Assembly: GCA_900553985.1 (NCBI GenBank)
Contig: USFW01000001.1
Span: 11,523 to 75,522 of the forward strand
Direction: 5' to 3'
DNA from: an uncultured Clostridium sp.
GTDB taxonomy: Bacteria; Bacillota; Clostridia; TANB77; CAG-508
Length of the DNA: 64,000 nucleotides
Shown: one piece after another, positions 1 to 64,000 of the stretch
Layout: each line of letters opens with the position of its first letter
Position numbering within the stretch: the first letter of the stretch is position 1
Position numbers and translations under genes: made by a program
Notes under the pieces: model-generated
Told to the model about the DNA's origin: nothing
Database searches by the model: none
The model's input: the letters and a program-made list of their open reading frames with translations, nothing else

Positions 1-84
1 TTCTATATAATCTACAACTTTATTTGATAACTCTTCTGGTAAACTTTCAATTACATTATATAATTCTTTTTGTTTCATTGTCAT
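1..84 (-). CDS. 5' end of a small ORF running off the window start (MTMKQKELYNVIESLPEELSNKVVDYIE...); partial
   Basis: Minus-strand ATG at 84 (alternative ATG at 78) preceded by a GGGAG RBS at ~94-98. Only ~28 codons are visible and there is no recognisable family. Confidence 0.25.
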   Translation of the reverse strand, partial: MTMKQKELYNVIESLPEELSNKVVDYIE

Positions 85-202
85 AATCATTCATCTCCCT
101 TTTTGAATTTATATTAATATTATACCACATTTTTGCTAAATTTCATTGATTTTTCAAATTCCTATCAATTTTTTATAACTTTCTATTACCTGTATTTTCT
201 TA

Positions 203-1126
203 TTAATTTCTTCTATCTATCGCATAACTACTTCCCATTACTGATTTTGCTGCATGTTTTACTTGTGCACCTATTTCTCCTATTTCAAGAATATTACTAA
301 ATCTACTTTTTTCTGCAACAACTACACCTATTGATATAGAGGTTAATGGAAATTGTTCAATTATTCCTTTTCTGTTTTCTACTTCAATATACCCTTTTTC
401 TATGTCTCCATCTGTAAAAAATTGCTTTACTTGATTGTCAAATATTGCTATTATATTTTGACATATCTTCTCACAATTTGTTGTTGGTACTATTGCTACA
501 AAGTCGTCTCCCCCAATATGTCCAACAAATGCACTTTCTTCTACATTTGCATGAACTCCTTTTAGTATTGTTTGTGCTGTAAATTCTATAATTTGGTCTC
601 CTTTTAAAAATCCATACACATCGTTATATGCTTTGAAATTATCCAAGTCCAAGTATAATACTGAAAAAGGCTCATTTTTAGATATTCTCTTTTTTAGTTC
701 TGCATGAATTTGTACATTACCTGGTAATCCTGTTAAAGGACTTATTCTTCTGTTAATTGATAATAATCTATTTAAATTTTTTACCGTATAGTACAAATAT
801 TCTTCATCTACTGGTTTTTTGATATAATATTCTATTGATTCTTTTAAAATTCTCATTCTATGTTCTTTTTCACTTCGAGATGAAACTACTATTACTGGAG
901 TTATTGTATTATCTTCATCTTTTCTTATTTGTCTACATAGATTTACAACATCTCTTTGAATAGCATCCTCATTTATTATTATCAATGCTGGTATATTTTT
1001 TAAAGCTACATCAATTTGCTCTGATTTTACACTTATGAATTTATATTCTTTATCATTTTTAAATAATTCTCTGAATATTACTATTGATGAATCATCATCA
1101 TCTATAATATAAATTTCTTGTTTCAT
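203..1126 (-). CDS. Response regulator with an N-terminal receiver (REC) domain and a C-terminal GGDEF (diguanylate cyclase-type) domain. The signature reads GGDDF rather than GG(D/E)EF.
   Basis: The N-terminus (MKQEIYIIDDDDSSIVIF...) is REC-like with acidic-pocket residues. The C-terminal half carries the GGDEF-family core ...FVGHIGGDDFVAIVP.... No RxxD I-site lies upstream of the motif. Confidence 0.7.
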   Translation of the reverse strand: MKQEIYIIDDDDSSIVIFRELFKNDKEYKFISVKSEQIDVALKNIPALIIINEDAIQRDVVNLCRQIRKDEDNTITPVIVVSSRSEKEHRMRILKESIEYYIKKPVDEEYLYYTVKNLNRLLSINRRISPLTGLPGNVQIHAELKKRISKNEPFSVLYLDLDNFKAYNDVYGFLKGDQIIEFTAQTILKGVHANVEESAFVGHIGGDDFVAIVPTTNCEKICQNIIAIFDNQVKQFFTDGDIEKGYIEVENRKGIIEQFPLTSISIGVVVAEKSRFSNILEIGEIGAQVKHAAKSVMGSSYAIDRRN

Positions 1127-1268
1127 TTAATCACACCCTAATTTCCAAAGTAAAATTATTATAACTTTTTAATAATAATTTTTTATTATAATACTTTTTA
1201 GTTTTAATAATTATTTTTATTTATATATCTTTTGCTATTTATATAGATTTAATTATCATTTACCTAAA

Positions 1269-2051
1269 TCATTCATTTTTATTTTTCTTATTTTTTAATT
1301 CTATTTTTCTATTTAATATATCTCTAAATTCTTTTGTATCAATTGCTGGGAATGCTCTTTTTAATCTATATACTCTTTTATATAATCTTCGTAATTCTCT
1401 ATTTTTCCTCTTATTTATTTTTTCAATTAATAATTGCAAATTTTCTGATGTTGTATTTTTTTCTTGATTTTGTTTCTTTATTTCTGCTAGTTTTTCTTTT
1501 ATTTGTTCATTTAATTTTTCTACTTTTTCTAATGTTCCTTTTATATTTTTAGTTTTTACAATACTGATTATAGCATCTGTTAAAATTAGTATTAATAGTA
1601 TAGGAACTATTATTTTTAAATATAATACATCAACATTTTTTAATAGATTTACTATAGCAGGATGTATAAAATCTATAAAAAGTACACCTAAAAATCCCCA
1701 AGCAATTGAGTTTGTTAAACAAATTCTTCCTTTATAATTAAATTTGTGATCTGAATAATCCCAATATTTTGTCTTAAATAATTTTTCTAATATTACTCCT
1801 ACTATATATTCCCATAAGCTTAAAAATATTATTGACATTATAAAAAGTAATATTTTAGAACTTGAAAAGTTCTTTAAAAAGAATATCATTATTATTGCCC
1901 CACATCCATATATAGGGCATATTGGACCTCTTAGAAAACCTGTATTTATTATTTTTTTCTCACAAAAACTTCTAAATATACTTTCTAAAACCCAACCTAA
2001 AAATGAATATATAATAAAATATGTTGATAATTCTAATAATTGTATCGACAT
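1269..2051 (-). CDS. Polytopic membrane protein, possibly DUF1113/CmpB-like, with a C-terminal K/E-rich coiled-coil tail
   Basis: There are about six predicted TM helices. Motifs FLGWVLE and GPICPIYGCGA resemble the GPxxPIYGxG signature of the putative ABC-transporter CmpB/DUF1113 family; that family name is recalled from memory, not searched. The last ~90 aa are K/E/N-rich. Confidence 0.45.
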   Translation of the reverse strand: MSIQLLELSTYFIIYSFLGWVLESIFRSFCEKKIINTGFLRGPICPIYGCGAIIMIFFLKNFSSSKILLFIMSIIFLSLWEYIVGVILEKLFKTKYWDYSDHKFNYKGRICLTNSIAWGFLGVLFIDFIHPAIVNLLKNVDVLYLKIIVPILLILILTDAIISIVKTKNIKGTLEKVEKLNEQIKEKLAEIKKQNQEKNTTSENLQLLIEKINKRKNRELRRLYKRVYRLKRAFPAIDTKEFRDILNRKIELKNKKNKNE

Positions 2052-2108
2052 TTATTTCCTTTCAATTAATTCTCTACACATAAATATGTAGAGAATTAAT
2101 ACTTGTAA

Positions 2109-3014
2109 TTATTTAGTTTTATTTGCTCTAGTTTTATCTGATTCAATTCCATCTAAATTGTATGCTATAATTTCAACTCTATTTTCCCCATCTTTTAATG
2201 GTAACTTTAATTTCATTTCTTTTTGTCCTTCATTTGCCGTTAAAGTTTTGTTTTCACCATTAATTATAAATTCTATTCTATCTAATCCTGAATCATCTGT
2301 AACTGTTATTAAAAAGTTTTCTTGTGCCTCATCTAATTTTACTTGTATTTTTGGTTTTACTACTCCTTTAACTTTTTGCTCTTTTGTTATAGTTTCATTA
2401 TTTTTATCTACTAGAATAACTGTTAAGGTATGCTCTCCCATTGGAATTTCTATTTCTTGCTCAACTGTTGTAGCATTTATATCAATTTTTTCTTCTTGCT
2501 CTTCATCCCATCTATATGTCATATATGAAATTTCTGTTTCTGCTTCTGCTGATACTTTAACTTTTCCATTATTTATTTCCATTTTTATTATATCTTCTGT
2601 TTCATATGTTTGCTCATTAGATATTTCCTGTCCTTCTATATCTGTAACAGAAACATGTAATTTATTAGTTCCTCCTGGTATCTCTATTTCTTGTTCTATA
2701 TATTTTCTTCCATTTCCAGTTATTATCTTTGATTCTTGTTCATTCCAACTATATTCTATTTTATCTATTGCTTTATCATGTGTTACTTTCAATAATACTG
2801 TTTTATCGTCTTTTTGTTCTTCCGTAATAGAAGGCTTTGTAGGAATGTTATTTTTATCTACTGATTTTTTATAAATCGCATATGAAGCTGTACTAATCAT
2901 TATAACTCCAAATATGATTAATATAATTGAAAAAAACTTTACAATAGTATTTATTTCTATTGGTCCACCTTTTTTATTTCTTTCTGAATTACTTGTAGAT
3001 AATATTTGATTCAT
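2109..3014 (-). CDS. Membrane-anchored secreted protein with three tandem ~70-aa Ig-like repeats
   Basis: An N-terminal TM/signal anchor (FFSIILIIFGVIMISTASYAIY) is followed by three repeats of the pattern ..IEYSW.E......EQEIEIP.G...L.V...D. The same repeat type occurs in the 1422-aa giant protein at 39859-44127. Confidence 0.55.
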   Translation of the reverse strand: MNQILSTSNSERNKKGGPIEINTIVKFFSIILIIFGVIMISTASYAIYKKSVDKNNIPTKPSITEEQKDDKTVLLKVTHDKAIDKIEYSWNEQESKIITGNGRKYIEQEIEIPGGTNKLHVSVTDIEGQEISNEQTYETEDIIKMEINNGKVKVSAEAETEISYMTYRWDEEQEEKIDINATTVEQEIEIPMGEHTLTVILVDKNNETITKEQKVKGVVKPKIQVKLDEAQENFLITVTDDSGLDRIEFIINGENKTLTANEGQKEMKLKLPLKDGENRVEIIAYNLDGIESDKTRANKTK

Positions 3015-3110
3015 ATACTCACCTCTATACCTTTCTTCAAAAAATTATATCATACCTAAAATTAAAAGTAAACATTATTCAAGTAAAATTCGATAACTTT
3101 AAAAAGAATT

Positions 3111-3160
3111 GATTTTACTGATTTTGGAGTCGTGATTTTGGGGTCGGAGACAAAAATCAT
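3111..3160. repeat. Copy 1 of the dispersed GC-rich palindromic element: 1.5 units, ctGATTTTGGagtcg + TGATTTTGGGGTCGGAGACAAAAATCAT
   Basis: Core ATGATTTTGGGGTCGGAGACAAAAATCAT is an imperfect palindrome. The same element recurs at 3341, 7463, 14411, 31092 and 59211. It is much more GC-rich than its surroundings. Confidence 0.8.
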
Positions 3161-3280
3161 TTACTTAAAATAAATATAAGAAAAGCTATTATAGGTCTTT
3201 TTAAAGGTTACTTTTACTTGTTGTATACAGAAAAATCCTATATAAGTTCAAGATAAAAGTCAATTTTTCCTACACAATAA

Positions 3281-3324
3281 AAAAACTAGAAATTTAACAT
3301 TTTAGTTAAATTTCTAGTTTTCAT
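3281..3324. terminator. Bidirectional rho-independent terminator downstream of adhesin paralogue A
   Basis: AACTAGAAATTT ... AAATTTCTAGTT perfect 12-bp stem flanked by an A-run 5' and a T-run 3'. Confidence 0.6.
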
Positions 3325-4670
3325 TATATTATAAACTTGAATGATTTTTGTCTCCGTCCCCAAAATCATTGAAAACATTTTTCTTTGGCTCCCAAAACAT
3401 GACTCCAAGGTTAGATTCCACAATTATTCTACATTACATATTTTTTTATTAAGAATATTCCTCCTGCTATTGTTACTAGTACTACTATTCCTAATCCTAC
3501 ATATGTTATTGCTTTACCTGTTTCTATTGATAATATTACTGGTGCATCATCTATATCATCTTCTCCTGGCTTTTTATTGTCTGGGGTTGAGTCTCTATCT
3601 GGTACTCCTTTGTCATTATAGTCTTTTGATATTTCTGCTATATTTGTTTTTAGTCCCATATTATCTTCTCTATTTATCCATGTTAATAACACTTCTACAT
3701 CTGCTGATTCTCCTGGTTGTAATAATGTGTTTTCTAATTTTGTTGTTGATATTATATTGTTTCCTTCATCTTTCCAATATGGATTATCTTCTGCTACAAA
3801 TTTTAACCCTTCTGGTACATAGTCTGTTATTTCTTTTACATATCCTGCTATGTCTCCTTCATTTGTTACTCTTATTGAGTATCTGAATTTTACTGTTACT
3901 TGATTTATGTCTTTTCTATATAATTCTACTTTTACTACTGGTTCTGGATCCATATCTGGTGTATGTCCTGTTTGAGTTACTGTTTGTTTTCCATCTTCTA
4001 TTACTATTGCTTCTGTTACCCATTTTCTTAATGCCAAGTCAAAATATCTTAATTTTATGTATTCTTTATCTTGGTCATCTTCTCCTTCTACCCATTTGTC
4101 TGGTGTTGAATCTTTATCTTCTACTGGATTTCCTTCTTTATCACTATCTTCTGATATTTGTGCTGAATTTATTATTACCTTATCTGATCCATTTGGTTCT
4201 ACTACTTCAAATGCTACCTCTATATCTCTATGATCTGGATTTGTTTCACTTATTTCTTCATTTTTATTAAATGCTTTTAATAAGTTTTCTCCTTCTTTTT
4301 CTTCTTGCTCTTTTGATAAGTAATCTGTTGTTATTTTTTCTGCTTCTTCTACATTTTCTGTCTCTTTTCCTTCTTTATCATACATTACCCATCTATATTT
4401 TACATTTGTTTCATTTTCTGGTAAGAATTTTAACCCATCTGGTATATCATCTGATACTAGTTGTGCATATCCATCAATATCTCCTTCGTTATATACTCTT
4501 ATTGTATAGGTTACTATATCTCCTGTTACTACATCCATTGGATCTTTTGGATGATTATATGTTATTTTGTCTTTTTCTTTATCATAACTTACTTCTGGTA
4601 TTCTTGTTGTTACATCTTTTCCATCTATATTTGTTATGAATTTTCTTAAGGCTAAGTCAAATTCTTGTAC
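3320..4670. repeat. Copy A of a ~1.35 kb near-identical direct duplication. It covers the 3' ~1.24 kb of adhesin gene A plus ~110 bp of downstream sequence.
   Basis: The nucleotide sequence is identical to 7442-8792 except for a handful of substitutions (for example 4431 and 4590-4600). The encoded C-terminal ~410 aa of the two proteins differ at only 2 residues. Confidence 0.85.
3341..3400. repeat. Copy 2 of the palindromic element (reverse orientation; variant CCGTCCCC) plus a degenerate half unit
   Basis: ATGATTTTTGTCTCCGTCCCCAAAATCAT is followed by tttggctcccaaaacat. With copy 1 it forms an inverted pair flanking ~180 bp. Confidence 0.75.
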
Positions 4671-7202
4671 TATAACTTTTTCAAAATCGTCATCATCTTC
4701 TTGTCCAGGAACATATTCTTTATTTATTTCTTCATCTTTATATGATGGTAGTTTTTCATCTGATGGTATTGTTATTTTACTTGGATCTGAATCTATATCA
4801 TCTACTTCTTTTCCGTTTGCATCAGCATCTTTAGTTATTGCAGCTATATTGGTTAATTTTTTGTTTGTTTCTGCTGTATTTTTTACTTTACAAGCTACTT
4901 GTAAATCTTTATAATCTAATTTCTCACCATCAAATGCTTTTATTAAATTTTTTCTTTCTGAATTTTCTTTAGCTTTTGATAAATAATCTGTTGTTATAGT
5001 TCTTCCGTCTTTTCCAAGTACCCATTCATATTTTTTATTTATAGCATTATCTGTTAAAAATTCTAATTCTTCTGGTAAAAAGTCTGTTACTTCTTCTACA
5101 TACCCATCTAATTGCCCTTCATTATATACTCTTATTGTATATATTATTATATCATTTTTAGCAACATAAAGTTCTTTTTTCGGATGATTATATACAGAAG
5201 TTGTATCTGTTTTATCTTTTAAATTTGTCACATCAACTTTTGGAACTCTATCATATTTTTTATCATTTACATTTGTTATAAATTTTCTTAATGATAGATC
5301 AAAGTTTTTTATTTTCTCATTTCCTACTTTTATTTTTATAGTATTTCCTTCTACCTTTACACTAGTTCCTTCTACTTGCCCTGTTTTTATTGTTGCATTT
5401 TTTAGTGTATATTTTCCATTACTATTTTGTTTTTCTACTTCTATTGTCATTGTGTCTAAAATTTTGTTATATCCTTCTGGGGCTTTTGTTTCTTTTACTT
5501 GTATTGTATCTTTTGTTGTTACATCTTCAATTTTTACTGTTCCTAAGTCTAAAATCCCATTTTCTCCTGTTCCCTTTTTAGTTGGCTCTTTTCCTGGTAA
5601 TGTTACTTCAAACTCTGCTCCTGCTAATTTTATTGATGGATCATCTTTGTCTACTTTTTCTAATTGTATTTGATAATTTCCTGTAATTTGTTCAATTCTT
5701 AATTTTTCAAAGTCATCGTCATCTTGCTCACCTTTATAGAAATAATTTGGGTCTTCTAATTCTGATTTATTTGAATTATTTCCTTTATATTCTGACATAT
5801 TATCTTTATTTACATTAGGTGCTGTTGTTGGCTCAGAATCTCTATCTGCCCCTTTTTGATTTGTTATTATTGTTCCATTTGCATCTACTTCTTCAGAAAT
5901 CCATGCTACATTTGTTAAAATTTTAGTTTCATTATTTGCTTCAACTGTACATTCAATTTCTATTGTTTCATATGCAATATTTTCTCCTGTATATGGTGCC
6001 AAATTATTGTTTTCTGTTTTAGTTATCGTTATTTTATTAGTTGCTTTATCATAATTTGCAGTATATCCTGTTGTATTTATCTTAGAATATACTAATCCTG
6101 TTGGTAATTGGTCAATTATCTTAGTTGCTCTACCTTCTATATCTCCTTCATTGTAAATTGTAAGATTATATGTAACAACATCTCCATTTTTTACTAAAAT
6201 AGGTTCTTTTCTATGTTTATATGTTGCTGTTGTTCCATTATCTAATGTAGTTTTATCTATTGAAGGATTTCTTGTATTGGTAACATTATTTCCATTTACT
6301 TTAGTTATATATTTTCTTAATGCTAAATCAAATTCCTGTGGAATTCTTTCTATATCCATTAATGGTTGTTCTTGATTATTTTTGCTTGATGCATATAATG
6401 TCAATTTTGATCTATGATTTGAATTACCTGAGTTTGCTTTTGCAGTATCAATTAAATATTTATATAATACTTCTGCTTGTTCTTGTCTTTGATGTCCAGC
6501 ACTTGCATTTGGTACTGTTCCTGTCGGATTATAATCACTTAAATTCTTATAAGTTGATCCATTTTCTGTATACCATAACCAAGCTGTATTACTATATTTA
6601 TCATATTTGTTTCCTTCTTCTCCATAATTAGTAAAATACCATATTGCGGCTTGTTGTACTGCTTTTATTTCATCATCTGTTATATCAAAATCATATGCTT
6701 CGTCATAAATTCCAGCATTATTAAGTAAAGTTGTTCTTTCTGATTGCTCAGATTGACCTGGTAAATATAATAGATCTGCCAAAGCTAATAGTTCATCATA
6801 ATGACCATTATTTACTAATCCATTTAATACTGAATTTTGTACTGCTATTTGCTGTTTGTCTTTTATCATATCAAATTTCAAGTCATATTCTGCTGTTTTC
6901 TTTGTATCACTAAATCCTACTCCTGCTTTTACACAATATACATTTACTTCAGTTGGATCTGCAAAATTAGAATTACTATATTTTACTATATTCCAAATTT
7001 TAGCTGCTGACCCTGTTACTCCATTTGTATTTGGATCTCCTATTGCATATCCTAAGTTTGGTGTTGATAAAGTTCTTAGTTCAGTTATTCCAAAATATAA
7101 TGGTGGTGACATTGTTTCTGCAATTACTGTACTAAACAATATTCCTGAAATTAAAAATAATATTAAAACTAAACTTACAATTATTAATCTACAATTTTTC
7201 AT
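3429..7202 (-). CDS. Large cell-surface adhesin, paralogue A. Domain order: signal peptide, candidate thioester (TQXA-type) domain, DUF11 module, CnaB-type domain, three further DUF11 (TIGR01451-like) modules, then a C-terminal sorting-signal-like tail (SIETG + TM + KKYVM).
   Basis: The likely true start is the ATG at 7202 (MKNCRLIIVSL...) with an AGGAGAG RBS 6 nt upstream; the ORF track extends to 7229. The mature N-terminus contains YCVKAG and IKAVQQAAIWYFTNYGEE, consistent with the Cys and TQxA(I/V)W Gln motifs of Gram-positive thioester domains. Segment YQIQLEKVDKDDPSIKLAGAEFEV...ETKAPEGYNK matches the CnaB-type consensus. The unit ...TYTIRVYNEGDIDGYAQLVSDDIPDGLKF... recurs and matches the DUF11/conserved-repeat domain. 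Each module is preceded by an acidic linker (EQDDDDFEK) and FDLALRK. Confidence 0.8.
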   Translation of the reverse strand: MKNCRLIIVSLVLILFLISGILFSTVIAETMSPPLYFGITELRTLSTPNLGYAIGDPNTNGVTGSAAKIWNIVKYSNSNFADPTEVNVYCVKAGVGFSDTKKTAEYDLKFDMIKDKQQIAVQNSVLNGLVNNGHYDELLALADLLYLPGQSEQSERTTLLNNAGIYDEAYDFDITDDEIKAVQQAAIWYFTNYGEEGNKYDKYSNTAWLWYTENGSTYKNLSDYNPTGTVPNASAGHQRQEQAEVLYKYLIDTAKANSGNSNHRSKLTLYASSKNNQEQPLMDIERIPQEFDLALRKYITKVNGNNVTNTRNPSIDKTTLDNGTTATYKHRKEPILVKNGDVVTYNLTIYNEGDIEGRATKIIDQLPTGLVYSKINTTGYTANYDKATNKITITKTENNNLAPYTGENIAYETIEIECTVEANNETKILTNVAWISEEVDANGTIITNQKGADRDSEPTTAPNVNKDNMSEYKGNNSNKSELEDPNYFYKGEQDDDDFEKLRIEQITGNYQIQLEKVDKDDPSIKLAGAEFEVTLPGKEPTKKGTGENGILDLGTVKIEDVTTKDTIQVKETKAPEGYNKILDTMTIEVEKQNSNGKYTLKNATIKTGQVEGTSVKVEGNTIKIKVGNEKIKNFDLSLRKFITNVNDKKYDRVPKVDVTNLKDKTDTTSVYNHPKKELYVAKNDIIIYTIRVYNEGQLDGYVEEVTDFLPEELEFLTDNAINKKYEWVLGKDGRTITTDYLSKAKENSERKNLIKAFDGEKLDYKDLQVACKVKNTAETNKKLTNIAAITKDADANGKEVDDIDSDPSKITIPSDEKLPSYKDEEINKEYVPGQEDDDDFEKVIVQEFDLALRKFITNIDGKDVTTRIPEVSYDKEKDKITYNHPKDPMDVVTGDIVTYTIRVYNEGDIDGYAQLVSDDIPDGLKFLPENETNVKYRWVMYDKEGKETENVEEAEKITTDYLSKEQEEKEGENLLKAFNKNEEISETNPDHRDIEVAFEVVEPNGSDKVIINSAQISEDSDKEGNPVEDKDSTPDKWVEGEDDQDKEYIKLRYFDLALRKWVTEAIVIEDGKQTVTQTGHTPDMDPEPVVKVELYRKDINQVTVKFRYSIRVTNEGDIAGYVKEITDYVPEGLKFVAEDNPYWKDEGNNIISTTKLENTLLQPGESADVEVLLTWINREDNMGLKTNIAEISKDYNDKGVPDRDSTPDNKKPGEDDIDDAPVILSIETGKAITYVGLGIVVLVTIAGGIFLIKKYVM

Positions 7203-7402
7203 ACTAATCTCTCCTATATAATATACCATATATATTATACCTTATTTTTGCATATTTTTCAATGCTATCCTCTATAATTGTCAGCATTTACAATTATTAT
7301 AGGATTTTTTTCTTAGGGATTTTTAATTTAAAACCTTTTTTACTTTTTTATTACAAAAATTTTTTGATAATAATTTTATAATTAGAAATTAAAACAAATA
7401 TA

Positions 7403-7446
7403 AAAACCAGAAATTCAGCTTTTTAAGTTGAATTTCTGGTTTTCAT
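7403..7446. terminator. Rho-independent terminator downstream of adhesin paralogue B
   Basis: ACCAGAAATTCAGC ... GTTGAATTTCTGGT is a 14-bp stem with one mismatch, followed by a T-run. It sits at the same position as the terminator after paralogue A. Confidence 0.6.
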
Positions 7447-8792
7447 TATATTATAAACTTGAATGATTTTTGTCTCCGTCCCCAAAATCATTGAAAACAT
7501 TTTTCTTTGGCTCCCAAAACATGACTCCAAGGTTAGATTCCACAATTATTCTACATTACATATTTTTTTATTAAGAATATTCCTCCTGCTATTGTTACTA
7601 GTACTACTATTCCTAATCCTACATATGTTATTGCTTTACCTGTTTCTATTGATAATATTACTGGTGCATCATCTATATCATCTTCTCCTGGCTTTTTATT
7701 GTCTGGGGTTGAGTCTCTATCTGGTACTCCTTTGTCATTATAGTCTTTTGATATTTCTGCTATATTTGTTTTTAGTCCCATATTATCTTCTCTATTTATC
7801 CATGTTAATAACACTTCTACATCTGCTGATTCTCCTGGTTGTAATAATGTGTTTTCTAATTTTGTTGTTGATATTATATTGTTTCCTTCATCTTTCCAAT
7901 ATGGATTATCTTCTGCTACAAATTTTAACCCTTCTGGTACATAGTCTGTTATTTCTTTTACATATCCTGCTATGTCTCCTTCATTTGTTACTCTTATTGA
8001 GTATCTGAATTTTACTGTTACTTGATTTATGTCTTTTCTATATAATTCTACTTTTACTACTGGTTCTGGATCCATATCTGGTGTATGTCCTGTTTGAGTT
8101 ACTGTTTGTTTTCCATCTTCTATTACTATTGCTTCTGTTACCCATTTTCTTAATGCCAAGTCAAAATATCTTAATTTTATGTATTCTTTATCTTGGTCAT
8201 CTTCTCCTTCTACCCATTTGTCTGGTGTTGAATCTTTATCTTCTACTGGATTTCCTTCTTTATCACTATCTTCTGATATTTGTGCTGAATTTATTATTAC
8301 CTTATCTGATCCATTTGGTTCTACTACTTCAAATGCTACCTCTATATCTCTATGATCTGGATTTGTTTCACTTATTTCTTCATTTTTATTAAATGCTTTT
8401 AATAAGTTTTCTCCTTCTTTTTCTTCTTGCTCTTTTGATAAGTAATCTGTTGTTATTTTTTCTGCTTCTTCTACATTTTCTGTCTCTTTTCCTTCTTTAT
8501 CATACATTACCCATCTATATTTTACATTTGTTTCATTTTCTGGTAAGAATTTTAATCCATCTGGTATATCGTCTGATACTAGTTGCGCATATCCATCAAT
8601 ATCTCCTTCGTTATATACTCTTATTGTATATGTTACTATATCTCCTGTTACTACATCCATTGGGTCTTTTGGATGATTATATGTTATTTTATCTTTTTCT
8701 TTATCATAACTTGCTTCAGGCACTCTTGTTGTTACATCTTTTCCATCTATATTTGTTATGAATTTTCTTAATGCTAAATCAAATTCTTGTAA
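7442..8792. repeat. Copy B of the ~1.35 kb near-identical direct duplication (3' end of adhesin gene B plus downstream sequence)
   Basis: See 3320-4670. The offset between the copies is 4122 bp. Confidence 0.85.
7463..7522. repeat. Copy 3 of the palindromic element (lies within the duplicated block; identical to copy 2)
   Basis: ATGATTTTTGTCTCCGTCCCCAAAATCAT + degenerate half unit. Confidence 0.75.
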
Positions 8793-11018
8793 CATTATAT
8801 TGTCATAATCTTCATCATCTTCATATTTTACCCATTCTTCTGGTTTTGAATCTCTATCCTCTACTGGATTTCCTTCACTATCTGAGTCGTCTGTAATTGC
8901 TGCTTCATTTCTTATAATACCAATACCTGGGTCTGTTGCAACAACTTTTAATATTACTGAAACTTCTCTGTAATCTGGATTTCTATTATCTTTTTCATCA
9001 CTATATGGTTTAGATGAATCAAACGCTTTTATTAAATTTGCTCCTTTAGTTGTTATTTCTTCTCCTTTTCCTTTAGCTAAATAGTCTGTCGTAATTTTAG
9101 AAGAGTCTCCTTTAACATATGTCCATCCCATTTTTGTATTATATTCTACTGCTGCTAATTCCTCTTTATCAGTTATAGGATTCATATCTTTATCAATAGT
9201 TGCTCCTAAGAATTCTAATCCTTCTGGAATATCTTCTGTTATTTGAGAAGCATATCCATCAATTTCTCCTTCATTATATATTCTTAAAGTATATTTTACT
9301 AAATCACCTGTTTTTACAGAAACTGGTTCTTTATTTAATTGGTAATCTGCTGTTGTTGCAGTTCCATTTGCTAATTTAGTTATATCTACACCTTGTATTC
9401 TTTCTTTTACTTTCTTGTCATTTACTTCTACTATTCTTTTAACAAGTTTTAAATCAAAATCTTTCTTTTCTATTATTGTTTCTTTTTTTACTATTAGTTT
9501 CTCAAAGTCATCATCATCTTGCTCACCCTTGTAAAAATAATTTGAATCAGCTAATTCTGTTTTATTTTGAGAGCTACCTTTATAATTGTCCATATTATCT
9601 TTATTTACATTTGGAATTGTTGCAGGTTCTGAATCTCTATCTTTTCCAACTTGATTTGTAATTATTACATCATTTGCATCTACTTCTTCTGCTATATATG
9701 CTACATTTGTTAAAATTTTATCTTTTTCATCACTTGTAACCACTGCTTCTATTTCAATAGTTTCTGAATCTATTTTTCCTTTAGTATATGCTTTTAAGTT
9801 TTGTCTATTATCTTGTTTCTTTGTAAGTGTCAATGTATTTGTTTCTTCGTTATAGTCTACCTCATAACCTTGTGTATTTATTTTTGAATATTTTAACCCT
9901 GTTGGTAATTGATCAACTATTTTTGTTGCTCTTCCATCAACTTCACCTTCATTATATATAGTCAAATTATATGTAACAACTGTATCTTTTTTTACTTCTA
10001 TCGGATCTTTTCTGTGTTTATATGTTGCTGTTGTTCCATCTTCTAAAGTTTTTTCATCTATAACTGGTACTCTAGAACTTGTAACATTTACTCCATTTAT
10101 TTTTGTTATATATTTTCTTAAGGCTAAATCAAATTCTTGAGCTTGTCTTTCTATTTCCATTAATGGCTGCTCTTGATTGTTTTTACTTGATGCATATGAT
10201 GTTAATTGTGTTTTATAATTTCCATTTGGATCTGTATAATTATTAGCATTTTTATTTGCTGTATCTATTAAATATTTATATAATAATTCTGCTTGTTGTT
10301 GTTTTTGGAAACCTGCACTAGCATTTGGTACTGTATTTGTTGGATTATATTCACTAAAATTTTTATATGTGCTTCCATCTTCTGTATACCATAGCCAAGA
10401 TGTATTATCATATTTATCATATTTATTATTTTCTTCTCCATAATTAGTAAAATACCACATTGCTGCTTGTTGAATTGCTTTTATTTCATCATCTGATAAT
10501 TCAAATCCCCAAGCTTCTTTATATATTCCTGCATTTTCTAATAAAGCATTTTTTTCTGCTTCTGTTGAAACTCCTGGTAAATATACTAAATCAGCAAGTG
10601 CTAAAAGATTATTATAATGTCCACCATTGACAAGTTTATTTAATATATCATTTTGTTTTGCTATTTCCTCTCTTTCTGTATACATATCAAAACTTAAATT
10701 ATATTCTGCATTTTTCTTGACATCACTAAATCCAACTCCAGCTTTTACACAATATACGTTTACTTCTTTAGGATCATTAAAGTTACTGCTATTGTATTGA
10801 ACTATATTCCAAATTTTAGCTGCTGATCCAGTTACACCATTTGAGTTTGGATCTCCTATTGCATATCCTAAATTTGGTGTTGATAGTGTCCTTAATTCTG
10901 TTATTCCAAAATACAATGGTGGATTAAGTGTCATTGCTTTAGCTATATTAGGTAATAACATTAGTACTACTGTTATTAATGTTGATAAACTTGCTAATAA
11001 TACTCTTTTTAATTTCAT
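7551..11018 (-). CDS. Large cell-surface adhesin, paralogue B. Domain order: signal peptide, candidate thioester domain, four DUF11 modules, then the same SIETG sorting-signal-like C-terminus. It lacks the CnaB-type insert of paralogue A.
   Basis: The start at 11018 has an AAGGAG RBS 8 nt upstream. The signal peptide is MKLKRVLLASLSTLITVVLMLLPNIAKA. Motifs YCVKAGVGF and IKAIQQAAMWYFTNYGEE are present. The N-terminal ~470 aa are ~75% identical to paralogue A and the C-terminal ~410 aa are near-identical. Confidence 0.8.
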   Translation of the reverse strand: MKLKRVLLASLSTLITVVLMLLPNIAKAMTLNPPLYFGITELRTLSTPNLGYAIGDPNSNGVTGSAAKIWNIVQYNSSNFNDPKEVNVYCVKAGVGFSDVKKNAEYNLSFDMYTEREEIAKQNDILNKLVNGGHYNNLLALADLVYLPGVSTEAEKNALLENAGIYKEAWGFELSDDEIKAIQQAAMWYFTNYGEENNKYDKYDNTSWLWYTEDGSTYKNFSEYNPTNTVPNASAGFQKQQQAELLYKYLIDTANKNANNYTDPNGNYKTQLTSYASSKNNQEQPLMEIERQAQEFDLALRKYITKINGVNVTSSRVPVIDEKTLEDGTTATYKHRKDPIEVKKDTVVTYNLTIYNEGEVDGRATKIVDQLPTGLKYSKINTQGYEVDYNEETNTLTLTKKQDNRQNLKAYTKGKIDSETIEIEAVVTSDEKDKILTNVAYIAEEVDANDVIITNQVGKDRDSEPATIPNVNKDNMDNYKGSSQNKTELADSNYFYKGEQDDDDFEKLIVKKETIIEKKDFDLKLVKRIVEVNDKKVKERIQGVDITKLANGTATTADYQLNKEPVSVKTGDLVKYTLRIYNEGEIDGYASQITEDIPEGLEFLGATIDKDMNPITDKEELAAVEYNTKMGWTYVKGDSSKITTDYLAKGKGEEITTKGANLIKAFDSSKPYSDEKDNRNPDYREVSVILKVVATDPGIGIIRNEAAITDDSDSEGNPVEDRDSKPEEWVKYEDDEDYDNIMLQEFDLALRKFITNIDGKDVTTRVPEASYDKEKDKITYNHPKDPMDVVTGDIVTYTIRVYNEGDIDGYAQLVSDDIPDGLKFLPENETNVKYRWVMYDKEGKETENVEEAEKITTDYLSKEQEEKEGENLLKAFNKNEEISETNPDHRDIEVAFEVVEPNGSDKVIINSAQISEDSDKEGNPVEDKDSTPDKWVEGEDDQDKEYIKLRYFDLALRKWVTEAIVIEDGKQTVTQTGHTPDMDPEPVVKVELYRKDINQVTVKFRYSIRVTNEGDIAGYVKEITDYVPEGLKFVAEDNPYWKDEGNNIISTTKLENTLLQPGESADVEVLLTWINREDNMGLKTNIAEISKDYNDKGVPDRDSTPDNKKPGEDDIDDAPVILSIETGKAITYVGLGIVVLVTIAGGIFLIKKYVM

Positions 11019-11341
11019 ATTTTACACTCCTTTTAATCTATTTTACACTATTATTTTATTTAGTCAACATAGATTTCTCATCATTTTTTATATTAATTTT
11101 TTTCATATTATAATTCCTTACGGAATGCAAACTTTTGCATTTTCTCTTTATTTTTTTCACACATTACAATTATATTACATTTATATCTCAAAATCAAGCA
11201 TTTATGTAAATTATACGTGTTCTATCACTATTTCCCTACATTTTGATTATTTGCAATATCCATCAAAATATTTCTATAATTATCTCTAAAAACTTATCAT
11301 ACTTCCTTAAATTTTTTATATTATATATAAGAGGTATTTTT

Positions 11342-12622
11342 ATGAAAAAAAATAAAAAATTGTTAAAAATATTTATTATATTCATTTTCATTATTTTTAT
11401 ATTTACAAGTTCATTTGCAGATGATATTCCACTGCAAGAAGAAGATTTTGATATTGCATCATATCTAAGAACTAGTGATTATCTTGAAACTTCTTCTCCA
11501 ACTCAACAATTTCCATCAATAAATTCTAGAGCATATGTTGTACTTGATAGAAAAACTAATACAGTTTTAGTTGGAAAAAATGAATATTCAAGAAAAAAAA
11601 TGGCTTCCACTACTAAAATAATGACTGCAATAGTAATTATTGAAAATTATAATTTAAATGAAACAGTAACAATTAGTAAAAAAGCTTCCAACACTGGAGG
11701 ATCTAGATTAGGTTTAAAAACAGGAGATAAAATTACTGTAAATGATTTATTATATGGTTTGATGCTTCGCTCTGGAAACGATGCAGCAGTTGCATTAGCT
11801 GAGTATGCTTCTGGTTCTATTGAAAATTTTGCGGAATTAATGAATAAAAAAGCATTGGAATTAAATTTACTTAATACTAATTTTGTTACTCCTCACGGTT
11901 TAGATCAGGATGAACACTATACTACAGCATATGAGTTAGCATTGTTAACAAATTATGCTTTAAATAATAAAACTTTTGCTAAAATAGTTGGATCTAAAAC
12001 TTTTGCTATAACTATAAATGGATATTCAAAAGAACTTTCTAATACTAATGAATTATTAGGAAACTTTGATGGAATTTATGGAGTAAAAACAGGATTTACT
12101 AATGGTGCTAATCGTTGTTTAGTTACTGCTTGTAAACGAGATGATAAGGATATAATTTGTGTGGTTTTAGGTGCTGATACTAAAAAATTTAGAACTCAAG
12201 ATAGTATCAAACTTTTAAATTATGCATTAAATAATTTTACATATGTTGCTATTAATAAAATAATTGAAGATAAATTTAATAGATGGATTGAAAATAACAA
12301 TGAATATTTTAATGTTTATAAAGGAATTAATAATAATTTGAGTTTATCTTGCCCTAAATTACAATATGATAAAATTCCTGTTAAAATAGATCAAATTGAT
12401 AAGATTAATATTTCTATAAATTGTAATGGTAAGTTAATTGCACCTATCTACAAAAATTATGTGGTTGGAACTCTAACTGTTTTAGTGGATGATAAGATTC
12501 TTTATTCTTTGGATATTTGTAGTGAATGTTGTATTAATAAAAAAGATATGATTGATTATTTAAAAACCTTTTTTAAAAACTTTTCAACTTACATTAACTT
12601 AGAAAATTTATTTTTTAAATAA
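11342..12622 (+). CDS. dacB: Serine-type D-alanyl-D-alanine carboxypeptidase (PBP5/S11 family)
   Basis: Motifs SxxK (ASTTKIMTA), SGN (LRSGND) and KTG (VKTGFT) are present, with an N-terminal signal peptide. The likely start is the ATG at 11342 (MKKNKKLL...) with an AAGAGG RBS. The ORF track begins upstream at 11243 but has no RBS there. The gene symbol is by family resemblance only. Confidence 0.8.
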   Translation: MKKNKKLLKIFIIFIFIIFIFTSSFADDIPLQEEDFDIASYLRTSDYLETSSPTQQFPSINSRAYVVLDRKTNTVLVGKNEYSRKKMASTTKIMTAIVIIENYNLNETVTISKKASNTGGSRLGLKTGDKITVNDLLYGLMLRSGNDAAVALAEYASGSIENFAELMNKKALELNLLNTNFVTPHGLDQDEHYTTAYELALLTNYALNNKTFAKIVGSKTFAITINGYSKELSNTNELLGNFDGIYGVKTGFTNGANRCLVTACKRDDKDIICVVLGADTKKFRTQDSIKLLNYALNNFTYVAINKIIEDKFNRWIENNNEYFNVYKGINNNLSLSCPKLQYDKIPVKIDQIDKINISINCNGKLIAPIYKNYVVGTLTVLVDDKILYSLDICSECCINKKDMIDYLKTFFKNFSTYINLENLFFK

Positions 12623-12691
12623 TTTTAATATTAAGCTTATTTTAATTTTACATAAAAAGCTAAAAATTATATCCTGTTTCATATGTAATAA

Positions 12692-12734
12692 TAAAAAGGG
12701 ATTTAAAGAATAACATTTCCTTAATCCCTTTTTT
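12692..12734. terminator. Bidirectional terminator shared by convergent dac and acpP
   Basis: AAGGGATT ... AATCCCTT stem with T-runs on both strands. Confidence 0.6.
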
Positions 12735-12977
12735 CTATTTTACATTTTCTTTTATGTAGTCAACTACATCTCCTACTGTTACAACTTTTTCAGCATCACT
12801 ATCTGGAATTTCTATATCAAATTCTTCTTCTAATGCCATAACTAATTCAACTATATCTAATGAATCAGCTCCTAAATCATCTATGAAAGATGCTTCCATT
12901 GTTACAGCTGTATCAGCAACACCTAATTGTTCAACAATTATTCCTTTTACTTTTTCTAAAACTTCTTCTGAACTCAC
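12735..12977 (-). CDS. acpP: Acyl carrier protein
   Basis: 80 aa with the [25 protein letters not shown] phosphopantetheine-attachment motif (DSLD). Confidence 0.9.
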
Positions 12978-13004
12978 TTCTCGAGTTCACCTCCTCTCAA
13001 GTTT

Positions 13005-13093
13005 ATAAATGATATATTCATTTGTTTTTTAGTAACTAAACTTTTAATTAAATACTAAAACTAAAATAAAGTTACAAATGATATATTCATTTG
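13005..13093. promoter_or_regulatory. Two copies of a 19-bp near-palindrome (cAAATGAtatatTCATTTg), ~70 bp apart, in the 303-bp plsX-acpP spacer
   Basis: Copy at 13005-13024 and copy at 13075-13093. Each has 7-bp perfect inverted arms AAATGA(n5)TCATTT embedded in a ~30-bp direct repeat (aagtttataaatgatatattcatttg / aagttacaaatgatatattcatttg). It is a candidate operator upstream of acpP. Confidence 0.4.
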
Positions 13094-13280
13094 ATTTCTT
13101 TCATATATATGTTCATTTATATTATATGATTACTATTTTGTCAAGTAAATTACTAAAATATTTTATATTTGTACTGTTAAGTCATATTTATATGAATTAT
13201 ATTAAATTTATAAAGCTATTATAAATTTAAAGTTTTACTTTTTATTCAAAATAACTAATTTTTAATTATTCCTATATAAA

Positions 13281-14339
13281 CTAATTTTTGTTAATCTCTT
13301 CTTTATCTCTTTGTTTTTCAAATTCTTCTATCATTTTATCAACAGCTTTATTTTCCACAAATTTTTCTGCTTGTATTAATGTGTATTCAAATAATAAACT
13401 ATCACTACTTCCATGTGCTTTAACAACTGGTTTTTTTACACCTAAAAATAAAGCTCCACCATATGATTTGTAATCCATAACCTTGCTAAATCTTTTAATT
13501 GCTGGAAGTGCTGGTATTGACAATATTTTTGATAATAAATTTTTGGTAAAACTCTCTGTTAATGATCTCTTTACAAACTTTCCTAATCCTTCTGTAGTCT
13601 TTAAAAACACATTTCCTGTAAATCCATCTGTTACTATTGCATTTATTTTTCCTGAAAAAGCATCTCTTCCTTCCACATTTCCTACAAAATTTATATCTAA
13701 TTCTTCTGATTTTTCTTTTAGCAATTTATAACTTTCTTTTACTAATTCATTACCTTTAGTTTCTTCTGTTCCTATGTTTAATAATCCTATTGTAGGTTTT
13801 TCAATTCCATATGTATTCTTTAAATATATGCTTGACATTTGTGCAAATTGTAAAAGGTTTATTGGCTTACAATTTGTATTAGAACCTGCATCTATTAATA
13901 ATAATTGACTTTTATATGCTGGTAATATTCCTGCTAATGCTGGTCTATCTATTCCTTTTATTCTTCCTACTAAAAGTGTTGCCCCTGTCAATAAAGCTCC
14001 TGAATTTCCTGCTGAAATAAAAACATCTCCTTCTCCTTCTTTAAGCATTTTAAATCCCACAACCATTGAAGAATCTTTTTTATGCTTAATTGCAACAGTT
14101 GGAGTATCTGTCATCTCTATTGTTTCAGTAGCATTTCTTATCTTTAACCTATCAGAAACTTCTTCTATTTCTTTCCCTGTAAATTCTTTTATTTTCTTCC
14201 TAATTATTTCTTCTTTACCAATTAAAATAACTTCTGCCTTTATTTTATTTATAGCATTTAATGCCCCTTTGATATTTGCATCAGGTGCATTATCTCCCCC
14301 CATAGCATCTAATAAAATTTTCACTTTAAATTCCTCCAT
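13281..14339 (-). CDS. plsX: Phosphate acyltransferase PlsX
   Basis: N-terminal KILLDAMGGDNAPD motif and full-length similarity to PlsX. Confidence 0.9.
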   Translation of the reverse strand: MEEFKVKILLDAMGGDNAPDANIKGALNAINKIKAEVILIGKEEIIRKKIKEFTGKEIEEVSDRLKIRNATETIEMTDTPTVAIKHKKDSSMVVGFKMLKEGEGDVFISAGNSGALLTGATLLVGRIKGIDRPALAGILPAYKSQLLLIDAGSNTNCKPINLLQFAQMSSIYLKNTYGIEKPTIGLLNIGTEETKGNELVKESYKLLKEKSEELDINFVGNVEGRDAFSGKINAIVTDGFTGNVFLKTTEGLGKFVKRSLTESFTKNLLSKILSIPALPAIKRFSKVMDYKSYGGALFLGVKKPVVKAHGSSDSLLFEYTLIQAEKFVENKAVDKMIEEFEKQRDKEEINKN

Positions 14340-14410
14340 ATCGCTTTAATATATTATATATTAACATTACTATTTTATTATTCTTTTCTTAAAAAATCAA
14401 GCTTTTTTTA

Positions 14411-14496
14411 ATGATTTTGGGGTCGGAGACAAAAATCATTTTCAACTACTCACATGATTTTTGTCTCCGACCCCAAAATCACGACCCCAAAATCAT
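14411..14496. repeat. Copy 4 of the palindromic element: two full units in inverted orientation separated by a 14-nt spacer, plus an extra half unit. Predicted to form a ~29-bp-stem hairpin.
   Basis: ATGATTTTGGGGTCGGAGACAAAAATCAT - tttcaactactcac - ATGATTTTTGTCTCCGACCCCAAAATCA - cgaccccaaaatcat. It lies between plsX and the tuf terminator. Confidence 0.8.
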
Positions 14497-14500
14497 TAAA

Positions 14501-14550
14501 ATCAAAAAAATAGCAAGATTGCTACAAATAATGTAACTCTTGCTATTTTT
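14501..14550 (-). terminator. Rho-independent terminator of tuf
   Basis: ATAGCAAG ... CTTGCTAT stem followed by U7 on the minus strand, immediately downstream of the tuf stop. Confidence 0.65.
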
Positions 14551-14557
14551 TTATTTA

Positions 14558-15760
14558 TTATTCAATTATATCAGCTACAACTCCTGAACCAACTGTTCTA
14601 CCACCTTCACGAATAGCGAATCTTAATCCTTTTTCGATAGCGATAGGTGTAATTAATTCGATTGTCATTGATACGTTATCTCCAGGCATAACCATTTCTG
14701 TTCCAGCAGGTAATTCGATAACACCTGTAACGTCTGTTGTTCTGAAATAGAATTGTGGTCTGTATCCGTTGAAGAATGGAGTATGTCTTCCACCTTCATC
14801 TTTTGTTAAAACGTATACTTCTGATGTGAATTTTGTATGTGGATTTATTGATCCTGGTTTACATAGAACTTGACCTCTTTCGATGTCTTTTCTATCTACA
14901 CCTCTTAATAATGCTCCTATATTATCTCCAGCTTCAGCTTGGTCTAATAATTTTCTGAACATTTCTACACCTGTAACAACAGTTTTTCTTCTTTCTGATG
15001 TAAGACCGATGATTTCAACTTCATCTTGTAATTTAACTTCTCCTCTTTCTACTCTACCTGTTGCAACTGTTCCACGTCCTGTAATTGTGAATACGTCTTC
15101 AACTGGCATTAAGAATGGTTGGTCAATTGGTCTTTCTGGTGTTGGTATATAACTATCAACATATTCCATTAATTCTTTCATTGGTTTGTAAACTTCGTCA
15201 TCTGGATTTGTTGATGTACTTTCTAATACTTGTAATGAAGATCCTTTTACTACTGGAATATCATCTCCTGGGAAACCATATTCTGATAATAAGTCTCTAA
15301 CTTCCATTTCAACTAATTCTAATAATTCTGGGTCATCAACCATATCACATTTGTTTAAGTAAACAACAATATATTTAACTCCAACTTGTCTAGCAAGTAA
15401 GATGTGTTCTCTTGTTTGAGGCATTGGACCATCAGCTGCTGAAACAACTAATATAGCTCCATCCATTTGAGCAGCACCTGTAATCATGTTTTTAACATAG
15501 TCAGCATGTCCTGGACAGTCAACGTGTGCATAGTGTCTGTTGTCTGTTTCATATTCAACGTGAGCTGTGTTAATTGTGATTCCTCTTTCTCTTTCTTCTG
15601 GTGCTCCATCGATTGCATCATATGCTTCGAATTTAGCTTTTCCTAATAATGATAAGTATTTAGTAATAGCTGCTGTTGTTGTTGTTTTACCATGGTCAAC
15701 GTGTCCGATTGTACCGATGTTAACGTGTGGCTTTGTTCTTTCAAATTTTGCTTTTGCCAT
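14558..15760 (-). CDS. tuf: Elongation factor Tu
   Basis: [17 protein letters not shown] and NKCD GTPase motifs; full-length EF-Tu. Confidence 0.97.
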
Positions 15761-15864
15761 TTTATAATTCCTCCTTTTTATTTTGAGTTAGACTTTATGT
15801 CTTCTCTCATTTTTATATAATTTAAATTTAATGACTTAAATTCTTTTAGTATTAGCATTTTATA

Positions 15865-15904
15865 ACATTTTATAGAAAAAATCAATACTTTTTCTATAAA
15901 ATGT
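15865..15904. promoter_or_regulatory. Perfect 16-bp inverted repeat (ACATTTTATAGAAAAA-n8-TTTTTCTATAAAATGT) in the fusA-tuf spacer, overlapping a candidate sigma-A promoter for tuf
   Basis: On the minus strand TTGATT(17 nt)TAAAAT can be read with the -35 element inside the hairpin loop. The stem is AT-only, so it is thermodynamically weak. Confidence 0.35.
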
Positions 15905-15966
15905 ATAATATGCAAAATTCACTATAATTATTACTATTATTAGATTTTTTTAATCAAAATCTTATT

Positions 15967-18048
15967 TTAGTCTTTTTTAGCTCTTGAAGCAACGATTTGT
16001 TCAAATACTGATTTTGGAACTTCTTCATAATGAGATGGTTCCATAGAGTATGTTCCTCTACCTTGAGTTTTTGAACGTAAGTCAGTTGCATAACCAAACA
16101 TTTCTGAAAGTGGTATAAATGCATGGATTTCTTGCATTCCATCATTTCCATCCATACCTTCCATTCTACCTCTTCTTGAGTTTACATCTCCAATAACATC
16201 TCCCATATATTCTTCTGGAACTGTTATTTCAACTTTCATGATTGGTTCTAATATAACTGATTTAGCTTGTTTACAACCTTCTTTGAAAGCCATAGATGCA
16301 GCAATTTTGAATGCCATTTCTGAAGAGTCAACTTCATGGTATGAACCATCTACTAATGTAGCTTTAAAGTCTATAACTGGGTATCCAGCTAAGATTCCGC
16401 TTTCAGCTGCTTCTCTCATTCCTTGTTCAATTGGTTTAACATATTCTTTTGGAACAGCTCCACCAACTATTTTGCTTTCAAATTCTATTCCTTTACCTGG
16501 CTCTAATGGTTCCATTTCAAACCAAACATCACCATATTGTCCTTTACCACCAGATTGACGGATGAATTTTCCTTGAACTTTAACTTTATTTCTAATTGTT
16601 TCTTTGTAAGCAACTTGTGGTTTACCTACATTACATTCTACTTTGAATTCTCTTTTTAATCTATCAACGATGATATCTAAGTGTAATTCACCCATACCAG
16701 CAATGATAGTTTGTCCTGTTTCATGGTTTGTATATGTTTTGAATGTTGGATCTTCTTCAGCTAATTTTGCTAAAGCAATACCCATTTTTTCTTGAGCTAC
16801 TTTGTCTTTTGGCTCAATAGCTATATCAATAACAGGCTCTGGGAATTCCATTGATTCTAGTATAACTGGTGCATTCATATCACATAATGTATCTCCAGTT
16901 GTTACTTCTTTTAATCCTACAGCTGCTGCAATATCACCAGCATAAACTTTTTCTATGTCTTCTCTATGATTTGAGTGCATTTGTAGAATTCTTCCTATTC
17001 TTTCTTTCTTTCCTTTATTAGCGTTTAATACAGTTGAACCAGATTCTAGAACTCCTGAATAAACTCTAAAGAAACATAGTTTTCCAACAAATGGGTCTGT
17101 TGCAATTTTAAATGCTAATGCTGAGAATGGTTCTGAATCAGAAGTTTTTCTTTCTACTTCATTTCCATCTTCATCAACACCTTTGATATGAGGTATATCA
17201 AGTGGTGATGGCATATAATCTACGATTGCATTTAATAATTCTTGAACACCTTTATTTTTATATGAAGAACCACAACATACTGTAACTATTTTATTTGCAA
17301 GAGTTCCTTTACGAAGACCTGATTTAATTTCGTCTTCTGTTAATTCTTCTCCTTCTAAATATTTCATCATTAATTCTTCATCTTGTTCAGCAACAGATTC
17401 AATCATCTTTTCTCTGTATTCTTGAGCCATTTCTTTCATATCTTCAGGAATATCTGTTTCTTCAATTTCTTTTCCTAAATCATCTTTATGAATAAATGCT
17501 TTCATTTTGATTAAGTCAACTATTCCTAAGAAATGATCTTCTGCACCAATTGGTAATTGGATTGGAACAGCATTTGCTCTTAATCTATTTTTTAATTGGT
17601 CAACACAAAGTAAGAAGTTTGCTCCTGTTACGTCCATTTTATTTACATATACCATTCTTGGAACTTGGTATTTATCAGCTTGTCTCCAAACTGTTTCTGT
17701 TTGTGGTTGAACTCCACCTTTAGCAGCTAATACTGTAACTGCACCATCAAGAACTCTTAAAGATCTTTGTACTTCTACTGTAAAGTCAACGTGTCCAGGA
17801 GTATCAATAATATTAATTCTATTGTTATTCCAGAAACATGTTGTAGCAGCTGAAGTAATTGTTATACCTCTTTCTTGCTCTTGTGCCATCCAGTCCATTG
17901 TTGCTGCACCTTCGTGAGTTTCTCCTATTTTATGAACTTTACCTGTATAGAATAAAATTCTTTCTGTTGTAGTTGTTTTACCAGCATCTATGTGAGCCAT
18001 GATACCGATATTTCTAGTTCTCTCTAATGGATAAGCTCTTCCTGCCAT
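15967..18048 (-). CDS. fusA: Elongation factor G
   Basis: N-terminal [14 protein letters not shown] and full-length EF-G. The start is taken at the ATG at 18048, with GAGAGGGGG 8 nt upstream; the ORF track adds one TTG codon. Confidence 0.97.
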
Positions 18049-18066
18049 CAAAATTTCCCCCTCTCG

Positions 18067-18205
18067 GATAATTCATTTTTCTAAAAATTTTCATTAAAAG
18101 TGATAAGATGTGCATTTTTGATATTTACAGCAAGTTGAAGGCGTACGAGGGTACGTCGAAAGTTGATGTAAATATCGAAAATGTGCAGATTATTGCTTTT
18201 AATAC
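18067..18205 (-). repeat. Structured ~135-nt repeat unit, copy 1, in the rpsG-fusA spacer
   Basis: A long imperfect hairpin, TGTGCATTTTTGATATTTACA ... TGTAAATATCGAAAATGTGCA, encloses the GC-rich palindromic core GAAGGCGTACGAGGGTACGTCGAAAG. The unit is tandemly duplicated (copy 2 follows immediately). Confidence 0.7.
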
Positions 18206-18340
18206 TAATTTTTTCTTAAATTTTGATTAAAAATAGTAAGATGTGCATTTTTGATACTTTCAGCAAGTTGAAGGCGTACAAGGGTACGTCGAAAGTTGAT
18301 GAAAGTATCTAAAATGTGCAGATTGCTGTTTTTAATCGAA
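18206..18340 (-). repeat. Structured ~135-nt repeat unit, copy 2 (tandem to copy 1)
   Basis: Same architecture as copy 1. Stem positions differ from copy 1 by compensatory changes (GATATTTACA/TGTAAATATC versus GATACTTTCA/TGAAAGTATC). Flanking sequence is also duplicated. Confidence 0.7.
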
Positions 18341-18343
18341 ATT

Positions 18344-18832
<489 letters not shown>

Positions 18833-18984
18833 TTATTTAAATTATTAATGCTTCATAAAAGCATTTCGGTACTCTGAAAAGTTTTACTTTTGTTTACTTT
18901 TCCGCATAGTGCTTTATAATCTATCTAAATTTAAGTACCTTAAGTTTAGTAAGAGTACAAGCACTAACTTTATTTGCTAAATTC

Positions 18985-19110
18985 CTATCTCAAAAAAATT
19001 GAATAAATTAGGTATATTGTGCAATTTTGATATTGGTTTCAAGCTGAAGGCATACGAGTGTACGTTGAAGTTTGAAAGCAATAGCGAAATTGTGCAAGAT
19101 GCCTGATTTA
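18985..19110 (-). repeat. Structured repeat unit, copy 3 (diverged), in the rpsL-rpsG spacer
   Basis: TGTGCAATTTTGATATT...CAAGCTGAAGGCATACGAGTGTACGTTGAAG...GAAATTGTGCAAGAT has the same arm and core arrangement as copies 1 and 2 with G-U-compatible substitutions. The rpsL-rpsG spacer is unusually long at 305 bp. Confidence 0.6.
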
Positions 19111-19119
19111 GTCGATTTT

Positions 19120-19533
19120 TTATTTTTTAGGTTTTTTAGCTCCATATTTAGAACGAGCTTGCATTCTATCTTTAACACCAGCTGTATCTAATGTTCCTCT
19201 TATGATATGGTATCTAACTCCTGGAAGGTCTTTTACCCTACCACCTCTTATTAATACAACACTGTGTTCTTGTAGGTTATGTCCTATACCTGGGATATAA
19301 GATGTTACTTCATAACCATTTGAAAGTCTAACTCTGGCTACTTTTCTTAAAGCTGAGTTTGGCTTTTTAGGTGTAACTGTTTTAACAACTGTACATACTC
19401 CTCTTTTTTGTGGAGCTCTGTTGTTTGTTAATCTCTTATTTTTTGAGTTCCATCCATGTTGTAAAGCTGGAGATTTTGATTTTGTTACTCCTGTTTGTCT
19501 TCCTTTTCTTACTAATTGATTAATTGTTGGCAC
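19120..19533 (-). CDS. rpsL: 30S ribosomal protein S12
   Basis: 137 aa, [13 protein letters not shown]...; full-length S12. Confidence 0.97.
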
Positions 19534-19618
19534 TTAAATTTCACCTCCTATTTTTATTTTAAAATTAATATATTGTTACAGAGTTACACATTTCATGTAT
19601 CCTATCGTAACATTATAT

Positions 19619-19647
19619 ATTTTAGCATCTTTTGGTAAATAAGTCAA
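19619..19647 (-). promoter_or_regulatory. Candidate sigma-A promoter for the str operon: TTGACT - 17 nt - TAAAAT with an upstream TGc extended -10
   Basis: On the minus strand the -35 is at 19642-19647 and the -10 at 19619-19624, ~85 nt upstream of the rpsL ATG. Confidence 0.4.
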
Positions 19648-19686
19648 TAAAAACCATAGAACTTTTTTAATTCTATGGTTTTTATA
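19646..19686 (-). terminator. Rho-independent terminator of the K/E-rich hypothetical gene
   Basis: AACCATAGAA ... TTCTATGGTT stem followed by U5 on the minus strand. Confidence 0.6.
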
Positions 19687-19692
19687 TTTTTC

Positions 19693-21297
19693 TTATCTTT
19701 CTTTGCTTTCTTGCTCTTGCATTATTTCTTTAACACTATTAGCTAATTCTCTTTCACTTTCTTTTTGTGCCATAGCTGCTCTAGCCTTTTCTTCTATTTT
19801 AGAATCTTTATTAGGTATTTTTTGTACAAAATCTCTACCTTTGCTTTTTACTGTTTGATATTTTTCTTGAGAGAACTCTTTTATTTTAGCTGTTTTATCC
19901 TTTGCAGTTTCTTTAGCTGTCTCTGCTAGTGCCTTTGTCTTTTCTTTTGCTATTATTGCACTATTTTTATCAAACAATTTTCCACATATATATGCTCCTG
20001 CTTTTTCTTCTGCTTTCACAAATCTATTCAACTTGATTTTTGAAAGCAGATTTGTATTTAATAAATTATGTACTAAATCAAATGGTAAATTTTTCTTTTC
20101 AGATATGCTATTTATATATTCTTTTAACTGATCTGTATTATGTTCTAGTACTGCTACTACTTCAGGGTTTATTTTTCTTTTTAAAAGAGCTCCTTTTATT
20201 CTTCCTCCTGCAATTTCTTTACACATATCAGAAATTCCAAGTCTTTTGAATTTTTCTTTTTTCTCTTCTAATACTTGCTGTATAGAAATAGTATGTTCTT
20301 GTTCATCTCCATCAATATAGTAATTAATATTTCCTTCTTTTTCTAATATTTCAATATATTTAACAGCTCTGTCTTTTTTCTCTCCCATTTGTTCATTTGA
20401 TCTTCCAGTTGTCACTTTACTTTCTTTAATCATTTGATCTATTCTTCTAACATCTGTTATATTTCTATTATCATTTTCCATTTGATTATATACATTATTT
20501 ATAGCATTTTCAATTTCAAATGTATTTTTAGGTTGTTGCTTCTGTTTATTTATACTTACTTTATCTACATATGGTCCCGCTTCTAAATGAATATTTCCAT
20601 AGTTTCTATTTTGTTCTTCTGTTTCTTTTTGTATCTCTTTAATAATTTCTTCTGTTGATTTTGTTTGATTTTGAGTATCTTTTTCTTGTTTATATTCAGT
20701 TTTTGTTTCTTTTTCTTGTTTCTCTTCAATTTTCGTTTCTTTTTGTTCTTTGTTTTCAGTCTTAGTTTCTTTTTCTTCTTTAATTTGAGCTTTAACATTA
20801 TATTTACTCATCATTTTATCAACATCTGATTTCAAAGTTTTTAATTCTTTTTCCTGTTTTACTATTCCCAACAACTTGCTATTCAATTCTCCGTTAATCT
20901 TTTCCAAGTCTTTTTCATATTCTAATAAAACTGGTGTTTTGGTGAATTTACCTTCTGAAAAAGAATATTTTCCTTGTTCTTCTTTTATTGCCTCTTCACA
21001 TTCTTTTTTATTTATAGTTAATTTTTTTACTATCTTCTTTTCCTCAGAAATTTCTTTCTCTTTTTTCTGTTTATCCTTAAGAATCTCTCTGTCTTTCACT
21101 ATGTTATCTAGTTCTTTTTCAATTTTTGTTAAATCTTTCTCACATTCACTCTGTTCAGTTGTCTTTTCAAACTTTCCTTCGTTAAGTTCCATCTTGTGTT
21201 TGTTTATTTCTTCTTCAATAACTTTTTGTAATTCTTCTTTATTTTTATTTAAACTTTTTTCATTTTTATCCATTATCTCAAGTAACTTTTCTTCCAT
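19693..21297 (-). CDS. Hypothetical K/E-rich coiled-coil protein with an internal ETKTE-type tandem repeat; no TM segment
   Basis: 534 aa of highly charged low-complexity sequence. A central block reads KEEKETKTENKEQKETKIEEKQEKETKTEYKQEKD. There is no recognisable catalytic motif. Confidence 0.5.
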   Translation of the reverse strand: MEEKLLEIMDKNEKSLNKNKEELQKVIEEEINKHKMELNEGKFEKTTEQSECEKDLTKIEKELDNIVKDREILKDKQKKEKEISEEKKIVKKLTINKKECEEAIKEEQGKYSFSEGKFTKTPVLLEYEKDLEKINGELNSKLLGIVKQEKELKTLKSDVDKMMSKYNVKAQIKEEKETKTENKEQKETKIEEKQEKETKTEYKQEKDTQNQTKSTEEIIKEIQKETEEQNRNYGNIHLEAGPYVDKVSINKQKQQPKNTFEIENAINNVYNQMENDNRNITDVRRIDQMIKESKVTTGRSNEQMGEKKDRAVKYIEILEKEGNINYYIDGDEQEHTISIQQVLEEKKEKFKRLGISDMCKEIAGGRIKGALLKRKINPEVVAVLEHNTDQLKEYINSISEKKNLPFDLVHNLLNTNLLSKIKLNRFVKAEEKAGAYICGKLFDKNSAIIAKEKTKALAETAKETAKDKTAKIKEFSQEKYQTVKSKGRDFVQKIPNKDSKIEEKARAAMAQKESERELANSVKEIMQEQESKER

Positions 21298-21415
21298 AAT
21301 TACCCCTTTCAGAATATTTACCTATTCCCATAAAATATACCTATTTATAATTATAGCAAAATTTTTCCATCGTTTCAATGTTTTTATGTAAATTTATCTA
21401 GTTTTAATAAAAATG

Positions 21416-22813
21416 TCATATTTTCGTAATATTTGTAATATCTAATATATCAAGACTTCTATTTGCTATTTTCATATATCTTTCTTTTTTATCCTTTATT
21501 TTCTTTCCTTCTAGTTCAGGTAAAATACCAAAATTAGCATTCATTGGTTGAAATTTTGAATTTTCTGTTGAAATATATTTAGCTAAAGCTCCTATTACAT
21601 TAAACTCTGAAAAAGTAATTTTATGATTTTCGTGATTTTCAATACCTTTTTTATAGTCTTCTACTGCATTTATTGCTGCTAGCATTCCTGAAGATATTGA
21701 TTCTACATATCCTTCTACTCCTGTTATTTGTCCTGCAAAATATATTGAATTATCCAATTTTAAGTTATATGTTTCGTCTAATAATTTAGTAGAATTAATA
21801 TAAGTATTTCTATGCATTACTCCATATTTTATAAATTCTGCATTCTCTAGACCTGGTATCATTGAAAATACTCTTTTTTGTTCTCCAAATTTTAAATTTG
21901 TTTGAAATCCTACTAAATTATATAAACTCGCTTGTTTATCATCTTGTCTTAATTGAACTACTGCATAAGGTCTTTTTCCTGTTTTTGGATCATCAAATCC
22001 CACTGGTTTTAATGGTCCAAATCTCAAAGTATCAATTCCTCTATTTGCCATTATTTCGACAGGCATACACCCTTCAAATATTTCTTTTTTCTCAAATTCA
22101 TGTAAATTTACTACATCTGCTTTTATTAATTCACTTACAAATTTTTCATATTCTTCTTTATTCATTGGAAGATTTATATAACTTTGTTCTTCTGTTTCTT
22201 GTTCTGCCAATCTATTTTTCCATTCTTCAATAGTTTCTTCTTTTTTCTTTTCTTGACTATATCTATCCCCATAAAATGCTATATCAAAATTGATACTGTC
22301 TTTTGATACTATTGGTGCTGCTGCATCATAAAAATATAATTTATCTTGTCCTGTTATTTTTTGAATTTGTTCTGCTAATTTTTCTGATGTTAATGGTCCA
22401 GTTGCTACTATTACTATTCCATCTTCTACAAGTTTTGAAACATCAACAACTTCTTCATTTATAACTTCTATTAACTCATTGTTACTTATTTCTTTTGTTA
22501 CTCTTTTTGAAAAAATATCTCTATCTACTGCTAATGCTTGTCCTGCTGGCACTGCTGTTTCATCTGCTATTTTTATCAATAAAGAACCTAATCTTCTCAA
22601 TTCTTCTTTTAAAAGTCCACAAGCATTTGTTAACAAATTTGATTTAAATGAATTACTGCATACTATCTCTGCTAAGTCTTTATTGCTATGTGCTGGTGAA
22701 AATTTTATAGGTTTCATTTCATATAATTTTACTTTTATTCCTCTTTTTGCAATTTGATAGGCTGCTTCTGTTCCAGCTAGTCCTCCTCCAATAACAGTTA
22801 TATAATCTTTCAT
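21416..22813 (-). CDS. trmFO: Methylenetetrahydrofolate--tRNA-(uracil54-C5)-methyltransferase TrmFO (Gid)
   Basis: N-terminal FAD-binding [12 protein letters not shown] and full-length similarity to TrmFO. Confidence 0.85.
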
Positions 22814-23322
22814 CTTTCTTTTTCCTCTTCTTCTTTTTTATATTCTTCCCAACTTTGAAAATCTTTGCTTCTTTCTGCCTCTTCTTTCATTTTCAAAATT
22901 CTTTTATTTTTAGAATTTTCTCTTCTATAATAATCTAGTTCCTCTTCGCCATACATTTCTTGTATTTCTGATTTAGCTCTAGCAATTTTTACATCTACTT
23001 CATCTATCTGATATTCTTCACTATATTGTTGCTTAAATTTCAGATATTTTATATTTTCTTCTAGCTTATTTATTTCAGGTTTTACTTCTATTTCTTCTAT
23101 CTCCAATTTTGAAATTTTACAATAAACTTCTAACATTTCTTCTAATATTGTTATTTGAGCTTTATAATCTCTTCCATTTTGATTTGAATATTTTTCTTTT
23201 AGTTTCCTTATAATGCCATTATATTCATCTAGTTGTTTTTTCTTAGCTATATTTAAAGCAAATTCCTCAACTTCATCTCTTCGTCTCTCAAATTTCTCTG
23301 CCCAATTTTCTCTCTTATTCAT
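22810..23322 (-). CDS. Hypothetical charged coiled-coil protein (170 aa), translationally coupled to trmFO
   Basis: ATGA start/stop overlap with trmFO. E/K-rich with no domain recognised. Confidence 0.45.
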
Positions 23323-23384
23323 AACTCTTCACCTTTTATAATTTTTTTGTATATACTTAATTTATGTTATTATTTAGAACATAA

Positions 23385-26300
23385 TCAAAATGTATCAAAT
23401 AATTTCATAATATCATCTTTAGATAATTTATTAATAAATGAAACTTTCGTACTTAGCATATTATCCATTAATTCTGCTTTTTTCTGCTGTAACTCATATA
23501 TTTTTTCTTCTATACTATTTTTAGTTATTAGCTTATAAACTTGTACATTATTTTTTTGTCCAATTCTATACGCTCTATCTGTTGCTTGATTTTCAGTGGA
23601 TAAGTTCCACCAAGGATCATAGTGAATTACCATGTCTGCTCCTGTTAAGTTTAACCCTGTTCCTCCTGCTTTTAGTGATATCAAGAATATTTTCACCTCA
23701 GGATTTTGATTAAATTCATCTACTAACTTCATTCTTTCTTCCACTTTTGTAGCTCCTGTTAGCTTAAAGTAGTTAATATTTCTTTCCTTTAATTCCTCTT
23801 CTATTATACTAAACATTGATGTATAACCAGAAAATAATAATATTTTATGATTTCCTTTAATTGCATCTTCTATTATTTCCATACATTGTTCTAGTTTGCT
23901 ACTTCCCTCTTTATAGTTGTCTATAAATAAACTTGGATGACAACATATTTGTCTTAATCTTGTTAAAGCTGCTAATATTTTTATATGACTTCTTTCTACT
24001 CCATTTACATTTATCTCTTCTGCTACTTCTTGTTTCGCTTGGGCTAAATACGATAAATATATATTTTTTTGTTCTTCTCCCATTTCATTATTTAATACTG
24101 TAACTGTTTTATCTGGAAGTTCTGTTAATACTTCCTTTTTAGTTCTTCTTAATACAAATGGTTCTATTAACATTTTTAGTTTATTCATTGTTTTTACATC
24201 ATTATCTTTTACTATTGGTGTTTCATACATATTTTTAAATTGTTTATATGCAAATAAATATCCTGGCATTATATAATCAAATATTGACCATAATTCTGCT
24301 AAAGAATTTTCTATTGGTGTTCCAGTAAGTGCATATTTTGTATCTGCTAAAATTTTCTTAATTGCTTTTGCATTTTGTGTATTACTATTTTTTAAATATT
24401 GTGCTTCATCTGCTATTATAAATCTAAAATTATAATTTTTATCTTTGTATAATTCTATATCTCTTTTTAATAAATCATATGATGTTATTACTAAATCATA
24501 ATTTTGAATTTCTGATATTTTTTTCTTTCTTTCTTGTAAGGTTCCATTTATCACCATAGTTTGTAAGCCTTCAGCAAATTTTTTAGCTTCATTTTCCCAG
24601 TTCAAAGCCAATGAGCTAGGAGATACAACTATACTTGCTCTTCTTTCTTCAAAAGATGTATTTTCTACATAATCAACAATTATTGATAACATTTGAATTG
24701 TTTTTCCTAATCCCATGTCATCTGCTAATATTCCTCCAAAATTATATTTATCCAATGTTTTTAACCACTTAAATCCTGTTTTTTGATAATATCTAAGTGT
24801 ATTTTCTAATTTTTCTGGTATTTGTATTTCTTCTTCAATATTTTCTTTGTTTAATTGTTTTACTACTTTTTTATATTCACTATTCTTATTTACTTGATTA
24901 CTATTTATCCCTTTTAATAATTTATCTAAATAGAAACTTCTATAAATTGGAAGATTTACTTCTCCTTCTTCTATTTCTTTATAGTCTATTCCCATTCCAG
25001 TAGTTAACTTATCTAAAAATTCTATTTCTTCATTATTCTCTAAGTTCAAGAAACTTCCATCTTTTAATCTATGATATTTTTTCTTTAAGTTATATTTTGA
25101 CATTATATCTTCTAGTTCATTAATATCTATGTCTAATTTTTTTAAGTCTATTGATAGTAAATTATTTTCAACTTTAACACCTAAGCTTCCAATTTTATTT
25201 TGTCTTATTTGTTTTTGCTTGAAATTTTCTGTTACTAGTACATCAAACTTTTGCATATAATAGTTTATATCATCTGTTAGAAATTGATAAATCTTATCAT
25301 TATCAGGTAATATAAATCTTAAGTTATTTATATCAAACATAAATCCTGTTTTTCTGAAAATGTTTAAAGTTTTTGTTTCTTGAATTTTATTTCTAGCAAA
25401 GTTTATTTTTTGTTTTTCATCTAAAGGATTAAATTCGTTATTTCCATATTGAAATTTGACATCAGCTATTAAATAATCATTTTTGTCAAAGTCTAAATAT
25501 ACTTTTACTACTAATATTTCTGGTTTATATTTTTCTATTTCTTCTTCTCTTAGATTTTCTAAGTTTATTGCATCTTTTACTTTAGGTATTACGATAGAAA
25601 ATAACTGAGATAATTCTTTTTTGCCTAATTTTACTTCGGTCATATAGTTTTGTCTAAATATTTCTAACATTTTTAAATTTGAGTTTTCAAATTCTTTTGT
25701 ACATCTATATAATTTTTTCTCACTTAAAACATATTTATATTTTTTCCCTATTATTATAGATACCTTATATATATCAATACTTGGTACTATTTCATATTGG
25801 TCTTTTCCTAATTTATTTACTATAAACTCTATATCTGGTTTTTCTTCTGTAAATTCTACTAAATTTTCTGTATATTCTCTTTTTACTAAAATCTCTTTTC
25901 CTTTTAGTATTTCAAATAAATCATCTATTCCACTATTGCTTAATATTATACTAGTTTCACTTAATGCATTTCCATAGAATCTATAATTGCTATTTGAATT
26001 TGAATTTGCATATTTTATAATCTCTGCATATTTCATTAAAAAATCTAATAGTTTTTGGCTTTCTTCTTCAAAATTTTCTTTTATATGAACAAATTTTAGG
26101 TTTTTACCATAACTATAATTCTCTTTGTTTAACATCCTTGTATAAAATTCTGATAAGTTTTTTATTTTATACATTTTTGTCTTTCCAATTTTGAATTCAA
26201 GCTTCATTTCTCCTGTAAATTTGTCATAATATATGCTTGGCTCTAGTTTTACACTTCCTTGTGTTTTTAATTCTGTTTCCTCTTCTTCTAGATCTTCTAA

Positions 26301-26822
26301 TTCTTCGTTGTAAAAAATACTTACCATTTGGTTAAAAATTCTGTATTCATTTTGAGTTGTATTTGAGTTTGATATATTTTTTGTAGATAATTTATTTTCA
26401 CTTTCTATTGCTTTATTTTCTATCATGTCTTCAAACAATTCAAAACCTTGCTCTTTAATTTTTTCTGTGTCAGCTGTTTCGTTTTCTATTTCTTGTTGTT
26501 CATCTTCTAAAGAATAGTTATTTCCTTCATCAACAAATGTTAATACTGTTGCTAAAGAATGCTTACATACTCCATAATGATTATAATAGTCTAAACAAGT
26601 ACAGCTTACATCTTCTATTTCTCCATCTTTTACTAATACATATGTGTTATATATTTCTCCATTTCCTTTTACTTTCGCTTTTATTTCAAAGTTTAATGGA
26701 TTTTCATATTCGTAGTTTTGAATTGCTACCCTTTTTTCTTTCCTGTATTTTTGAGCTTTTTTTGTTCTTTCATAGCCTGCATCATTATATAAATTTTCTA
26801 TTACATTTTTATTAACTCGCAT
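23385..26822 (-). CDS. SNF2-family helicase with an N-terminal SWIM zinc finger (YwqA/RapA-like)
   Basis: SWIM CxC...CxH motif (VSCTCLDYYNHYGVCKHS), Walker A DDMGLGKT, DEAQ box (IADEAQYLKN) and the helicase C-terminal domain (TGADMVIHYDPWWN, ATDRAYRIGQ). Confidence 0.8.
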   Translation of the reverse strand: MRVNKNVIENLYNDAGYERTKKAQKYRKEKRVAIQNYEYENPLNFEIKAKVKGNGEIYNTYVLVKDGEIEDVSCTCLDYYNHYGVCKHSLATVLTFVDEGNNYSLEDEQQEIENETADTEKIKEQGFELFEDMIENKAIESENKLSTKNISNSNTTQNEYRIFNQMVSIFYNEELEDLEEEETELKTQGSVKLEPSIYYDKFTGEMKLEFKIGKTKMYKIKNLSEFYTRMLNKENYSYGKNLKFVHIKENFEEESQKLLDFLMKYAEIIKYANSNSNSNYRFYGNALSETSIILSNSGIDDLFEILKGKEILVKREYTENLVEFTEEKPDIEFIVNKLGKDQYEIVPSIDIYKVSIIIGKKYKYVLSEKKLYRCTKEFENSNLKMLEIFRQNYMTEVKLGKKELSQLFSIVIPKVKDAINLENLREEEIEKYKPEILVVKVYLDFDKNDYLIADVKFQYGNNEFNPLDEKQKINFARNKIQETKTLNIFRKTGFMFDINNLRFILPDNDKIYQFLTDDINYYMQKFDVLVTENFKQKQIRQNKIGSLGVKVENNLLSIDLKKLDIDINELEDIMSKYNLKKKYHRLKDGSFLNLENNEEIEFLDKLTTGMGIDYKEIEEGEVNLPIYRSFYLDKLLKGINSNQVNKNSEYKKVVKQLNKENIEEEIQIPEKLENTLRYYQKTGFKWLKTLDKYNFGGILADDMGLGKTIQMLSIIVDYVENTSFEERRASIVVSPSSLALNWENEAKKFAEGLQTMVINGTLQERKKKISEIQNYDLVITSYDLLKRDIELYKDKNYNFRFIIADEAQYLKNSNTQNAKAIKKILADTKYALTGTPIENSLAELWSIFDYIMPGYLFAYKQFKNMYETPIVKDNDVKTMNKLKMLIEPFVLRRTKKEVLTELPDKTVTVLNNEMGEEQKNIYLSYLAQAKQEVAEEINVNGVERSHIKILAALTRLRQICCHPSLFIDNYKEGSSKLEQCMEIIEDAIKGNHKILLFSGYTSMFSIIEEELKERNINYFKLTGATKVEERMKLVDEFNQNPEVKIFLISLKAGGTGLNLTGADMVIHYDPWWNLSTENQATDRAYRIGQKNNVQVYKLITKNSIEEKIYELQQKKAELMDNMLSTKVSFINKLSKDDIMKLFDTF

Positions 26823-26882
26823 ATTTTTTCTCCTTTTATTCGGTTAATAATTATATAATATTTTTTCTTTATTTTCAACCAA

Positions 26883-26930
26883 AAAACAAAAAGACACAAA
26901 TTTATTGTATAAAATAAATTTGTGTCTTTA
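26883..26930 (-). terminator. Rho-independent terminator of the Spo0E-like gene
   Basis: AAAGACACAAATTT ... AAATTTGTGTCTTT 14-bp stem followed by a U-run on the minus strand. Confidence 0.6.
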
Positions 26931-27140
26931 AGTTTTTCCATCTAATTCAATTTTATTTCTTTTATTACTTCTTTTTGCCTTGCAAACTCTACAAACTTGT
27001 TGTTTATCTTCATAGTATTTTGCAATTAGTTCGTCTAATTCTATGCTTAATTGATAAATGATAGTATAGTCTTTTTTCTGTTCTATACTTTGATTTAATT
27101 TGTTTCTTAATTTACAAATTTCATCATTTAACATACTCAT
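26928..27140 (-). CDS. Spo0E-family sporulation regulatory phosphatase-like protein
   Basis: 70 aa helical hairpin protein with the conserved SxxLDxLI motif (SIELDELIAKYY). Confidence 0.6.
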   Translation of the reverse strand: MSMLNDEICKLRNKLNQSIEQKKDYTIIYQLSIELDELIAKYYEDKQQVCRVCKAKRSNKRNKIELDGKT

Positions 27141-27341
27141 CTCTCCTTTTTATTAATTTATCTTCCGTATACTTATAAATTAACACAGAAAACTCCTCTA
27201 GTCAAGTATTTTCAATGGTTTTTGTCAACTTTCGTATAACATTTTTTCTTGTTTTTCGACAGCTAGAAACAGAAAAAAACGGTATCATTTTTTTGAATTT
27301 ATAATAACCGCTTTTTTTACACATTTTTTAACTATTATTTT

Positions 27342-28628
27342 TTAACTTTTTACTATTGAAAGTACCATTTTATTTTCTTTAAATACATCTTTTAACACCT
27401 GGTTTAAATATTCTACATTTATACTGTTTATTTCTTCTATATAGTCAAAACTATTTATTCCTTTGAAGTAGTCTGCTAAAAACATTCTTGCAATATCTGT
27501 AACATCATTATATTCTTTTACATATCCACCATATATCATTTTTTTGTTTCTCTCGAAGTCATTTTCATCTATTCCGTTTTCCTTTAACTCTTTTACCCTT
27601 AATTTGAATTTTTCATATAATTTTTCTGGATCTGTTGATTGTCCAGCAATTAGTATATGAGCATATGTTTTTGAAAATTCATAGTCTAAACTTGCTCCTG
27701 AATAAATTAATCCTTCGTTATATAACTCTTTGTATAACTTTGAACTTCTTCCCATTATTATATTTAGTAAAATTTCTATTGCAATATGTTTTTTTACTAT
27801 ATCTGTTTTGTTGGAATTTTCCACATTATCAATTTTATCTTTTATTCCTATTGTATATAATGGTTGACTAACTTCCAATTTTTGTTCTATTTTTTCTTTT
27901 ACAATTTCTTCTGGTTCTTCTTGAAAAATTCTTTCTATTTTGCCATTGCTTTTTTTGTCTATTAATCTTTTCTTTACTTCTTCTATTAATTTTTCTGGCT
28001 CAAAATCTCCACAAATTACCATTGCCATATTTGATGGATTATAGAAAGTTTCATAACATTTATATAATATTTCTTTATCAATCTTACTAATTGTTTCTAT
28101 TGTTCCTACAATGTCTATTTTTATAGGATTATTATGGTACATTGCTTCCATAGCATTTAGATAAACTCTCCATTCAGGATAGTCATCATACATCATTATT
28201 TCTTGACCAATTATTCCTTTTTCTTTTTCTACATTTTCGTCTGTAAAATATGGGTGTTGAACATAGTCCATTAATTCATCCATTGCTTCATAAAAATTGT
28301 CTGTACATTCAAATAAATATGCTGTATGGTCATTTGTTGTATATGCATTTGCTTCTGTTCCTAGAGCTGTTAAAACATCTAAACTATTTGTTCCATTTTC
28401 TTGTTCAAACATTTTATGCTCTAAAAAATGTGCTACTCCATTTGGCACTGTTGTTTTTTCTTGTTCTCCTGGAACTATGAATTCATTGTCATTTGAACCA
28501 TAATTTGTTCCCCAAATCATATATTTCTTTTGAACACCCGGTTTAGGTATTATCATTACTGTTAATCCATTATCAAGTTTCTCAATATATATTTTTTCTT
28601 TTACTTTTGAATTTTCTATAATTTGCAT
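27342..28628 (-). CDS. M16-family zinc peptidase, active-type subunit (inverted HxxEH motif)
   Basis: HFLEHKMFE zinc-binding motif near the N-terminus; insulinase/pitrilysin family. Confidence 0.8.
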   Translation of the reverse strand: MQIIENSKVKEKIYIEKLDNGLTVMIIPKPGVQKKYMIWGTNYGSNDNEFIVPGEQEKTTVPNGVAHFLEHKMFEQENGTNSLDVLTALGTEANAYTTNDHTAYLFECTDNFYEAMDELMDYVQHPYFTDENVEKEKGIIGQEIMMYDDYPEWRVYLNAMEAMYHNNPIKIDIVGTIETISKIDKEILYKCYETFYNPSNMAMVICGDFEPEKLIEEVKKRLIDKKSNGKIERIFQEEPEEIVKEKIEQKLEVSQPLYTIGIKDKIDNVENSNKTDIVKKHIAIEILLNIIMGRSSKLYKELYNEGLIYSGASLDYEFSKTYAHILIAGQSTDPEKLYEKFKLRVKELKENGIDENDFERNKKMIYGGYVKEYNDVTDIARMFLADYFKGINSFDYIEEINSINVEYLNQVLKDVFKENKMVLSIVKS

Positions 28629-28714
28629 TAAACTCTCATTCCTTTCCCACCTTATTAAAAGTCACATATATTAGTAAAATATTCTTTATTTCCTTAAAAC
28701 TAATTCTTCCTTTT

Positions 28715-29989
28715 CTAATTTCTTAAGAAGTATATTGTATTTATTTTTATTTTACTTGCAATATCTATAACATCCTGCTTATTAACTTCTTGAATTTTTT
28801 TCATATAATTTTCTAAATTTACTTCATTTTTTGATAACTCTTGACCAAAACAATATGTTATTTGAGTATCTTGTTCATCATCTATTAATTTTATCGATGC
28901 CAATATACCTTTTTTTGCATTTTCTACTTCTTCTTCCGTAAAATCTCCTGCTTTCATATCTTCTATTTGCTTTCTTATTAATTCTAATGCTTTTTCATAG
29001 TTTGATATTTCTATTCCACATCTTACGAAAATATTGTTCTTAATTCTATGATAACTTGAACTTGCTACATATGCTAAATGTGCTTTTTCTCTTACATTTT
29101 GAAACATTTTAGAATTCGCACTTCCACCTAGCAAACTGTTATATATCATTGTATCATATTTTAATTCTTCATTTTCAAAATTAATATCTAATCCTAATAT
29201 TAATTTTCCCTGTGTTACATCCATATTTTCTATTATAGTTTTTTCTTCAACATTTTTTACTTTATTTAGATTTACATTGTTTGTGACAAATTTAGCTTCT
29301 CTTTCTTGTAATCCTTGTATGTCTTCATTATCCTTTACTATTTCTTCAATATTTTCAGTAATGTCACCAGATACAAATATATCAATTTTACACTCTTCTC
29401 TTAATTTTTTGTATTGGTCATATAGGTTATTTTCATTAATATTATCCAAATCCTCTATATATCCAAATTTATATAATCCAAATGGTTCATTTTTATACAT
29501 TTCTTCTATACATCTATCAAGAGAATAACTTGCTTTATTATCTATTTTCCCCTCTATTCTTTGTTTTATATTGTTCTTTTCTTGTTCAACATATTCTTTT
29601 TTGAATCCTTCATTTTCTACTAATGGATTAAATACTATTTCTACTATTTTTTGTATAGCAGTTTTTAACATATTTTCTTCAGTTTGTGGTAAAAATTTAT
29701 CATTTATTGTTTCTATATAAAATTTTAAAACTTGATTATCTCCTGTTTTATCTAACCCACAGTCAAAACTAGCACCATACATTTCTTCAAGTTCTTTACT
29801 AATTTGTTCTTGAGTTGGCATATTTTTACTTCCTCTTCTTAGTAAAGCCGATATTACTGCATTTTTAGTTACAGTTTCTCTTTCTAATTTTGTTGTTAGA
29901 AAAATTGCAATTAAGTTTGTTTTAAATTTGTCTGTTTTTATTGTATGCAAATTTATTCCTTTTTTTATTTCACTTTTCTTGTATTCCAT
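28715..29989 (-). CDS. M16-family peptidase homologue lacking HxxEH (non-catalytic partner subunit)
   Basis: Insulinase-like fold signatures are present but there is no HxxEH motif. It is adjacent to and co-oriented with the active-type subunit, as in heterodimeric M16B pairs. Confidence 0.7.
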   Translation of the reverse strand: MEYKKSEIKKGINLHTIKTDKFKTNLIAIFLTTKLERETVTKNAVISALLRRGSKNMPTQEQISKELEEMYGASFDCGLDKTGDNQVLKFYIETINDKFLPQTEENMLKTAIQKIVEIVFNPLVENEGFKKEYVEQEKNNIKQRIEGKIDNKASYSLDRCIEEMYKNEPFGLYKFGYIEDLDNINENNLYDQYKKLREECKIDIFVSGDITENIEEIVKDNEDIQGLQEREAKFVTNNVNLNKVKNVEEKTIIENMDVTQGKLILGLDINFENEELKYDTMIYNSLLGGSANSKMFQNVREKAHLAYVASSSYHRIKNNIFVRCGIEISNYEKALELIRKQIEDMKAGDFTEEEVENAKKGILASIKLIDDEQDTQITYCFGQELSKNEVNLENYMKKIQEVNKQDVIDIASKIKINTIYFLRN

Positions 29990-30361
29990 AAAAACCGTTC
30001 CTTTCCCTCTTAAATTAAAAGCTTACATAGTATGAAAGATTTTTGCCTTCTTCCAAACTATACCTTTTTCTAAGTTATTGTATTACTATTTTTTGTTATT
30101 TACAATATTTTAATGAGTAAGTTTTTATATTTTTCATAAATTCTATATTAATAAGTTTTATTTTTAGACTAATACATTTAACTATTCTTTCTAACTTATT
30201 ATACTTTTTCTGCACGTTTTTATTCAAAACACAAAGAGAATAATTAAATTTTCTGTATTTTTTATTGTACCGAAAATTTCCTATTTTATCCCTTTTAGTA
30301 AAAACAAAAAATAGAAATGAAAATCAATTTTCCATCCCTATTTTTATCAGTTATTTAATTA

Positions 30362-30532
30362 CTAAAATTTTCTTTTTCTTGCAGCCTCTGATTTTTTCTT
30401 TCTCTTTACACTAGGCTTTTCATAATGTTCTCTTTTACGTACTTCTTGAAGTACTCCATTTCTTGCACATTGTCTTTTAAATCTTTTTAATGCATCTTCT
30501 ATATTTCCATTATTAACTTTAATCTCTAACAT
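30362..30532 (-). CDS. rpsU: 30S ribosomal protein S21
   Basis: Not in the ORF track because it is below the 60-aa cutoff. The minus strand encodes [67 protein letters not shown] lies upstream. Confidence 0.9.
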
Positions 30533-30757
30533 TTAATTTCCCCTCCTTCCGGTCATACGAAAACTGTATGTTGGGATAACCCTTATTAACGGTATTAATT
30601 ATACATTAAAGCAATATTGTTGTCAATAGGTAATTTTATTAATTTTAAAATGGCATTTTTGTAATATAAATGTTTTCATTTTTATGCACAACTTTTAATG
30701 TATAAAGATTTATTTATTCAAATTTTTGCTAATATTATTATATATTAGATTTAGCAG

Positions 30758-30964
30758 GTGATTAATTTGAAATTTAAAAGAATTAAAGATTTGAGAGAAG
30801 ATAATGATAAACTTCAAAAAGATATTGCTCAACTTCTTGGTACTTCACAACAATATTATTCTGAATATGAAAGTGGTAAAAGAACTATTCCTATTTCACA
30901 TCTCATTACTTTAGCTCAATATTACCAGACCTCTATTGATTATATAGTTGGTATTTCTGATTAA
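30758..30964 (+). CDS. Small XRE-family helix-turn-helix transcriptional regulator
   Basis: 68 aa with LQKDIAQLLGTSQQYYSEYESGKRTIPISHLITLAQYY, a Cro/C1-type HTH. The start is GTG at 30758 or TTG at 30767, after an AGGTGA RBS. Confidence 0.65.
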   Translation: MINLKFKRIKDLREDNDKLQKDIAQLLGTSQQYYSEYESGKRTIPISHLITLAQYYQTSIDYIVGISD

Positions 30965-30984
30965 AAAAATAATACTCAAAATAA

Positions 30985-31036
30985 AAAAACAAGTTAAATT
31001 AATCTATATTATAAAATTAATTTAATTTGTTTTATA
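30985..31036. terminator. Bidirectional terminator between the XRE gene and the J-domain gene
   Basis: ACAAGTTAAATTAAT ... ATTAATTTAATTTGT 15-bp stem with one mismatch, followed by a T-run. Confidence 0.5.
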
Positions 31037-31091
31037 TTTATTATTTTTTGTATTTCTCTTTATTTAATTTATATTTTATTTTTCTACTTTT

Positions 31092-31135
31092 TATCTCCGA
31101 CCCCAAAATCATCCGATCACCCAAATCACCAAAGT
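31092..31135. repeat. Copy 5 of the palindromic element (partial and degraded)
   Basis: TCTCCGACCCCAAAATCAT followed by the degenerate repeats CCGATCACCCAAATCACCAAAGTCACT. Confidence 0.6.
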
Positions 31136-31143
31136 CACTAAAA

Positions 31144-31764
31144 TTATGAGAATAAATTTCCTATCCAATTAAATAAAGGATTTTCAAACAGAAATTCTCT
31201 CATCCATCCATTGGTAAATGGAATAAACCATAATATTATTCCTATTAATATCACAACAATTATAGTAAGTATTACTGCAATAATATCATTTTGTGTAATT
31301 TTTTTAAATTCATCTCTTTTAGGCTTATTTTTATATAATTCTTTTGTTAACTCTACAATTCCAGCAAAACTACCTAATTTTTTATTATATTCCTGCTCAG
31401 TATTTTTTTCATTATTTGATTTATTTGCATTATTTTTATTAAATTCACTATTATTTATATCATTCTCACTATTAGTTTGATATTCCTTGAAATTATTTCT
31501 CACACTATATTTTTTTTGATACATTTCTTCTATTTCTTTTTCAAGTTCTGTATCGTATTGTTCTTTTAAAAATTCGTCTGATAATACATCATATGCTTCA
31601 TTAATATCTTTTATTTTCTTTTCTGCATATTTTTGTTTTTCACCAGTATATAAATCCGGATGATATTTTTTAACTAATACTTTATATGCTTTTTCTATAA
31701 CTTCTTTTGATGCTCTTTTATTTACTTCTAATATATCATAATAATTTTTCATATTTATTCCCAA
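31144..31764 (-). CDS. J-domain (DnaJ-like) protein with a C-terminal transmembrane anchor
   Basis: N-terminal J domain with HPD (YYDILEVNKRASKEVIEKAYKVLVKKYHPDLY), an N/K-rich linker, and a C-terminal TM (IIAVILTIIVVILIGIILWFI). Confidence 0.75.
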   Translation of the reverse strand: MGINMKNYYDILEVNKRASKEVIEKAYKVLVKKYHPDLYTGEKQKYAEKKIKDINEAYDVLSDEFLKEQYDTELEKEIEEMYQKKYSVRNNFKEYQTNSENDINNSEFNKNNANKSNNEKNTEQEYNKKLGSFAGIVELTKELYKNKPKRDEFKKITQNDIIAVILTIIVVILIGIILWFIPFTNGWMREFLFENPLFNWIGNLFS

Positions 31765-31860
31765 AAGTTTCCCTTTCTCTTCTTCTGTTATTGTTATTTT
31801 ATACTAAATTATAAAAAATAGCAATACAAATATATTCAAAACTTATTTATCCTAAATACT

Positions 31861-31903
31861 AAAAACCAGAATTATTAGTATTATTTAATAATTCTGGTTT
31901 ACT
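31861..31903 (-). terminator. Rho-independent terminator of ftsH
   Basis: AACCAGAATTATT ... AATAATTCTGGTT stem followed by a U-run on the minus strand. Confidence 0.6.
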
Positions 31904-31994
31904 TTTACTCAAACTTTTTATATGTTATTTAATAATAAATATTTTGATATTATTCATTATTAAATAATAACTTTCATTTTCTTATATTCCTATT

Positions 31995-33812
31995 TTAATT
32001 ATTAGATTCACCAAATATTGCTTCAAATTCATCAGCTTCAATTTTTTCTTTTTCTAATAAAATGCCCGCTACTTGATGTAATTTATCAACATTATCTGTT
32101 AATATTTGTTTAGCTCTATTATATCCAGTATCTACTATTCTTTTTGTTTCTTCATCTATTACTGCTGCTGTTTCTTCTGAATATTCTTTTGTATGTCCAA
32201 AATCTCTTCCTAGGAATACTTCTTCTTGGCTTTCACCTAACATTAAAGCTCCTATTCTTTCACTCATACCGTATTTTGTTACCATGCTTCTAGCTATTTT
32301 TGTAGCTCTTTCTATATCATTACTTGCTCCTGTTGATATATCATTTAATATAAGTGCTTCTGCTACTCTTCCTCCTAGTAATGATACAATATTTTCTTCC
32401 ATTTCTGTTTTTGACATGAATGATTTATCTTCTGTTGGTCTATACATTGTATATCCCCCAGCCATTCCTCTTGGTACTATTGATATTTGATGCACTGGGT
32501 CTTGTGTTTCTAAGTAGTGACTTACTACTGCATGGCCTGCTTCATGATATGCTACTAGTCTATTTTCTTTATCGCTTCTTACTCTTGTTTTCTTTTCTGG
32601 TCCCATTGTAACTTTTACCATTGCATCTTCTATTTCTTTCATTCCAATTTCAGTTAAGTTTCTTCTTGCTGCTAAAAGTGCTGCCTCATTTAGGACATTT
32701 TCTAAATCTGCTCCTGCGAATCCTGAAGTATTTTTTGCTATTATTTTTAGATCTACATCATCTGCTAGTCTTTTCTTTCTTGAATGTACTTCTAATATTT
32801 GTTCTCTTGCTTTTACATCTGGTGCTCCTACTACTATTTGTCTATCAAATCTTCCTGCTCTTAGTAAGGCTTTATCTAATACATCTGGTCTGTTTGTTGC
32901 TGCTAAAACGATTACTCCTTCATTTTCAGCAAATCCATCCATTTCTACTAATAATTGATTTAATGTTTGTTCTCTTTCATCATGTCCTCCACCAAGTCCT
33001 GCACCTCTTTGTCTTCCTACTGCATCTATTTCGTCTATAAATATGATACATGGTGCATTTTTCTTAGCTTCTTCAAATAAATCTCTTACTCTTGATGCTC
33101 CTACTCCGACGAACATTTCAACAAAGTCTGAGCCACTTATTATGAAAAATGGTACTCCTGCTTCTCCTGCTACTGCTTTTGCTAATAAAGTTTTACCTGT
33201 TCCTGGTTGACCTACTAATAAAACTCCTTTTGGAATTCTTGCTCCCATATCTGTAAATTTCTTTGGATTTTTTAAGAATTGTACTATTTCACTTAATTCT
33301 TCTTTTTCTTCATCAACACCTGCTACATCTTCAAATGTTATTCTATTCTTTTCTGCTGGTGTCATCATTCTAGCTTTGCTTTTTCCAAATGCCATTGTTT
33401 TATTACCCGGAGCTCCACTATTTGCTCCTCCCATCATTAAGAACCAGAATACTAAGAAAATTATTATTATTCCAAATGGTGTTAACAAGCTAAGAATTGT
33501 TATGAATATTGACTCAGATTTTTCTTCTAAAGTAAACGCTCCTGCTTTAAGAAAGTCTTCTGTATAAGCCATAAAACTTTCCATATCTGGTATGTTTACT
33601 TCTTTTTTTACTCTATCGTCTTTTAATTGTACTTGTGCATTTTTACCATCTGCTTGTATTTGTATTGATTCAACATTTCCATTATTAATATCAGCTATTA
33701 AATCAGAATATTTTAATTTAGAATTACTATTTTCTAGTACTGATGATAATACTACAATAAATATTACTCCTATAATTAGCCACATAGCTAATGTTTTAAT
33801 TCCATTTTTCAA
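31995..33812 (-). CDS. ftsH: ATP-dependent zinc metalloprotease FtsH
   Basis: Two N-terminal TM segments, an AAA+ Walker A (GQPGTGKT) and the second region of homology, and an HEAGH zinc motif. Confidence 0.95.
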
Positions 33813-33948
33813 AATTTCTTCCTCCTCTTTTATGCATTATGTTAAAGTCACAATACATCCCCTTTATGTTTTAAAATCTTATATCATATTGTTTTTTGTT
33901 TTTCAATAGTTTTTTTATTTCTTTTTTATTACAAAATTACCGTACTTT

Positions 33949-34989
33949 CTATCCCTTTACGGATACTTGATAACTAGCTTTACCTAAAAAATATATTTTT
34001 GAATTTTTAGTTAAAACTTTTATATTTTTGTTTGGAGTTAAATATTTATTTCCTACATTATTATTGCAAAGTTTAATAATATCTTCTATATGTATTTTTT
34101 CTATTCCTTTACTATTCCCAAAAATCCTCGTTATAGTATATAGTATTAATCTCGATTTTATTACTTTTTCTTCATTATTAAATTTCTTTAAATCTACTAT
34201 TATTGTTCTTTTTTCTAAATCTTCTTCTATAAGTATTTCTTTATATTCTTTTTCGACTTGTTTTTCTATGTATCTTTCTTCTTCCTCTACTAAATTTGAT
34301 AGCCTATTTATTGTTTCTATAATATTTGGATTAAATTCTTGCTTTATAAATGGTATTACAATATTTCTTATTTTATTTCTGGTATAAATATTTTCAAAAT
34401 TTGTTCTGTCTATTCTTGGATTTAAGTTTTCTTTTTCACAATATTTTTCAATTTCTTCTCTTTCACATTCGATAAGTGGTCTTATATATTTTTCTCTCTT
34501 TGCTTCAATTCCTTTTAATCCTGAAACTCCGCTTCCTCTTATTATATTCATTATTACTGTTTCTGTATTGTCATTTTTATTATGTGCTATTGCAATTTTA
34601 TTTGAATCTGTTTTTTCTAATATTTCATCAAAAAACTTATATCTTTCATTCCTTCCAGCTTCTTCTGTTCCTATTTTATTAGTATTGGCAATTTTTTCTA
34701 CATCTATACTTTTTGAATAGAAATTAATTCCATTTTCCTTACAATAGTTTTTTACATAATTTTCATCTTCTTTTGCTTCTTCCCTAATCATATGATTAAT
34801 GTGTGCAACTGTAATTTCAAAATCTAATGTTCCATTTTCTTTTATTTCTTTTAGAACATTTAACATACACATTGAATCAGGTCCTCCAGAAACTCCTAAT
34901 ACTAGCTTGTCTCCATTTGATATTAATTCATAATTTTTAATTGTGTCTAAAATTTTTTCTTTTAATCCATATATTATTCTTTTTGCCAT
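33949..34989 (-). CDS. tilS: tRNA(Ile)-lysidine synthetase TilS
   Basis: PP-loop SGGPDS motif (LGVSGGPDSMCMLNVL). The likely start is the ATG at 34989 (MAKRIIYG...) with a GGAAGG RBS; the ORF track extends to 35037 and overlaps the dnaB stop. Confidence 0.8.
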   Translation of the reverse strand: MAKRIIYGLKEKILDTIKNYELISNGDKLVLGVSGGPDSMCMLNVLKEIKENGTLDFEITVAHINHMIREEAKEDENYVKNYCKENGINFYSKSIDVEKIANTNKIGTEEAGRNERYKFFDEILEKTDSNKIAIAHNKNDNTETVIMNIIRGSGVSGLKGIEAKREKYIRPLIECEREEIEKYCEKENLNPRIDRTNFENIYTRNKIRNIVIPFIKQEFNPNIIETINRLSNLVEEEERYIEKQVEKEYKEILIEEDLEKRTIIVDLKKFNNEEKVIKSRLILYTITRIFGNSKGIEKIHIEDIIKLCNNNVGNKYLTPNKNIKVLTKNSKIYFLGKASYQVSVKG

Positions 34990-35026
34990 TTTTCTATCAT
35001 TCCTTCCATTTAAGGCACAAATCACA

Positions 35027-36361
35027 CTAATCGTCAAATCTTCTTTCTAAATTAACGAATTTTGTATAACTTCCTAACCATAATAGTTCTACTGTTCCAG
35101 TTGAGCCTCCTCTGTGTTTTGCAATTATTACTTCTGCTATATCTTTCTTTTCACTATCTTGGTTGTAATAGTCATCTCTATATAAAAACATAACTATATC
35201 GGCATCTTGCTCTATTGCTCCTGATTCTCTTAAGTCTGATAGCATTGGCCTATGGTCTGGTCTTTGTTCTACAGCTCTTGATAATTGGGATAATGCTATT
35301 ACTGGTACTCCAATTTCTTTTGCTAAGATTTTTAAAGACCTACTAATTTCTGAAATTTCTTGCTCACGGCTTCCATTTCTTTTATTGCTACCTTGAACTA
35401 ATTGTAAATAGTCAATTACTACCATTCCTATATTTTTCTCTAATTTTAATTTTCTACATTTAGCTCTTATTTCTGTAACAGATATACCTGGTGTATCATC
35501 TATAAATATTTCAGCTTCTGATAATGGTCCTATACTTCCTGCCAATTTTGTCCAATCATCTTCTTCTAGCTTTCCTGTTCTTACCTTATTACTATCAACC
35601 ATAGCTTCACTACATAAAATTCTGTTTACCATTTGTTCTTTTGACATCTCCAAGCTAAATATAACTACTGGTACATTTGCTCTTACAGCTGCATTTGTTG
35701 CTATATTCAATGCAAAAGCAGATTTTCCCATAGCAGGTCTTGCTGCTATTAATATTAAATCTGACCCATGAAAACCTGCTGTTTTATAGTCAAGTTCTGT
35801 AAATCCTGTTGGAACTCCTGTAATATGTTGTTTTCTATTATATAATTCTTCTAGTTGAGTAAAGCTATCAACCAAAATATCTTTTATTGGGGAATAACTT
35901 TTTTTGTCTTTGTTTTGCATTATATTAAAAATCTTCTTCTCTGCATTTTCCATAACATCTGTCACATCTTCTGTTGGATCATATCCTAATTCTATTATTT
36001 CGTTTGCAGTCTTTATTAAACTTCTTAATGTAGATTTTTCTTCAACAATATTCACATATTTCATTGCATTAGCTGTTGTTGGTACTTTGTCTGGTAACAT
36101 TGCTAAATATTCAAGACCACCAACTTGTTCAAACTTTCCTAAAGATTCTAATTCTGCTTTTACGGTAATTATATCTATTGGCTCTGCTCTACTATATAAA
36201 TTTAAAATTGCTCCATAAATTGCTCTATTATCAGCTCTATAAAAATCTTCTTCTTTTAAGACTTCTATTGCTGATATAACTGCATCTTTATCAGTAAGCA
36301 TACTTCCTAAAATTGCTTGTTCTGCTTCTATGTCATTTGGCGGTACTTTTCCTAGTTCCAT
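35027..36361 (-). CDS. dnaB: Replicative DNA helicase (DnaB family)
   Basis: DnaB N-terminal domain, Walker A AARPAMGKSAF, and H2/H3/H4 helicase motifs (IDYLQL, LSQLSR). Confidence 0.95.
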   Translation of the reverse strand: MELGKVPPNDIEAEQAILGSMLTDKDAVISAIEVLKEEDFYRADNRAIYGAILNLYSRAEPIDIITVKAELESLGKFEQVGGLEYLAMLPDKVPTTANAMKYVNIVEEKSTLRSLIKTANEIIELGYDPTEDVTDVMENAEKKIFNIMQNKDKKSYSPIKDILVDSFTQLEELYNRKQHITGVPTGFTELDYKTAGFHGSDLILIAARPAMGKSAFALNIATNAAVRANVPVVIFSLEMSKEQMVNRILCSEAMVDSNKVRTGKLEEDDWTKLAGSIGPLSEAEIFIDDTPGISVTEIRAKCRKLKLEKNIGMVVIDYLQLVQGSNKRNGSREQEISEISRSLKILAKEIGVPVIALSQLSRAVEQRPDHRPMLSDLRESGAIEQDADIVMFLYRDDYYNQDSEKKDIAEVIIAKHRGGSTGTVELLWLGSYTKFVNLERRFDD

Positions 36362-36498
36362 TTTTATTCCCCCATATATTTTTAGATTTTTAAATTTGTT
36401 TTCTATAGTTTGTGCTTCATTTTAAAACAAATTTATATATTGAAGCTTTTTTCTTTACACTGAAATGATAAATTCATTATATATTGAAGCTATTATCT

Positions 36499-36945
36499 TT
36501 ATTCTGAAATAACATCTATTTTTACTTTTCCAATTACCCCTTCAAATAGTTTTATTTCTACACTTCTTATGCCTAATTCTTTTATTGTTTCTTTTAATTC
36601 TATTTTCTTTTTATCAACTACAATGTTGTATTGTTCTTTTAATTCTTGTGCTATTTCTTTTGAAGATACTCCACCAAAAATTTTTCCATTTCCTCCTGCT
36701 TTTACTTTTATTTTTAATGATATTTTTGATAATTTACCTGCAATTTTCATTGCTTCCTCTTTTTCTTGATTTTTTTGATATTTAGCTGAATCTTGTTTTG
36801 CTTTTAACTTACTCATATTTTCTTTATTCGCTTCTACTGCTAAATTTTTTGGGAATAAAAAATTTCTTGCATATCCATCTGATGCATTTATTACTTGGTC
36901 TTTTTTCCCTACACCTTTTATATCTGCTTTTAATATTACTTTCAT
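36499..36945 (-). CDS. rplI: 50S ribosomal protein L9
   Basis: MKVILKADIKGVGKKDQVINASDGYARNFLFPKNLA...; full-length L9. Confidence 0.95.
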   Translation of the reverse strand: MKVILKADIKGVGKKDQVINASDGYARNFLFPKNLAVEANKENMSKLKAKQDSAKYQKNQEKEEAMKIAGKLSKISLKIKVKAGGNGKIFGGVSSKEIAQELKEQYNIVVDKKKIELKETIKELGIRSVEIKLFEGVIGKVKIDVISE

Positions 36946-37070
36946 CGTTATATACCTCCTTATTTAGTAAAAACTATGATATATTTTACTACACTTATTC
37001 GCTTTTTTCAAGTTCTTTAGTGTATATAAATTTTTTAAAAGTATTGATTTCTCAATTATTTAAAGCTATG

Positions 37071-37110
37071 AAAGGCGACTAATTATAAATAATTAGTCGC
37101 CAGTTTTTTA
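37071..37110. terminator. Hairpin downstream of gdpP (GGCGACTAATTA ... TAATTAGTCGCC). The T-run is stronger on the plus strand.
   Basis: Perfect 12-bp GC-containing stem. The minus-strand 3' flank is only UUUCAU, so termination of gdpP here is uncertain. Confidence 0.4.
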
Positions 37111-37124
37111 ATAATTATTTTCAA

Positions 37125-39140
37125 TTATTCAATTTCTGAAAAATACTCATTAATTCTATTTATCAATTCTTGTTTAGTTTCTTCCATTGTCATTCCTTCA
37201 ACTTGAGCTCCTGCTAAAGTAATGTGACCTCCACCGCCTAGTTTTTCAAGTATTATTTGTACATTTATATCTCCAATAGACCTTCCACTTATGCATATTT
37301 TATTTCCCATTCTTCCCAGTACGAAAGATGCTGTAATGTCACTAATTGTTAACAATTCATCTGCTGCTTTTGCACATATTACACTTGAGTCTTTTTCTTT
37401 TTTATCATATATTGCTATTGCTATTGTATCATTTACTATTTCTGCTTTTTTTACTATACCTGAAATCTTATTAAATGTTACCAAGTCACTTTGGAACCAT
37501 TTCTTAACTTTTATTATATTTACTCCACATCTACGCAAATATGCTGCTGCTTCAAATGTTCTTACTCCTGTTTTAAAAGTAAAGTTTTTTGTATCCATCA
37601 TTATTCCTGCATATAAACTTTCTGCTTCTATTGTTTTTAGTTCAACTTTTGTTTCTGCATATTGCAATAATTCTGTTACAAGCTCAGCTGCTGATGAAGC
37701 ATAAACTTCTTGGAAAGTTAAAGTAGCATTTTCTATATAATCTGCACTTCTTCTATGATGGTCAATTATTACTATTTTACCTGTTTTCTTTAATAACTCT
37801 GGTGCTTCTACGTATGTTGCTTTATGGGTATCAACAATAACTAATAATGTATCTTGGTCAATATTTTCTTCTGCTACTTCTTTACTAATTAATATATCCT
37901 CATATTCTACCTCTTTAGATAATGACTGTTTGAAGCTTTGTAATGTATTACTTTCTTGACTATCTATAATATATACATTTTTTCCAATATCTCTTGCTAA
38001 GCGATATACTCCCATACCGGCTCCCATAGAGTCAATATCAGGATTTGTATGTCCCATAATCATTACTTTGCTAGATTCTCTTATTAAATTTTCTAATGCA
38101 TGCGCTACAATTCTTGCTTTTACCTTTGTTCTTTTTTCTACTTCTTGAGCTCTTCCACCATAAAATTTATATATTTCATTTTCTCGTATAACAGCTTGAT
38201 CTCCACCTCTTCCAAGTACTATATCCATTGCTGCTCCTGCTGATTTATATTTTTCTTTATCTGTTATGCCATCATTAGATACTGCTATACTTAAAGTCAA
38301 TTGTATATTTTCTTTTGTTTTTATTTCTTTTATTTTATCTAAAATACTAAATTTATCTTCTTTTACTTTTTCTAGGTATCTTTGTTCAAATAAATATATA
38401 TATCTATCTCTATCTGATTTTATTAAAATACCGTTTGTTTTATCTGTCCATTCATAAACACATTTATCAATTTCTGCAATAACTTGAGGTTTTTCCTCGC
38501 TTTCTAATTGTTGCATTGTTTCTTCATAATTGTCTACCATCATTATAGTTACACATGATTTAGAATCTTTGTATTCTTTTTGCAATTTGATGTTTTCAGT
38601 CTCATCTATAAAATATAACATTAACATATATATATCATTGTTTTTATTTTCATGATGTTTTGAATGTACAAATTTTCCTACTATTTCATAATATTTGTTG
38701 TTTAGTTCAATATGTCTTACTATTGTTCTTTCTTTTTTATTTTCTCTACTTTCAATCTCTGTTTTTATATCTATTACTAAATCATTTAAATATGAATTTA
38801 TATCTATATTCATAAATTCTATATTAAATTTTGAACTTTTCCATATTATATTTCCATCTGTTTCTATAATTATTAGTGGAAATGGTGAATTTATTAAACT
38901 TGTTTTTGCTGCTGAATCAACTGTTAGTGTTAAATCTTGCAATGTTTCTGATATTTCACTTTTCCTTCTATTGTTTGTATAATATGAATATATCACAACA
39001 GATGCAAACAATATTATTGACGGTATTATCATTATGTGATTTTGCACACTTAGTATAATTAATAGTATTAATATTATTACTAGATATATTTTAGTTTTTG
39101 AAATTAGTGTTTCAAAAAACTTTCTATTAGAATTTTGCAT
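37125..39140 (-). CDS. gdpP: Cyclic-di-AMP phosphodiesterase GdpP (two N-terminal TM helices, PAS, degenerate GGDEF, DHH/DHHA1)
   Basis: DHH-family motifs GHTNPDIDS and VIIDHHRR, DHHA1 motif LGGGGHITLAGAQ, N-terminal TM helices, and the conserved gdpP-rplI-dnaB gene order. Confidence 0.9.
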   Translation of the reverse strand: MQNSNRKFFETLISKTKIYLVIILILLIILSVQNHIMIIPSIILFASVVIYSYYTNNRRKSEISETLQDLTLTVDSAAKTSLINSPFPLIIIETDGNIIWKSSKFNIEFMNIDINSYLNDLVIDIKTEIESRENKKERTIVRHIELNNKYYEIVGKFVHSKHHENKNNDIYMLMLYFIDETENIKLQKEYKDSKSCVTIMMVDNYEETMQQLESEEKPQVIAEIDKCVYEWTDKTNGILIKSDRDRYIYLFEQRYLEKVKEDKFSILDKIKEIKTKENIQLTLSIAVSNDGITDKEKYKSAGAAMDIVLGRGGDQAVIRENEIYKFYGGRAQEVEKRTKVKARIVAHALENLIRESSKVMIMGHTNPDIDSMGAGMGVYRLARDIGKNVYIIDSQESNTLQSFKQSLSKEVEYEDILISKEVAEENIDQDTLLVIVDTHKATYVEAPELLKKTGKIVIIDHHRRSADYIENATLTFQEVYASSAAELVTELLQYAETKVELKTIEAESLYAGIMMDTKNFTFKTGVRTFEAAAYLRRCGVNIIKVKKWFQSDLVTFNKISGIVKKAEIVNDTIAIAIYDKKEKDSSVICAKAADELLTISDITASFVLGRMGNKICISGRSIGDINVQIILEKLGGGGHITLAGAQVEGMTMEETKQELINRINEYFSEIE

Positions 39141-39266
39141 ACATCTCTCCTTTTACTATAATATATTTTACTAAGTATTGTACTGTTTGTCAAGGTTTAC
39201 GAATATTACAAATCATGTTATTAAATCAAAGGACACTTAATAGAATATATTAAATGCCCTTTATTA

Positions 39267-39839
39267 CTACTGAACCTCAAAATAATACGCTTTTTGAATA
39301 TCACAATCTATTTTATCAGTTTGTGAAAGAACTATTGTCGATTGAAACCTTTTCACTTCAGGTATACATATTTTTATTCTTCCTAATTCAGAATTGTTTT
39401 CATCTAATAAAACAACTTCTTTATCTGTTTTAGAAATATCCTCATTAGAACTATTGTAGACTTCTGCTATAAAAATAACTACATTATCTTGTTTTAATAA
39501 TCTTATATTTCTATATATCAGCCCTTCTATTCCTTTGGGTTCTAAGAAACTAGTATTTGAGTTTGAAATTTCTGTTTGTACCTCTTCTCCTAATTTTTTT
39601 AAATCTTCTTGAATTTGTTCTTGATTTTTTTGAATCTCATCTAAACTTTCTAGACTTTGTATTTCGGTTTCCGAAGGATTCACTTCTAAAACTTCTTTTG
39701 CTTCATTTTTTTCTTTTTGATTCATTTTTTGTATATAATAATATTTATATACTGTTATACTGATGCATATTAATATACTAATAATAATGAATGCTAGTAA
39801 AAATGTTTTTTTCCTTTTATCTACATATTTTTTTTTCAA
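39267..39839 (-). CDS. Small membrane-anchored extracytoplasmic protein (190 aa); paralogue of the 44481-45044 product
   Basis: An N-terminal TM (LLAFIIISILICISITVY) is followed by a ~130-aa domain. The pattern VIFIAEVYNSSNEDIS ... STIVLSQTDKIDCDIQKAYYFEV parallels IIVLIFTNEDGTEYA ... STILDASTTSDLTNAFDFRIEEI in the other protein. Confidence 0.5.
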   Translation of the reverse strand: MKKKYVDKRKKTFLLAFIIISILICISITVYKYYYIQKMNQKEKNEAKEVLEVNPSETEIQSLESLDEIQKNQEQIQEDLKKLGEEVQTEISNSNTSFLEPKGIEGLIYRNIRLLKQDNVVIFIAEVYNSSNEDISKTDKEVVLLDENNSELGRIKICIPEVKRFQSTIVLSQTDKIDCDIQKAYYFEVQ

Positions 39840-39858
39840 CTTTATTTTCCTTTCTAAT

Positions 39859-42800
39859 CTATCCTGGACAATTCATTGGAATTCCTTCTGGTCTATTTGG
39901 ACACTTAAACCATGAAACCGGTGATTTCTTTCCACATATTGTACATATAGGATGTCTATATTGATAGTGGTATCCCCCGCATTCACATGACCATCCATAT
40001 GAGTGATTGTGAAGAGTTGTACAGTATCCTCCTGTATTACAAGTATGTGCTGGCGGAGATTCTGCTACTATGTTTACACCTAATGTTGTTATCATTTGGT
40101 CTTTTCCGTTTATTTTAGCGTACACATGTGTATTATACCAACCACTTTCATAATTATGATTTGAAACTTTTACTTCACCTATGTATGCTCCGTTTCCTAA
40201 AGGTCTTGTAGTTATCCATTCTATATCATCTTGTGAGTTTTTGTTTGTCCATGTTGGAAGTAATACCTCACTTACATTACTTCTATTTGTATAAACAGTT
40301 ACATTATATCCTTTTGATGTAACATTCCATATATATGCCATCTCTGTATTTGGCACTGTAGCTGATGTCCCTAAAGTTAAATTAGACACTCCACTTGCAT
40401 TTTTCTCATATGTATGTATATTATATTTACCCGATTCATAATTATGACTTGCTACACCGACATGATATGTATACGCCCCATTGCCAACTGATTTAGCCGC
40501 ATACCATTTAATATCATCTTGAGTTGTATTTCCTATTTTCTTTTCTGTCCATACTGGAAATTCTACTTTGCTTAGTCCTGGAGAATCTGTATAATATTCA
40601 ATATCAAATCCTTCTCTGTTAATATTTTTTGTTGTCAAATATTTTTCACTTTTTATTTCTGTTGAAGTACCTGCTATAAAAATATTCTTTTGATTTGCTG
40701 TATTATAGTAAGCATGAGTATTGTATTTTCCATATTCATAATTATGATCTGAAACATTTACTCTAAAATAATATACTCCTGTTTTTTCTAAAGTTCCAGC
40801 TTTCCAAATCATATCGTCTTGATTATTTTTTTCTGTCCATGTAGGAAATAATACTTCTTGTATCCCTGTTGCATCTGTATATGCATATACATCATATCCA
40901 TCACGCTTAACATTTTTTATTTCCACTACATTCGTTAACTTCTTAGTTATTGTTTTTGTAGAACTATTTCCTGAAGTATCTCTAACCACTACTTTCAATG
41001 AATATGTTTTTAATGGTGTCAAATTTGTATATGTATATGATGCACTAGTACTAGATGTTGTTAATGTTCCTTTCAATACATTATCTAAGTAAAATTCATA
41101 TTTTTGTATTGCTACATTGTCGGTTGCATTTACCTCAACTTTTATTGATGAGGCAGTTATATCTCCTAATTCAAATTTATTAATAACAGGCGCTTGTGTA
41201 TCTGCCCAATGAGCATACATTGTTCTGTTATATGTTGGAGTATATGTTGCACCTCCATTACCTATTTTATTTCCTCCACTTGCTGCATCATACCATCCTG
41301 CAAATGTATAACCCATTCTTGTTGGTGTTGGTAATGTTATACTGTTATTTTTATAATTTGCTGTTAATGTTCCATTTCCTGCTCCGAATGTATATGTTGT
41401 TCCACTTAATGTTCCACTACCACTGTTTGTCCAACCACTAAATGATTTAGTTGATGTTATTGCTGAAGGTGTGCTTCCTCCATTTCCATTAAATGTTACT
41501 TTGTATCCGGTAGGTGCTGTTGGATTTGCTATTGTTTTTGTTGTTCCATAATTTTGTGTAAATACACTATTTTCTGTTGTACTATTCCAAGTTCCGCCAT
41601 TTGGATTTACTGTTAAAGAATAACTATTTAGCTCCCAAATTGCATAAATTGTAATTTTAGGTGAATTTGTATTTATCCAAGTATCTGATACTTCAGATAA
41701 AACACTATATTGAGCTGTTGATGCATCTCTATCTTTATTCCAGCCAAGTAAAGTATATCCTGTTTTTGTCCATCCTTTATCACTAAATTTTTGTTCAGTT
41801 ACTCCATATGTAAATGTTTGTTTAACGCTAGTGTTATCAGTTGAAGAAGTATTTCTTACAAATGTAACTTCTATTTGTTTAGCTTGCCAAACTGCGTATA
41901 AAGTAGCTGAGGCGTTATTTGTATATGTTGCTCCTGGTTGATATTCAGCTGTTGAACTAGATTTATTAGTTGACCATCCTATAAATGTATATCCTGTTCT
42001 TGAAGGCTGTATAGTACTCAATGTTATAGTTTTATTATGTTCTTTTATTTGGCTATCAGGAGCCCCTTTTCCACCATTAGCATCATATATGACTGAATAA
42101 TTTGCTATATATGGATTTGATTTTTGAATATTAATTGCTCTATTTCCAGCATTATCTGTTACTTTTGTGTATAAATACCATATTCCTCCTGATATATTTT
42201 CTGTTATTATATTTCCATTAGTAAAAGTTTTCCAATTTGGATCATCATCTAATGGCAATGTGCTAGAAGAACTTATTTGATATTCTAAAGTATTTAGTCC
42301 AGATCCATTCACATCTTGGGCATTTATACTTGTAGTTATTTGCGCAAAATTGCTATTTTGTGCAACAGTATATGTACCTCCATTTGTGCCCAACTCTACA
42401 GTTGGTGCTATTTTATCAATATTAGTTATTTGTTTTGTAGCAGTAACTTTGTTTCCATTACCGTCTATTGCTTCAGCATAAATATAGTAATTATTAGTTG
42501 TAACTACCATTTGATTTGCTGTATTTTCACTCGCAGCATTTTTTGCTTCTTCTATGCTTATTCCCATTCCAGCTTTTTTTCCTTGAGTTAATGCTGAACC
42601 ATATGTAATTGTTATATTTACATTATCTTTTGTCCATGTAGTCGGAGTAGATGTTATTACTATTTTAAATGCTTCTGAGTTATTTGAACTTACTATAAAA
42701 GGATTACTTACTTTTATTTTACTTGCTTTATTGCCTACATTATCAATTACATTTGTCCATAAATAGTATGTTCCACTTGTAGCATCATTTTTTACTATTT

Positions 42801-44127
42801 CTTTCCCATTTTCAAATGTTTCCCAATTTATTGGTTCTACTGTATTAGATGTAGACCATGCATACTCTAATGTATGTAATCCACTTTCATTATCTAGTGC
42901 TTCTAATTTTGCTTTTAGTGTTGTTTTTCCTCCTGCCGGAATATAATAAGTATTTCCATTTGGAGTTATATTCACTGTTGGAGGTATTATATCTTGTTTT
43001 ACAGTTGTATATGAAGTTTCACTTATATTTCCTGCATTATCTATTGCTCTAACATATATTTTTCCATTAAAACTATTATCCCATTTTCCTGAAATTGATG
43101 CTTCATTTCCATTATTTTGTAATATTCCTTGCCAGTTAGATTGCCAATCTACCTCATCATAGCTATATTCTATTTTTGAAATTTTTGATAATGAGTCACT
43201 AGATTTTGCAATGATTTCAACATCTTTATTTGTCCATATATCATTATACTCATTTTCTATTATTGGTTTTGTTGGTGCTGTTAAGTCATATCTTAATTGA
43301 TATACATTAGAAATATTTGAATAATTTCCTGCTCTATCTTTAGCTCTAAAATAAATATCTTCAATTCTACCATCTTTTAAAGTCCAGGTTTCTTTTCCGC
43401 AATATTTATTTAATTCTTGATAAATACCATTGCTTTGGTTGAAATCAAGTTTTATCCAATTTTGTTTATCTGTTGAATAATACATTTCTGGAATTCCTGA
43501 TATTTCTTCTTTTACTGAAATGGTTGTATAAGTTTCTTTATTAGTCCATGTTCCAGAAGCATATTTTCCATTATTTTTAATATAAAAGGAATCATAAAAC
43601 AACACGGGAATTTCTTTATCAAATTTTGTTAATTCAATTCTTTGCTCTTTATCTCCAAATGTAACAACAACTGTACTATTTCCAGTAATTATAACTTCAT
43701 TATTATCAACTTGACTTTTATTATATGTAACAGTATTGCCTGTTTTCTTACTAGTTACTTTAACTTGTAACTGAGCATCTGGATTATTTTCAGAGCTTAC
43801 TGTCACTTTAGCTATTACATTTTCATTTGTCCACTCAGATAAATTATACTCCACTTTGTTAGGACTATTAATAGTAGACTCCTTAATAAAAACTGTTTTT
43901 AAGTCAGCTTTTACCAAATTTTCATATATTTCATCCATATTTTCTAAATCTTTATTATAATTTTCTTCAATTGCTTTTATTTCTTCTGTTTGCGCAATTA
44001 ACTTATTTTTATTACTAGAATACACATTCAGTGATACTATTAGAAAAAATATAATCGCTATTAAAATAAACAATGTCACTGAACCCTTTTCACTAAAAAA
44101 TTTATTTTCCCTTAATTTTTTTATCAT
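39859..44127 (-). CDS. Giant (1422 aa) N-terminally anchored surface protein. It contains Ig-like domains, Listeria-Bacteroides repeats, three GBS-Bsp-like repeats and a Cys/His-rich C-terminal tail.
   Basis: The N-terminal signal anchor is SVTLFILIAIIFFLIVSL. The repeats TGYTFIGWSTN...ATLYAVW and MGYTFAGWYD...TMYAHW are of the Listeria-Bacteroides (Flg_new) type. Three ~90-aa repeats of the form DGYDVYAYTD...FPTWTEKNNQDDMIWKAG...VSDHNYEYGKYNTHAY are GBS-Bsp-like. The last 65 aa contain 8 Cys and 6 His (CNTGGYCTTLHNHSYGWSCECGGYHYQYRHPICTICGKK...CPNRPEGIPMNCPG). Confidence 0.8.
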   Translation of the reverse strand: MIKKLRENKFFSEKGSVTLFILIAIIFFLIVSLNVYSSNKNKLIAQTEEIKAIEENYNKDLENMDEIYENLVKADLKTVFIKESTINSPNKVEYNLSEWTNENVIAKVTVSSENNPDAQLQVKVTSKKTGNTVTYNKSQVDNNEVIITGNSTVVVTFGDKEQRIELTKFDKEIPVLFYDSFYIKNNGKYASGTWTNKETYTTISVKEEISGIPEMYYSTDKQNWIKLDFNQSNGIYQELNKYCGKETWTLKDGRIEDIYFRAKDRAGNYSNISNVYQLRYDLTAPTKPIIENEYNDIWTNKDVEIIAKSSDSLSKISKIEYSYDEVDWQSNWQGILQNNGNEASISGKWDNSFNGKIYVRAIDNAGNISETSYTTVKQDIIPPTVNITPNGNTYYIPAGGKTTLKAKLEALDNESGLHTLEYAWSTSNTVEPINWETFENGKEIVKNDATSGTYYLWTNVIDNVGNKASKIKVSNPFIVSSNNSEAFKIVITSTPTTWTKDNVNITITYGSALTQGKKAGMGISIEEAKNAASENTANQMVVTTNNYYIYAEAIDGNGNKVTATKQITNIDKIAPTVELGTNGGTYTVAQNSNFAQITTSINAQDVNGSGLNTLEYQISSSSTLPLDDDPNWKTFTNGNIITENISGGIWYLYTKVTDNAGNRAINIQKSNPYIANYSVIYDANGGKGAPDSQIKEHNKTITLSTIQPSRTGYTFIGWSTNKSSSTAEYQPGATYTNNASATLYAVWQAKQIEVTFVRNTSSTDNTSVKQTFTYGVTEQKFSDKGWTKTGYTLLGWNKDRDASTAQYSVLSEVSDTWINTNSPKITIYAIWELNSYSLTVNPNGGTWNSTTENSVFTQNYGTTKTIANPTAPTGYKVTFNGNGGSTPSAITSTKSFSGWTNSGSGTLSGTTYTFGAGNGTLTANYKNNSITLPTPTRMGYTFAGWYDAASGGNKIGNGGATYTPTYNRTMYAHWADTQAPVINKFELGDITASSIKVEVNATDNVAIQKYEFYLDNVLKGTLTTSSTSASYTYTNLTPLKTYSLKVVVRDTSGNSSTKTITKKLTNVVEIKNVKRDGYDVYAYTDATGIQEVLFPTWTEKNNQDDMIWKAGTLEKTGVYYFRVNVSDHNYEYGKYNTHAYYNTANQKNIFIAGTSTEIKSEKYLTTKNINREGFDIEYYTDSPGLSKVEFPVWTEKKIGNTTQDDIKWYAAKSVGNGAYTYHVGVASHNYESGKYNIHTYEKNASGVSNLTLGTSATVPNTEMAYIWNVTSKGYNVTVYTNRSNVSEVLLPTWTNKNSQDDIEWITTRPLGNGAYIGEVKVSNHNYESGWYNTHVYAKINGKDQMITTLGVNIVAESPPAHTCNTGGYCTTLHNHSYGWSCECGGYHYQYRHPICTICGKKSPVSWFKCPNRPEGIPMNCPG

Positions 44128-44233
44128 CTTATGTGTTCCTTTCTTTAAAGTAATTTATATATAATATATTGTAAGATATATTTATATCAAAAACAACTAG
44201 ACAAAAGCTGGCAAAAAATTGCAAATTCTTTAA

Positions 44234-44347
44234 GATATACGGATATAGAGTTTGTTTCACTTCATGTTGTATATTAAATTTTTATTACATTTTTGTAACT
44301 TTATTTGTTTTTATGAATAAATATCGGGAAAAATATACGGATATAAG
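44234..44347. promoter_or_regulatory. Two copies of GATATACGGATATA(G/A) ~98 bp apart in the 5' region of the giant surface-protein gene
   Basis: Direct repeats at 44234-44248 and 44333-44347 within the 353-bp AT-rich spacer upstream of the start codon at 44127. Confidence 0.3.
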
Positions 44348-44431
44348 GGTTTTATCAATTTTTATATATTATATTTCAAAATATATCTTTATGTTTTTAT
44401 ACTGTTTTAATATTACGAATTTTTCTTATAA

Positions 44432-44468
44432 AAACACAAAAAAGACTATTTTTTAATAGTCTTTCTTG
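44432..44468 (-). terminator. Rho-independent terminator of the 44481-45044 gene
   Basis: AAGACTATT ... AATAGTCTT stem followed by a U-run on the minus strand. Confidence 0.55.
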
Positions 44469-44480
44469 TGTTTTCATATC

Positions 44481-45044
44481 TTAAATTTCTTCAATTCTAA
44501 AGTCAAAAGCATTTGTTAAATCAGATGTTGTGCTAGCATCTAAAATTGTACTTTTTCCCTTAGGAATATCTGATATTGAACCTTCTAATCTTGCATATTC
44601 TGTTCCATCTTCATTTGTAAAAATAAGAACGATTATGCAACTCTTAAAATCCTCATTTGTATTATTTTCAAGTTTCGCAGTAAAATTTGTAGTTCCATTT
44701 ATTTCTTCTAACTTAATATCTTTTACTTTAAGTCCTTTGAAGTTTTTTTCTTCTAATAAAGCTTTTGAATTATTTTTCTTCTCTCCATCTATTAATTCAA
44801 CATTATTCATGTTTTCATAATCTATTAATGACGTACTTTCTTTTTGATTGTTTTCTTCTTTGTTATTTCCTAATTCATCAACATTTTTATTATTTTTTAA
44901 AAGAAAATATATTGATATTCCTACTATTACTAAAAGTACAATAATTACAATTGATATTAATATTATTCTTGAATTCTTTTTTATATTCTTTATTTCCTTT
45001 TTACTTTTTATTTCTTTATCTTCTTTAGTTTTATTCATAGACAT
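44481..45044 (-). CDS. Small membrane-anchored extracytoplasmic protein (187 aa); paralogue of the 39267-39839 product
   Basis: K-rich cytoplasmic N-terminus, a TM (IILISIVIIVLLVIVGISIYFLL), and a C-terminal domain similar to the 39267 product. Confidence 0.5.
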   Translation of the reverse strand: MSMNKTKEDKEIKSKKEIKNIKKNSRIILISIVIIVLLVIVGISIYFLLKNNKNVDELGNNKEENNQKESTSLIDYENMNNVELIDGEKKNNSKALLEEKNFKGLKVKDIKLEEINGTTNFTAKLENNTNEDFKSCIIVLIFTNEDGTEYARLEGSISDIPKGKSTILDASTTSDLTNAFDFRIEEI

Positions 45045-45202
45045 TCTTCCTTTTAATTAATTTTTATACATTTATCAGAAAAGTGAATTTGCCACATTTT
45101 ATTCATCCATTTCAATTTTCAAACTTATAAGAAGAAAATTTCAAAGTTATTATTAATTGTGGCTTTTTATCACTTTTCTAATATATTTCCATTTTCTAAA
45201 AA

Positions 45203-48200
45203 TTAACCATTAATTTCTTCAGTATCTGCAACTTCTTCTAATTTCTTTTCTGTATTAATGTGTAAGTCTTGATATCTTTGCATTCCTGTTCCTGCTGGGA
45301 TTAATTTACCAATTATAACATTTTCTTTTAATCCTACTAAGTCGTCTACTTTTCCTTTTACAGCTGCTTCTGTAAGAACTCTTGTTGTTTCTTGGAATGA
45401 TGCTGCTGATAAGAAACTTTCTGTTGCTAATGAAGCTTTTGTAATTCCAAGTAATACTCTTTTACCTGTTGCTGGTCTCTTTCCTTCTTGAACAGCTTCG
45501 TTGTTTTTGTCTTCAAAGTCATACATGTCAACTAATGCTCCTGGGAACATATCTGTATCTCCATTATCTTCAACTCTTACTTTTTTAAGCATTTGTCTTC
45601 CGATTACTTCAATATGTTTGTCATTTATATCAACACCTTGGTTTCTATAAACTTTTTGTACTTCTGTAATTAAGTATTCATATACTCCTTCTGGTCCTTT
45701 TAATGCAAGGATTTCTGCTGGATTTACTGAACCTTCGATTAGTGGTTGACCTACTTCAACAATATCTCCATCTCTTACTTTCATTTTTGAACCAAATGGT
45801 ATTGTATATGTTTTAGAGTTATCAGAACTTGTAATAACAACTTCTTTCTTTTTCTTTGTTTCTTTAATTTTAACTGTTCCTGCTATTTCAGATATGATTG
45901 CAAGTCCCTTTGGTTTTCTAGCTTCAAATAACTCTTCAACCCTTGGAAGACCTTGTGTGATATCTGCTACACCTGCTACACCACCAGAGTGGATAGTTCT
46001 CATTGTAAGCTGTGTTCCAGGTTCTCCAATTGATTGTGCTGCAATTATTCCTATTGCTTCCCCTATTGAAACTAGGTCTCTTCTTGCTAATCCCATTCCA
46101 TAACATTTTTGACATACACCATGTTTTGATCTACATCCAAGTACTGAACGAACTTCTAGTTTTTCAATTCCTGCATTTACTATTTTTTCAGCAATTGCTT
46201 CTGTTATCATTGTGTCTTTGTCTACTATTAATTCGTTTGTTTCTGGATTATATACATCTTCAACAACATATCTTCCTAATAGTCTTTCTTCCATTTTTTC
46301 TATTATTTGATTTCCATCTTTTATGTCATATGTCATGATACCTTCATGTGTTCCACAGTCATGTTCTCTAACTATTATGTCTTGTGATACGTCTACTAAT
46401 CTTCTTGTTAAATATCCTGAGTCAGCTGTTCTTAAGGCTGTATCTGAAAGTCCTTTTCTTGCTCCATGGGCTGATATGAAGTATTCTAAGGCGTCTAGTC
46501 CTTCTGCGAATGATGATTTGATTGGTATTTCTACTGCTTTACCTGTTGTACTAGCCATAAGTCCACGCATACCTGCAATTTGTCTTAACTGACTCATGTT
46601 ACCTCTGGCTCCTGATTTAACCATCATATATATTGGGTTTAATTCGTCAAAGTTTTCTTCCATTGCGTTACTAACTTTATTTGTTGTGCTTTCCCAAACT
46701 TTGATAACTTCTCCATAACGTTCATCATTTGTTATGATACCTCTTGCATATTGTTTTCTGATATTTTCTATCATTTGGTCAGCTTCTTTTAATAATCCTT
46801 TTTTAGCTTCTGGCACTTGAACATCACTCATTGAGAATGTGATACCTGCAAGTGTTGAATATTTAAATCCTAAAGCTTTAATATAGTCTATTACTTCTGC
46901 TGATTCTGTTAGTCCATGTGTTCTTATTACTCTTTCAATTATTGTTCCCATTGATTTTTTCATTACTGGGAAGCTTATTTCATATTGGAATGGATCTTCT
47001 TTTCTGTCTATAAATCCTAAATCTTGTGGTATTCCTTGGTTGAAGATAATTCTACCAACACTAGTTTCTACCTTTTTAGTTTTTATTTCTCCATCTATTT
47101 CCTTAGAAATTCTTACAAATATTTTAGCATGAATTCCTACATCATGGTTTTCAAAGGCCATTATTGCTTCATCTGGATCTTTATAATATGTTCCTTCACC
47201 TTTTTCTCCATCTAATACCATTGTTAAGTAGTAGCTTCCTAGAATCATGTCTAGTCTAGGTACTGCAACTGGTTTACCATCTTGTGGTTTTAATAAGTTG
47301 TTTGTTGCAAGCATTAAATATCTTGATTCTGCTTGTGCTTCTGGTGATAATGGTAAATGCACAGCCATTTGGTCACCGTCGAAGTCAGCGTTGAAAGCTT
47401 CACAAACTAATGGGTGAAGTTTTATTGCTCTACCTTCTACTAATACTGGTTCAAATGCTTGAATTCCTAGTCTATGTAGTGTAGGCGCACGGTTTAGCAT
47501 TACTGGGTGATCCTTTATTACTTCTTCTAAGATTCCCCATACTTCTGGTTTTAATCTTTCTACCATTCTTTTAGCATTTTTTATATTTTGTGCTATTCCT
47601 CTTCCAACTAATTCTTTCATTACAAATGGTTTGAATAATTCTATTGCCATCTCTTTTGGAAGTCCACATTGATAGATATTTAATTCTGGTCCTACTACGA
47701 TAACTGAACGTCCTGAATAGTCAACACGCTTTCCTAGTAAGTTTTGACGGAAACGACCTTGTTTTCCTTTTAATAAATCTGATAAAGATTTTAATGGTCT
47801 GTTTCCAGCTCCTGTTACTGGTCTTCCTCTTCTTCCATTATCTATTAAGGCATCTACTGATTCTTGTAACATTCTTTTTTCATTTCTTACAATTATTTCA
47901 GGTGCGCCTAATTCTAATAATCTTTTTAATCTGTTATTTCTGTTTATAACTCTTCTGTATAAGTCATTTAAGTCTGATGTTGCAAATCTACCACCGTCTA
48001 ATTGTACCATTGGTCTTAGTTCTGGTGGAATTACTGGTACAACATTCATAACCATCCATTCAGGTCTGTTTCCTGAAATTCTAAATGCTTCTACTGTATC
48101 TAATCTTTTTACTAATTTTACTCTTTTTTGTTCACTTGCATTTTGTAATTCTTTTTTAATTTGAGCTGATAATTTATCTAAATCTACTTGTTCAAGCAAT

Positions 48201-48733
48201 TCTCTTAGAGCTTCTGCTCCCATTCTTGCTTTAAATGAACCTCTACCATATTTTTCTACTGCTTCATGGTATTCTTTTTCATTTAATACTTGACATTTTT
48301 CTAATCCAGATGTTCCTTTATCTACAACTACATATGATGCAAAATATATTATTTTTTCTAGATTTCTTGGTGAGATATCTAACATTAAAGCAATTCTACT
48401 AGGAATTCCTTTAAAATACCATATATGCGCAACTGGTGCAGCAAGTTCTATATGTCCCATTCTTTCTCTTCTAACTTTTGCCTTTGTTACTTCAACACCA
48501 CATCTGTCACATACTATACCTTTATATCTAACTCTTTTATATTTTCCACAATGACATTCCCAGTCTTTTGTTGGACCAAATATTCTTTCACAGAATAGAC
48601 CATCTTTTTCTGGTTTTAGTGTTCTATAATTTATAGTCTCTGGTTTTTTTACTTCTCCTTTTGACCATTCTCTTATTTTTTCATCTGATGCAATTCCTAT
48701 TTTTAACTTATTAAAAATATCTAATTCGTCCAC
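45203..48733 (-). CDS. rpoC: DNA-directed RNA polymerase subunit beta'
   Basis: Zn-binding [20 protein letters not shown], catalytic NADFDGDQM, and full-length beta'. Confidence 0.98.
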
Positions 48734-48971
48734 TTTATTTCCCCCTAAATAGATTTTTTGAATTTTAGGAATTAATCCCTATCATTCGTGGGTAATTTTA
48801 AAACAAGATAAATATACTTTCCACTGCTGGTGCAATTCCTTTAGGTCGATATTTTCTTTTTTAAAATTTATTTAGTTATATTTTTATTGTATAGGAAAAA
48901 TCATATTCTACTTTTTCTTTTTATATGATTTTTCCATATACCTAAGTAACTTTTTAATATTTCTCTTTAAA

Positions 48972-51900
48972 CTATATTAAATCATTTTCATCTTCCAAAT
49001 TGTCATTAGCTAAGTCACTATCAAAAAGCATTTCATCTCCTAAATCATCTAGATCTTCGAATAATTCATCATTTCCATCATCCATTGATTCTTCATCTAA
49101 TAAAATATCATCTTCTGTTGCTTCTGAATATCCATCTTCCAATTCGCCATCAACTAATACTGCTTCTTCTTCATCTGCTTGATATTTCTTTTCTTTTTCT
49201 GGATCATATTCTATTCCATCTTCAATATTTTCTTTTAACTCTAGTTCTTGATTGTCTTCTGAATATAATCTTACATCTAATCCTAATGATTGTAATTCTT
49301 TTACAAGAACTTTAAAGCTTTCTGGTACTCCTGGCTCTGGTACATTTTCACCTTTTACAATTGCTTCATATGTTTTTACTCTTCCTACAACATCGTCTGA
49401 TTTTACTGTTAACATTTCTTGTAATGTGTATGCAGCTCCATATGCTTCTAATGCCCAAACTTCCATCTCTCCAAAACGTTGTCCACCAAATTGAGCTTTT
49501 CCTCCAAGTGGTTGTTGTGTTACTAATGAGTATGGTCCTGTTGAACGAGCATGAATTTTATCATCTACTAAGTGATGTAGTTTTAACATATACATTACTC
49601 CAACTGTAATTGGACTTGCAAATGGATCTCCTGTTCTTCCATCATATAATGTTGTTTTTCCATCTTTGCTCATACCAGCTTGTTCTAATAATTCTTCTAC
49701 GTCTTCTTGTGTAGCACCGTCAAATACTGGTGTAGATATATGCCATCCTAAAGCTTTAGCTGCTCCTCCTAAGTGAACTTCTAGAACTTGCCCTAAGTTC
49801 ATACGAGAAGGAACTCCTAGTGGATTTAATAAAATGTCTATTGGTGTTCCATCTGGCATAAATGGCATATCTTCTTCTGGTAATACTCTTGATATAACAC
49901 CTTTGTTACCATGTCTACCAGCCATTTTATCTCCAACTGATATTTTTCTTTTTGTTGCTATATAACATCTTATTATTTGGTTTACTCCAGGTCCTAATTC
50001 ATCTGAATTTTCTCTAGTAAATATTTTTACATCTACTATTGTTCCAGCTTCTCCATGAGGTACTCTTAATGATGTATCTCTTACTTCTCTTGCTTTTTCT
50101 CCAAAGATAGCTCTTAATAATCTTTCCTCAGCTGTTAATTCTGTTTCTCCTTTTGGAGTAACTTTTCCAACTAAGATATCTCCAGGTCTTACTTCTGCAC
50201 CAATTCTAATAATTCCATTTTCATCTAAGTCTTTTAATGAGTCATCTCCTATGTTTGGAATATCTCTTGTTATTTCTTCTGCACCTAGCTTTGTATCTCT
50301 ACATTCACAGTCATACTCTTCAATATGAATTGATGTAAATACATCTTCTTTTACAAGTCTTTCATTTAATAAAATAGCATCTTCGTAGTTATATCCTTCC
50401 CAAGTTGAGAATGCTACTAGTACATTTTTACCTAATGCCATTTCTCCATCTTTAGTTGATGGTCCATCTGCTATTGCATCACCTTTTTTAACTATTTCTC
50501 CTCTTTTTACTATTGGTTTTTGGTTGATACAAGTTCCACCATTTGTTCTTTTAAATTTACGAAGTTTATGTACTACTGTTTTTCCATTGTTATATTTTAC
50601 TGTTATACTATCTCCTGTTACTTTTTCGATTACTCCATCATCTTCTGCTAAAATAAGTATTCCTGAGTCTTTTGCTGCTCTATATTCAATACCTGTTCCA
50701 ACTATTGGGCTTTCTGTAATCATTAATGGTACTGCTTGACGTTGCATGTTAGCACCCATTAGCGCTCTTTTTGCATCGTCGTGCTCTAAGAATGGTATCA
50801 TTGCTGCTGCTATTGATACTAATTGTTTTGGAGATACATCAACATATTGAACACTATCTCTGTCAACTTCTATAACTTCATTTCTAAATCTTACTCTTAC
50901 ACGAGGATTTACAAATCTTCCTTCATCATCTATTGGCTCTGATGCTTGAGCTATTATGTAATTGTCTTCTACATCTGCACTCATATATTCTACTATGTCT
51001 GTTAATTTGTGTGTTTCTGGATCTATTTTTCTGTATGGTGTTTCTATAAATCCATATTCATCTATTTGTGCAAATGATGATAATGCTGATATAAGTCCAA
51101 TGTTTGGTCCTTCTGGAGATTCTATTGGACAAAGTCTTCCATAGTGTGTGTAGTGAATATCACGAACCTCAAATCCTGCTCTTTCTCTTGTTAATCCTCC
51201 AGGTCCTAATGCTGATATTCTTCTTTTATGTGTTAATTCTGAAAGAGGATTTGTTTGGTCCATAAATTGTGATAATTGAGAGCTTCCAAAGAATTCTCTT
51301 ATTGATGATGTTATTGGTTTTGTATTTATTAATGTTTGTGGTGTTATAACATCTAAGTCTTGAATTGTCATTCTTTCACGAACTACTCTTTCAAGTCTTG
51401 TTAAACCAATTCTGAATTGATTTTGTAATAATTCTCCAACACATCTAATTCTACGGTTTGATAAGTGGTCTATATCATCTGGTTTTCCTAGTCCATGTGA
51501 TAAGTTTAATAAGTAGTTTATTGAAGCTATCATATCTTCTGTTGTTATGTGTTTTGGAACTAACTCTTCTTCTCTTTCTTCTATTGTTTTTACTAAGTCA
51601 GCTTCATCTGTATTATCTATGATATTTTTAAGTACTGTATAATTAACTAATTCTTTAAAATGTAATTTGCTTAAATCAACAGTTGGTAATACTTTGTGGA
51701 TATTTACTGTGCTATTTCCTATAATTCTTACTTTTCTTTCTCCGACTAATACATCTACAATATTTATTCCTGAATTTTGGATATCTTCTGCAACATCTTC
51801 AGTAATTACTTCTCCTGCTTGTACAAATACTTCTCCTGTTTCGCTATCTACAATATCTTCTGCTGCAACTTTTCCTTTGATTCTTGTAGATAAATTTAAT

Positions 51901-52736
51901 TTTTGATTAAATTTATATCTACCAACTTTTGCTAAGTCATATCTTCTGTTGTCATAGAATAAACCATTGAATAAGTTTCTTGCAGCATCTGCTGTTGGTA
52001 GTTCTCCTGGTCTTAATTTTTTATAGATTTCAATTAAAGCTTCGTCTTGATCTTTTATTGTATCTTTGTTTATTGTTGCTTTTAAAAGTTCTTCATCTCC
52101 AAATAATTCTCTTATTTGGTCATCTGTTATAATTCCTATTGCTCTTAAAAGTGTTGTTACTGGTACTTTTCTAGTTCTATCAACACGAACCCAGAATATA
52201 TCGTTTCCATCTGTTTCATATTCTAACCAAGCGCCTCTTAAAGGCATTACTGTTGATGTATATGTTTTCTTTCCTGTTTTTGTATCAAATTCTTCTGCAT
52301 AGTAACAACTTGGTGAACGAACTAATTGGCTTACTACAACTCTCTCTGCTCCATTGATTACAAATGTTCCACTATCTGTCATAAGTGGGAAATCTCCTAA
52401 GTAGATTTCTTGTTCCTTGATTTCTCCTGTTTCACGGTTTATTAATCTTACTTTTACATGTAATCTTGTTGAGTATGTAGCATCTCTTTCTTTTGCTTCT
52501 TCCACAGTATATTTTGTTTTTTCTTCCATATAGTAATCGAAAAATTCAAGAACTAAATTTCCAGAATAGTCTTCGATTGGTGAAATATCTTTTAATACTT
52601 CTCCTAATCCTTCCTCTAAAAACCATTCATATGAATCCCTTTGAACTTTGATAAGGTTTGGCATTTCAATATAATCGCCAACTTTTGCGAAATCTTTACG
52701 AGAAGCTTTCTCGTATTTAACTTCTTTTAATTTCAA
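48972..52736 (-). CDS. rpoB: DNA-directed RNA polymerase subunit beta
   Basis: Full-length beta subunit. The start is placed at the TTG at 52736, with AGGGG 5 nt upstream; the ORF track starts 3 codons earlier at a GTG that abuts the RBS. The acidic C-terminal tail ([13 protein letters not shown]...) is typical of low-GC Firmicutes. Confidence 0.95.
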
Positions 52737-53246
52737 GAAAATCACCCCTAAAAAATATTAAGCAGAATTAAATATCAACTAAATAGTTGAATACATTATT
52801 TATTTTTTAAAAGAAGTCCTACTCTCCTATAAACTTTTTTAACTTCTTAAAAAATGTCTGCTCTTACATTTTTAATTAATTAAAATATTTATATTTGATT
52901 CCTCTTCTTTTATTTTTTTACTTTTGAATAAAATTAATTTTAAAATATCTACCATAAAGTCAAGATTTTATGTTTAACTATAAAATGGCAATAAAAGAGC
53001 TGTTGAAAAATCTCTATTTTTCAACTGGCTCTAAGTTTTATTTAATTTCTAAAATATTTTCTCTTTTTATTTTTATCACCCTATTTTATAATTTTAGGTA
53101 AATATTCCATTGTATTACAAATCCTATTAATTATACAATATTTTACCATTAAAAGTCAATGTTTTTAGAAATATTTTCTTCAAAATGTAGACTTTTTTTT
53201 TCTTTTATAGTAAAATGTTTTAGAATATTATAACTTAGGAGGAAAT

Positions 53247-53819
53247 ATGGCAACTTTACCATTAATAGTAAAATACTTAATCGTTTTTGTTGTATCAATG
53301 GTTCCAATAGTAGAATTAAGAGGAGCTATTCCTATTGCTGAAGGACTTGGTTTAAATATATTTTTATATTATCCGATAGCAATTATAGGTAATATGTTAC
53401 CTGTTCCATTCATTTATTTATTCGCAAGAAAAGTTCTTGAATGGGGAAAAGATAAAAAACTAACTGGAAAGTTCTTTACTTGGTGCTTAGAAAAAGGTGA
53501 TAAAGGTGGACAAAAACTTAAAGCTTCAGCTGGTGATAGAGGAATCTTTTGGGCTTTATTAATTTTTGTTGGAATTCCTTTACCTGGAACAGGAGCTTGG
53601 ACAGGAACTCTAGCTGCAAGTTTCTTAAATCTTGGTTTTAAAACAAGTATATTAGCAACTACACTTGGAGTTTTATTAGCTGGTATAATAATGTCTTTAG
53701 GTAGTAAAATAGTTGTTTGGCTTGGTTGGACAGGTGTAATTGCAATTGTTGCAGTGATTGCAATTATTATAATAGCATCAATTTTAATTAAAAAGAAAAG
53801 AAAAGCAAAAGCGAAATAA
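53247..53819 (+). CDS. Small polytopic membrane protein, possibly COG2426/small-multidrug-export-like
   Basis: 190 aa with 4-5 TM helices, an N-terminal VELRGAIPIAEGLGL motif and a C-terminal KKKRKAKAK tail. An AGGAGG RBS precedes the start. The family assignment is tentative. Confidence 0.5.
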   Translation: MATLPLIVKYLIVFVVSMVPIVELRGAIPIAEGLGLNIFLYYPIAIIGNMLPVPFIYLFARKVLEWGKDKKLTGKFFTWCLEKGDKGGQKLKASAGDRGIFWALLIFVGIPLPGTGAWTGTLAASFLNLGFKTSILATTLGVLLAGIIMSLGSKIVVWLGWTGVIAIVAVIAIIIIASILIKKKRKAKAK

Positions 53820-53873
53820 TTATACTTACCATTAAAAAAATAAATCTTAGTTCAGATATAGTTATTTATGAAC

Positions 53874-53918
53874 AAAAATAGTGAATTAGAATTTTTTTCT
53901 AGTTCACTATTTTCTTGT
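53874..53918. terminator. Bidirectional terminator between convergent genes
   Basis: AATAGTGAATTAGAA ... TTCTAGTTCACTATT 15-bp stem with one mismatch. Confidence 0.55.
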
Positions 53919-53992
53919 TAGATTAATATATTAATTAAAGTTAATTTGTGGTACATTTTCAACCTTATTTATAAATTAAATATTTTTTCTTT

Positions 53993-55135
53993 TTATTCCA
54001 TATTATTTTTTGGTGATTTCAATTTATTTTTATATTCAATATAATCATTTATAAGTATCTTTAATATAGCTATTACTGGTACTGCTAAGAACATTCCTAA
54101 TATTCCAAAATATGCTCCACCAACTGTTACTGCAAATAAAACTAATAATGGGCTTATTTTTAGAGATTGTCCTACTATCTTTGGATTTATGATGTTCGCA
54201 TCTATTTGTTGTAAAATTACCACTACTATTATCATCCAAATTGCTTGTGATAATCCACCTGTAATTAATGTCACTAATACAGCTATAACTGTTGCTATTA
54301 TTGCTCCTACATATGGTATCATATTGAACATTCCTATGAAAAATCCTAATAATGGTGCATATTTTACTTTCATTATTGTTAATGCTATTGTTACCAATAT
54401 ACCTACTACTATTGCATCTAAAAATTGACTTGCAATAAACTTAAAGAATATTTCATTTGAGTTGTTAAAATATTTATCTATATTCTTATATGTATTTTCC
54501 TTGAATATAGCACCTGTTAATTTTTTCAAAAATGCTATTATTTGTTTTCTCTCTGTTAAAATGTATATTGATACTATTATTGCAATAAATATATCTATTA
54601 CACTAAATACTGCACTTATTGCATTAGTTACATATCCTACTATTTGCTCTACATTAAAATATTGCTTAATATTTATATTTTGCAGACTATGTATTACATC
54701 TTGTACTATTTGACCTTTAAAAAATGAGTCTTCTGGAAGTTTATTATAATTTTCTACTGCACTTGTTATATAACCTTGTAAATTATTTAGAAAATCTGCG
54801 ATACTTCCAAATACTATTGGCATTATACAACTAAATAGTACTATAATTATTGCTAATATTATTAAATATACAGTTATTACACTTAAAGCTCTAGACCTTT
54901 TTCTTATGAATTTAATTTTTACTTTGTTAAACCATTCTTCAAATTTTCTTGCTGGCATATATAATAAATATGCTATAAATATTCCTACTATAAATGGACT
55001 AAGTACATTCATCAATCCTTTTATTCCATTCATTACACTATCATAGTTATCTAGGCCTTTGTAAACTAAAATTAGTGCAATTCCTAGTAAAAACCAGTAT
55101 ATCCATTTTGACCAGTCTTTTTTCGTGTTATTCAT
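53993..55135 (-). CDS. AI-2E family transporter (UPF0118/PerM-like permease)
   Basis: 380 aa with ~8 TM helices. The C-terminal region (GGLSQAIWMIIVVVILQQIDANIINPKIVGQSLKISPLLVLFAVTVGG) is characteristic of the family. Confidence 0.7.
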   Translation of the reverse strand: MNNTKKDWSKWIYWFLLGIALILVYKGLDNYDSVMNGIKGLMNVLSPFIVGIFIAYLLYMPARKFEEWFNKVKIKFIRKRSRALSVITVYLIILAIIIVLFSCIMPIVFGSIADFLNNLQGYITSAVENYNKLPEDSFFKGQIVQDVIHSLQNINIKQYFNVEQIVGYVTNAISAVFSVIDIFIAIIVSIYILTERKQIIAFLKKLTGAIFKENTYKNIDKYFNNSNEIFFKFIASQFLDAIVVGILVTIALTIMKVKYAPLLGFFIGMFNMIPYVGAIIATVIAVLVTLITGGLSQAIWMIIVVVILQQIDANIINPKIVGQSLKISPLLVLFAVTVGGAYFGILGMFLAVPVIAILKILINDYIEYKNKLKSPKNNME

Positions 55136-55146
55136 ACCTTTCCTCC

Positions 55147-55899
55147 TTATTTAATTAATAGACCAACTGGACAGTGATCACTACCATATATTTCTTGATA
55201 AATTTTCGCATCTTCCAATTTATCTTTCATATCTTTCGAAACTATAAAATAGTCTATTCTCCACCCTGCATTATTAGCTCTTGCATTTCTCATATATGAC
55301 CACCAACTATATTCTCCTTCTTTATCCGGATAAAAATATCTATATGTATCGATAAATCCTGCTTCTAATAATTCTGTCATTTTTTCTCTTTCTTCATCTG
55401 TAAATCCTGCATTTCTTCTGTTAGTTTTTGGATTTTTTAAGTCTATTTCCTTATGTGCAACATTTAAATCTCCACACATTATTACTGGTTTTTGTTCATT
55501 TAATCTTAATAAATATTTTCTTATTTCATCTTCCCATGTTTGTCTATAATCCAATCTTTCCAATTCTCTTTTTGAGTTAGGTGTATAATTGTTTACTAAG
55601 AAAAAATCCTCAAATTCTAATGTTATTATTCTTCCTTCTTTGTCATGTTCTTCTATTCCAATTCCATATGTTACATTTAATGGCTGAATTTTAGTAAATA
55701 TTGCTGTTCCAGAATATCCTTTCTTTTCAGCACTGTTCCAATAACTTGTATATCCATCAAAGTTCAATTCAATTTGTCCTTCTTGGCATTTTGTCTCTTG
55801 AATACAAAAAATATCAGCATCAATTTCATTAAAAAATTCTTCAAATCCTTTTGTCATACAAGCTCTAATTCCATTTACATTCCATGATATTAAATTCAT
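55147..55899 (-). CDS. xth: Exodeoxyribonuclease III (AP endonuclease, Xth family)
   Basis: MNLISWNVNGIRA N-terminus, catalytic residues (CIQETK, GDLNVAH, SDHCPV), 250 aa. Confidence 0.9.
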   Translation of the reverse strand: MNLISWNVNGIRACMTKGFEEFFNEIDADIFCIQETKCQEGQIELNFDGYTSYWNSAEKKGYSGTAIFTKIQPLNVTYGIGIEEHDKEGRIITLEFEDFFLVNNYTPNSKRELERLDYRQTWEDEIRKYLLRLNEQKPVIMCGDLNVAHKEIDLKNPKTNRRNAGFTDEEREKMTELLEAGFIDTYRYFYPDKEGEYSWWSYMRNARANNAGWRIDYFIVSKDMKDKLEDAKIYQEIYGSDHCPVGLLIK

Positions 55900-56055
55900 T
55901 TATTCGCCTCCATTTTTTTATTTTAATTCATCTTTCCATTTTTATTATTTTTTCTTTTTATTGATAAATAGAAATATAATTCAAAATTCTAAGCTTTTTT
56001 ATATATAAAAAACTGCCCATTTATCTAGGACAGTTCTATTATATATTATTTTCTC

Positions 56056-56991
56056 TTAGTTTACAACAGAAACTGGTAAATATCTTACTCCCCATTGTAA
56101 TGCTTCTGCATGTGAGCCAACAAATATATCTATTTTATTTCCAGTTATAGCTCCTCCTCTATCTTCAACAGTATAAATATGTCCACCTATATTTAATTTT
56201 GTTCCAAATGCATATTTACCTGAAGCAGCTACTGTTCTTCCTGGTGTAGCTTTTGTCCCAGATGCTGTTCTTCCTGTTGCTTTTCCACAACATTTTGAAC
56301 ATGGACAATATGCTGTTATTTTATATACTGTTCCTGATGAATTTCCTCCTGTTGTACGTGGTAAGCTTGAACCTCTTGATGTTACTGTTTTCTTTTGTAC
56401 TTGAACTATTTTATTTACCGGTTCAGTTATTACCTTTTCTGATATAACTGTTTTTTCAATTTCTACATTATTTTGATATTTAATTTTATATGTTATCTCT
56501 TTTAATCCGTCTTTTCCTTGTTGCACAACTTTATTAGTTGAATCTGCTGTTCCTGCATTATTTGTATTTTTTGTTATTGTCTCATAAGGTATTGCAACTT
56601 GTTCTACAACAATTTTTTCTGTTATTGGCGCATAACTTTCCATTAATTGATTTAATGATGTTTCTATTCCTTGTTCTGATATTTGAGCTATTTGAACTTC
56701 ATTATAAGATTTATCAGTTATTTTTATTGTTTCTCCCGCTTTTAACTCACTATCTAGCTCTGGCATTGTTTTTTGATTTTCATTTAAAACAATATTATTT
56801 TCTTCAAGGATATCTGATACTTTTGTTTTAGATGTTAATGTTGTCATTTCATATCCATTTTGTAAAACTATCTTTACATCTTTTAAATCAGTATTTACTG
56901 CTAATACAGTTATTCCTGATATAAGTATTAAAATTATGCTCACACAGATAATCTTCATTATAGAAATTGAAGCTTTTTCTTCTCTCTTCAT
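56056..56991 (-). CDS. YabE-like cell-wall protein with a TM anchor and DUF348, G5 and C-terminal 3D (MltA-like) domains
   Basis: The start is the ATG at 56991 (MKREEKAS...) with an AAGGAGG RBS; the ORF track extends to 57021. The G5 segment is KVVQQGKDGLKEITYKIKYQNNVEIEK. The 3D domain is YTVEDRGGAITGNKIDIFVGSHAEALQWG. Confidence 0.75.
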   Translation of the reverse strand: MKREEKASISIMKIICVSIILILISGITVLAVNTDLKDVKIVLQNGYEMTTLTSKTKVSDILEENNIVLNENQKTMPELDSELKAGETIKITDKSYNEVQIAQISEQGIETSLNQLMESYAPITEKIVVEQVAIPYETITKNTNNAGTADSTNKVVQQGKDGLKEITYKIKYQNNVEIEKTVISEKVITEPVNKIVQVQKKTVTSRGSSLPRTTGGNSSGTVYKITAYCPCSKCCGKATGRTASGTKATPGRTVAASGKYAFGTKLNIGGHIYTVEDRGGAITGNKIDIFVGSHAEALQWGVRYLPVSVVN

Positions 56992-57416
56992 AAAATTAAT
57001 TACCTCCTTTTGGCAACACATATATTATACTACTTTTTAAGTAATCTGTCAAATTTTGCTATTCTTTCGAGGTTTTCTACTGTCCCTAATGCTTGTACCT
57101 TTGTTGTATTTTTCCATATTTTTCATAAAAATCTTCAAGCACTTTTACTCCAATTATTTCCACATTATATTATATGCAAATAAAATTTTTTTATTACTTT
57201 ATATTACTTTTTTATTACATTTGTATTTCTATATTTAATTTTCCTTTACATTTTTAGAATAGTCCATTAATTAAATTTTATTTATTAAATTTAAACTATT
57301 TATTCTTATACAATATTTTTGTGTCCTTTTTCTGAATTTTTAATATTTTTATTGTATAAACTTTATTAATATGTTATATTTAATTGTATATAATATATTA
57401 TTAAGGAGGAATATTA

Positions 57417-57980
57417 ATGGTTTTCTTGATTATTTTAGCTGTTATCATTGTAATTGCCATAGTTTTAATAGCTTTATATAATGGATTGGTTCAAGCTAGA
57501 CTTAGAGTTGACAATGCTTGGAGTCAAATAGATGTACAATTACAAAGAAGATTTGATTTAATCCCAAACTTTATAGAAACTGTTAAAGGATATATGACAC
57601 ATGAAAAAGAAACTTTTGAAAAAATAACAGAATTAAGATCTGCTTGGTCTGATAATGCATCAGTTGCTGAAAAAGCTTCTTTAGACAACCAGTTATCTAC
57701 AACTTTAAAATCAATTATGGCTATTTCTGAAAGTTACCCTGATTTAAAAGCTAATCAAAACTTCTCTGAATTATCTGAAGAGTTAAGAAATACAGAAAAT
57801 AAAATTTCTTTTTCTAGACAATTTTATAATGATACAGTAACAACTTATAATACTAAATTAGAAGTTTTTCCTTCTAATCTAATTGCTAATATGTTTAACT
57901 TTAAACCTCGTGAATTATTTCAAACAGAAAGTAGTGAAGCTAGAAAAAATGTTAAAGTTGACTTTGGAAAAAATGCATAA
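57417..57980 (+). CDS. lemA: LemA family protein
   Basis: An N-terminal TM followed by the conserved LemA core (NGLVQARLRVDNAWSQIDVQLQRRFDLIPN). An AAGGAGG RBS precedes the start. Confidence 0.85.
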   Translation: MVFLIILAVIIVIAIVLIALYNGLVQARLRVDNAWSQIDVQLQRRFDLIPNFIETVKGYMTHEKETFEKITELRSAWSDNASVAEKASLDNQLSTTLKSIMAISESYPDLKANQNFSELSEELRNTENKISFSRQFYNDTVTTYNTKLEVFPSNLIANMFNFKPRELFQTESSEARKNVKVDFGKNA

Positions 57981-58030
57981 TTTTAAGGAAACACTCTACT
58001 CGTGTTTCCTGTTTTTATTGGAGGTAATAT

Positions 58031-58930
58031 ATGTTTGAAAGTGTTAGAAAAAATAAATTCGAATCTGGTATAATTGTAGCAATATTTATAGTAGTTATTA
58101 CACTTATTGTTTATTATATATGCCATGCATTAAATTTAGGTACGATGTCAATTGTTATTGCATTGATTTTTTCAATTGCTAGTGCCTGGGGGTCTTATTA
58201 TTACAGCGATAAAATTGTTCTTTCTGTAAATAAAGCTAGACCTGCTACAAAAGAAGAAGATTTAAAATTAGTAAATATCTTAGATGCTTTAATGGTTACT
58301 TCTGGTTTACCTGTAAAACCTAGACTTTATGTAGTTGAAGATGCTCAGCCTAATGCATTTGCTACTGGTAGAAATCCACAAAATGCAGTTATTTGTGTAA
58401 CTACTGGATTATTAGAAAAGTTAGACTATTATGAATTAGAAGGTGTTATTGCTCATGAAATGAGCCATATTAAGAATTATGACATTAGACTTAGTTGTAT
58501 AGTTTCTGTAATGGTTGGATTTATTGTTATGATTTCTGATATGTTCTCTAGAGCTTTGTTCTGGGGTGGAATTAGAGATAATGATAGTGATAGTGATAAT
58601 AGAGGGAATGCTATTTTAATGGTTATTGGTTTAGTATTTTTAATTTTATCTCCTATCTTTGGTTCTCTTATGCAACTTGCTTTATCTAGAAAAAGAGAAT
58701 TTTTAGCTGATAGTACAGCTGTTGAATTTACTCGTAATCCTGAAGGATTGATTTCTGCATTAGAGAAATTAGAAAATGACCCTAATGAATTAGAATATGC
58801 TAATAGCGCGACTGCTAATATGTATATTGTAAATCCTTTTAAAAAGAATGGGAAGAAAAAAACTACTAGCATTTGGTCTACTCATCCTAGTACTGCTGAT
58901 AGAATTGAAGCTTTGAGGAATTTGAGGTAA
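58031..58930 (+). CDS. htpX: Membrane zinc metalloprotease HtpX (M48 family)
   Basis: HEXXH (AHEMSHIKNYD), four TM segments, and the typical lemA-htpX pairing. Confidence 0.85.
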   Translation: MFESVRKNKFESGIIVAIFIVVITLIVYYICHALNLGTMSIVIALIFSIASAWGSYYYSDKIVLSVNKARPATKEEDLKLVNILDALMVTSGLPVKPRLYVVEDAQPNAFATGRNPQNAVICVTTGLLEKLDYYELEGVIAHEMSHIKNYDIRLSCIVSVMVGFIVMISDMFSRALFWGGIRDNDSDSDNRGNAILMVIGLVFLILSPIFGSLMQLALSRKREFLADSTAVEFTRNPEGLISALEKLENDPNELEYANSATANMYIVNPFKKNGKKKTTSIWSTHPSTADRIEALRNLR

Positions 58931-58996
58931 AGCAACAATATTTCAACTATTAAAATAAATTTATTTCACCTTTAATTGTTTATTATATTTATAAAA

Positions 58997-59042
58997 TTCA
59001 AACCGCTTTCACTCTATAAGTATGAAAGCGGTTTTATAATTT
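58997..59042. terminator. Bidirectional terminator between convergent htpX and tatD
   Basis: AAACCGCTTTCA ... TGAAAGCGGTTT perfect 12-bp stem followed by a T-run. Confidence 0.6.
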
Positions 59043-59210
59043 TCACCTTTTCAAATTTATGTGTACTAAGCTTAATTTCAAATGCATTCCGTGATATTTG
59101 TCAATATTATTCCGTGATATTTCGATATTTTATTCGGTTATTTTAGCATTATTTTCAAAATTCGAAAAATCTTTAACGAATTTGACATAGTGGCTCTAAA
59201 CTTGATATCG

Positions 59211-59239
59211 ATGGTTTTTGTCTCCGACCCCAAAATCAG
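59211..59239. repeat. Copy 6 of the palindromic element (single unit, ATGgTTTTTGTCTCCGACCCCAAAATCAg)
   Basis: It lies immediately 3' of the tatD stop codon. Confidence 0.7.
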
Positions 59240-59241
59240 CA

Positions 59242-60039
59242 CTATTTTAAATTAAATATCCTTTCTGCATTTTCATATGTCAATTCTGCAACCTCTTCTA
59301 ATGATATTTTTTTAACATCAGCTATTTTCTGTGCGATATATTTAACATTAATTGGATTATTTCTTGTTCCTCTTACTGGCTCTGGTGCTAAATACGGGCT
59401 GTCTGTTTCTATTAGCATTTTATCATTTGGTACCATTTCTATGATTTCACTTGCATTTTTAGAGTTTTTAAATGTTATTGGCCCTGCAAATGAAATATAA
59501 AATCTTAATTTTAATGCTTCTTTCACTAATTCTCTATTCAATGGGCAACAATGAAATATACCATAATTTTCTACATGATTTTCTTTTAATATTTTTATTG
59601 TGTCCATTACTGCTTCTCTTGTATGTATTACTATTGGCAAATTCAATTTATTTGCTATTTTTATTTGTTCTATAAATGCTATTTTTTGAAGTTCTTTCAT
59701 TCTCTCTTCTTTTTCCCAATAATAGTCTAGTCCTATTTCACCTATTGCTAAAACTTTTTTATTTTCTTTTGCCATTTTTTCTATTTTTTCAAGTGTTATC
59801 CACAATTCTTCTTCTGTCTGTGGAATATCATTAGGAGAAATCCCACTTGTTGTGTAAATAAAATCATATTTACTTGCTAATTCTATTCCTTTTTTGGAAC
59901 CTTCTAAACTGTATCCTGCTGATATAAATTTATCTATACCTGATTTTTTTATTTCTTCTATTAATTTCTCTCTATCTTTATTAAATTTTTCATCATCTAG
60001 ATGTGCATGACTGTCAAAAAATTTCATAGTTCTCTCCAT
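59242..60039 (-). CDS. tatD: TatD-family metal-dependent deoxyribonuclease/hydrolase
   Basis: N-terminal FDSHAHLD motif; 265 aa TIM-barrel hydrolase. Confidence 0.85.
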   Translation of the reverse strand: MERTMKFFDSHAHLDDEKFNKDREKLIEEIKKSGIDKFISAGYSLEGSKKGIELASKYDFIYTTSGISPNDIPQTEEELWITLEKIEKMAKENKKVLAIGEIGLDYYWEKEERMKELQKIAFIEQIKIANKLNLPIVIHTREAVMDTIKILKENHVENYGIFHCCPLNRELVKEALKLRFYISFAGPITFKNSKNASEIIEMVPNDKMLIETDSPYLAPEPVRGTRNNPINVKYIAQKIADVKKISLEEVAELTYENAERIFNLK

Positions 60040-60241
60040 TCTATAATTAAAAGTATCTTCATAATATTATAATATACGGCTTTATCAAAACCAATATTAT
60101 TTTTATAATTAACTTTTACTTATCAGTTTATTATGCATGAAAAAATAGTAAACAAACTTACTATTTTTCGCACTTTATATTATACTGCACTATTAACAAT
60201 TGCACATTATTTTGACATCACTACAATAATTGCAATTATAA

Positions 60242-60616
60242 TTATTTCCACAATACTACAACATTAGCAGTTGCATACTCCTTGCAATGTGATAAACTAA
60301 TATCTATTTGTTCAATATTTTTTTGGATATTTCCTTGTAAAGTTATACTTGGTCTTCCTTGGCTATCATTTATTATTTCAATATCTTTCCAACATATTGA
60401 ATATTTATCTTCTAATTTTACTGATATTGCCTTAAATACTGCTTCTTTTGCTGCAAATCTTGCTGCATAGTGTTGATATCTTTGTGCTTTTTTGCTTTCA
60501 CAATATTCTATTTCTTTTTTTGTATATACTCGATTTAGAAATTTATTATTAGTTTCTTCTATACTGTCTTTTATTCTTTCTATTTCAATTATATCTGTAC
60601 CACAACTAATTTTCAT
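60242..60616 (-). CDS. acpS: Holo-[acyl-carrier-protein] synthase (4'-phosphopantetheinyl transferase)
   Basis: GTDIIEIERI and KEAVFKA motifs; 124 aa. Confidence 0.85.
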   Translation of the reverse strand: MKISCGTDIIEIERIKDSIEETNNKFLNRVYTKKEIEYCESKKAQRYQHYAARFAAKEAVFKAISVKLEDKYSICWKDIEIINDSQGRPSITLQGNIQKNIEQIDISLSHCKEYATANVVVLWK

Positions 60617-60644
60617 TTTTGCCTTCCATTCACTTTTATTATTT

Positions 60645-61883
60645 TTATTTTAACAATAGTATAAAATTAATTATATTAATAATTAATGAAACACCTAATA
60701 TAATTGATATTATTATTGTTGATGTTTTATTTTTTTCAATATTTAATTCTTTATATAAAACATCATATTTATTTTTTATATTATAATATATTTTTTCTAG
60801 TTCAAATGCTTCTTTAATTTTTTTATTTAACATAGTTCCAGTTTCATCTTCTGTAACTTCTTGTATCCAGATATTCTTAGTAAAGTTAATAAATTTTTTC
60901 CTTGCTGATTTTAATTTTACATCTTCTTTAAATGCTACATTTAATTTTTGTAAATATATTTTTTTATACAATTCTACTATATATGTATAGAAATATTGAT
61001 TTTCATATTCGTCTGGTAATATAGTGTAATTATTCATGTCTGCTGATGAAGTAAACAATGTAACTCCTTGTTTAGTAATTCCCATTTTTGCATATTTCCA
61101 TTTTGATAGTGATATTATCTCACTTTCTCTTAAATTTGCACTATTATCTGCTGGTAATATTCCTGCAAATTTTATAAAATTATGTTTTATTTTTTCAAAT
61201 TCATTATCTATATTCCAAGCTTCTTGGTCTATACATACATATGAATATGTTAAAAATCTTTCTGTGTCTATATCTAATTTTATAGCTTCTACATTTGAGC
61301 CAGTTATACTTGATATAAAGTCTGTGAATTTGTCTATACTTGCAAAGCTGTCTGTTTGTAAGCTTATTTTATCATAACTATTTAAAGTTCCATTGTCTTG
61401 TTTTATGTCTCTAAATTTATAATTAAAGTTTAAAACATCTTCAAATTTACTTGAATCATCAATATTTGTTTTAATACATAAAAAACATATTCCTGTATTA
61501 AAACATATTACTTCTATTTTTGTGATTTTAAAAAATATTCCTTTTTTCTCTCCTGCTTTTCCATGAATGTCTTTTTTTATATTATATTCAAATATTGTGC
61601 ATGGATATTTGCAAAGCACTGCTGATTGTGTTTCTATTGGTAATTCTTTAAATCTGCTATATTTTGCATTTGTAAAGCTAAAGCTTGAAAATAAAAAATC
61701 TCTCATTTTTGGTGAAAAGTATTTGTATAATTTCAAGTCTTTTTCTTTTTCAAATCTTTTTAACTTGCATTCCTTATCTTTTAACATTTTTAGTATAAAT
61801 TTTTGATATTTGCTATCCTTTACTATGAAAGGATGTATAAAATGTGTATATTGATAGTTCGTCTTTAGTTCCATTTTTATCAC
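60645..61883 (-). CDS. Hypothetical tail-anchored protein (412 aa, single C-terminal TM), co-operonic with acpS
   Basis: No recognisable domain. The C-terminus is KTSTIIISIILGVSLIINIINFILLLK. A 28-bp gap separates it from acpS. Confidence 0.5.
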   Translation of the reverse strand: MIKMELKTNYQYTHFIHPFIVKDSKYQKFILKMLKDKECKLKRFEKEKDLKLYKYFSPKMRDFLFSSFSFTNAKYSRFKELPIETQSAVLCKYPCTIFEYNIKKDIHGKAGEKKGIFFKITKIEVICFNTGICFLCIKTNIDDSSKFEDVLNFNYKFRDIKQDNGTLNSYDKISLQTDSFASIDKFTDFISSITGSNVEAIKLDIDTERFLTYSYVCIDQEAWNIDNEFEKIKHNFIKFAGILPADNSANLRESEIISLSKWKYAKMGITKQGVTLFTSSADMNNYTILPDEYENQYFYTYIVELYKKIYLQKLNVAFKEDVKLKSARKKFINFTKNIWIQEVTEDETGTMLNKKIKEAFELEKIYYNIKNKYDVLYKELNIEKNKTSTIIISIILGVSLIINIINFILLLK

Positions 61884-62042
61884 CTTTTCTTATTTTCTAT
61901 TCATATTGTAACATATGTAATTAAATTATTTCAATAGATAACCAAAAATTCCCTTAGAATACTTAACTAAGTACTCTTGGGAATTTTTATGCAGTAATTA
62001 TCATTTACTTAATCATTATTATCTTTTTTAATAGTTAATACT

Positions 62043-63566
62043 CTACTCACCTTTTTCATAATAGTTCATATTTAAATCTCTTCCTAAATGCCAATTCCCT
62101 ATAAAATCTACTAATAAATAATCATCTAAGTTATATGTTGGTTCTATAATTACTTGACCTTTATTATCTATTGAACCCCATTTTCCATCTTTTTTTACTC
62201 CTACATATCCATATGCATTTTGTTCTGTTGCATCATCATAAATATAATCTACTACTACATTTCCATTTTTATCTACAAAACCATATTTTCCATCTTTTTT
62301 GCTTAGGAATAAAGTATTTTGTGATAATATATCTTTTACATTTTTTTCTTCAAATTTAAAATTATAATATTTATATTCATCATTTTGTCTTAGTTTTATA
62401 TATCCTTTATCTTCATTCAACTCTATTAACATTCCAATTTGTTTTACTTCAAAATTTGTATTCATTATATTACTATTATAGTTTTCATCTTCTGCTATAT
62501 AAATATCTGCTGGTTCACTATATGTTATTGAGTTATATTGGAATGGTATTTTTTCATTTTTATCTATGTCTATAATTCCTGTTTTTCCATTTTTAGTTGC
62601 TATGAAAACTCCTGCTTTTGCTTCTTGAAGTTTGTCATATTCTGGCTCTATTTTTATTTCTCCTGTTAATGTCATTACCCCATATTTTTGATTTTTTATA
62701 AATATTACTCCTTGGTCTTTAGTTTTTAGTATACTTGCTATATTGTCAAATCCTTCTTTTAATATGTCTTGTCCTTCTTTATTTATAACTTTTTTAACTC
62801 CATCTTGTATTACTACATATAAATCATTTCCATAAGTTTTTTCGATTTTTTGATATTTATTTTCTAAAACTTTCTTTTTAGAATAATCTATTATGCCATA
62901 TAGCCCTGCATCATCTTTTACTATATACCCTGATTTATTATCTTTACCTAAATTAGTTATTTCTGTATAAATTGGTTCTAATATTGTATTTCCTTCATCG
63001 TCTACTATTCCATATTTATTTTCTTTTTGCACTAAATATGCGTTTTTTATTCCTTTTACAGCATTTATTGAATCGTATTCTGGTTTTACTAACTCTTTTC
63101 CTTTAAAGTTAATTATTCCCCATTTTCCATCTTGCATAAATTTTAGTACATCTTGTTCATACCATAGATTATAATTTTCATCACTATTTGGTATAGCTTC
63201 TATCTTTTGGTATTCCGTAAAGATTTCTTCATTTTTACTATTTAATGCTTTTGTTTTATATTCTCCTGTTTCATAATTTACATCATATGTGCATAAAAAT
63301 ATATCTGTTTTACTGTCTGGAATTATTATCATTTCTGCATATGAAGGGTCTATTACATTTTTTCCACTACTATCTATTACTCCCCATTTATTGTCTTTAT
63401 ATGATGCGAAATAACTTTGACTTGTTATCTTTCCTTTTTCATCTTGCTTTGTTAGTATTCCTTTTATTACAAATACTGACATTATTATTACTATAATTGC
63501 AACAATTACTGCTATTACTTTTTTTATGTTTAGTTTAGGTTCTTCATATCTTTTTCCTCTACTCAT
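62043..63566 (-). CDS. WG-repeat (KWG motif) protein with an N-terminal TM anchor
   Basis: There are at least six repeats of (K/Y)(W/Y)G(V/I)ID..G..(V/I)..P.Y..I, for example KWGVIDSSGKNVIDPSY, KWGIINFKGKELVKPEY and KYGFVDKNGNVVVDYIY. Confidence 0.8.
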   Translation of the reverse strand: MSRGKRYEEPKLNIKKVIAVIVAIIVIIMSVFVIKGILTKQDEKGKITSQSYFASYKDNKWGVIDSSGKNVIDPSYAEMIIIPDSKTDIFLCTYDVNYETGEYKTKALNSKNEEIFTEYQKIEAIPNSDENYNLWYEQDVLKFMQDGKWGIINFKGKELVKPEYDSINAVKGIKNAYLVQKENKYGIVDDEGNTILEPIYTEITNLGKDNKSGYIVKDDAGLYGIIDYSKKKVLENKYQKIEKTYGNDLYVVIQDGVKKVINKEGQDILKEGFDNIASILKTKDQGVIFIKNQKYGVMTLTGEIKIEPEYDKLQEAKAGVFIATKNGKTGIIDIDKNEKIPFQYNSITYSEPADIYIAEDENYNSNIMNTNFEVKQIGMLIELNEDKGYIKLRQNDEYKYYNFKFEEKNVKDILSQNTLFLSKKDGKYGFVDKNGNVVVDYIYDDATEQNAYGYVGVKKDGKWGSIDNKGQVIIEPTYNLDDYLLVDFIGNWHLGRDLNMNYYEKGE

Positions 63567-63591
63567 TGGAAATTTTCCTCCTAAGTTCTAT

Positions 63592-64000
63592 TTATTTTTC
63601 CATAAATCTACAAACTATTATACTCATATCATCTTTTGCTTTTCCGAAGTTGTTATCTATTGCTTCATTTAATATAATATCTGCTATTTTTTTTGTATTG
63701 TTTGTTTCTATGTCTTCTAGCATATATTTTACCCATAGTTCTTTATTTTTGTATTCCACATTTGCATCTATAATACCATCTGAACACATTAGCATAATTT
63801 CTCCGTTTTGGATATCTCTATCAAATGTTTGAATATTTTTTTCATTTATCATTCCTGTTGGTAATGATGTAGATTTTATTATTTGCACTTTTTTATTATT
63901 TTTTATATATGTTGGACAAGCTCCACTTTTTATAAATTCTATTGTTCCTTTATACAAATCTACTATTGCAATGTCTAAGGTTGCAAACATTTCTTCATTT
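63592..64000 (-). CDS. C-terminal part of a PP2C-type phosphatase domain protein (SpoIIE-like); the 5' end lies beyond the window
   Basis: ...GTIEFIKSGACPTYIKNNKKVQIIKSTSLPTGM...MLMCSDGIIDA...KAKDDMSIIVCRF resembles the C-terminal PPM fold of SpoIIE-family phosphatases. The frame stays open to position 64000. Confidence 0.5.
   Translation of the reverse strand, partial: NEEMFATLDIAIVDLYKGTIEFIKSGACPTYIKNNKKVQIIKSTSLPTGMINEKNIQTFDRDIQNGEIMLMCSDGIIDANVEYKNKELWVKYMLEDIETNNTKKIADIILNEAIDNNFGKAKDDMSIIVCRFMEK

Follow-up and report, generated by a model that had tools for sequence, protein, structure and literature searches.

The 29-nt motif that recurs in the window (the whole 64-kb stretch of DNA analysed here) is very probably the unit of a REP-like extragenic hairpin family whose maintenance is due to a TIRYT-type HUH/Y1 transposase (subclass 2.1, Bertels Group 1-like), present as one copy at a fixed chromosomal position. 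The element is of a known type, of which this is a new example in uncultured low-GC gut Clostridia, and the assignment explains a conspicuous repeat of that uncultured lineage. A first-pass annotation of the same DNA had likened the motif to a REP-style repeat family or a MITE remnant. The first of these comparisons has held, given that the repeat occurs genome-wide in related MAGs, is extragenic, forms a covarying hairpin and flanks a RAYT-like Y1 gene.

A search of the 64-kb window with ATGATTTTGGGGTCGGAGACAAAAATCAT, allowing up to 3 mismatches, returned six matches (3132+, 3341-, 7463-, 14411+, 14454- and 59211-), where the motif had first been reported, compared with a chance expectation of 0.00 in 100 shuffles. 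The 12-nt core GGGGTCGGAGAC, at up to 1 mismatch, also recovers a decayed copy at 31093-. Looser searches of the window added no copies to those already listed, so that the original list is complete. Every window copy falls between ORFs, as had been claimed, and the density is ~1 unit per 9 kb. The degenerate half-units said to accompany the element were likewise recovered in the window, as a 14-nt partial unit, TGATTTTGGGGTCG, placed in tandem beside full units, with 9 matches vs 0.11 expected. The description of the element as GC-rich applies to its 12-nt core (75% G+C) but not to the whole unit, which has only 38% G+C vs ~27% for the window. The copies and their partial units are listed below.

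3111-3118 and 3119-3132, plus strand: two partial units on the 5' (outer) side of the unit at 3132-3160
3132-3160, plus strand: complete unit GTGATTTTGGGGTCGGAGACAAAAATCAT, within 3111-3160
3341-3369, minus strand: complete unit, GGGGACGG variant, within 3341-3410
3370-3410, minus strand: decayed partial units on the 5' side of the unit at 3341-3369
7463-7532, minus strand: copy of the 3341-3410 unit, a passenger in a 1,430-bp duplication
14411-14439, plus strand: complete unit, exact consensus match, left arm of a REPIN-like doublet
14454-14482, minus strand: complete unit, right arm of the doublet, within 14454-14504
14454-14504, minus strand: exact 14-nt partial unit (14482-14495) and a remnant, beside the unit at 14454-14482
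31092-31135, minus strand: decayed unit with core GGGGTCGGAGAT and its 3' arm lost, with ~3 degenerate partial units
59211-59239, minus strand: single unit CTGATTTTGGGGTCGGAGACAAAAACCAT, in sense orientation

The units at 3132-3160 (left arm) and 3341-3369 together form a wide inverted pair. The 180-nt spacer of this pair contains a terminator, and 27 of the 29 arm positions are complementary. The 3111-3160 element is located upstream of a promoter-like site of the minus-strand gene at 2109-3014. Read along the minus strand, the stop codon of a surface-protein gene (3429) is followed after ~60 nt by the unit at 3341-3369, and then by a terminator hairpin at 3322-3281. This region is part of the 1,430-bp duplication (3272-4700 = 7394-8822, 98% identity), which spans the 3' ends of two surface-protein genes. 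As both lie in this duplication, the 3341 and 7463 copies are not independent, and the 7463 copy is not an independent insertion relative to 3341. Thus the six loci originally counted keep their coordinates, but two of them represent one copy duplicated. The inverted pairs 14411/14454 and 3132/3341 are likewise present, although as two pairs and not the three first proposed. The doublet 14411/14454 is located between plsX (13281-14339) and tuf (EF-Tu, 14558-15760). The decayed copy at 31092-31135 begins directly past the stop codon of a DnaJ-domain gene (31144-31764), and the unit at 59211-59239 lies 2 nt past the TAG stop codon of a TatD-family gene (59242-60039).

A unit folds into a stem-loop in which an AT-rich stem of 7-9 bp (TGATTTT/AAAATCA) carries a 13-nt loop starting GGGG[T/A]CGG. 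Some units stand alone, some form head-to-head doublets with a variable spacer, and some have partial units in tandem 5' of them. Covariation supports the hairpin. When 59 distinct units were aligned on the loop core only, 83.8% of pairing cells were paired, compared with 50.0 ± 1.7% when shuffled and 40-54% when the partners were slid. Covariation scored 0.82 vs 0.215, and the observed value was reached in 0 of 500 shuffles. As DNA, the hairpin of a single unit reaches -3.5 kcal/mol, which is weak, and it lacks a T-run; real terminators were found beside units and not inside them. Paired copies, predicted earlier to fold together, do so in the doublet 14411/14454, where the arms and a 14-nt spacer give a 28-bp hairpin of -31.8 kcal/mol as DNA (z = -10.5). 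The TTTTGGGG tracts might conceivably form a G-quadruplex.

The family is dispersed and extragenic. An exact 18-mer scan beyond the window matched more than 93 stretches, nearly all from six related Clostridia MAGs, one of which has at least 35 exact copies. The MAGs bearing the 18-mer number at least six; they are uncultured Clostridia of ~25% GC and are 90-98% identical to the window. Among 154 core matches, which like the other counts from these loci include orthologous and overlapping stretches and are thus not fully independent, 91% are intergenic, vs a non-coding share of ~18% in that DNA, and only one is located between divergent genes. Adjacent pairs in the MAG loci are nearly always head-to-head (+/- 34, -/+ 2). 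The single units are mostly found 0-60 nt past stop codons; 42 of them share the sense of the upstream gene, on the G-rich strand, vs 13 that do not. This strand bias of single units would fit a use of the lagging-strand template. The flanks show a purine at -1 and a T at +1 without further conservation, and no direct repeats or target-site duplication were found around units.

Close relatives differ by gains and losses of copies. At one locus, L038 has a single unit, the window has the doublet with the 14-nt spacer, and L069 has a doublet with a 175-nt spacer; L011 and L073 share a unit that is missing at window position ~35000. Doublet spacers are 14 to ~240 nt long and usually differ from one locus to another. 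A MITE with a conserved interior was rejected because most interiors are mutually unrelated. In a few cases, most spacers being unique, doublets with a common ~73-nt spacer occupy different sites of one genome (L001/L050; L046/L054a/L054b, the flanks of which differ).

In relatives, inverted copies of the element flank a transposase gene. At L021, positions 4447-5190 encode a 247-aa protein that matches Pfam Y1_Tnp at 47.7 bits (cutoff 23) and NCBIfam REP_Tyr_transpos at 76.8 bits, just below the cutoff of 80, while NCBIfam transpos_IS200 gives 19.9 bits (cutoff 55). The element is found at 4288+ and 4308+ on one side of this gene and at 5212- on the other. Inverted copies also flank the gene in L083, L066 and L040, making four MAGs with L021. 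The gene order ABC-F / transposase / tex is constant in the four MAGs, and is retained from 100% down to 56-60% protein identity; only one transposase copy per MAG was present among the loci examined. No transposase gene was detected in the 64-kb window by tblastn, and the link between window units and enzyme is drawn from these relatives, which are 90-98% identical to the window. Additionally, at ~35 of 43 metagenomic homologue loci examined (39-97% identity) the gene is flanked by inverted hairpins whose stems vary by lineage around a conserved GGGGACGG loop; the flanking repeat was not found at homologue loci L110, L114 and L139. The lineage-specific repeat variants are also dispersed within their own loci, and transposase and repeat diverge together.

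The HUH motif NNHAHLL and the motif of the catalytic Tyr, YIHxNP, are invariant in 29-35 homologues, and the class 2 signature Y---NP is present. An AlphaFold2 model of P0001, 97% identical to the L021 ORF, has a mean pLDDT of 86.6, and its best PDB match is 4ER8, E. coli TnpAREP with a REP hairpin (E 2e-7), followed by the IS608 and ISDra2 transposases. In the alignment to 4ER8, the GTAG-contacting E. coli residues W94, Q95, E100, H101 and R104 are replaced by F, R, C, Q and K, and the local motif is GYVFRDRY where E. coli has IWQPRFWEH. The recognition mode seen in 4ER8 cannot be copied to this enzyme, as the GTAG foot is absent and the contact residues are replaced. A C-terminal extension of ~100 aa is conserved and all-helical; some members give HTH matches (HTH_26, HTH_24, HTH_11), all sub-threshold, and no Bac_DnaA_C match was found among the members searched.

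TIRtrons are units in which TIR repeats flank TIRYT tyrosine transposases (Di Nocera et al. 2013, PMC3733652), and TIRYTs correspond to TnpAY1 subclass 2.1 (Quentin et al. 2018, PMC6006769). Their published repeat motif is GGGGWSAS (PMC3733652), and the proteins carry a C-terminal extension with an HTH-like domain, Bac_DnaA_C, HTH_23 or HTH_28 (PMC3733652; PMC6006769). When the protein of the relative L021 was compared by phmmer with the sequences of Additional file 5 of PMC3733652, 13 of 16 TIRYTs scored 46-104 bits, with gbm_2474 (104) and dau_2153 (84) among the best; three Acidobacteria-group TIRYTs scored 28-32 bits and canonical RAYTs 18-32 bits. The loop of the window family, GGGGTCGG or GGGGACGG, agrees with GGGGWSAS at 7 of 8 positions, having G for A at position 7, and the L119 lineage loop GGGGACAG fits it exactly. 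Subclass 2.1 was assigned from the comparison with the Di Nocera sequences and from published criteria, not from a tree; the features found were 60 aa between HuH and Y, a YKxSSY serine motif, the C-terminal extension and the absence of the GTAG-contact residues.

On this sequence evidence, the repeat is predicted to belong with the TIR repeats of TIRYT transposases. As in TIRtrons, the transposase is RAYT-like but longer, with TIRYT signatures, and its gene lies between inverted repeats. The repeats are likewise GGGG-led and dispersed as singles, dimers and clusters, a likeness that was assessed through the published motif and not base by base. Unlike TIRtrons as published, the present repeat is hosted by an uncultured low-GC gut Clostridia lineage, is shown to fold into a stem-loop whose stem covaries and whose loop holds the conserved motif, and reaches a high density, with partial-unit arrays 5' of units.

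Canonical REP/BIME sequences with their RAYTs (E. coli REP, YafM) share with this family many-copy extragenic palindromic units near gene 3' ends. The inverted copies around a single-copy HUH/Y1 gene, with a predicted fold nearest to 4ER8, are as in a REPtron. Nevertheless, the element is not a canonical GTAG-footed REP. It has no 5' GT[AG]G foot, neither GTAG nor GTGG being found next to the stem, and the stem is AT-rich and not GC-rich, with conservation in the loop and not in foot or stem. Likewise, the protein differs from canonical RAYTs both in its GTAG-contact residues and in its low scores against them. The doublets resemble REPINs (Bertels and Rainey 2011) in being head-to-head, with conserved arms, a variable spacer and a long hairpin, and in that some with the same spacer are found at several sites of one genome; as in REPIN-RAYT systems, the transposase keeps a fixed locus and is vertically inherited. 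In contrast to REPINs, the spacer is far more variable and many units are single, and the protein is by phmmer of the TIRYT / subclass 2.1 type and not a Group 2 or Group 3 RAYT (groups as defined in PMC5581495 and PMC6006769).

The gene and its inverted ends could alternatively be an autonomous IS200/IS605-like element, with the short units as PATE/MITE-like non-autonomous derivatives, selfish and not a domesticated RAYT or TIRYT. The Y1 HUH enzyme is common to both, as are subterminal hairpins that would, by analogy with IS608 and ISDra2, be recognised as single-stranded DNA. The inverted hairpin ends that bound the gene fit this reading, as do the fold matches to the IS608 and ISDra2 transposases and a partial duplication in L083 of the 3' end of the gene together with a unit. 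However, the gene is syntenic, holding the same ABC-F / tex position in species with proteins 56-100% identical, is single-copy among the loci examined, lacks tnpB and is far outnumbered by the short units. The NCBIfam scores given above and the class 2 signature also argue against an IS200-type protein. Copies are absent from plasmid and phage collections (blastn gave nothing in 50,697 phage and 72,556 plasmid records), on which ground a phage or plasmid origin was rejected too; the sole IMG/VR match is a chance 18-mer in GC-rich coding DNA, without arms. An IS200-like element is accordingly improbable. A MITE derived from a DDE-transposase insertion sequence with 29-mer terminal inverted repeats, of which the pairs would be remnants, is scarcely credible. 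Head-to-head pairs with a short interior do look MITE-like, and some interiors are common to several loci, but the interiors are otherwise mostly unrelated, there is neither a target-site duplication nor a conserved flank past the purine at -1 and the T at +1, and no insertion sequence with these ends was found in the loci searched. The Y1 transposase is the only gene found bounded by the repeats, and each arm is itself a covarying hairpin, typical of single-strand transposon ends. The MITE half of the original proposal thus fails in its DDE form.

The position of the units could also reflect host selection of cis elements, such as 3' mRNA stem-loops, terminators or sites for nucleoid or regulatory proteins, that are independent of the transposase and lie near the Y1 gene incidentally. 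The concentration of single units just past stop codons, mostly in sense, the near absence of units from divergent promoter regions and the stability of the doublet hairpins are consistent with this. Yet single hairpins are weak and lack a T-run, with terminators adjoining the units; copies at the same locus vary between close relatives; and stems vary by lineage in step with the copies flanking the transposase of that lineage, which is not expected from a shared host factor. No Rfam family matches at gathering thresholds in the whole window, where at E <= 1 there were only generic hairpin and miRNA-precursor matches far below threshold, so that the Rfam check proposed in the first-pass annotation came back empty. 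A purely host-driven origin is considered highly improbable, and the transposase-maintained REP-like family remains the preferred reading.

Several other candidates were set aside. A coding repeat was rejected, as the partial units recur with a period of 14 nt, not divisible by three, and units lie outside ORFs, and an invertible promoter switch is disfavoured by spacers down to 14 nt and by the transposase link. No tRNA or tmRNA was found by ARAGORN, and a literature text search for the motif gave unrelated primers only. The streptococcal BOX repeats consist of boxA-B-C modules, and RUP has ends related to IS630-Spn1; the present architecture, in which hairpin units of 29 nt go with a Y1 gene, seems unlike either. 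The presentation of a conserved loop on a covarying stem to an HUH enzyme resembles rolling-circle Rep origins, but this is a resemblance only, as the fold here is that of a Y1 transposase and not a Rep protein, and there is no replicon.

For the REP-like family and its TIRYT-type transposase, a mechanism can be proposed by analogy with E. coli TnpAREP and with IS608/ISDra2 TnpA. The enzyme would bind the folded hairpin on single-stranded DNA, probably the lagging-strand template, read the conserved loop and cut nearby via its tyrosine, and rejoining of the DNA would then copy or move units. The partial-unit arrays may arise from aberrant rejoining or slippage. Effects on transcripts, through 3' stem-loops, would be secondary. 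The roles suggested in the first-pass annotation, as terminator, mRNA stabiliser or recombination hotspot, would agree with where single units lie and how they are oriented, although the hairpin of one unit is weak.

Two surveys reported REPINs only with Group 2/3 RAYTs and described subclass 2.1 genes as being without REP-like hairpins, whereas an earlier survey found GGGGWSAS inverted repeats around subclass 2.1-type genes (PMC3733652). For the present lineage these conflicting surveys are reconciled, since what had been described as an 'inverted repeat' is here a hairpin that covaries, carries the motif in the loop and has a sizeable dispersed population. The broader proposal, that a subclass 2.1 / Group 1-type transposase maintains a dense, co-evolving REPIN-like population across a broad gut Clostridia radiation, and recognises a 13-nt loop on a freely covarying stem in place of a GTAG foot, is put forward at about even chances. 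If true, it would extend the 'nested replicator' idea of REPIN-RAYT beyond Group 2/3 RAYTs and Proteobacteria, and would represent a second mode of DNA recognition within this enzyme family. From these findings, further members can be sought as hairpins with a short stem and a 13-nt loop that opens with GGGGACGG, of which inverted copies lie on either side of a Y1 gene of 247 aa with ABC-F and tex as its neighbours. Additionally, the units mark assembly breakpoints as well as insertion, deletion and rearrangement differences among related genomes.

Within the window, the 29 nt pattern ATGATTTTGGGGTCGGAGACAAAAATCAT is matched at six positions with two or fewer mismatches, against 0 expected from 100 dinucleotide-preserving shuffles; the dispersed motif described in the first-pass annotation is therefore real. 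A seventh, decayed copy is recognizable from its match to the 12 nt core GGGGTCGGAGAC, and looser pattern searches of the window returned no copies beyond these seven.

Copies of the 29 nt hairpin repeat in the window (position, strand, feature)
3132, plus strand, unit, match to ATGATTTTGGGGTCGGAGACAAAAATCAT with ≤2 mismatches
3341, minus strand, unit, match to ATGATTTTGGGGTCGGAGACAAAAATCAT with ≤2 mismatches
7463, minus strand, unit, match to ATGATTTTGGGGTCGGAGACAAAAATCAT with ≤2 mismatches
14411, plus strand, unit, match to ATGATTTTGGGGTCGGAGACAAAAATCAT with ≤2 mismatches
14454, minus strand, unit, match to ATGATTTTGGGGTCGGAGACAAAAATCAT with ≤2 mismatches
59211, minus strand, unit, match to ATGATTTTGGGGTCGGAGACAAAAATCAT with ≤2 mismatches
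31093, minus strand, decayed seventh copy, match to the core GGGGTCGGAGAC

Every copy falls between called ORFs, in line with the intergenic placement first claimed; the adjoining genes are two DUF11/SpaA/TED surface-protein genes, plsX, tuf, and DnaJ-domain, M48 peptidase and TatD-family genes. A 14 nt partial unit, TGATTTTGGGGTCG, occurs in tandem adjoining full units (9 matches in the window versus 0.11 expected). Copies 3341 and 7463 count as one event, since both are inside a 1,430 bp duplication (3272–4700 = 7394–8822, 98 % identity) spanning one hairpin unit together with the 3′-terminal parts and the terminator of two large surface-protein genes with DUF11, SpaA and thioester domains.

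Inverted pairing of copies is also present, although in two pairs rather than the three initially reported. The 14411/14454 pair, with a 14 nt spacer, was folded as had been proposed and gives −31.8 kcal/mol as DNA (z = −10.5), while the 180 nt spacer of the 3132/3341 pair holds the terminator of the upstream gene. A lone unit folds weakly (8 bp AT stem, 13 nt loop, −3.5 kcal/mol). The terminators proper adjoin the units and are located outside the unit sequence; any role of the units as 3′ mRNA stem-loops would be putative.

Window positions 3176–3285 (plus strand) carry a separate conserved element of ~105 nt, AAGAAAAGCTAT..GGTCTTTTTAAAGGTCACTTTTACTTGTTGTATAC..CCTATATAGGGTCAAGATAAAAGTCGATTTTTCCTATACAATAAAAA, which has no Rfam match. 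Related MAGs carry it at unrelated loci with 85–89 % identity (L015, L082, L067, and L012 with two in tandem), there without flanking hairpin repeats, and in L082 it is directly upstream of a plus-strand gene. Possible identities of this element are a small RNA and a promoter-leader module.

When GTDB species, each represented by one genome, were scanned for an exact 18-mer, the unit turned up in more than 93 stretches, a lower bound. Six MAGs of uncultured Clostridia (~25 % G+C), to which the window is 90–98 % identical over long stretches, account for nearly all of the matches listed; the remaining listed matches are isolated singles in unrelated, GC-richer genomes and are taken for chance. 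Counts were made over 637 kb of MAG loci plus the window, with genes from a greedy long-ORF call, and include some orthologous and overlapping loci, such that they are not fully independent. In this set 140 of 154 core matches (91 %) are intergenic, although non-coding DNA makes up only ~18 %, and only 1 of the 154 is between divergent genes. Neighbouring units are arranged +/− (3′ arms facing) 34 times versus −/+ twice. Lone units mostly lie 0–60 nt downstream of a stop codon; relative to the nearest upstream gene, 42 are sense and 13 antisense. Of 131 complete units, 41 % have partial units on the 5′ (outer) side and 15 % on the 3′ side, with 14 nt the commonest array period.

No transposase homologue is present in the 64 kb window; the link to a transposase is known from loci of relatives. 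Locus L021 of a related genome contains a 247 aa ORF (4447–5190) between unit copies at 4288+, 4308+ and 5212−. The product scores 47.7 bits with Pfam Y1_Tnp (cutoff 23), 76.8 bits with NCBIfam REP_Tyr_transpos, slightly below the cutoff of 80, and only 19.9 bits with the IS200 model. Three other MAGs (L083, L066, L040) have homologues, 81–90 % identical and likewise flanked by the unit, at the corresponding place between an ABC-F gene and a tex-like gene, and this gene order is kept where the proteins are only 56–60 % identical (L094–L097). Two further arrangements were seen. At L083 5690–5950, adjoining the intact gene, lies a partial duplicate of its 3′ end accompanied by a hairpin unit. 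In a more distant relative (L098/L099 4283–5059) a second Y1_Tnp paralogue of 258 aa has a different inverted repeat, GGGACGTTTCCTTTTGAAGCATTTTGCTTCA..TTGGGACACATCT, which suggests two transposase–repeat pairs in one genome.

A metagenome scan with the homologue alignment gave 80 loci, 43 of which were examined; in about 35 of the 43 an inverted repeat lies on either side of the gene, and in every such locus the G-rich strand of the upstream repeat is the coding strand. The common architecture is a 13 nt loop starting GGGGACGG on a short stem that varies in sequence between lineages yet remains complementary (TGATTTT/AAAATCA, CTGTTTTT/AAAAACAG, TTGTCAA/TTGACAA, GTATACA/TGTATAC, AGGACAA/TTGTCCT and GAACACTT/AAGTGTTC). 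Across 59 distinct units, aligned without gaps on the loop core alone, 83.8 % of cells in a 9 bp helix are paired, compared with 50.0 ± 1.7 % in shuffles and 40–54 % when partners are slid by 1–3 columns; 187 cells are changed on both sides versus 64 in shuffles, and the covariation score is 0.82 versus 0.215. None of 500 shuffles reached the observed values. Some loci also contain copies of their own lineage's variant at a distance from the gene: three extra doublets (two units head-to-head) in L119 and additional copies in L094, L161, L165 and L170. The repeat is dispersed and extragenic and has a covariation-supported hairpin; it borders a syntenic Y1 gene and has diverged along with it. 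The REP-style reading of the first-pass annotation was correct. In L119 (2169–8395) the loop is GGGGACAG, an exact GGGGWSAS, and the three extra doublets have a start-to-start distance of 75–76 nt throughout, a uniformity more REPIN-like than the variable spacing in the window clade.

The homologues share an invariant HUH motif, NNHAHLL, and a tyrosine within YIHxNP, the class 2 signature Y---NP, together with a GYVFRDRY motif, a YKxSSY serine motif and a helical C-terminal extension of ~100 aa. The top match of an AlphaFold2 model (mean pLDDT 86.6) is Escherichia coli TnpAREP with its REP hairpin (4ER8, E 2e-7, TM-score 0.72 on target), followed by the IS608 and ISDra2 transposases. The element's behaviour is like that of REPs and REPINs, but it departs from canonical REP/RAYT systems in two defining features, the GTAG foot and the residues contacting it. 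Canonical REPs are defined by a 5′ GT[AG]G at the hairpin foot (Quentin et al. 2018, PMC6006769), and in sequence alignment to 4ER8 the foot contacts W94, Q95, E100, H101 and R104 are replaced by F, R, C, Q and K.

Quentin et al. (2018) found no REP-like sequence for subclasses 2.1 and 2.3 and treat TIRYTs and subclass 2.1 as equivalent (PMC6006769). TIRtrons are RAYT-like TIRYT genes with flanking inverted repeats, many sharing GGGGWSAS, and some of these repeats belong to families of moderate abundance whose members occur singly, as dimers or in clusters (Di Nocera et al. 2013, PMC3733652). In a phmmer comparison of the Y1 protein with sequences rebuilt from Additional file 5 of that study, 13 of 16 TIRYTs score 46–104 bits, the highest being Geobacter gbm_2474 (104) and Desulforudis dau_2153 (84); the three Acidobacteria-group TIRYTs score 28–32 bits and canonical RAYTs 18–32. 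The loop motif GGGG[TA]CGG agrees with GGGGWSAS at 7 of 8 positions and that of L119 exactly; judged from these sequence comparisons, the element is best classed with the TIRYT-associated repeat families. Of some specialist interest is that, in gut Clostridia, a subclass 2.1/TIRYT transposase is linked to a dense REPIN-like population whose hairpins are conserved in the loop.

By analogy with TnpAREP and IS608/ISDra2, the Y1 enzyme would bind the folded hairpin on single-stranded DNA, cut via its tyrosine and rejoin the DNA. Conservation of the loop, with the stem free to vary, suggests base-specific reading of the loop and recognition of the stem by its shape. The window plus strand is C-rich throughout, with negative GC skew over 1–64000, and the minus strand carries most of the genes; the window therefore belongs to a single replichore in which the minus, G-rich strand is the leading one. 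The G-loop strand of lone units is on the G-rich strand in the same 42 versus 13 split (76 %) and, given the C-rich plus strand, is the lagging-strand template. This bias fits a replication-coupled single-strand model, although it is inseparable from the sense-orientation bias. Partial units terminate after GGGGTCG or after GAGAC and, speculatively, could reflect aberrant cut-and-join events or slippage.

Doublets have been copied, and units turn over between close relatives. In L001/L050, and again in L046/L054a/L054b, doublets with a common ~73 nt spacer sit at separate sites of one genome, and the sequences flanking them are unrelated. At the tuf/plsX locus L038 has one unit, the window a doublet with a 14 nt spacer, and L069 a doublet with a 175 nt spacer and outer partial units. 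A unit in L011 and L073 is absent at window ~35000, and outer partial-unit arrays differ between the orthologous loci L050 and L023. The unit flanks show no target-site duplication, the only preferences there being a purine at −1 and T at +1.

Relative to window 58931–59215, L086 carries ~2 kb of extra DNA (348–2317) with a small XRE-type HTH gene and a gene for a 447 aa protein whose N-terminus is prepilin-like. A hairpin doublet (370+/422−) lies at one edge and a lone unit near 2300 at the other; this site may be a hotspot for insertions and deletions, marked by the repeats.

Follow-up and report, generated by a model that had tools for sequence, protein, structure and literature searches.

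Probable recurrent gene conversion between ancient tandem TED-adhesin genes in an uncultured gut Clostridium

The two adhesin genes and their products

The window, by which we mean the whole 64,000-nucleotide stretch of contig USFW01000001.1 that was analysed here, carries two tandem minus-strand genes, A and B (Table 1), whose products are, as far as their sequences allow a judgement, TED fibrillar adhesins with predicted thioester and stalk bonds. The listed open reading frame of gene A extends to 7229 (1266 amino acids); its likely start is M10, the ATG at 7202, which has an AGGAGAG ribosome-binding site upstream and follows a promoter-like -10 element ending at 7234, and orthologues of the gene are called at 1257 amino acids.

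Table 1. Features of the A/B adhesin locus (positions are those of the window)
Feature	Position	Strand	Remarks
Intrinsic terminator, gene A	3281-3322	-	3' limit of the identical tract falls within its first stem arm
Perfect tract, repeat copy 1	3317-4433	-	Last 335 codons of gene A plus 112 nt of 3' UTR; 0 mismatches to 7439-8555
Palindromic dispersed element in shared 3' UTR	3340-3368	+	Partner 7462-7490; second, inverted copy at 3133-3161
Gene A	3429-7202	-	1257 aa; predicted TED head, CLIPPER/DUF11, one SpaA-type domain, three CLIPPER domains, anchor; Pfam TED, SpaA, DUF11 (x4)
Older 5' block edge, gene A	4434-4690	-	Partner 8556-8812; ~92% identical; starts at the D2/D3 stalk-domain boundary (QEFDLALRKFITN)
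SpaA-type (CnaB-like) stalk domain	5295-5684	-	Gene A only; 1, 2 or 3 copies according to strain
Promoter-like site for gene A, in the B-A spacer	7234-7262	-	TTGAAA-17-TATAAT; a consensus match only
Terminator hairpin, gene B	7403-7443	-	Homologous to the terminator of A; compensatory stem changes
Perfect tract, repeat copy 2	7439-8555	-	Last 335 codons of gene B plus 112 nt of 3' UTR; apparent recipient of the latest A-to-B conversion
Palindromic element in 3' UTR downstream of B	7462-7490	+	Partner of 3340-3368
Gene B	7551-11018	-	1155 aa; predicted TED head, four CLIPPER/DUF11 domains, anchor; Pfam TED, DUF11 (x4)
Older 5' block edge, gene B	8556-8812	-	Partner of 4434-4690
TED head of B	10116-10937	-	Diverged from the head of A (6330-7112); 78.7% nucleotide identity over the head segment compared

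The heads of A and B score 27.6 and 23.6 bits, respectively, against the Pfam TED model PF08341 (cutoff 22), and the score against the NCBIfam TQXA model is under its cutoff. The TED motifs, as defined in PMC6194298 (the [YFL]C cysteine, a TQxxΦW-type motif and a conserved C-terminal glutamine), are represented by YC63V, Q156-Q157-A-A-x-W161 and Q257-P258, and these are invariant in 30 diverse homologues; the particular glutamine that would form the thioester bond can be assigned tentatively. A search of the PDB with the sequence of the gene B product gave no match, and exact-sequence look-ups of both window proteins gave no record. An AlphaFold2 model of residues 28-301 of the gene B product (pLDDT 85.7) was used in a fold search in which the significant PDB matches were solely to TEDs (4c0z, 5a0l and 5a0n), with probabilities of 0.94-1.0 and modest TM-scores (0.38-0.53). 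The stalks consist of predicted isopeptide-type Ig-like domains, every one of which starts with a conserved FDLALRK lysine. Both proteins end in a conserved signal, GEDDIDDAPVxL(S/A)(I/V)xTG, after which come a hydrophobic helix and a KK(F/Y)V tail; the layout is sortase-like with a motif that is non-canonical relative to LPXTG, and none of the scanned window proteins is a sortase. A 61-nucleotide repeat family lies at the domain junctions, and was considered as a possible driver of out-of-register domain shuffling; this idea was set aside because the copies outside the repeat described below are only 62-85% alike.

A long identical repeat at the 3' ends of the genes

Base-by-base comparison at an offset of 4122 shows that 3300-4690 and 7422-8812 are near-identical, and a repeat search recovered the same pairs. 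A previous sequence-only reading of this DNA had placed the repeats at 3320-4670 and 7442-8792, which is correct to about 20 nucleotides at each end. Within the block there is a tract of 1117 nucleotides (3317-4433 versus 7439-8555) without a single mismatch, synonymous sites and 112 nucleotides of non-coding flank included, and an exact match of this length at 27.5% G+C cannot be due to chance. Towards its 3' limit the identity between the copies is 94% (3300-3349, with mismatches at 3303, 3308 and 3316), and towards the 5' side 4434-4670 contains 12 mismatches, a number that rises to 20 when the interval is extended to 4690; past about 4700 the ungapped identity drops to the random level of about 40%. 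The longest exact run common to A and B outside the block is 27 nucleotides. Since both genes lie on the minus strand, the block comprises their 3' ends and the 112 nucleotides past the stop codon, that is, the last 414 codons of each gene, which encode two CLIPPER/DUF11 stalk domains and the membrane/wall anchor, plus the proximal 3' UTR; the roughly 110 bp of 3' flank with the palindromic element that had been assigned to the repeat are indeed inside it. The protein identity of about 75% given earlier for the 5' two-thirds of the genes is only roughly right: in 50-column bins it is about 66-88% in the TED head and first stalk domain and about 40-55% in the second stalk domain, and A has an additional SpaA-type domain of about 125 amino acids.

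The palindromic element in the 3' UTR is present in six copies in the window, where none would be expected, and is confined to the closest relatives. The 3' UTR has a folding z of -4.8, and no Rfam family was found anywhere in the window at gathering thresholds, so the 3' UTR element and the leaders are not explained by a riboswitch or other known RNA. The terminator stem of gene B was listed by the scan on the plus strand only; on the gene strand it is likewise a stem that precedes a run of T. The compensatory changes in this stem place the B terminator outside the latest conversion tract.

Comparison of strains

The locus is present in four other assemblies of the same species (L053, L129, L132 and L134), whose flanks are 98.8-100% identical to those of the window (99.8-100% in L129). 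Among the strains with both genes, the longest run of identity between A and B is 1120 alignment columns in the window (4433-3317), 1116 in L129 (4352-3269), 843 in L132 and 545 in L053, and in the sister clade it is 751 in L130, 354 in L131 and 458 in each of L133, L135 and L136; L130 and L131 are nanopore contigs of 1.6 and 1.37 Mb, respectively. Across these nine assemblies from the species and its sister clade, of which two are long-read, the identical tract accordingly varies in its endpoints and in its length (354-1120 nucleotides). A Sawyer-type permutation of the polymorphic sites (in a simple implementation of our own rather than GENECONV) gave p <= 2e-4 in all nine strains.

The 3' flank exists as two haplotypes; both copies in the window are A-type and both copies in L129 are B-type. 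The proximal 3' flank of B in the window has an A-type segment of about 33-36 nucleotides that is missing from the B flanks of L053, L129 and L132, and in L129 the B-type haplotype extends for 148 nucleotides beyond the stop codon and continues across the second palindromic element. These sequence differences show conversion apparently from A to B in the window and from B to A in L129. An L129 tract end lying exactly within the second palindromic element was considered and rejected; the 3' endpoint there has small indels and no clean homologous junction, so that the junction can be placed only at or just beyond the element. The difference in endpoints and direction between lineages indicates independent events.

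The sequence adjoining the tract behaves quite differently from the tract itself. In the edge at 4434-4690 the A and B copies of one strain are 89.9% identical, versus 96.8% for A with A and 95.5% for B with B between strains, and the 20 differences in its 257 nucleotides are orthologously common to all strains; in D2 the corresponding values are 46% for A with B versus 95.5% for A with A and 98.0% for B with B. Because this neighbouring sequence is orthologous by gene, the duplication must be older than the strains. The core coding part of the block evolves in concert, with 98.5% identity within strains versus 97.3% for both A-A and B-B comparisons and 96.9% for A-B comparisons between strains, a small margin. 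Near-clonal orthologues differ by 2-3% in the block region, and the two window paralogues do not differ at all.

The locus in other gut Clostridia

In about 40 assemblies of gut Clostridia the genes occupy a syntenic slot, plsX-acpP-dacB (minus strand)-[one to three TED genes]-Ig-like (Ig301)-CmpB-GGDEF, and a majority of the 52 genome loci collected have at least the upstream genes of this slot; in many species the tandem order is B-type followed by A-type. In six genomes the TED heads of the paralogues are 60-68% identical to one another and their best matches in other genomes are at 74-89%. Among 12 genomes compared, the 3' ends cluster within genomes, whereas the heads of several of these genomes group with their orthologues. 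In nine of the 12 the last domain (domain 4) and anchor are more alike between paralogues of one genome than in the best match to another genome (for example 97.4 vs 88.0%, 96.4 vs 83.2% and 99.5 vs 95.6%, and in the window 100 vs 95.9%). The 3' ends of the other three (L007, L012 and L021) show no greater similarity within the genome than to other genomes, and homogenization is accordingly neither universal nor continuous. In some other species (L009, L007, L011 and L014) the heads have been homogenized as well. From these comparisons we take A and B to be ancient tandem paralogues.

The number of genes at the locus varies. Single-gene loci in sister species (L001/L068, L003/L055 and L010) consist of a B head, the shared block and the downstream flank of A, with no B-A spacer, and L015 has three TED genes. 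The single-gene junction is crossed without interruption by five contigs (from four or five independent assemblies), all of them short-read MAGs or metagenome contigs, in which mis-joins are possible in principle. A B head joined to the downstream flank of A is the product expected of deletion between the repeats, and we infer such an origin for these loci, whose 3' flanks are too diverged and rearranged for the crossover point to be placed. The sequence-only reading had proposed that the repeats can delete or amplify a gene copy, and the single-gene and three-gene loci lend this indirect support. Its warning of an assembly hazard is borne out by six contigs (L008, L134, L018, L019, L020 and L022) that end at or inside the block.

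Origin of the identical block

The block very probably arose by interlocus (ectopic) gene conversion between ancient tandem TED-adhesin paralogues on the core chromosome of an uncultured, low-GC gut Clostridia lineage, and this conversion, as judged from the strain comparisons, is recurrent and bidirectional and the source of the identity of the block. Recent gene conversion, one of the two origins originally suggested, is strongly supported by near-clonal strains that differ in the length, endpoints and direction of their tracts and by the within-genome clustering of 3' ends; the comparison of related strains that had been recommended thus yields strain-specific tracts in both directions. It is quite unlikely that assembly or polishing imposed one consensus on two copies that truly differ, or on a locus where a single copy exists. 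Repeats that exceed the read length are prone to such consensus copying, several short-read contigs break at the block, and the mismatches are limited to about 260 nucleotides at its 5' end and about 20 at its 3' end, zones that uniquely anchored reads can resolve; consensus polishing could inflate the perfect identity of the repeat interior in the window. Nevertheless, the tandem pair is found in at least eight other assemblies, including the two nanopore contigs (both >1 Mb), with identical runs of 354-1116 nucleotides whose endpoints differ; moreover, the gain of the A-type segment in the B flank of the window is a structural change that fits conversion, and L129 displays the mirror-image event. 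The second suggested origin, a recent partial tandem duplication in which the 3' 1.35 kb or a whole gene was copied so lately that the copies are still undiverged, is not borne out and we consider it very improbable. A perfect 1117-nucleotide direct repeat at 4.1-kb spacing does resemble a young duplication, but both genes, with their distinct heads and the SpaA domain of A, lie in the same order and slot in many species, the heads are orthologous across species, the A-specific and B-specific differences at the 5' edge of the block are common to all strains, and in near-clonal strains the two blocks are not identical and the tracts end elsewhere. Extreme purifying selection on the stalk and anchor could in principle keep them identical without recombination, and the C-terminal signal and domain-junction motifs are indeed strongly conserved across species; yet this is hardly conceivable as the explanation when synonymous sites and the 112-nucleotide non-coding flank are identical too, and when orthologues in near-clonal strains have accumulated differences in the same region.

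A different question is whether the repeats exist in order to make adhesin variants (chimeras, or on/off switching by deletion) as an adaptive, high-frequency switch. Strains with 99.7-100% identical flanks are unlike in conversion state and SpaA-domain number (1 vs 3), the events are frequent relative to point mutation, species have from one to three gene copies, and the products are predicted surface adhesins of a gut bacterium, all of which might be expected of a contingency locus. Against this, conversion affects only the stalk, anchor and 3' UTR, where it homogenizes rather than diversifies; the heads of this species never take part in the exchange, and silent cassettes are absent. Neither gene nor its promoter has a homopolymer of at least 8 A/T or at least 6 G/C, and tandem repeats in the genes are only short and low-copy; no simple-sequence contingency tracts, strong inverted repeats or invertible-promoter repeats were found in or beside the two genes (one weak inverted pair is 72% alike), and no recombinase is present among the scanned window proteins. 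We therefore regard such a switch as unlikely, and the antigenic or phase variation envisaged in the sequence-only reading is not supported, since conversion makes the copies more alike and the heads remain orthologous.

Under gene conversion, then, the shared module would be the last two CLIPPER stalk domains, the C-terminal anchor and the proximal 3' UTR, which homologous recombination, presumably of RecA type, within one chromosome or between sister chromosomes, would repeatedly copy in either direction as the heads stay different. Tracts would end where homology ends, which on the 5' side is the D2/D3 boundary (about 46% nucleotide identity beyond it), and on the 3' side the limit would be set by the terminator and dispersed palindromic elements. 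In the lineage of the window the latest event would have copied at least 1117 nucleotides from A into B. Unequal crossing-over between the same repeats may have given rise to the one, two or three genes of related species. What results is not programmed variation but a stalk and anchor that evolve in concert together with binding heads that diverge; any selective benefit is conjectural. A bolder reading, which we hold to be doubtful although somewhat less so than a dedicated switch, is that the locus is a fast-evolving "adhesin workshop" of a common uncultured gut commensal, in which module conversion, SpaA expansion (1-3 copies) and unequal crossing-over (1-3 genes) outpace point mutation, as strains with 99.7-100% identical flanks that already differ would suggest, and in which the palindromic 3'-UTR elements may delimit the exchange unit as distal anchors of homology or as hot spots. 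Were subpopulations within one host to differ in these states, the locus would provide a recombination-based mechanism of surface variation for covalent-binding TED adhesins in the human microbiota.

Relation to known systems

By analogy, the block closely parallels the 3' concerted evolution of babA and babB in Helicobacter pylori. In babA/babB and homA/homB the 5' and middle regions are alike between strains and the 3' segments are alike within a strain, which has been attributed to gene conversion (Pride & Blaser 2002, as reported in PMC3960876). Both systems consist of paralogous adhesin genes, and according to the same account (PMC3960876) copy number and locus occupancy of the bab and hom genes vary between strains as well. 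They differ in that the H. pylori genes are dispersed and their products are outer-membrane proteins of a Gram-negative bacterium, whereas those studied here are adjacent and encode predicted TED/CLIPPER fibrillar adhesins of a Clostridia commensal. Conversion of the bab and hom genes, as described in that source, extends to the binding region, and with the contribution of dinucleotide repeats it produces antigenic and phase variation that has been documented; the exchange described here, known from sequence alone, is limited in this species to the stalk, anchor and 3' UTR. In the lpl cluster of Staphylococcus aureus, also tandem surface-protein paralogues of a Firmicute, a conserved segment is the site of recombination, strains differ by rearrangements, and the intergenic region moves with coding segments (Tsuru & Kobayashi 2008, PMC2568036). 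The conserved lpl site is central, however, and variable 5' and 3' halves are shuffled around it, whereas the A/B block is at the 3' end and undergoes homogenization and copy-number changes.

The proteins themselves appear to resemble the TIE (thioester-isopeptide-ester) adhesins, such as Cpa and SfbI of S. pyogenes, CpTIE of C. perfringens and BaTIE of B. anthracis (PMC6194298), in their predicted N-terminal signal peptide, TED head with conserved Cys and Gln, isopeptide-type Ig-like stalk (SpaA and CLIPPER/DUF11, the latter described in PMC12617251) and C-terminal sorting-type signal. They differ in the sorting motif, L(S/A)(I/V)xTG instead of LPXTG, and have no sequence-level match to solved structures. 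Gene conversion is a known evolutionary process, and it is the protein family and the organism that are new for it; a non-exhaustive search of the literature found no report of tandem TED paralogues under gene conversion.

Short-read assemblies break or are mis-joined at the block, which belongs to a conserved locus of the core genome, so adhesin copy numbers in the MAGs of this group are unreliable. Strain typing or phylogenies built on the 3' part of these genes would mislead as well. The locus is predicted to encode surface-exposed proteins and is prone to rearrangement. The A/B pair is a clean, population-resolved case of concerted evolution in TED fibrillar adhesins of uncultured gut Clostridia, in which the anchor and stalk module stays uniform while the heads, which are predicted to bind covalently, diverge.

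The adhesin genes A and B

A signal peptide, a thioester domain (TED; PF08341, above threshold in each) and four DUF11 domains are present in the proteins of both A and B, and A has an extra SpaA-type domain. DUF11 was recently characterised and renamed CLIPPER; it is a CnaA-like domain with an intramolecular isopeptide bond and belongs to the stalks of fibrillar adhesins (PMC12617251). Translation of A most likely starts at the ATG at 7202 rather than at the mechanical ORF start (7229), since this ATG is preceded by an AGGAGAG site, a promoter-like TTGAAA-17-TATAAT (-10 ending at 7234) lies ahead of the gene, M10 aligns with the start of B, and A orthologues are called at 1257 aa. Among 30 diverse homologues the TED cysteine (YC63), a QQxAxW motif and Gln257-Pro258 are invariant, which fits the TED motifs described in PMC6194298. 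A PDB sequence search returned no matches; an AlphaFold2 model of the B head (pLDDT 85.7) matches solved thioester domains only, those of Cpa (4c0z) and SfbI (5a0l and 5a0n), with probabilities of 0.94-1.0 and modest TM-scores. The conserved C-terminus, GEDDIDDAPVxL(S/A)(I/V)xTG followed by a hydrophobic (TM) helix and then the tail KK(F/Y)V (window 3406-3428; homologous loci L001-L052), is sortase-like in layout, and its motif lacks proline and is hence non-canonical relative to LPXTG. The label "adhesin genes" of the sequence-only reading is thus well supported as an inference from the domains, TED motifs, head model and C-terminal signal. Each CLIPPER start carries a member of a 61-nt motif family (copies 62-100% alike) that encodes FDLALRK with the putative isopeptide lysine.

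The shared 3' block

In a protein alignment the A and B heads with the first stalk domains range from about 66 to 88% identity in 50-column bins, the second stalk domains are about 40-55% identical, and the final 414 residues are identical at 412 positions. Compared base by base at offset 4122, window 3300-4690 hardly differs from 7422-8812, so the proposed direct repeat of about 1.35 kb is real, with a tract of 1117 nt free of mismatches; a separate repeat search recovered the same pairs (the window is 27.5% G+C and has no N). Mismatches fall at 3303, 3308 and 3316 near the 3' limit, and there are 12 in 4434-4670 and 20 in 4434-4690 on the 5' side. Past about 4700 the ungapped A/B identity is random, and the longest exact run outside the block is 27 nt. 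Within the block lie stalk domains 3 and 4 and the anchor, as well as 112 nt of 3' UTR including a palindromic element; the block starts at a domain boundary (QEFDLALRKFITN), just upstream (in gene sense) of a 61-nt motif copy, and its 3' limit falls inside the first stem arm of the terminator. The paired antisense ORFs are most likely by-products of a low-GC coding strand that were duplicated with the repeat.

The palindromic element, AATGATTTTTGTCTCCG[A/T]CCCCAAAATCA, often followed by CGAC[C/T]CCAAAATCA sub-repeats, is present in six copies in the window (0 expected) and resembles REP or MITE elements. Among 128 loci its core motif is confined to the closest relatives (L003, L010, L053, L055), and the flanks that bear it are hypervariable between strains.

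Features of the A/B locus and longest identical A/B runs by strain (all positions in window coordinates)
Feature	Position	Strand	Remark
Gene A, ORF	3429-7229	-	probable start 7202 (M10)
Gene B	7551-11018	-	long ORF
Repeat copy 1, exact tract	3317-4433	-	base-by-base comparison
Repeat copy 2, exact tract	7439-8555	-	base-by-base comparison
Terminator of A	3281-3322		homologous to B's; stems differ by compensatory changes
Terminator of B	7403-7443		homologous to A's; stems differ by compensatory changes
Palindromic element	3133-3161(-), 3340-3368(+), 7462-7490(+), 14412-14440(-), 14453-14481(+), 59210-59238(+)		dispersed; intergenic 3' regions beside terminators
61-nt motif	3989-4049, 4607-4667, 5249-5309, 6278-6338, 8111-8171, 8729-8789, 10079-10139
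Antisense ORFs, copy 1	3341-3886, 3959-4270, 4271-4639	+	103-181 aa
Antisense ORFs, copy 2	7463-8008, 8081-8392, 8393-8761	+	103-181 aa
Longest run, window	4433-3317		1120 nt
Longest run, L129	4352-3269		1116 nt
Longest run, L132	4352-3510		843 nt
Longest run, L130	4166-3416		751 nt
Longest run, L053	4352-3808		545 nt
Longest run, L133, L135, L136	4433-3976		458 nt
Longest run, L131	3769-3416		354 nt

Concerted evolution in related genomes

The 52 loci found by a genome scan are without exception from uncultured gut Clostridia, and synteny is kept across them for the slot plsX-acpP-dacB(-)-[TED genes]-Ig-like 301-aa protein-CmpB-GGDEF response regulator. The number of TED genes in it is one, two or, in L015, three (5186-19884; the third has many SpaA and CLIPPER domains, and the contig stops within its 3' block). 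Two-gene loci have a B-type gene upstream and an A-type gene, with 1 to at least 5 SpaA domains, downstream. Because the slot is syntenic and this order recurs, the A/B duplication is old; the recent duplication that the sequence-only reading had offered as an alternative to conversion is contradicted by this orthology and synteny.

When the last domain plus anchor was compared within and between 12 genomes, the closest sequence was the own-genome paralogue in nine (within versus best other genome: L011, 97.4 vs 88.0%; L036, 96.4 vs 83.2%; L044, 99.5 vs 95.6%; window, 100 vs 95.9%). Head paralogues in six genomes are 60-68% identical, as against 74-89% for the best match in another genome. Comparing each locus with itself reveals 3' blocks that are 87-99% identical in 13 loci, so homogenisation has recurred in the group, mainly at the 3' end. 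It also reaches the heads, since 5' regions are homogenised in L009 (1475 nt, 99.7%; 4236-5710 vs 8153-9627) and L007 (93%; 3695-4532 vs 7230-8066).

Probable exchange among close strains

Nine further assemblies were obtained by a metagenome scan and protein search followed by contig look-ups, and all have the order B then A. The flanks of L053, L129, L132 and L134 are 98.8-100% identical to the window; those of a sister clade (L130 and L131, nanopore contigs of 1.6 and 1.37 Mb, and L133, L135 and L136) are 86-97% identical (upstream about 86%, downstream 94-97%). In this clade dacB, which lies upstream of B and codes for a PBP5-type carboxypeptidase, appears as two called ORFs (268 and 151 aa; L130 4567-5842) and may be a pseudogene; elsewhere it is a single ORF of 426-459 aa.

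A site map and an alignment of the flanks show A-specific and B-specific states at the block's edge (4434-4690) in every strain, with 89.9% within-strain A-B identity versus 96.8% for A-A and 95.5% for B-B. The 3' flank occurs as two haplotypes that differ, among other things, by a segment of about 33-36 nt. Both window copies have the A-type flank, meaning that A was the donor and B the recipient; both L129 copies have the B-type flank, and their identity extends 148 nt beyond the stop codon and on through the second palindromic element, meaning that there B was the donor and A the recipient. The L134 A copy also has a B-type flank. Runs of concordant polymorphic sites are significant in every strain (permutation test, p <= 2e-4). 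A B-type patch at about 3711-3807 in the core of the window's block, found in L129 and L132 too, suggests an earlier B-to-A event before the latest A-to-B one.

These strain-specific tracts, their two directions and the within-genome 3' likeness bear out the conversion reading. Very probably, A and B are ancient tandem paralogues that undergo interlocus gene conversion and occasional unequal crossing-over; exchange would be bounded where homology is lost, at the boundary of the second and third CLIPPER domains and in the region of the terminator and palindromic element. Selection alone as the cause of the identity is contradicted by synonymous and non-coding sites, which are identical too. A polishing artefact could inflate the perfect identity of the window's block interior, but could not account for the pattern across the family and among the strains.

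The suggestion that the repeats could give antigenic or phase variation fared less well. There is no support for a programmed variation system: simple-sequence tracts and invertible repeats are missing from A and B and their surroundings, there are no silent cassettes, the window proteins scanned include no recombinase, and exchanges in this species homogenise the stalk and anchor and do not vary the head. The window is core chromosome (rpoB, rpoC, EF-G, EF-Tu, S7, dnaB, ftsH, plsX, acpP, D-Ala-D-Ala carboxypeptidase); no recombinase, transposase or sortase was found among the window proteins scanned, and an Rfam search of the window gave no RNA families. The three genes downstream (203-3014), for the 301-aa Ig-like-repeat membrane protein, a CmpB-type membrane protein and a response-regulator/GGDEF diguanylate cyclase, remain syntenic with the adhesin slot in dozens of species, a hint that the adhesins may be functionally linked to c-di-GMP signalling. 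The TED pair is not related to a second large surface protein of the window (39859-44127(-), 1422 aa), which has GBS_Bsp-like and Listeria-Bacteroides repeats together with a Big_7 domain.

Structural variation and assembly breaks

The closest other species (L001 and L068, L003 and L055, and L010; 88-94% identity) have one TED gene, in which the B head and shared block run into A's downstream flank without the B-A spacer, the product expected from recombination between direct repeats. These loci could be assembly mis-joins; we think that the single-gene state is real, because five contigs, which represent four or five independent assemblies, traverse the junction, whereas contigs of two-gene genomes tend to end at the block (L008 and L037, which belong to a single MAG; L018, L019, L020, L022; and L134, which begins 250 nt upstream of A). 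Such breaks justify the earlier warning that the block is a practical assembly hazard. Within the species the number of near-identical SpaA domains in A alleles is one, two or three (1257, 1382 or 1507 aa), so that stalk length in A varies by tandem SpaA expansion; two or three such domains occur in alleles from strains of this lineage or one very near it (L129 10001-14524; proteins P0001 and P0002), versus one in the window.

Relation to known systems

The A/B pattern is the same as that of Helicobacter pylori babA/babB and homA/homB, whose 5' and middle segments are alike between strains and whose 3' segments are alike within a strain (PMC3960876), and it is also like recombination in the Staphylococcus aureus lpl tandem paralogue cluster (PMC2568036). 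A non-exhaustive literature search found no report of such conversion in TED/CLIPPER adhesins. The finding is of moderate interest in that conversion between these adhesin genes is fast and bidirectional among near-clonal strains.

Follow-up and report, generated by a model that had tools for sequence, protein, structure and literature searches.

The window considered here, that is, the whole stretch of 64 kb that was analysed, contains two large genes in tandem. The question raised by this locus is what kind of surface protein they encode, and whether the combination of a thioester domain (TED), a CnaB-type domain and DUF11 repeats, which a sequence-only reading of the same DNA had considered an unusual covalent-adhesion architecture, is unusual at all. 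We conclude that the two products, A and B, are probably Sec-secreted fibrillar adhesins of the TIE (thioester-isopeptide-ester) type, with a thioester tip, an isopeptide stalk and a C-terminal anchor; this type of protein is already known and is found here in an uncultured gut bacterium, a result that is well founded and not surprising. The genes and their flanking signals are as follows:

7551..11018, minus strand: gene B, TED adhesin, 1155 aa (from ORF and translation, Pfam and NCBIfam)
3429..7202, minus strand: gene A, TED adhesin, probable product of 1257 aa (the longest ORF reaches 7229 and gives 1266 aa)
7234..7262, minus strand: promoter-like site of gene A, TTGAAA-17-TATAAT, a consensus match only
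7403..7443, minus strand: terminator-like hairpin 3' of gene B (palindromic, listed on the plus strand; minus-strand TTTTTAT comes next)
3281..3322, minus strand: terminator-like hairpin 3' of gene A

Both adhesin reading frames were confirmed on the minus strand at the positions first given for them, although the start of A is more probably at 7202. The ATG of gene B at 11018 has an upstream GGAG ribosome-binding site, and the exact sequence of protein B is on record in NCBI/ENA. Gene A most likely starts at the ATG at 7202 (MKNCRLII...) and encodes 1257 aa, because a GGAGA ribosome-binding site and a promoter-like site accompany this codon and a 1257-aa product is also called in an independent assembly (L073). 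Signal peptides were recognised in both proteins by reading the translations; in B the signal peptide is followed by the TED, four DUF11/CLIPPER modules and a C-terminal sorting-like signal, and in A by the TED, DUF11 module 1, the CnaB/SpaA-type domain, DUF11 modules 2 to 4 and a sorting-like signal. A GGDEF response regulator is encoded nearby. Control by a C. difficile-like c-di-GMP riboswitch, an idea prompted by this neighbour, was dropped, as an Rfam search of positions 1-13500 (E<=1) detected no riboswitch of this or any other class upstream of A or B and returned just two sub-threshold chance matches.

The elements of the two heads are listed below, with the residues of A in longest-ORF numbering:

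10143..10928, minus strand: thioester domain of B, residues 31-292 (Pfam TED at residues 88-256, 23.6 bits)
10749-10751, minus strand: Cys90 of B
10467-10469, minus strand: helix Gln184 of B
10167-10169, minus strand: candidate bond-forming Gln284 of B
6342..7112, minus strand: thioester domain of A, residues 40-296
6933-6935, minus strand: Cys99 of A
6651-6653, minus strand: helix Gln193 of A
6639-6641, minus strand: helix Trp197 of A
6366-6368, minus strand: candidate bond-forming Gln288 of A

The two motifs first noticed in the translations, YCVKAG (its Cys being residue 99 of A and 90 of B) and (V/I)QQAA(I/M)W, are present in both proteins, the helix motif of the two heads being VQQAAIWYFTNYGEE and IQQAAMWYFTNYGEE; it departs from the published form in that Q replaces T. 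The Pfam TED profile (PF08341), one of the searches that had been suggested, placed both heads above its gathering score of 22 (27.6 bits for A and 23.6 bits for B, a small margin for the latter), and the TED fold, a beta-barrel with a three-helix bundle, is present in the predicted structure, which together bear out the assignment of the N-terminal domain as a TED. The suggested search with TIGR03934 (TQXA_dom) did not: A scored 15.9 bits, below the cut-off of 30.4, and B gave no match at E<=1. No solved TED could be found by sequence alone in the PDB, using either the full protein or the TED profile, and a comparison of folds was therefore needed. The predicted model assigns YCVK to a strand (58-60) and QQAAIW to a helix (146-161); helix alpha-3 leads through a linker of 8 residues into the last strand, which the candidate Gln opens. 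As modelled, this placement corresponds to the class I topology described by Miller 2018. The best Foldseek match of the head was Cpa, a TED-bearing pilus tip adhesin, and the TM-scores against solved TEDs (0.41-0.54) were modest owing to the size of the domain, which exceeds these by about 60-85 residues and has additional helices and a hairpin in the model.

One part of the original proposal has to be replaced, namely that the Gln of (V/I)QQAA(I/M)W is the thioester partner. In characterized TEDs, the bond-forming Gln sits on the last beta-strand, whereas the helix Gln/Trp only contributes a hydrogen bond to the backbone of the Cys and is not essential (Walden 2015, PMC4450167; Miller 2018, PMC6194298). 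The candidate partner is Q288 in A and Q284 in B, located in NNQEQPLM within a conserved xQP-hydrophobic-hydrophobic motif, although E-Q-P-L-M is only a loose fit to the published Phi-Q-zeta-Phi-Phi. It might be argued that the head has a TED fold without a reactive thioester, its Cys and Gln being kept for another reason or its binding being non-covalent, so that A and B would be ordinary fibrillar adhesins. The sub-threshold TIGR03934 score, the two departures from the published motifs and the enlargement of the domain by extra helices and a hairpin all point in this direction. However, of 93 complete heads, 92 keep [YFL]C and 88 keep xQ[PA]-hydrophobic-hydrophobic where the last strand begins, Cys90 is the sole Cys in the 1155 residues of B, and all predicted TEDs that were assayed by Walden 2015 (PMC4450167) formed the bond (12/12); we thus consider a non-reactive head unlikely. 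The Cys and the helix Gln/Trp are also invariant in alignment A1. In the mechanism that we propose for A and B, a class-I-like thioester domain at the adhesin tip would, after folding, form an internal thioester between Cys99 (A) or Cys90 (B) of the YCVK strand and Gln288 or Gln284 of the last beta-strand (EQPLM), with the QQAA(I/M)W helix packing onto the bond. A target nucleophile, typically a Lys amine, would then attack the thioester and create an amide link to the Gln, that is, a covalent attachment.

Behind the heads, the stalks are composed of the following domains:

5694..6338, minus strand: A, DUF11/CLIPPER module 1 (K306 / D373 / N440; DxDSxP at 462-467; acidic tail DDDDFEK)
5310..5693, minus strand: A, CnaB/SpaA-type domain, residues 513-640 (PF17802; candidate triad K525 / E580 / N637)
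4674..5309, minus strand: A, DUF11/CLIPPER module 2 (K649 / D716 / N794)
3552..4667, minus strand: A, DUF11/CLIPPER modules 3 (K863 / D927 / N1021) and 4 (K1069 / D1136 / N1196)
7674..10139, minus strand: B, DUF11/CLIPPER modules 1 (K302 / D369 / N438), 2 (K527 / E595 / N704), 3 (K752 / D816 / N910) and 4 (K958 / D1025 / N1085)

Both stalk assignments of the earlier reading were upheld by profile searches. Pfam DUF11 (PF01345) matched four stretches per protein (76.8 and 84.3 bits, cut-off 24.6), as did TIGR01451 (four matches per protein; 69.6 and 86.3 bits, cut-off 24), and the SpaA/CnaB-type model PF17802 was detected in A only, with 35.9 bits for the whole protein and 41.4 bits for the isolated segment (cut-off 23.1). 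The CnaB domain has a weak pilin match to 6m7c, its triad being assigned by motif alone, and the model of A module 3 (pLDDT 84) adopts an Ig fold of the isopeptide type. Work published in 2025 established that DUF11 forms isopeptides, and the domain was named CLIPPER (PMC12617251). No CLIPPER structure was found by sequence alone when one DUF11 module was used as query against the PDB. All eight DUF11 modules have a candidate Lys/Asp/Asn triad, in which Glu replaces Asp in module 2 of B. Across 117 aligned modules, K, N-E-G, P, N.A.I and D.DS do not vary, the K having been part of the pattern by which the modules were picked. FDLxL[RV]K is regarded as the canonical Lys-bearing first strand, since deletion of a 29-aa insertion that follows FDLALRKFIT let the DUF11 match begin at profile position 1 and score 34.5 bits instead of 29.9. 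Another conserved Lys, that of Y-x-H-x-K, lies about 32 residues ahead of the Asp, a spacing that matches 9IFR, and was also considered as the isopeptide Lys; it was set aside because, after the same deletion, FDLALRK falls on profile positions 1-9 and the score is higher.

The claim that an acidic linker and an FDLALRK-type motif precede each module holds in part: FDLxL[RV]K does open all eight, but the acidic cluster has no universal position before the modules. Module 1 directly adjoins the TED in both proteins, A module 2 comes after the CnaB domain, and the first DDDDFEK of A lies before that domain. The cluster is more aptly regarded as a tail with which each module ends, after the invariant DxDSxP; this combination is conserved when modules within the family are compared. 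Compared with the CLIPPER domain in 9IFR (DUF11, PF01345; PMC12617251), the modules are long (160-215 aa), with a beta-hairpin of about 30 aa inserted directly behind the Lys strand and a second insert, large and variable, ahead of the Asn strand. In the proposed mechanism, the four DUF11/CLIPPER modules, together with the one CnaB/SpaA domain in A, would keep the tip distant from the cell, and each stalk domain would generate its own Lys-Asn isopeptide bond from candidate residues, namely K in FDLxL[RV]K, D/E in xxP.[GE]L and N in N.A.I for CLIPPER and K525 / E580 / N637 for CnaB. With one TED and five predicted isopeptide domains on a single chain, such a protein may also be a source of novel self-reactive parts.

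A signal peptide, an N-terminal TED and tandem isopeptide-type domains (SpaA, four DUF11) constitute the TIE layout, and a TED on a stalk of isopeptide domains is the published definition of TIE proteins (Walden 2015, PMC4450167). The suggestion that the architecture is unusual was therefore abandoned, because it matches this definition, DUF11 is itself of the isopeptide type (CLIPPER, PMC12617251), NCBI already names a cluster mate of B at >=90% identity 'Cys-Gln thioester bond-forming surface protein', and the family is common in its clade. The current understanding of TIE adhesin function is unaltered by A and B. Several differences from the class I TIE proteins (C. perfringens CpTIE/Cpe0147, 5A0G; S. 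pyogenes SfbI, 5A0L; Cpa) can be listed: sequence identity is only 13-18%, the head comprises about 260 aa with extra helices and a hairpin instead of 175-205 aa, its helix motif is QQxxPhiW instead of TQxxPhiW, the stalk consists mainly of CLIPPER/DUF11 instead of CnaB or Thr-Gln ester domains, and LS[IV]xTG takes the place of the LPXTG anchor. BaTIE of B. anthracis (6FWV) has a TED, three CnaB isopeptide domains and a canonical LPATG; its class II TED carries a beta-sandwich between alpha3 and strand P, an insert absent from A and B, whereas some relatives (P0015, P0019, P0025 and P0043) have an insertion of about 110 aa exactly at this position.

In uncultured gut Clostridia, more than 200 relatives are found at this syntenic locus, and more than 60 species-level genomes from humans, chickens, rabbits and mice, one of them of about 1.5 Mb, have one to three copies of the family. 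This context also bears on whether A and B could be pilus subunits, a Cpa-like tip adhesin and another pilin that a sortase dedicated to pili would polymerise, as might be suggested by the Foldseek match to Cpa, the structural resemblance of the stalk domains to pilin domains (such as those of RrgB, SpaD and BcpA) and the tandem gene order. However, neither the window nor 72 syntenic loci have a class C sortase or T[LIV]xTC ORF adjoining the genes, the locus is flanked by housekeeping genes (PBP5, plsX and EF-Tu) and does not lie in a pilus islet, head type and anchor are common to both paralogues, and family members reach 2936 aa, a length typical of monomeric fibrillar adhesins. The pilus reading, which we consider highly improbable, was rejected on this genomic context. 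To our knowledge, TED-based covalent attachment to a host or particle has been studied nearly only in pathogens (streptococci, C. perfringens and B. anthracis). The same machinery is here a conserved chromosomal feature beside plsX and EF-Tu in gut Clostridia, and this conservation in more than 60 species-level genomes makes the adhesins good candidates for a colonisation factor of an uncultivated lineage.

The C-termini of the two proteins carry the following signals:

3432..3551, minus strand: sorting-like signal of A, DDAPVI-LSIETG-KAITYVGLGIVVLVTIAGGIFLI-KK-YVM
7554..7673, minus strand: sorting-like signal of B, same as that of A

TIE proteins 'almost always' have a C-terminal LPXTG wall anchor (Walden 2015, PMC4450167). 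LPXTG is absent from A and B, which have LSIETG in its place; read from the sequence, LSIETG with the hydrophobic helix and KK is most likely a sortase-type wall-sorting signal, or else a membrane anchor. LS[IV]xTG, a hydrophobic helix and a basic tail are found in that classical order in all 68 complete family members, with T-G invariant. The signal shares the order xxxTG, hydrophobic helix and C-terminal basic residues with the (S/P)PxTG substrates of C. difficile SrtB and with CbpA NVQTG (PMC4155245), its Ser at -3 recalling SPxTG and its aliphatic residue at -2 recalling NVQTG, and differs from (S/P)PxTG in lacking Pro (LS[IV][ES]TG). Alternatively, the helix may be a permanent membrane anchor and LS[IV]xTG an uncleaved juxtamembrane segment, leaving the adhesin tethered to the membrane. 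No Pfam or NCBIfam anchor model matched A or B at E<=1, and when all ORFs >=100 aa of the 64-kb window and of 72 related loci (about 1 Mb) were scanned for T[LIV]xTC, the signature of sortases, just three spurious antisense ORFs came up; in addition, Pro-less NVQTG was not cleaved by C. difficile SrtB in vitro (PMC4155245). These points favour a membrane anchor, but the invariant T-G and the motif order speak against it, as do a stalk of about 1000 residues, which fits a wall-linked, wall-spanning protein, and a surface protein with a canonical LPNTG in one clade member (L054), from which it follows that a sortase probably exists in the clade. Membrane tethering is thus a serious possibility, if not the one that we would expect. 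The Pro-less xTG signal poses a concrete question of sortase specificity. A joint and rather speculative proposal is that LS[IV]xTG, helix and KK form a dedicated sorting signal, which could be read by a sortase with unusual specificity or by another transpeptidase, and that, separately, the enlarged QQxxPhiW head represents a new TED subclass with a gut-specific target, for instance mucin, other microbes or dietary polymers; the diverged heads of A and B, borne on a homogenised stalk, would in that case provide two specificities. All 68 complete members that were recovered from the clade, whose gut Clostridia have small genomes, bear the LS[IV]xTG signal, and another surface protein of these bacteria retains LPNTG.

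The relationship between A and B is marked by one further feature:

3298..4673 (copy 1) and 7420-8795 (copy 2), no strand assigned: near-identical repeat of 1376 nt

In both genes, the repeat extends over the final two stalk modules and the anchor and runs on for about 130 nt into the 3' flank; its copies have 19 mismatches in 1376 nt (98.6% identity) and none across 3317-4433 (1117 nt). Repeats of this kind often confuse short-read assemblers, and such a tandem might be an assembly artefact of one gene. This is scarcely credible here and was rejected, since the pair of 1155-aa and 1257-aa proteins recurs in independent assemblies of other samples (a polished contig of 1.54 Mb and a contig of 129 kb), tandem pairs or triplets are present in many further species of the clade, and the heads differ by about 30%. 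The two proteins share 98% identity in the last 424 aa and 69-70% in the heads; a homogenised stalk and anchor with diverged heads suggests that A and B serve two target specificities.

The two adhesin paralogues, A and B, are encoded in tandem as follows:

3429-7229, minus strand: gene A, longest ORF, 1266 aa
7551-11018, minus strand: gene B, ORF of 1155 aa

Gene A most likely starts at ATG 7202, giving a 1257-aa product (MKNCRLII...). This codon is directly preceded by a ribosome-binding site, GGAGA, and by a TTGAAA-17-TATAAT site (7262-7234), and 1257 aa is also the length called for gene A in an independent assembly. Residue numbers of A below follow the longest ORF. Since a hairpin-plus-T-run follows each gene (7403-7443 for B and 3281-3322 for A), the two are probably transcribed separately, judging from sequence features.

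The sequence-only reading had described a thioester domain (TED), a CnaB-type domain and DUF11 repeats, and Pfam searches recovered all of them. PF08341 (TED) exceeded its gathering score of 22 in both A (27.6 bits) and B (23.6 bits), PF17802 (SpaA/CnaB-type) was limited to A (35.9 bits; 41.4 bits for the isolated segment), and four DUF11 stretches were found in each protein (76.8 and 84.3 bits), along with four TIGR01451 matches each in NCBIfam. The TQXA_dom model of NCBIfam, proposed by that reading as a check, remained below its cut-off in A (15.9 vs 30.4 bits) and had no match in B. The layouts are:

Protein A: signal, TED (40-296), DUF11-1, CnaB (513-640), DUF11-2, DUF11-3, DUF11-4, C-terminal signal
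Protein B: as A minus CnaB, i.e., signal, TED, DUF11-1 to DUF11-4, C-terminal signal

This architecture had been considered unusual, which does not hold: a TED, an isopeptide stalk and a C-terminal sorting signal together define thioester-isopeptide-ester (TIE) proteins (PMC4450167), and MBS6253013.1, a member of the ≥90%-identity cluster of B, carries the NCBI name 'Cys-Gln thioester bond-forming surface protein', so that A and B belong to an already known protein type. The exact sequence of B is also already present in public databases. Compared to textbook TIE proteins, A and B differ in a stalk consisting mostly of CLIPPER modules (the newer name of DUF11), a QQxxPhiW helix, an enlarged head of about 260 aa and an LS[IV]xTG C-terminal signal.

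An AlphaFold model of the TED head, built from an alignment of 31 relatives, reached a pLDDT of 91.9 and a pTM of 0.92, and its only significant Foldseek matches in the PDB were the thioester domains of Cpa, SfbI, FNE and CpTIE. In the model, YCVK lies on a strand, QQAAIW belongs to a long central helix, and an 8-residue linker leads from helix alpha-3 to the last two strands, a predicted topology that corresponds to the class I layout (PMC6194298). The pairing of the Cys with the Gln of QQAAIW, as initially proposed, was wrong because the Gln and Trp of the published TQxxPhiW helix are dispensable and only hydrogen-bond to the Cys backbone (PMC6194298, PMC4450167). Published work assigns the bond-forming Gln to the last beta-strand, and the corresponding candidates are Q288 in A and Q284 in B; both lie in NNQEQPLM, where the last strand begins. 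Among complete heads from GTDB species representatives, [YFL]C is present in 92/93 and xQ[PA]-hydrophobic-hydrophobic at the Q288/Q284 place in 88/93, and B has a single Cys over its full length. A Cys-Gln thioester bond is thus predicted in both heads. In addition, an insertion of ~110 aa between helix alpha-3 and strand P was observed in family members P0015, P0019, P0023, P0025 and P0043 (alignment columns ~418-520) and, partially, in P0027, P0032 and P0042. Because class II TEDs carry a beta-sandwich at exactly this site, both of the published TED classes may be represented within one adhesin family.

The name CLIPPER replaced DUF11 in 2025, when crystal structure 9IFR revealed a stabilising Lys-Asn isopeptide (K715/D748/N806; PMC12617251). 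Candidate residues for this bond are kept in all eight modules of A and B: the Lys of FDLxL[RV]K, an acidic residue at position -3 from an invariant Pro, and the Asn of N.A.I. The Pfam profile match of a native module begins at position 12 (29.9 bits); since it starts at position 1 and scores 34.5 bits once the 29 residues after FDLALRKFIT are removed, we read FDLxLRK as the canonical Lys strand and the segment after it as a hairpin insertion specific to this family. The acidic clusters previously noted as linkers do exist but fit better as the tails of modules: an invariant DxDSxP and then an acidic cluster close every module, and the TED adjoins module 1 directly. In the CnaB domain of A, K525, E580 and N637 occupy the usual K/E/N positions as a candidate triad.

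LPXTG is absent from both proteins, whose C-termini read ...DDAPVI-LSIETG-KAITYVGLGIVVLVTIAGGIFLI-KK-YVM. In 68/68 complete relatives, the motif L(65)-S(64)-[IV]-[ESGK]-T(68)-G(68) precedes a hydrophobic helix and a basic tail, which is how a sortase sorting signal is laid out, here with a motif that lacks Pro. An 807-aa Listeria-Bacteroides-repeat protein of the same clade (locus L054, 13973-16396) carries a canonical LPNTG with helix and basic tail, so xTG signals of two kinds are in use in the clade. Neither the window nor any of 72 related loci showed a T[LIV]xTC sortase signature, and C. difficile SrtB accepts (S/P)PxTG and leaves NVQTG uncleaved in vitro (PMC4155245). Given these observations and the LPNTG of the clade, wall linkage and plain membrane anchoring are both retained as candidate readings for A and B.

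When one genome per GTDB species was scanned, 220 relatives came up, and all 72 loci kept belong to uncultured gut Clostridia/Bacillota MAGs (human, chicken, rabbit and mouse). The syntenic order is EF-G, EF-Tu, plsX, acpP, a divergent PBP5-type carboxypeptidase (syntenic with the adhesins in 63/72 loci), 1-3 TED adhesins, a Big_7-like membrane protein, CmpB and a GGDEF response regulator. Identity across loci is 91-100% for EF-Tu and 46-95% for TED heads. Stalk length is highly variable, and its expansion gives rise to the family range of about 1080 to 2936 aa; the 2936-aa member (L055, 771-9578) comprises a TED, seven Cna_B domains, one SpaA domain and six or more DUF11 modules. Between A and B, the last 424 residues are 98% identical and a 1376-nt DNA repeat with 19 mismatches reaches ~130 nt beyond the stop codons, whereas the heads share only 69-70% identity, a pattern that suggests gene conversion in the stalk and anchor while the tips diverge. 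An assembly artefact was ruled out since the same pair is present in a 1.54-Mb polished contig (ENA ERZ27273428, contig_2323_polypolish).

The neighbouring genes are:

203-1126, minus strand: response regulator with GGDEF domain, 3' of the adhesins
1269-2051, minus strand: CmpB-type membrane protein, 3' of the adhesins
2109-3014, minus strand: 301-aa membrane protein with weak Big_7/Ig-like repeats, 3' of the adhesins
11243-12622, plus strand: PBP5-type D-Ala-D-Ala carboxypeptidase, divergent from gene B
19693-21297, minus strand: 534-aa Lys/Glu-rich ORF, coiled-coil-like by sequence, adjoining ribosomal protein genes
23385-26822, minus strand: 1145-aa ORF after the 534-aa ORF, SNF2-family helicase-like with an N-terminal SWIM-like motif by inspection

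In 13-16 related loci, the Big_7-like, CmpB-type and GGDEF genes likewise all follow the adhesins on the downstream side. Adhesin expression could conceivably be linked to c-di-GMP, but an Rfam search upstream of A and B found no family, a c-di-GMP riboswitch being specifically absent. In related loci L073-L075, the carboxypeptidase is called as two ORFs (268 + 151 aa), suggesting a frameshift or pseudogene in these assemblies. The 534-aa ORF, which has no Pfam match on record in L073, and the 1145-aa ORF are unrelated to the adhesins.

The orthologous adhesin genes of two other species (L009, 5096-6271 + 6186-8606; L010, 8827-10002) are each split by a 1-nt frame change within the first DUF11 module (...TAT TCA C|GG AAT AAA...). 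The change falls at a CGG codon, expected from G+C alone to be rare at 27% G+C. The 392-aa upstream product has 15 database members on 9 contigs, an out-of-frame tail is common to P0003 and P0005, and the downstream frame is intact through to the anchor. A pseudogene, an assembly error and a programmed +1 frameshift are the candidate readings of this split.
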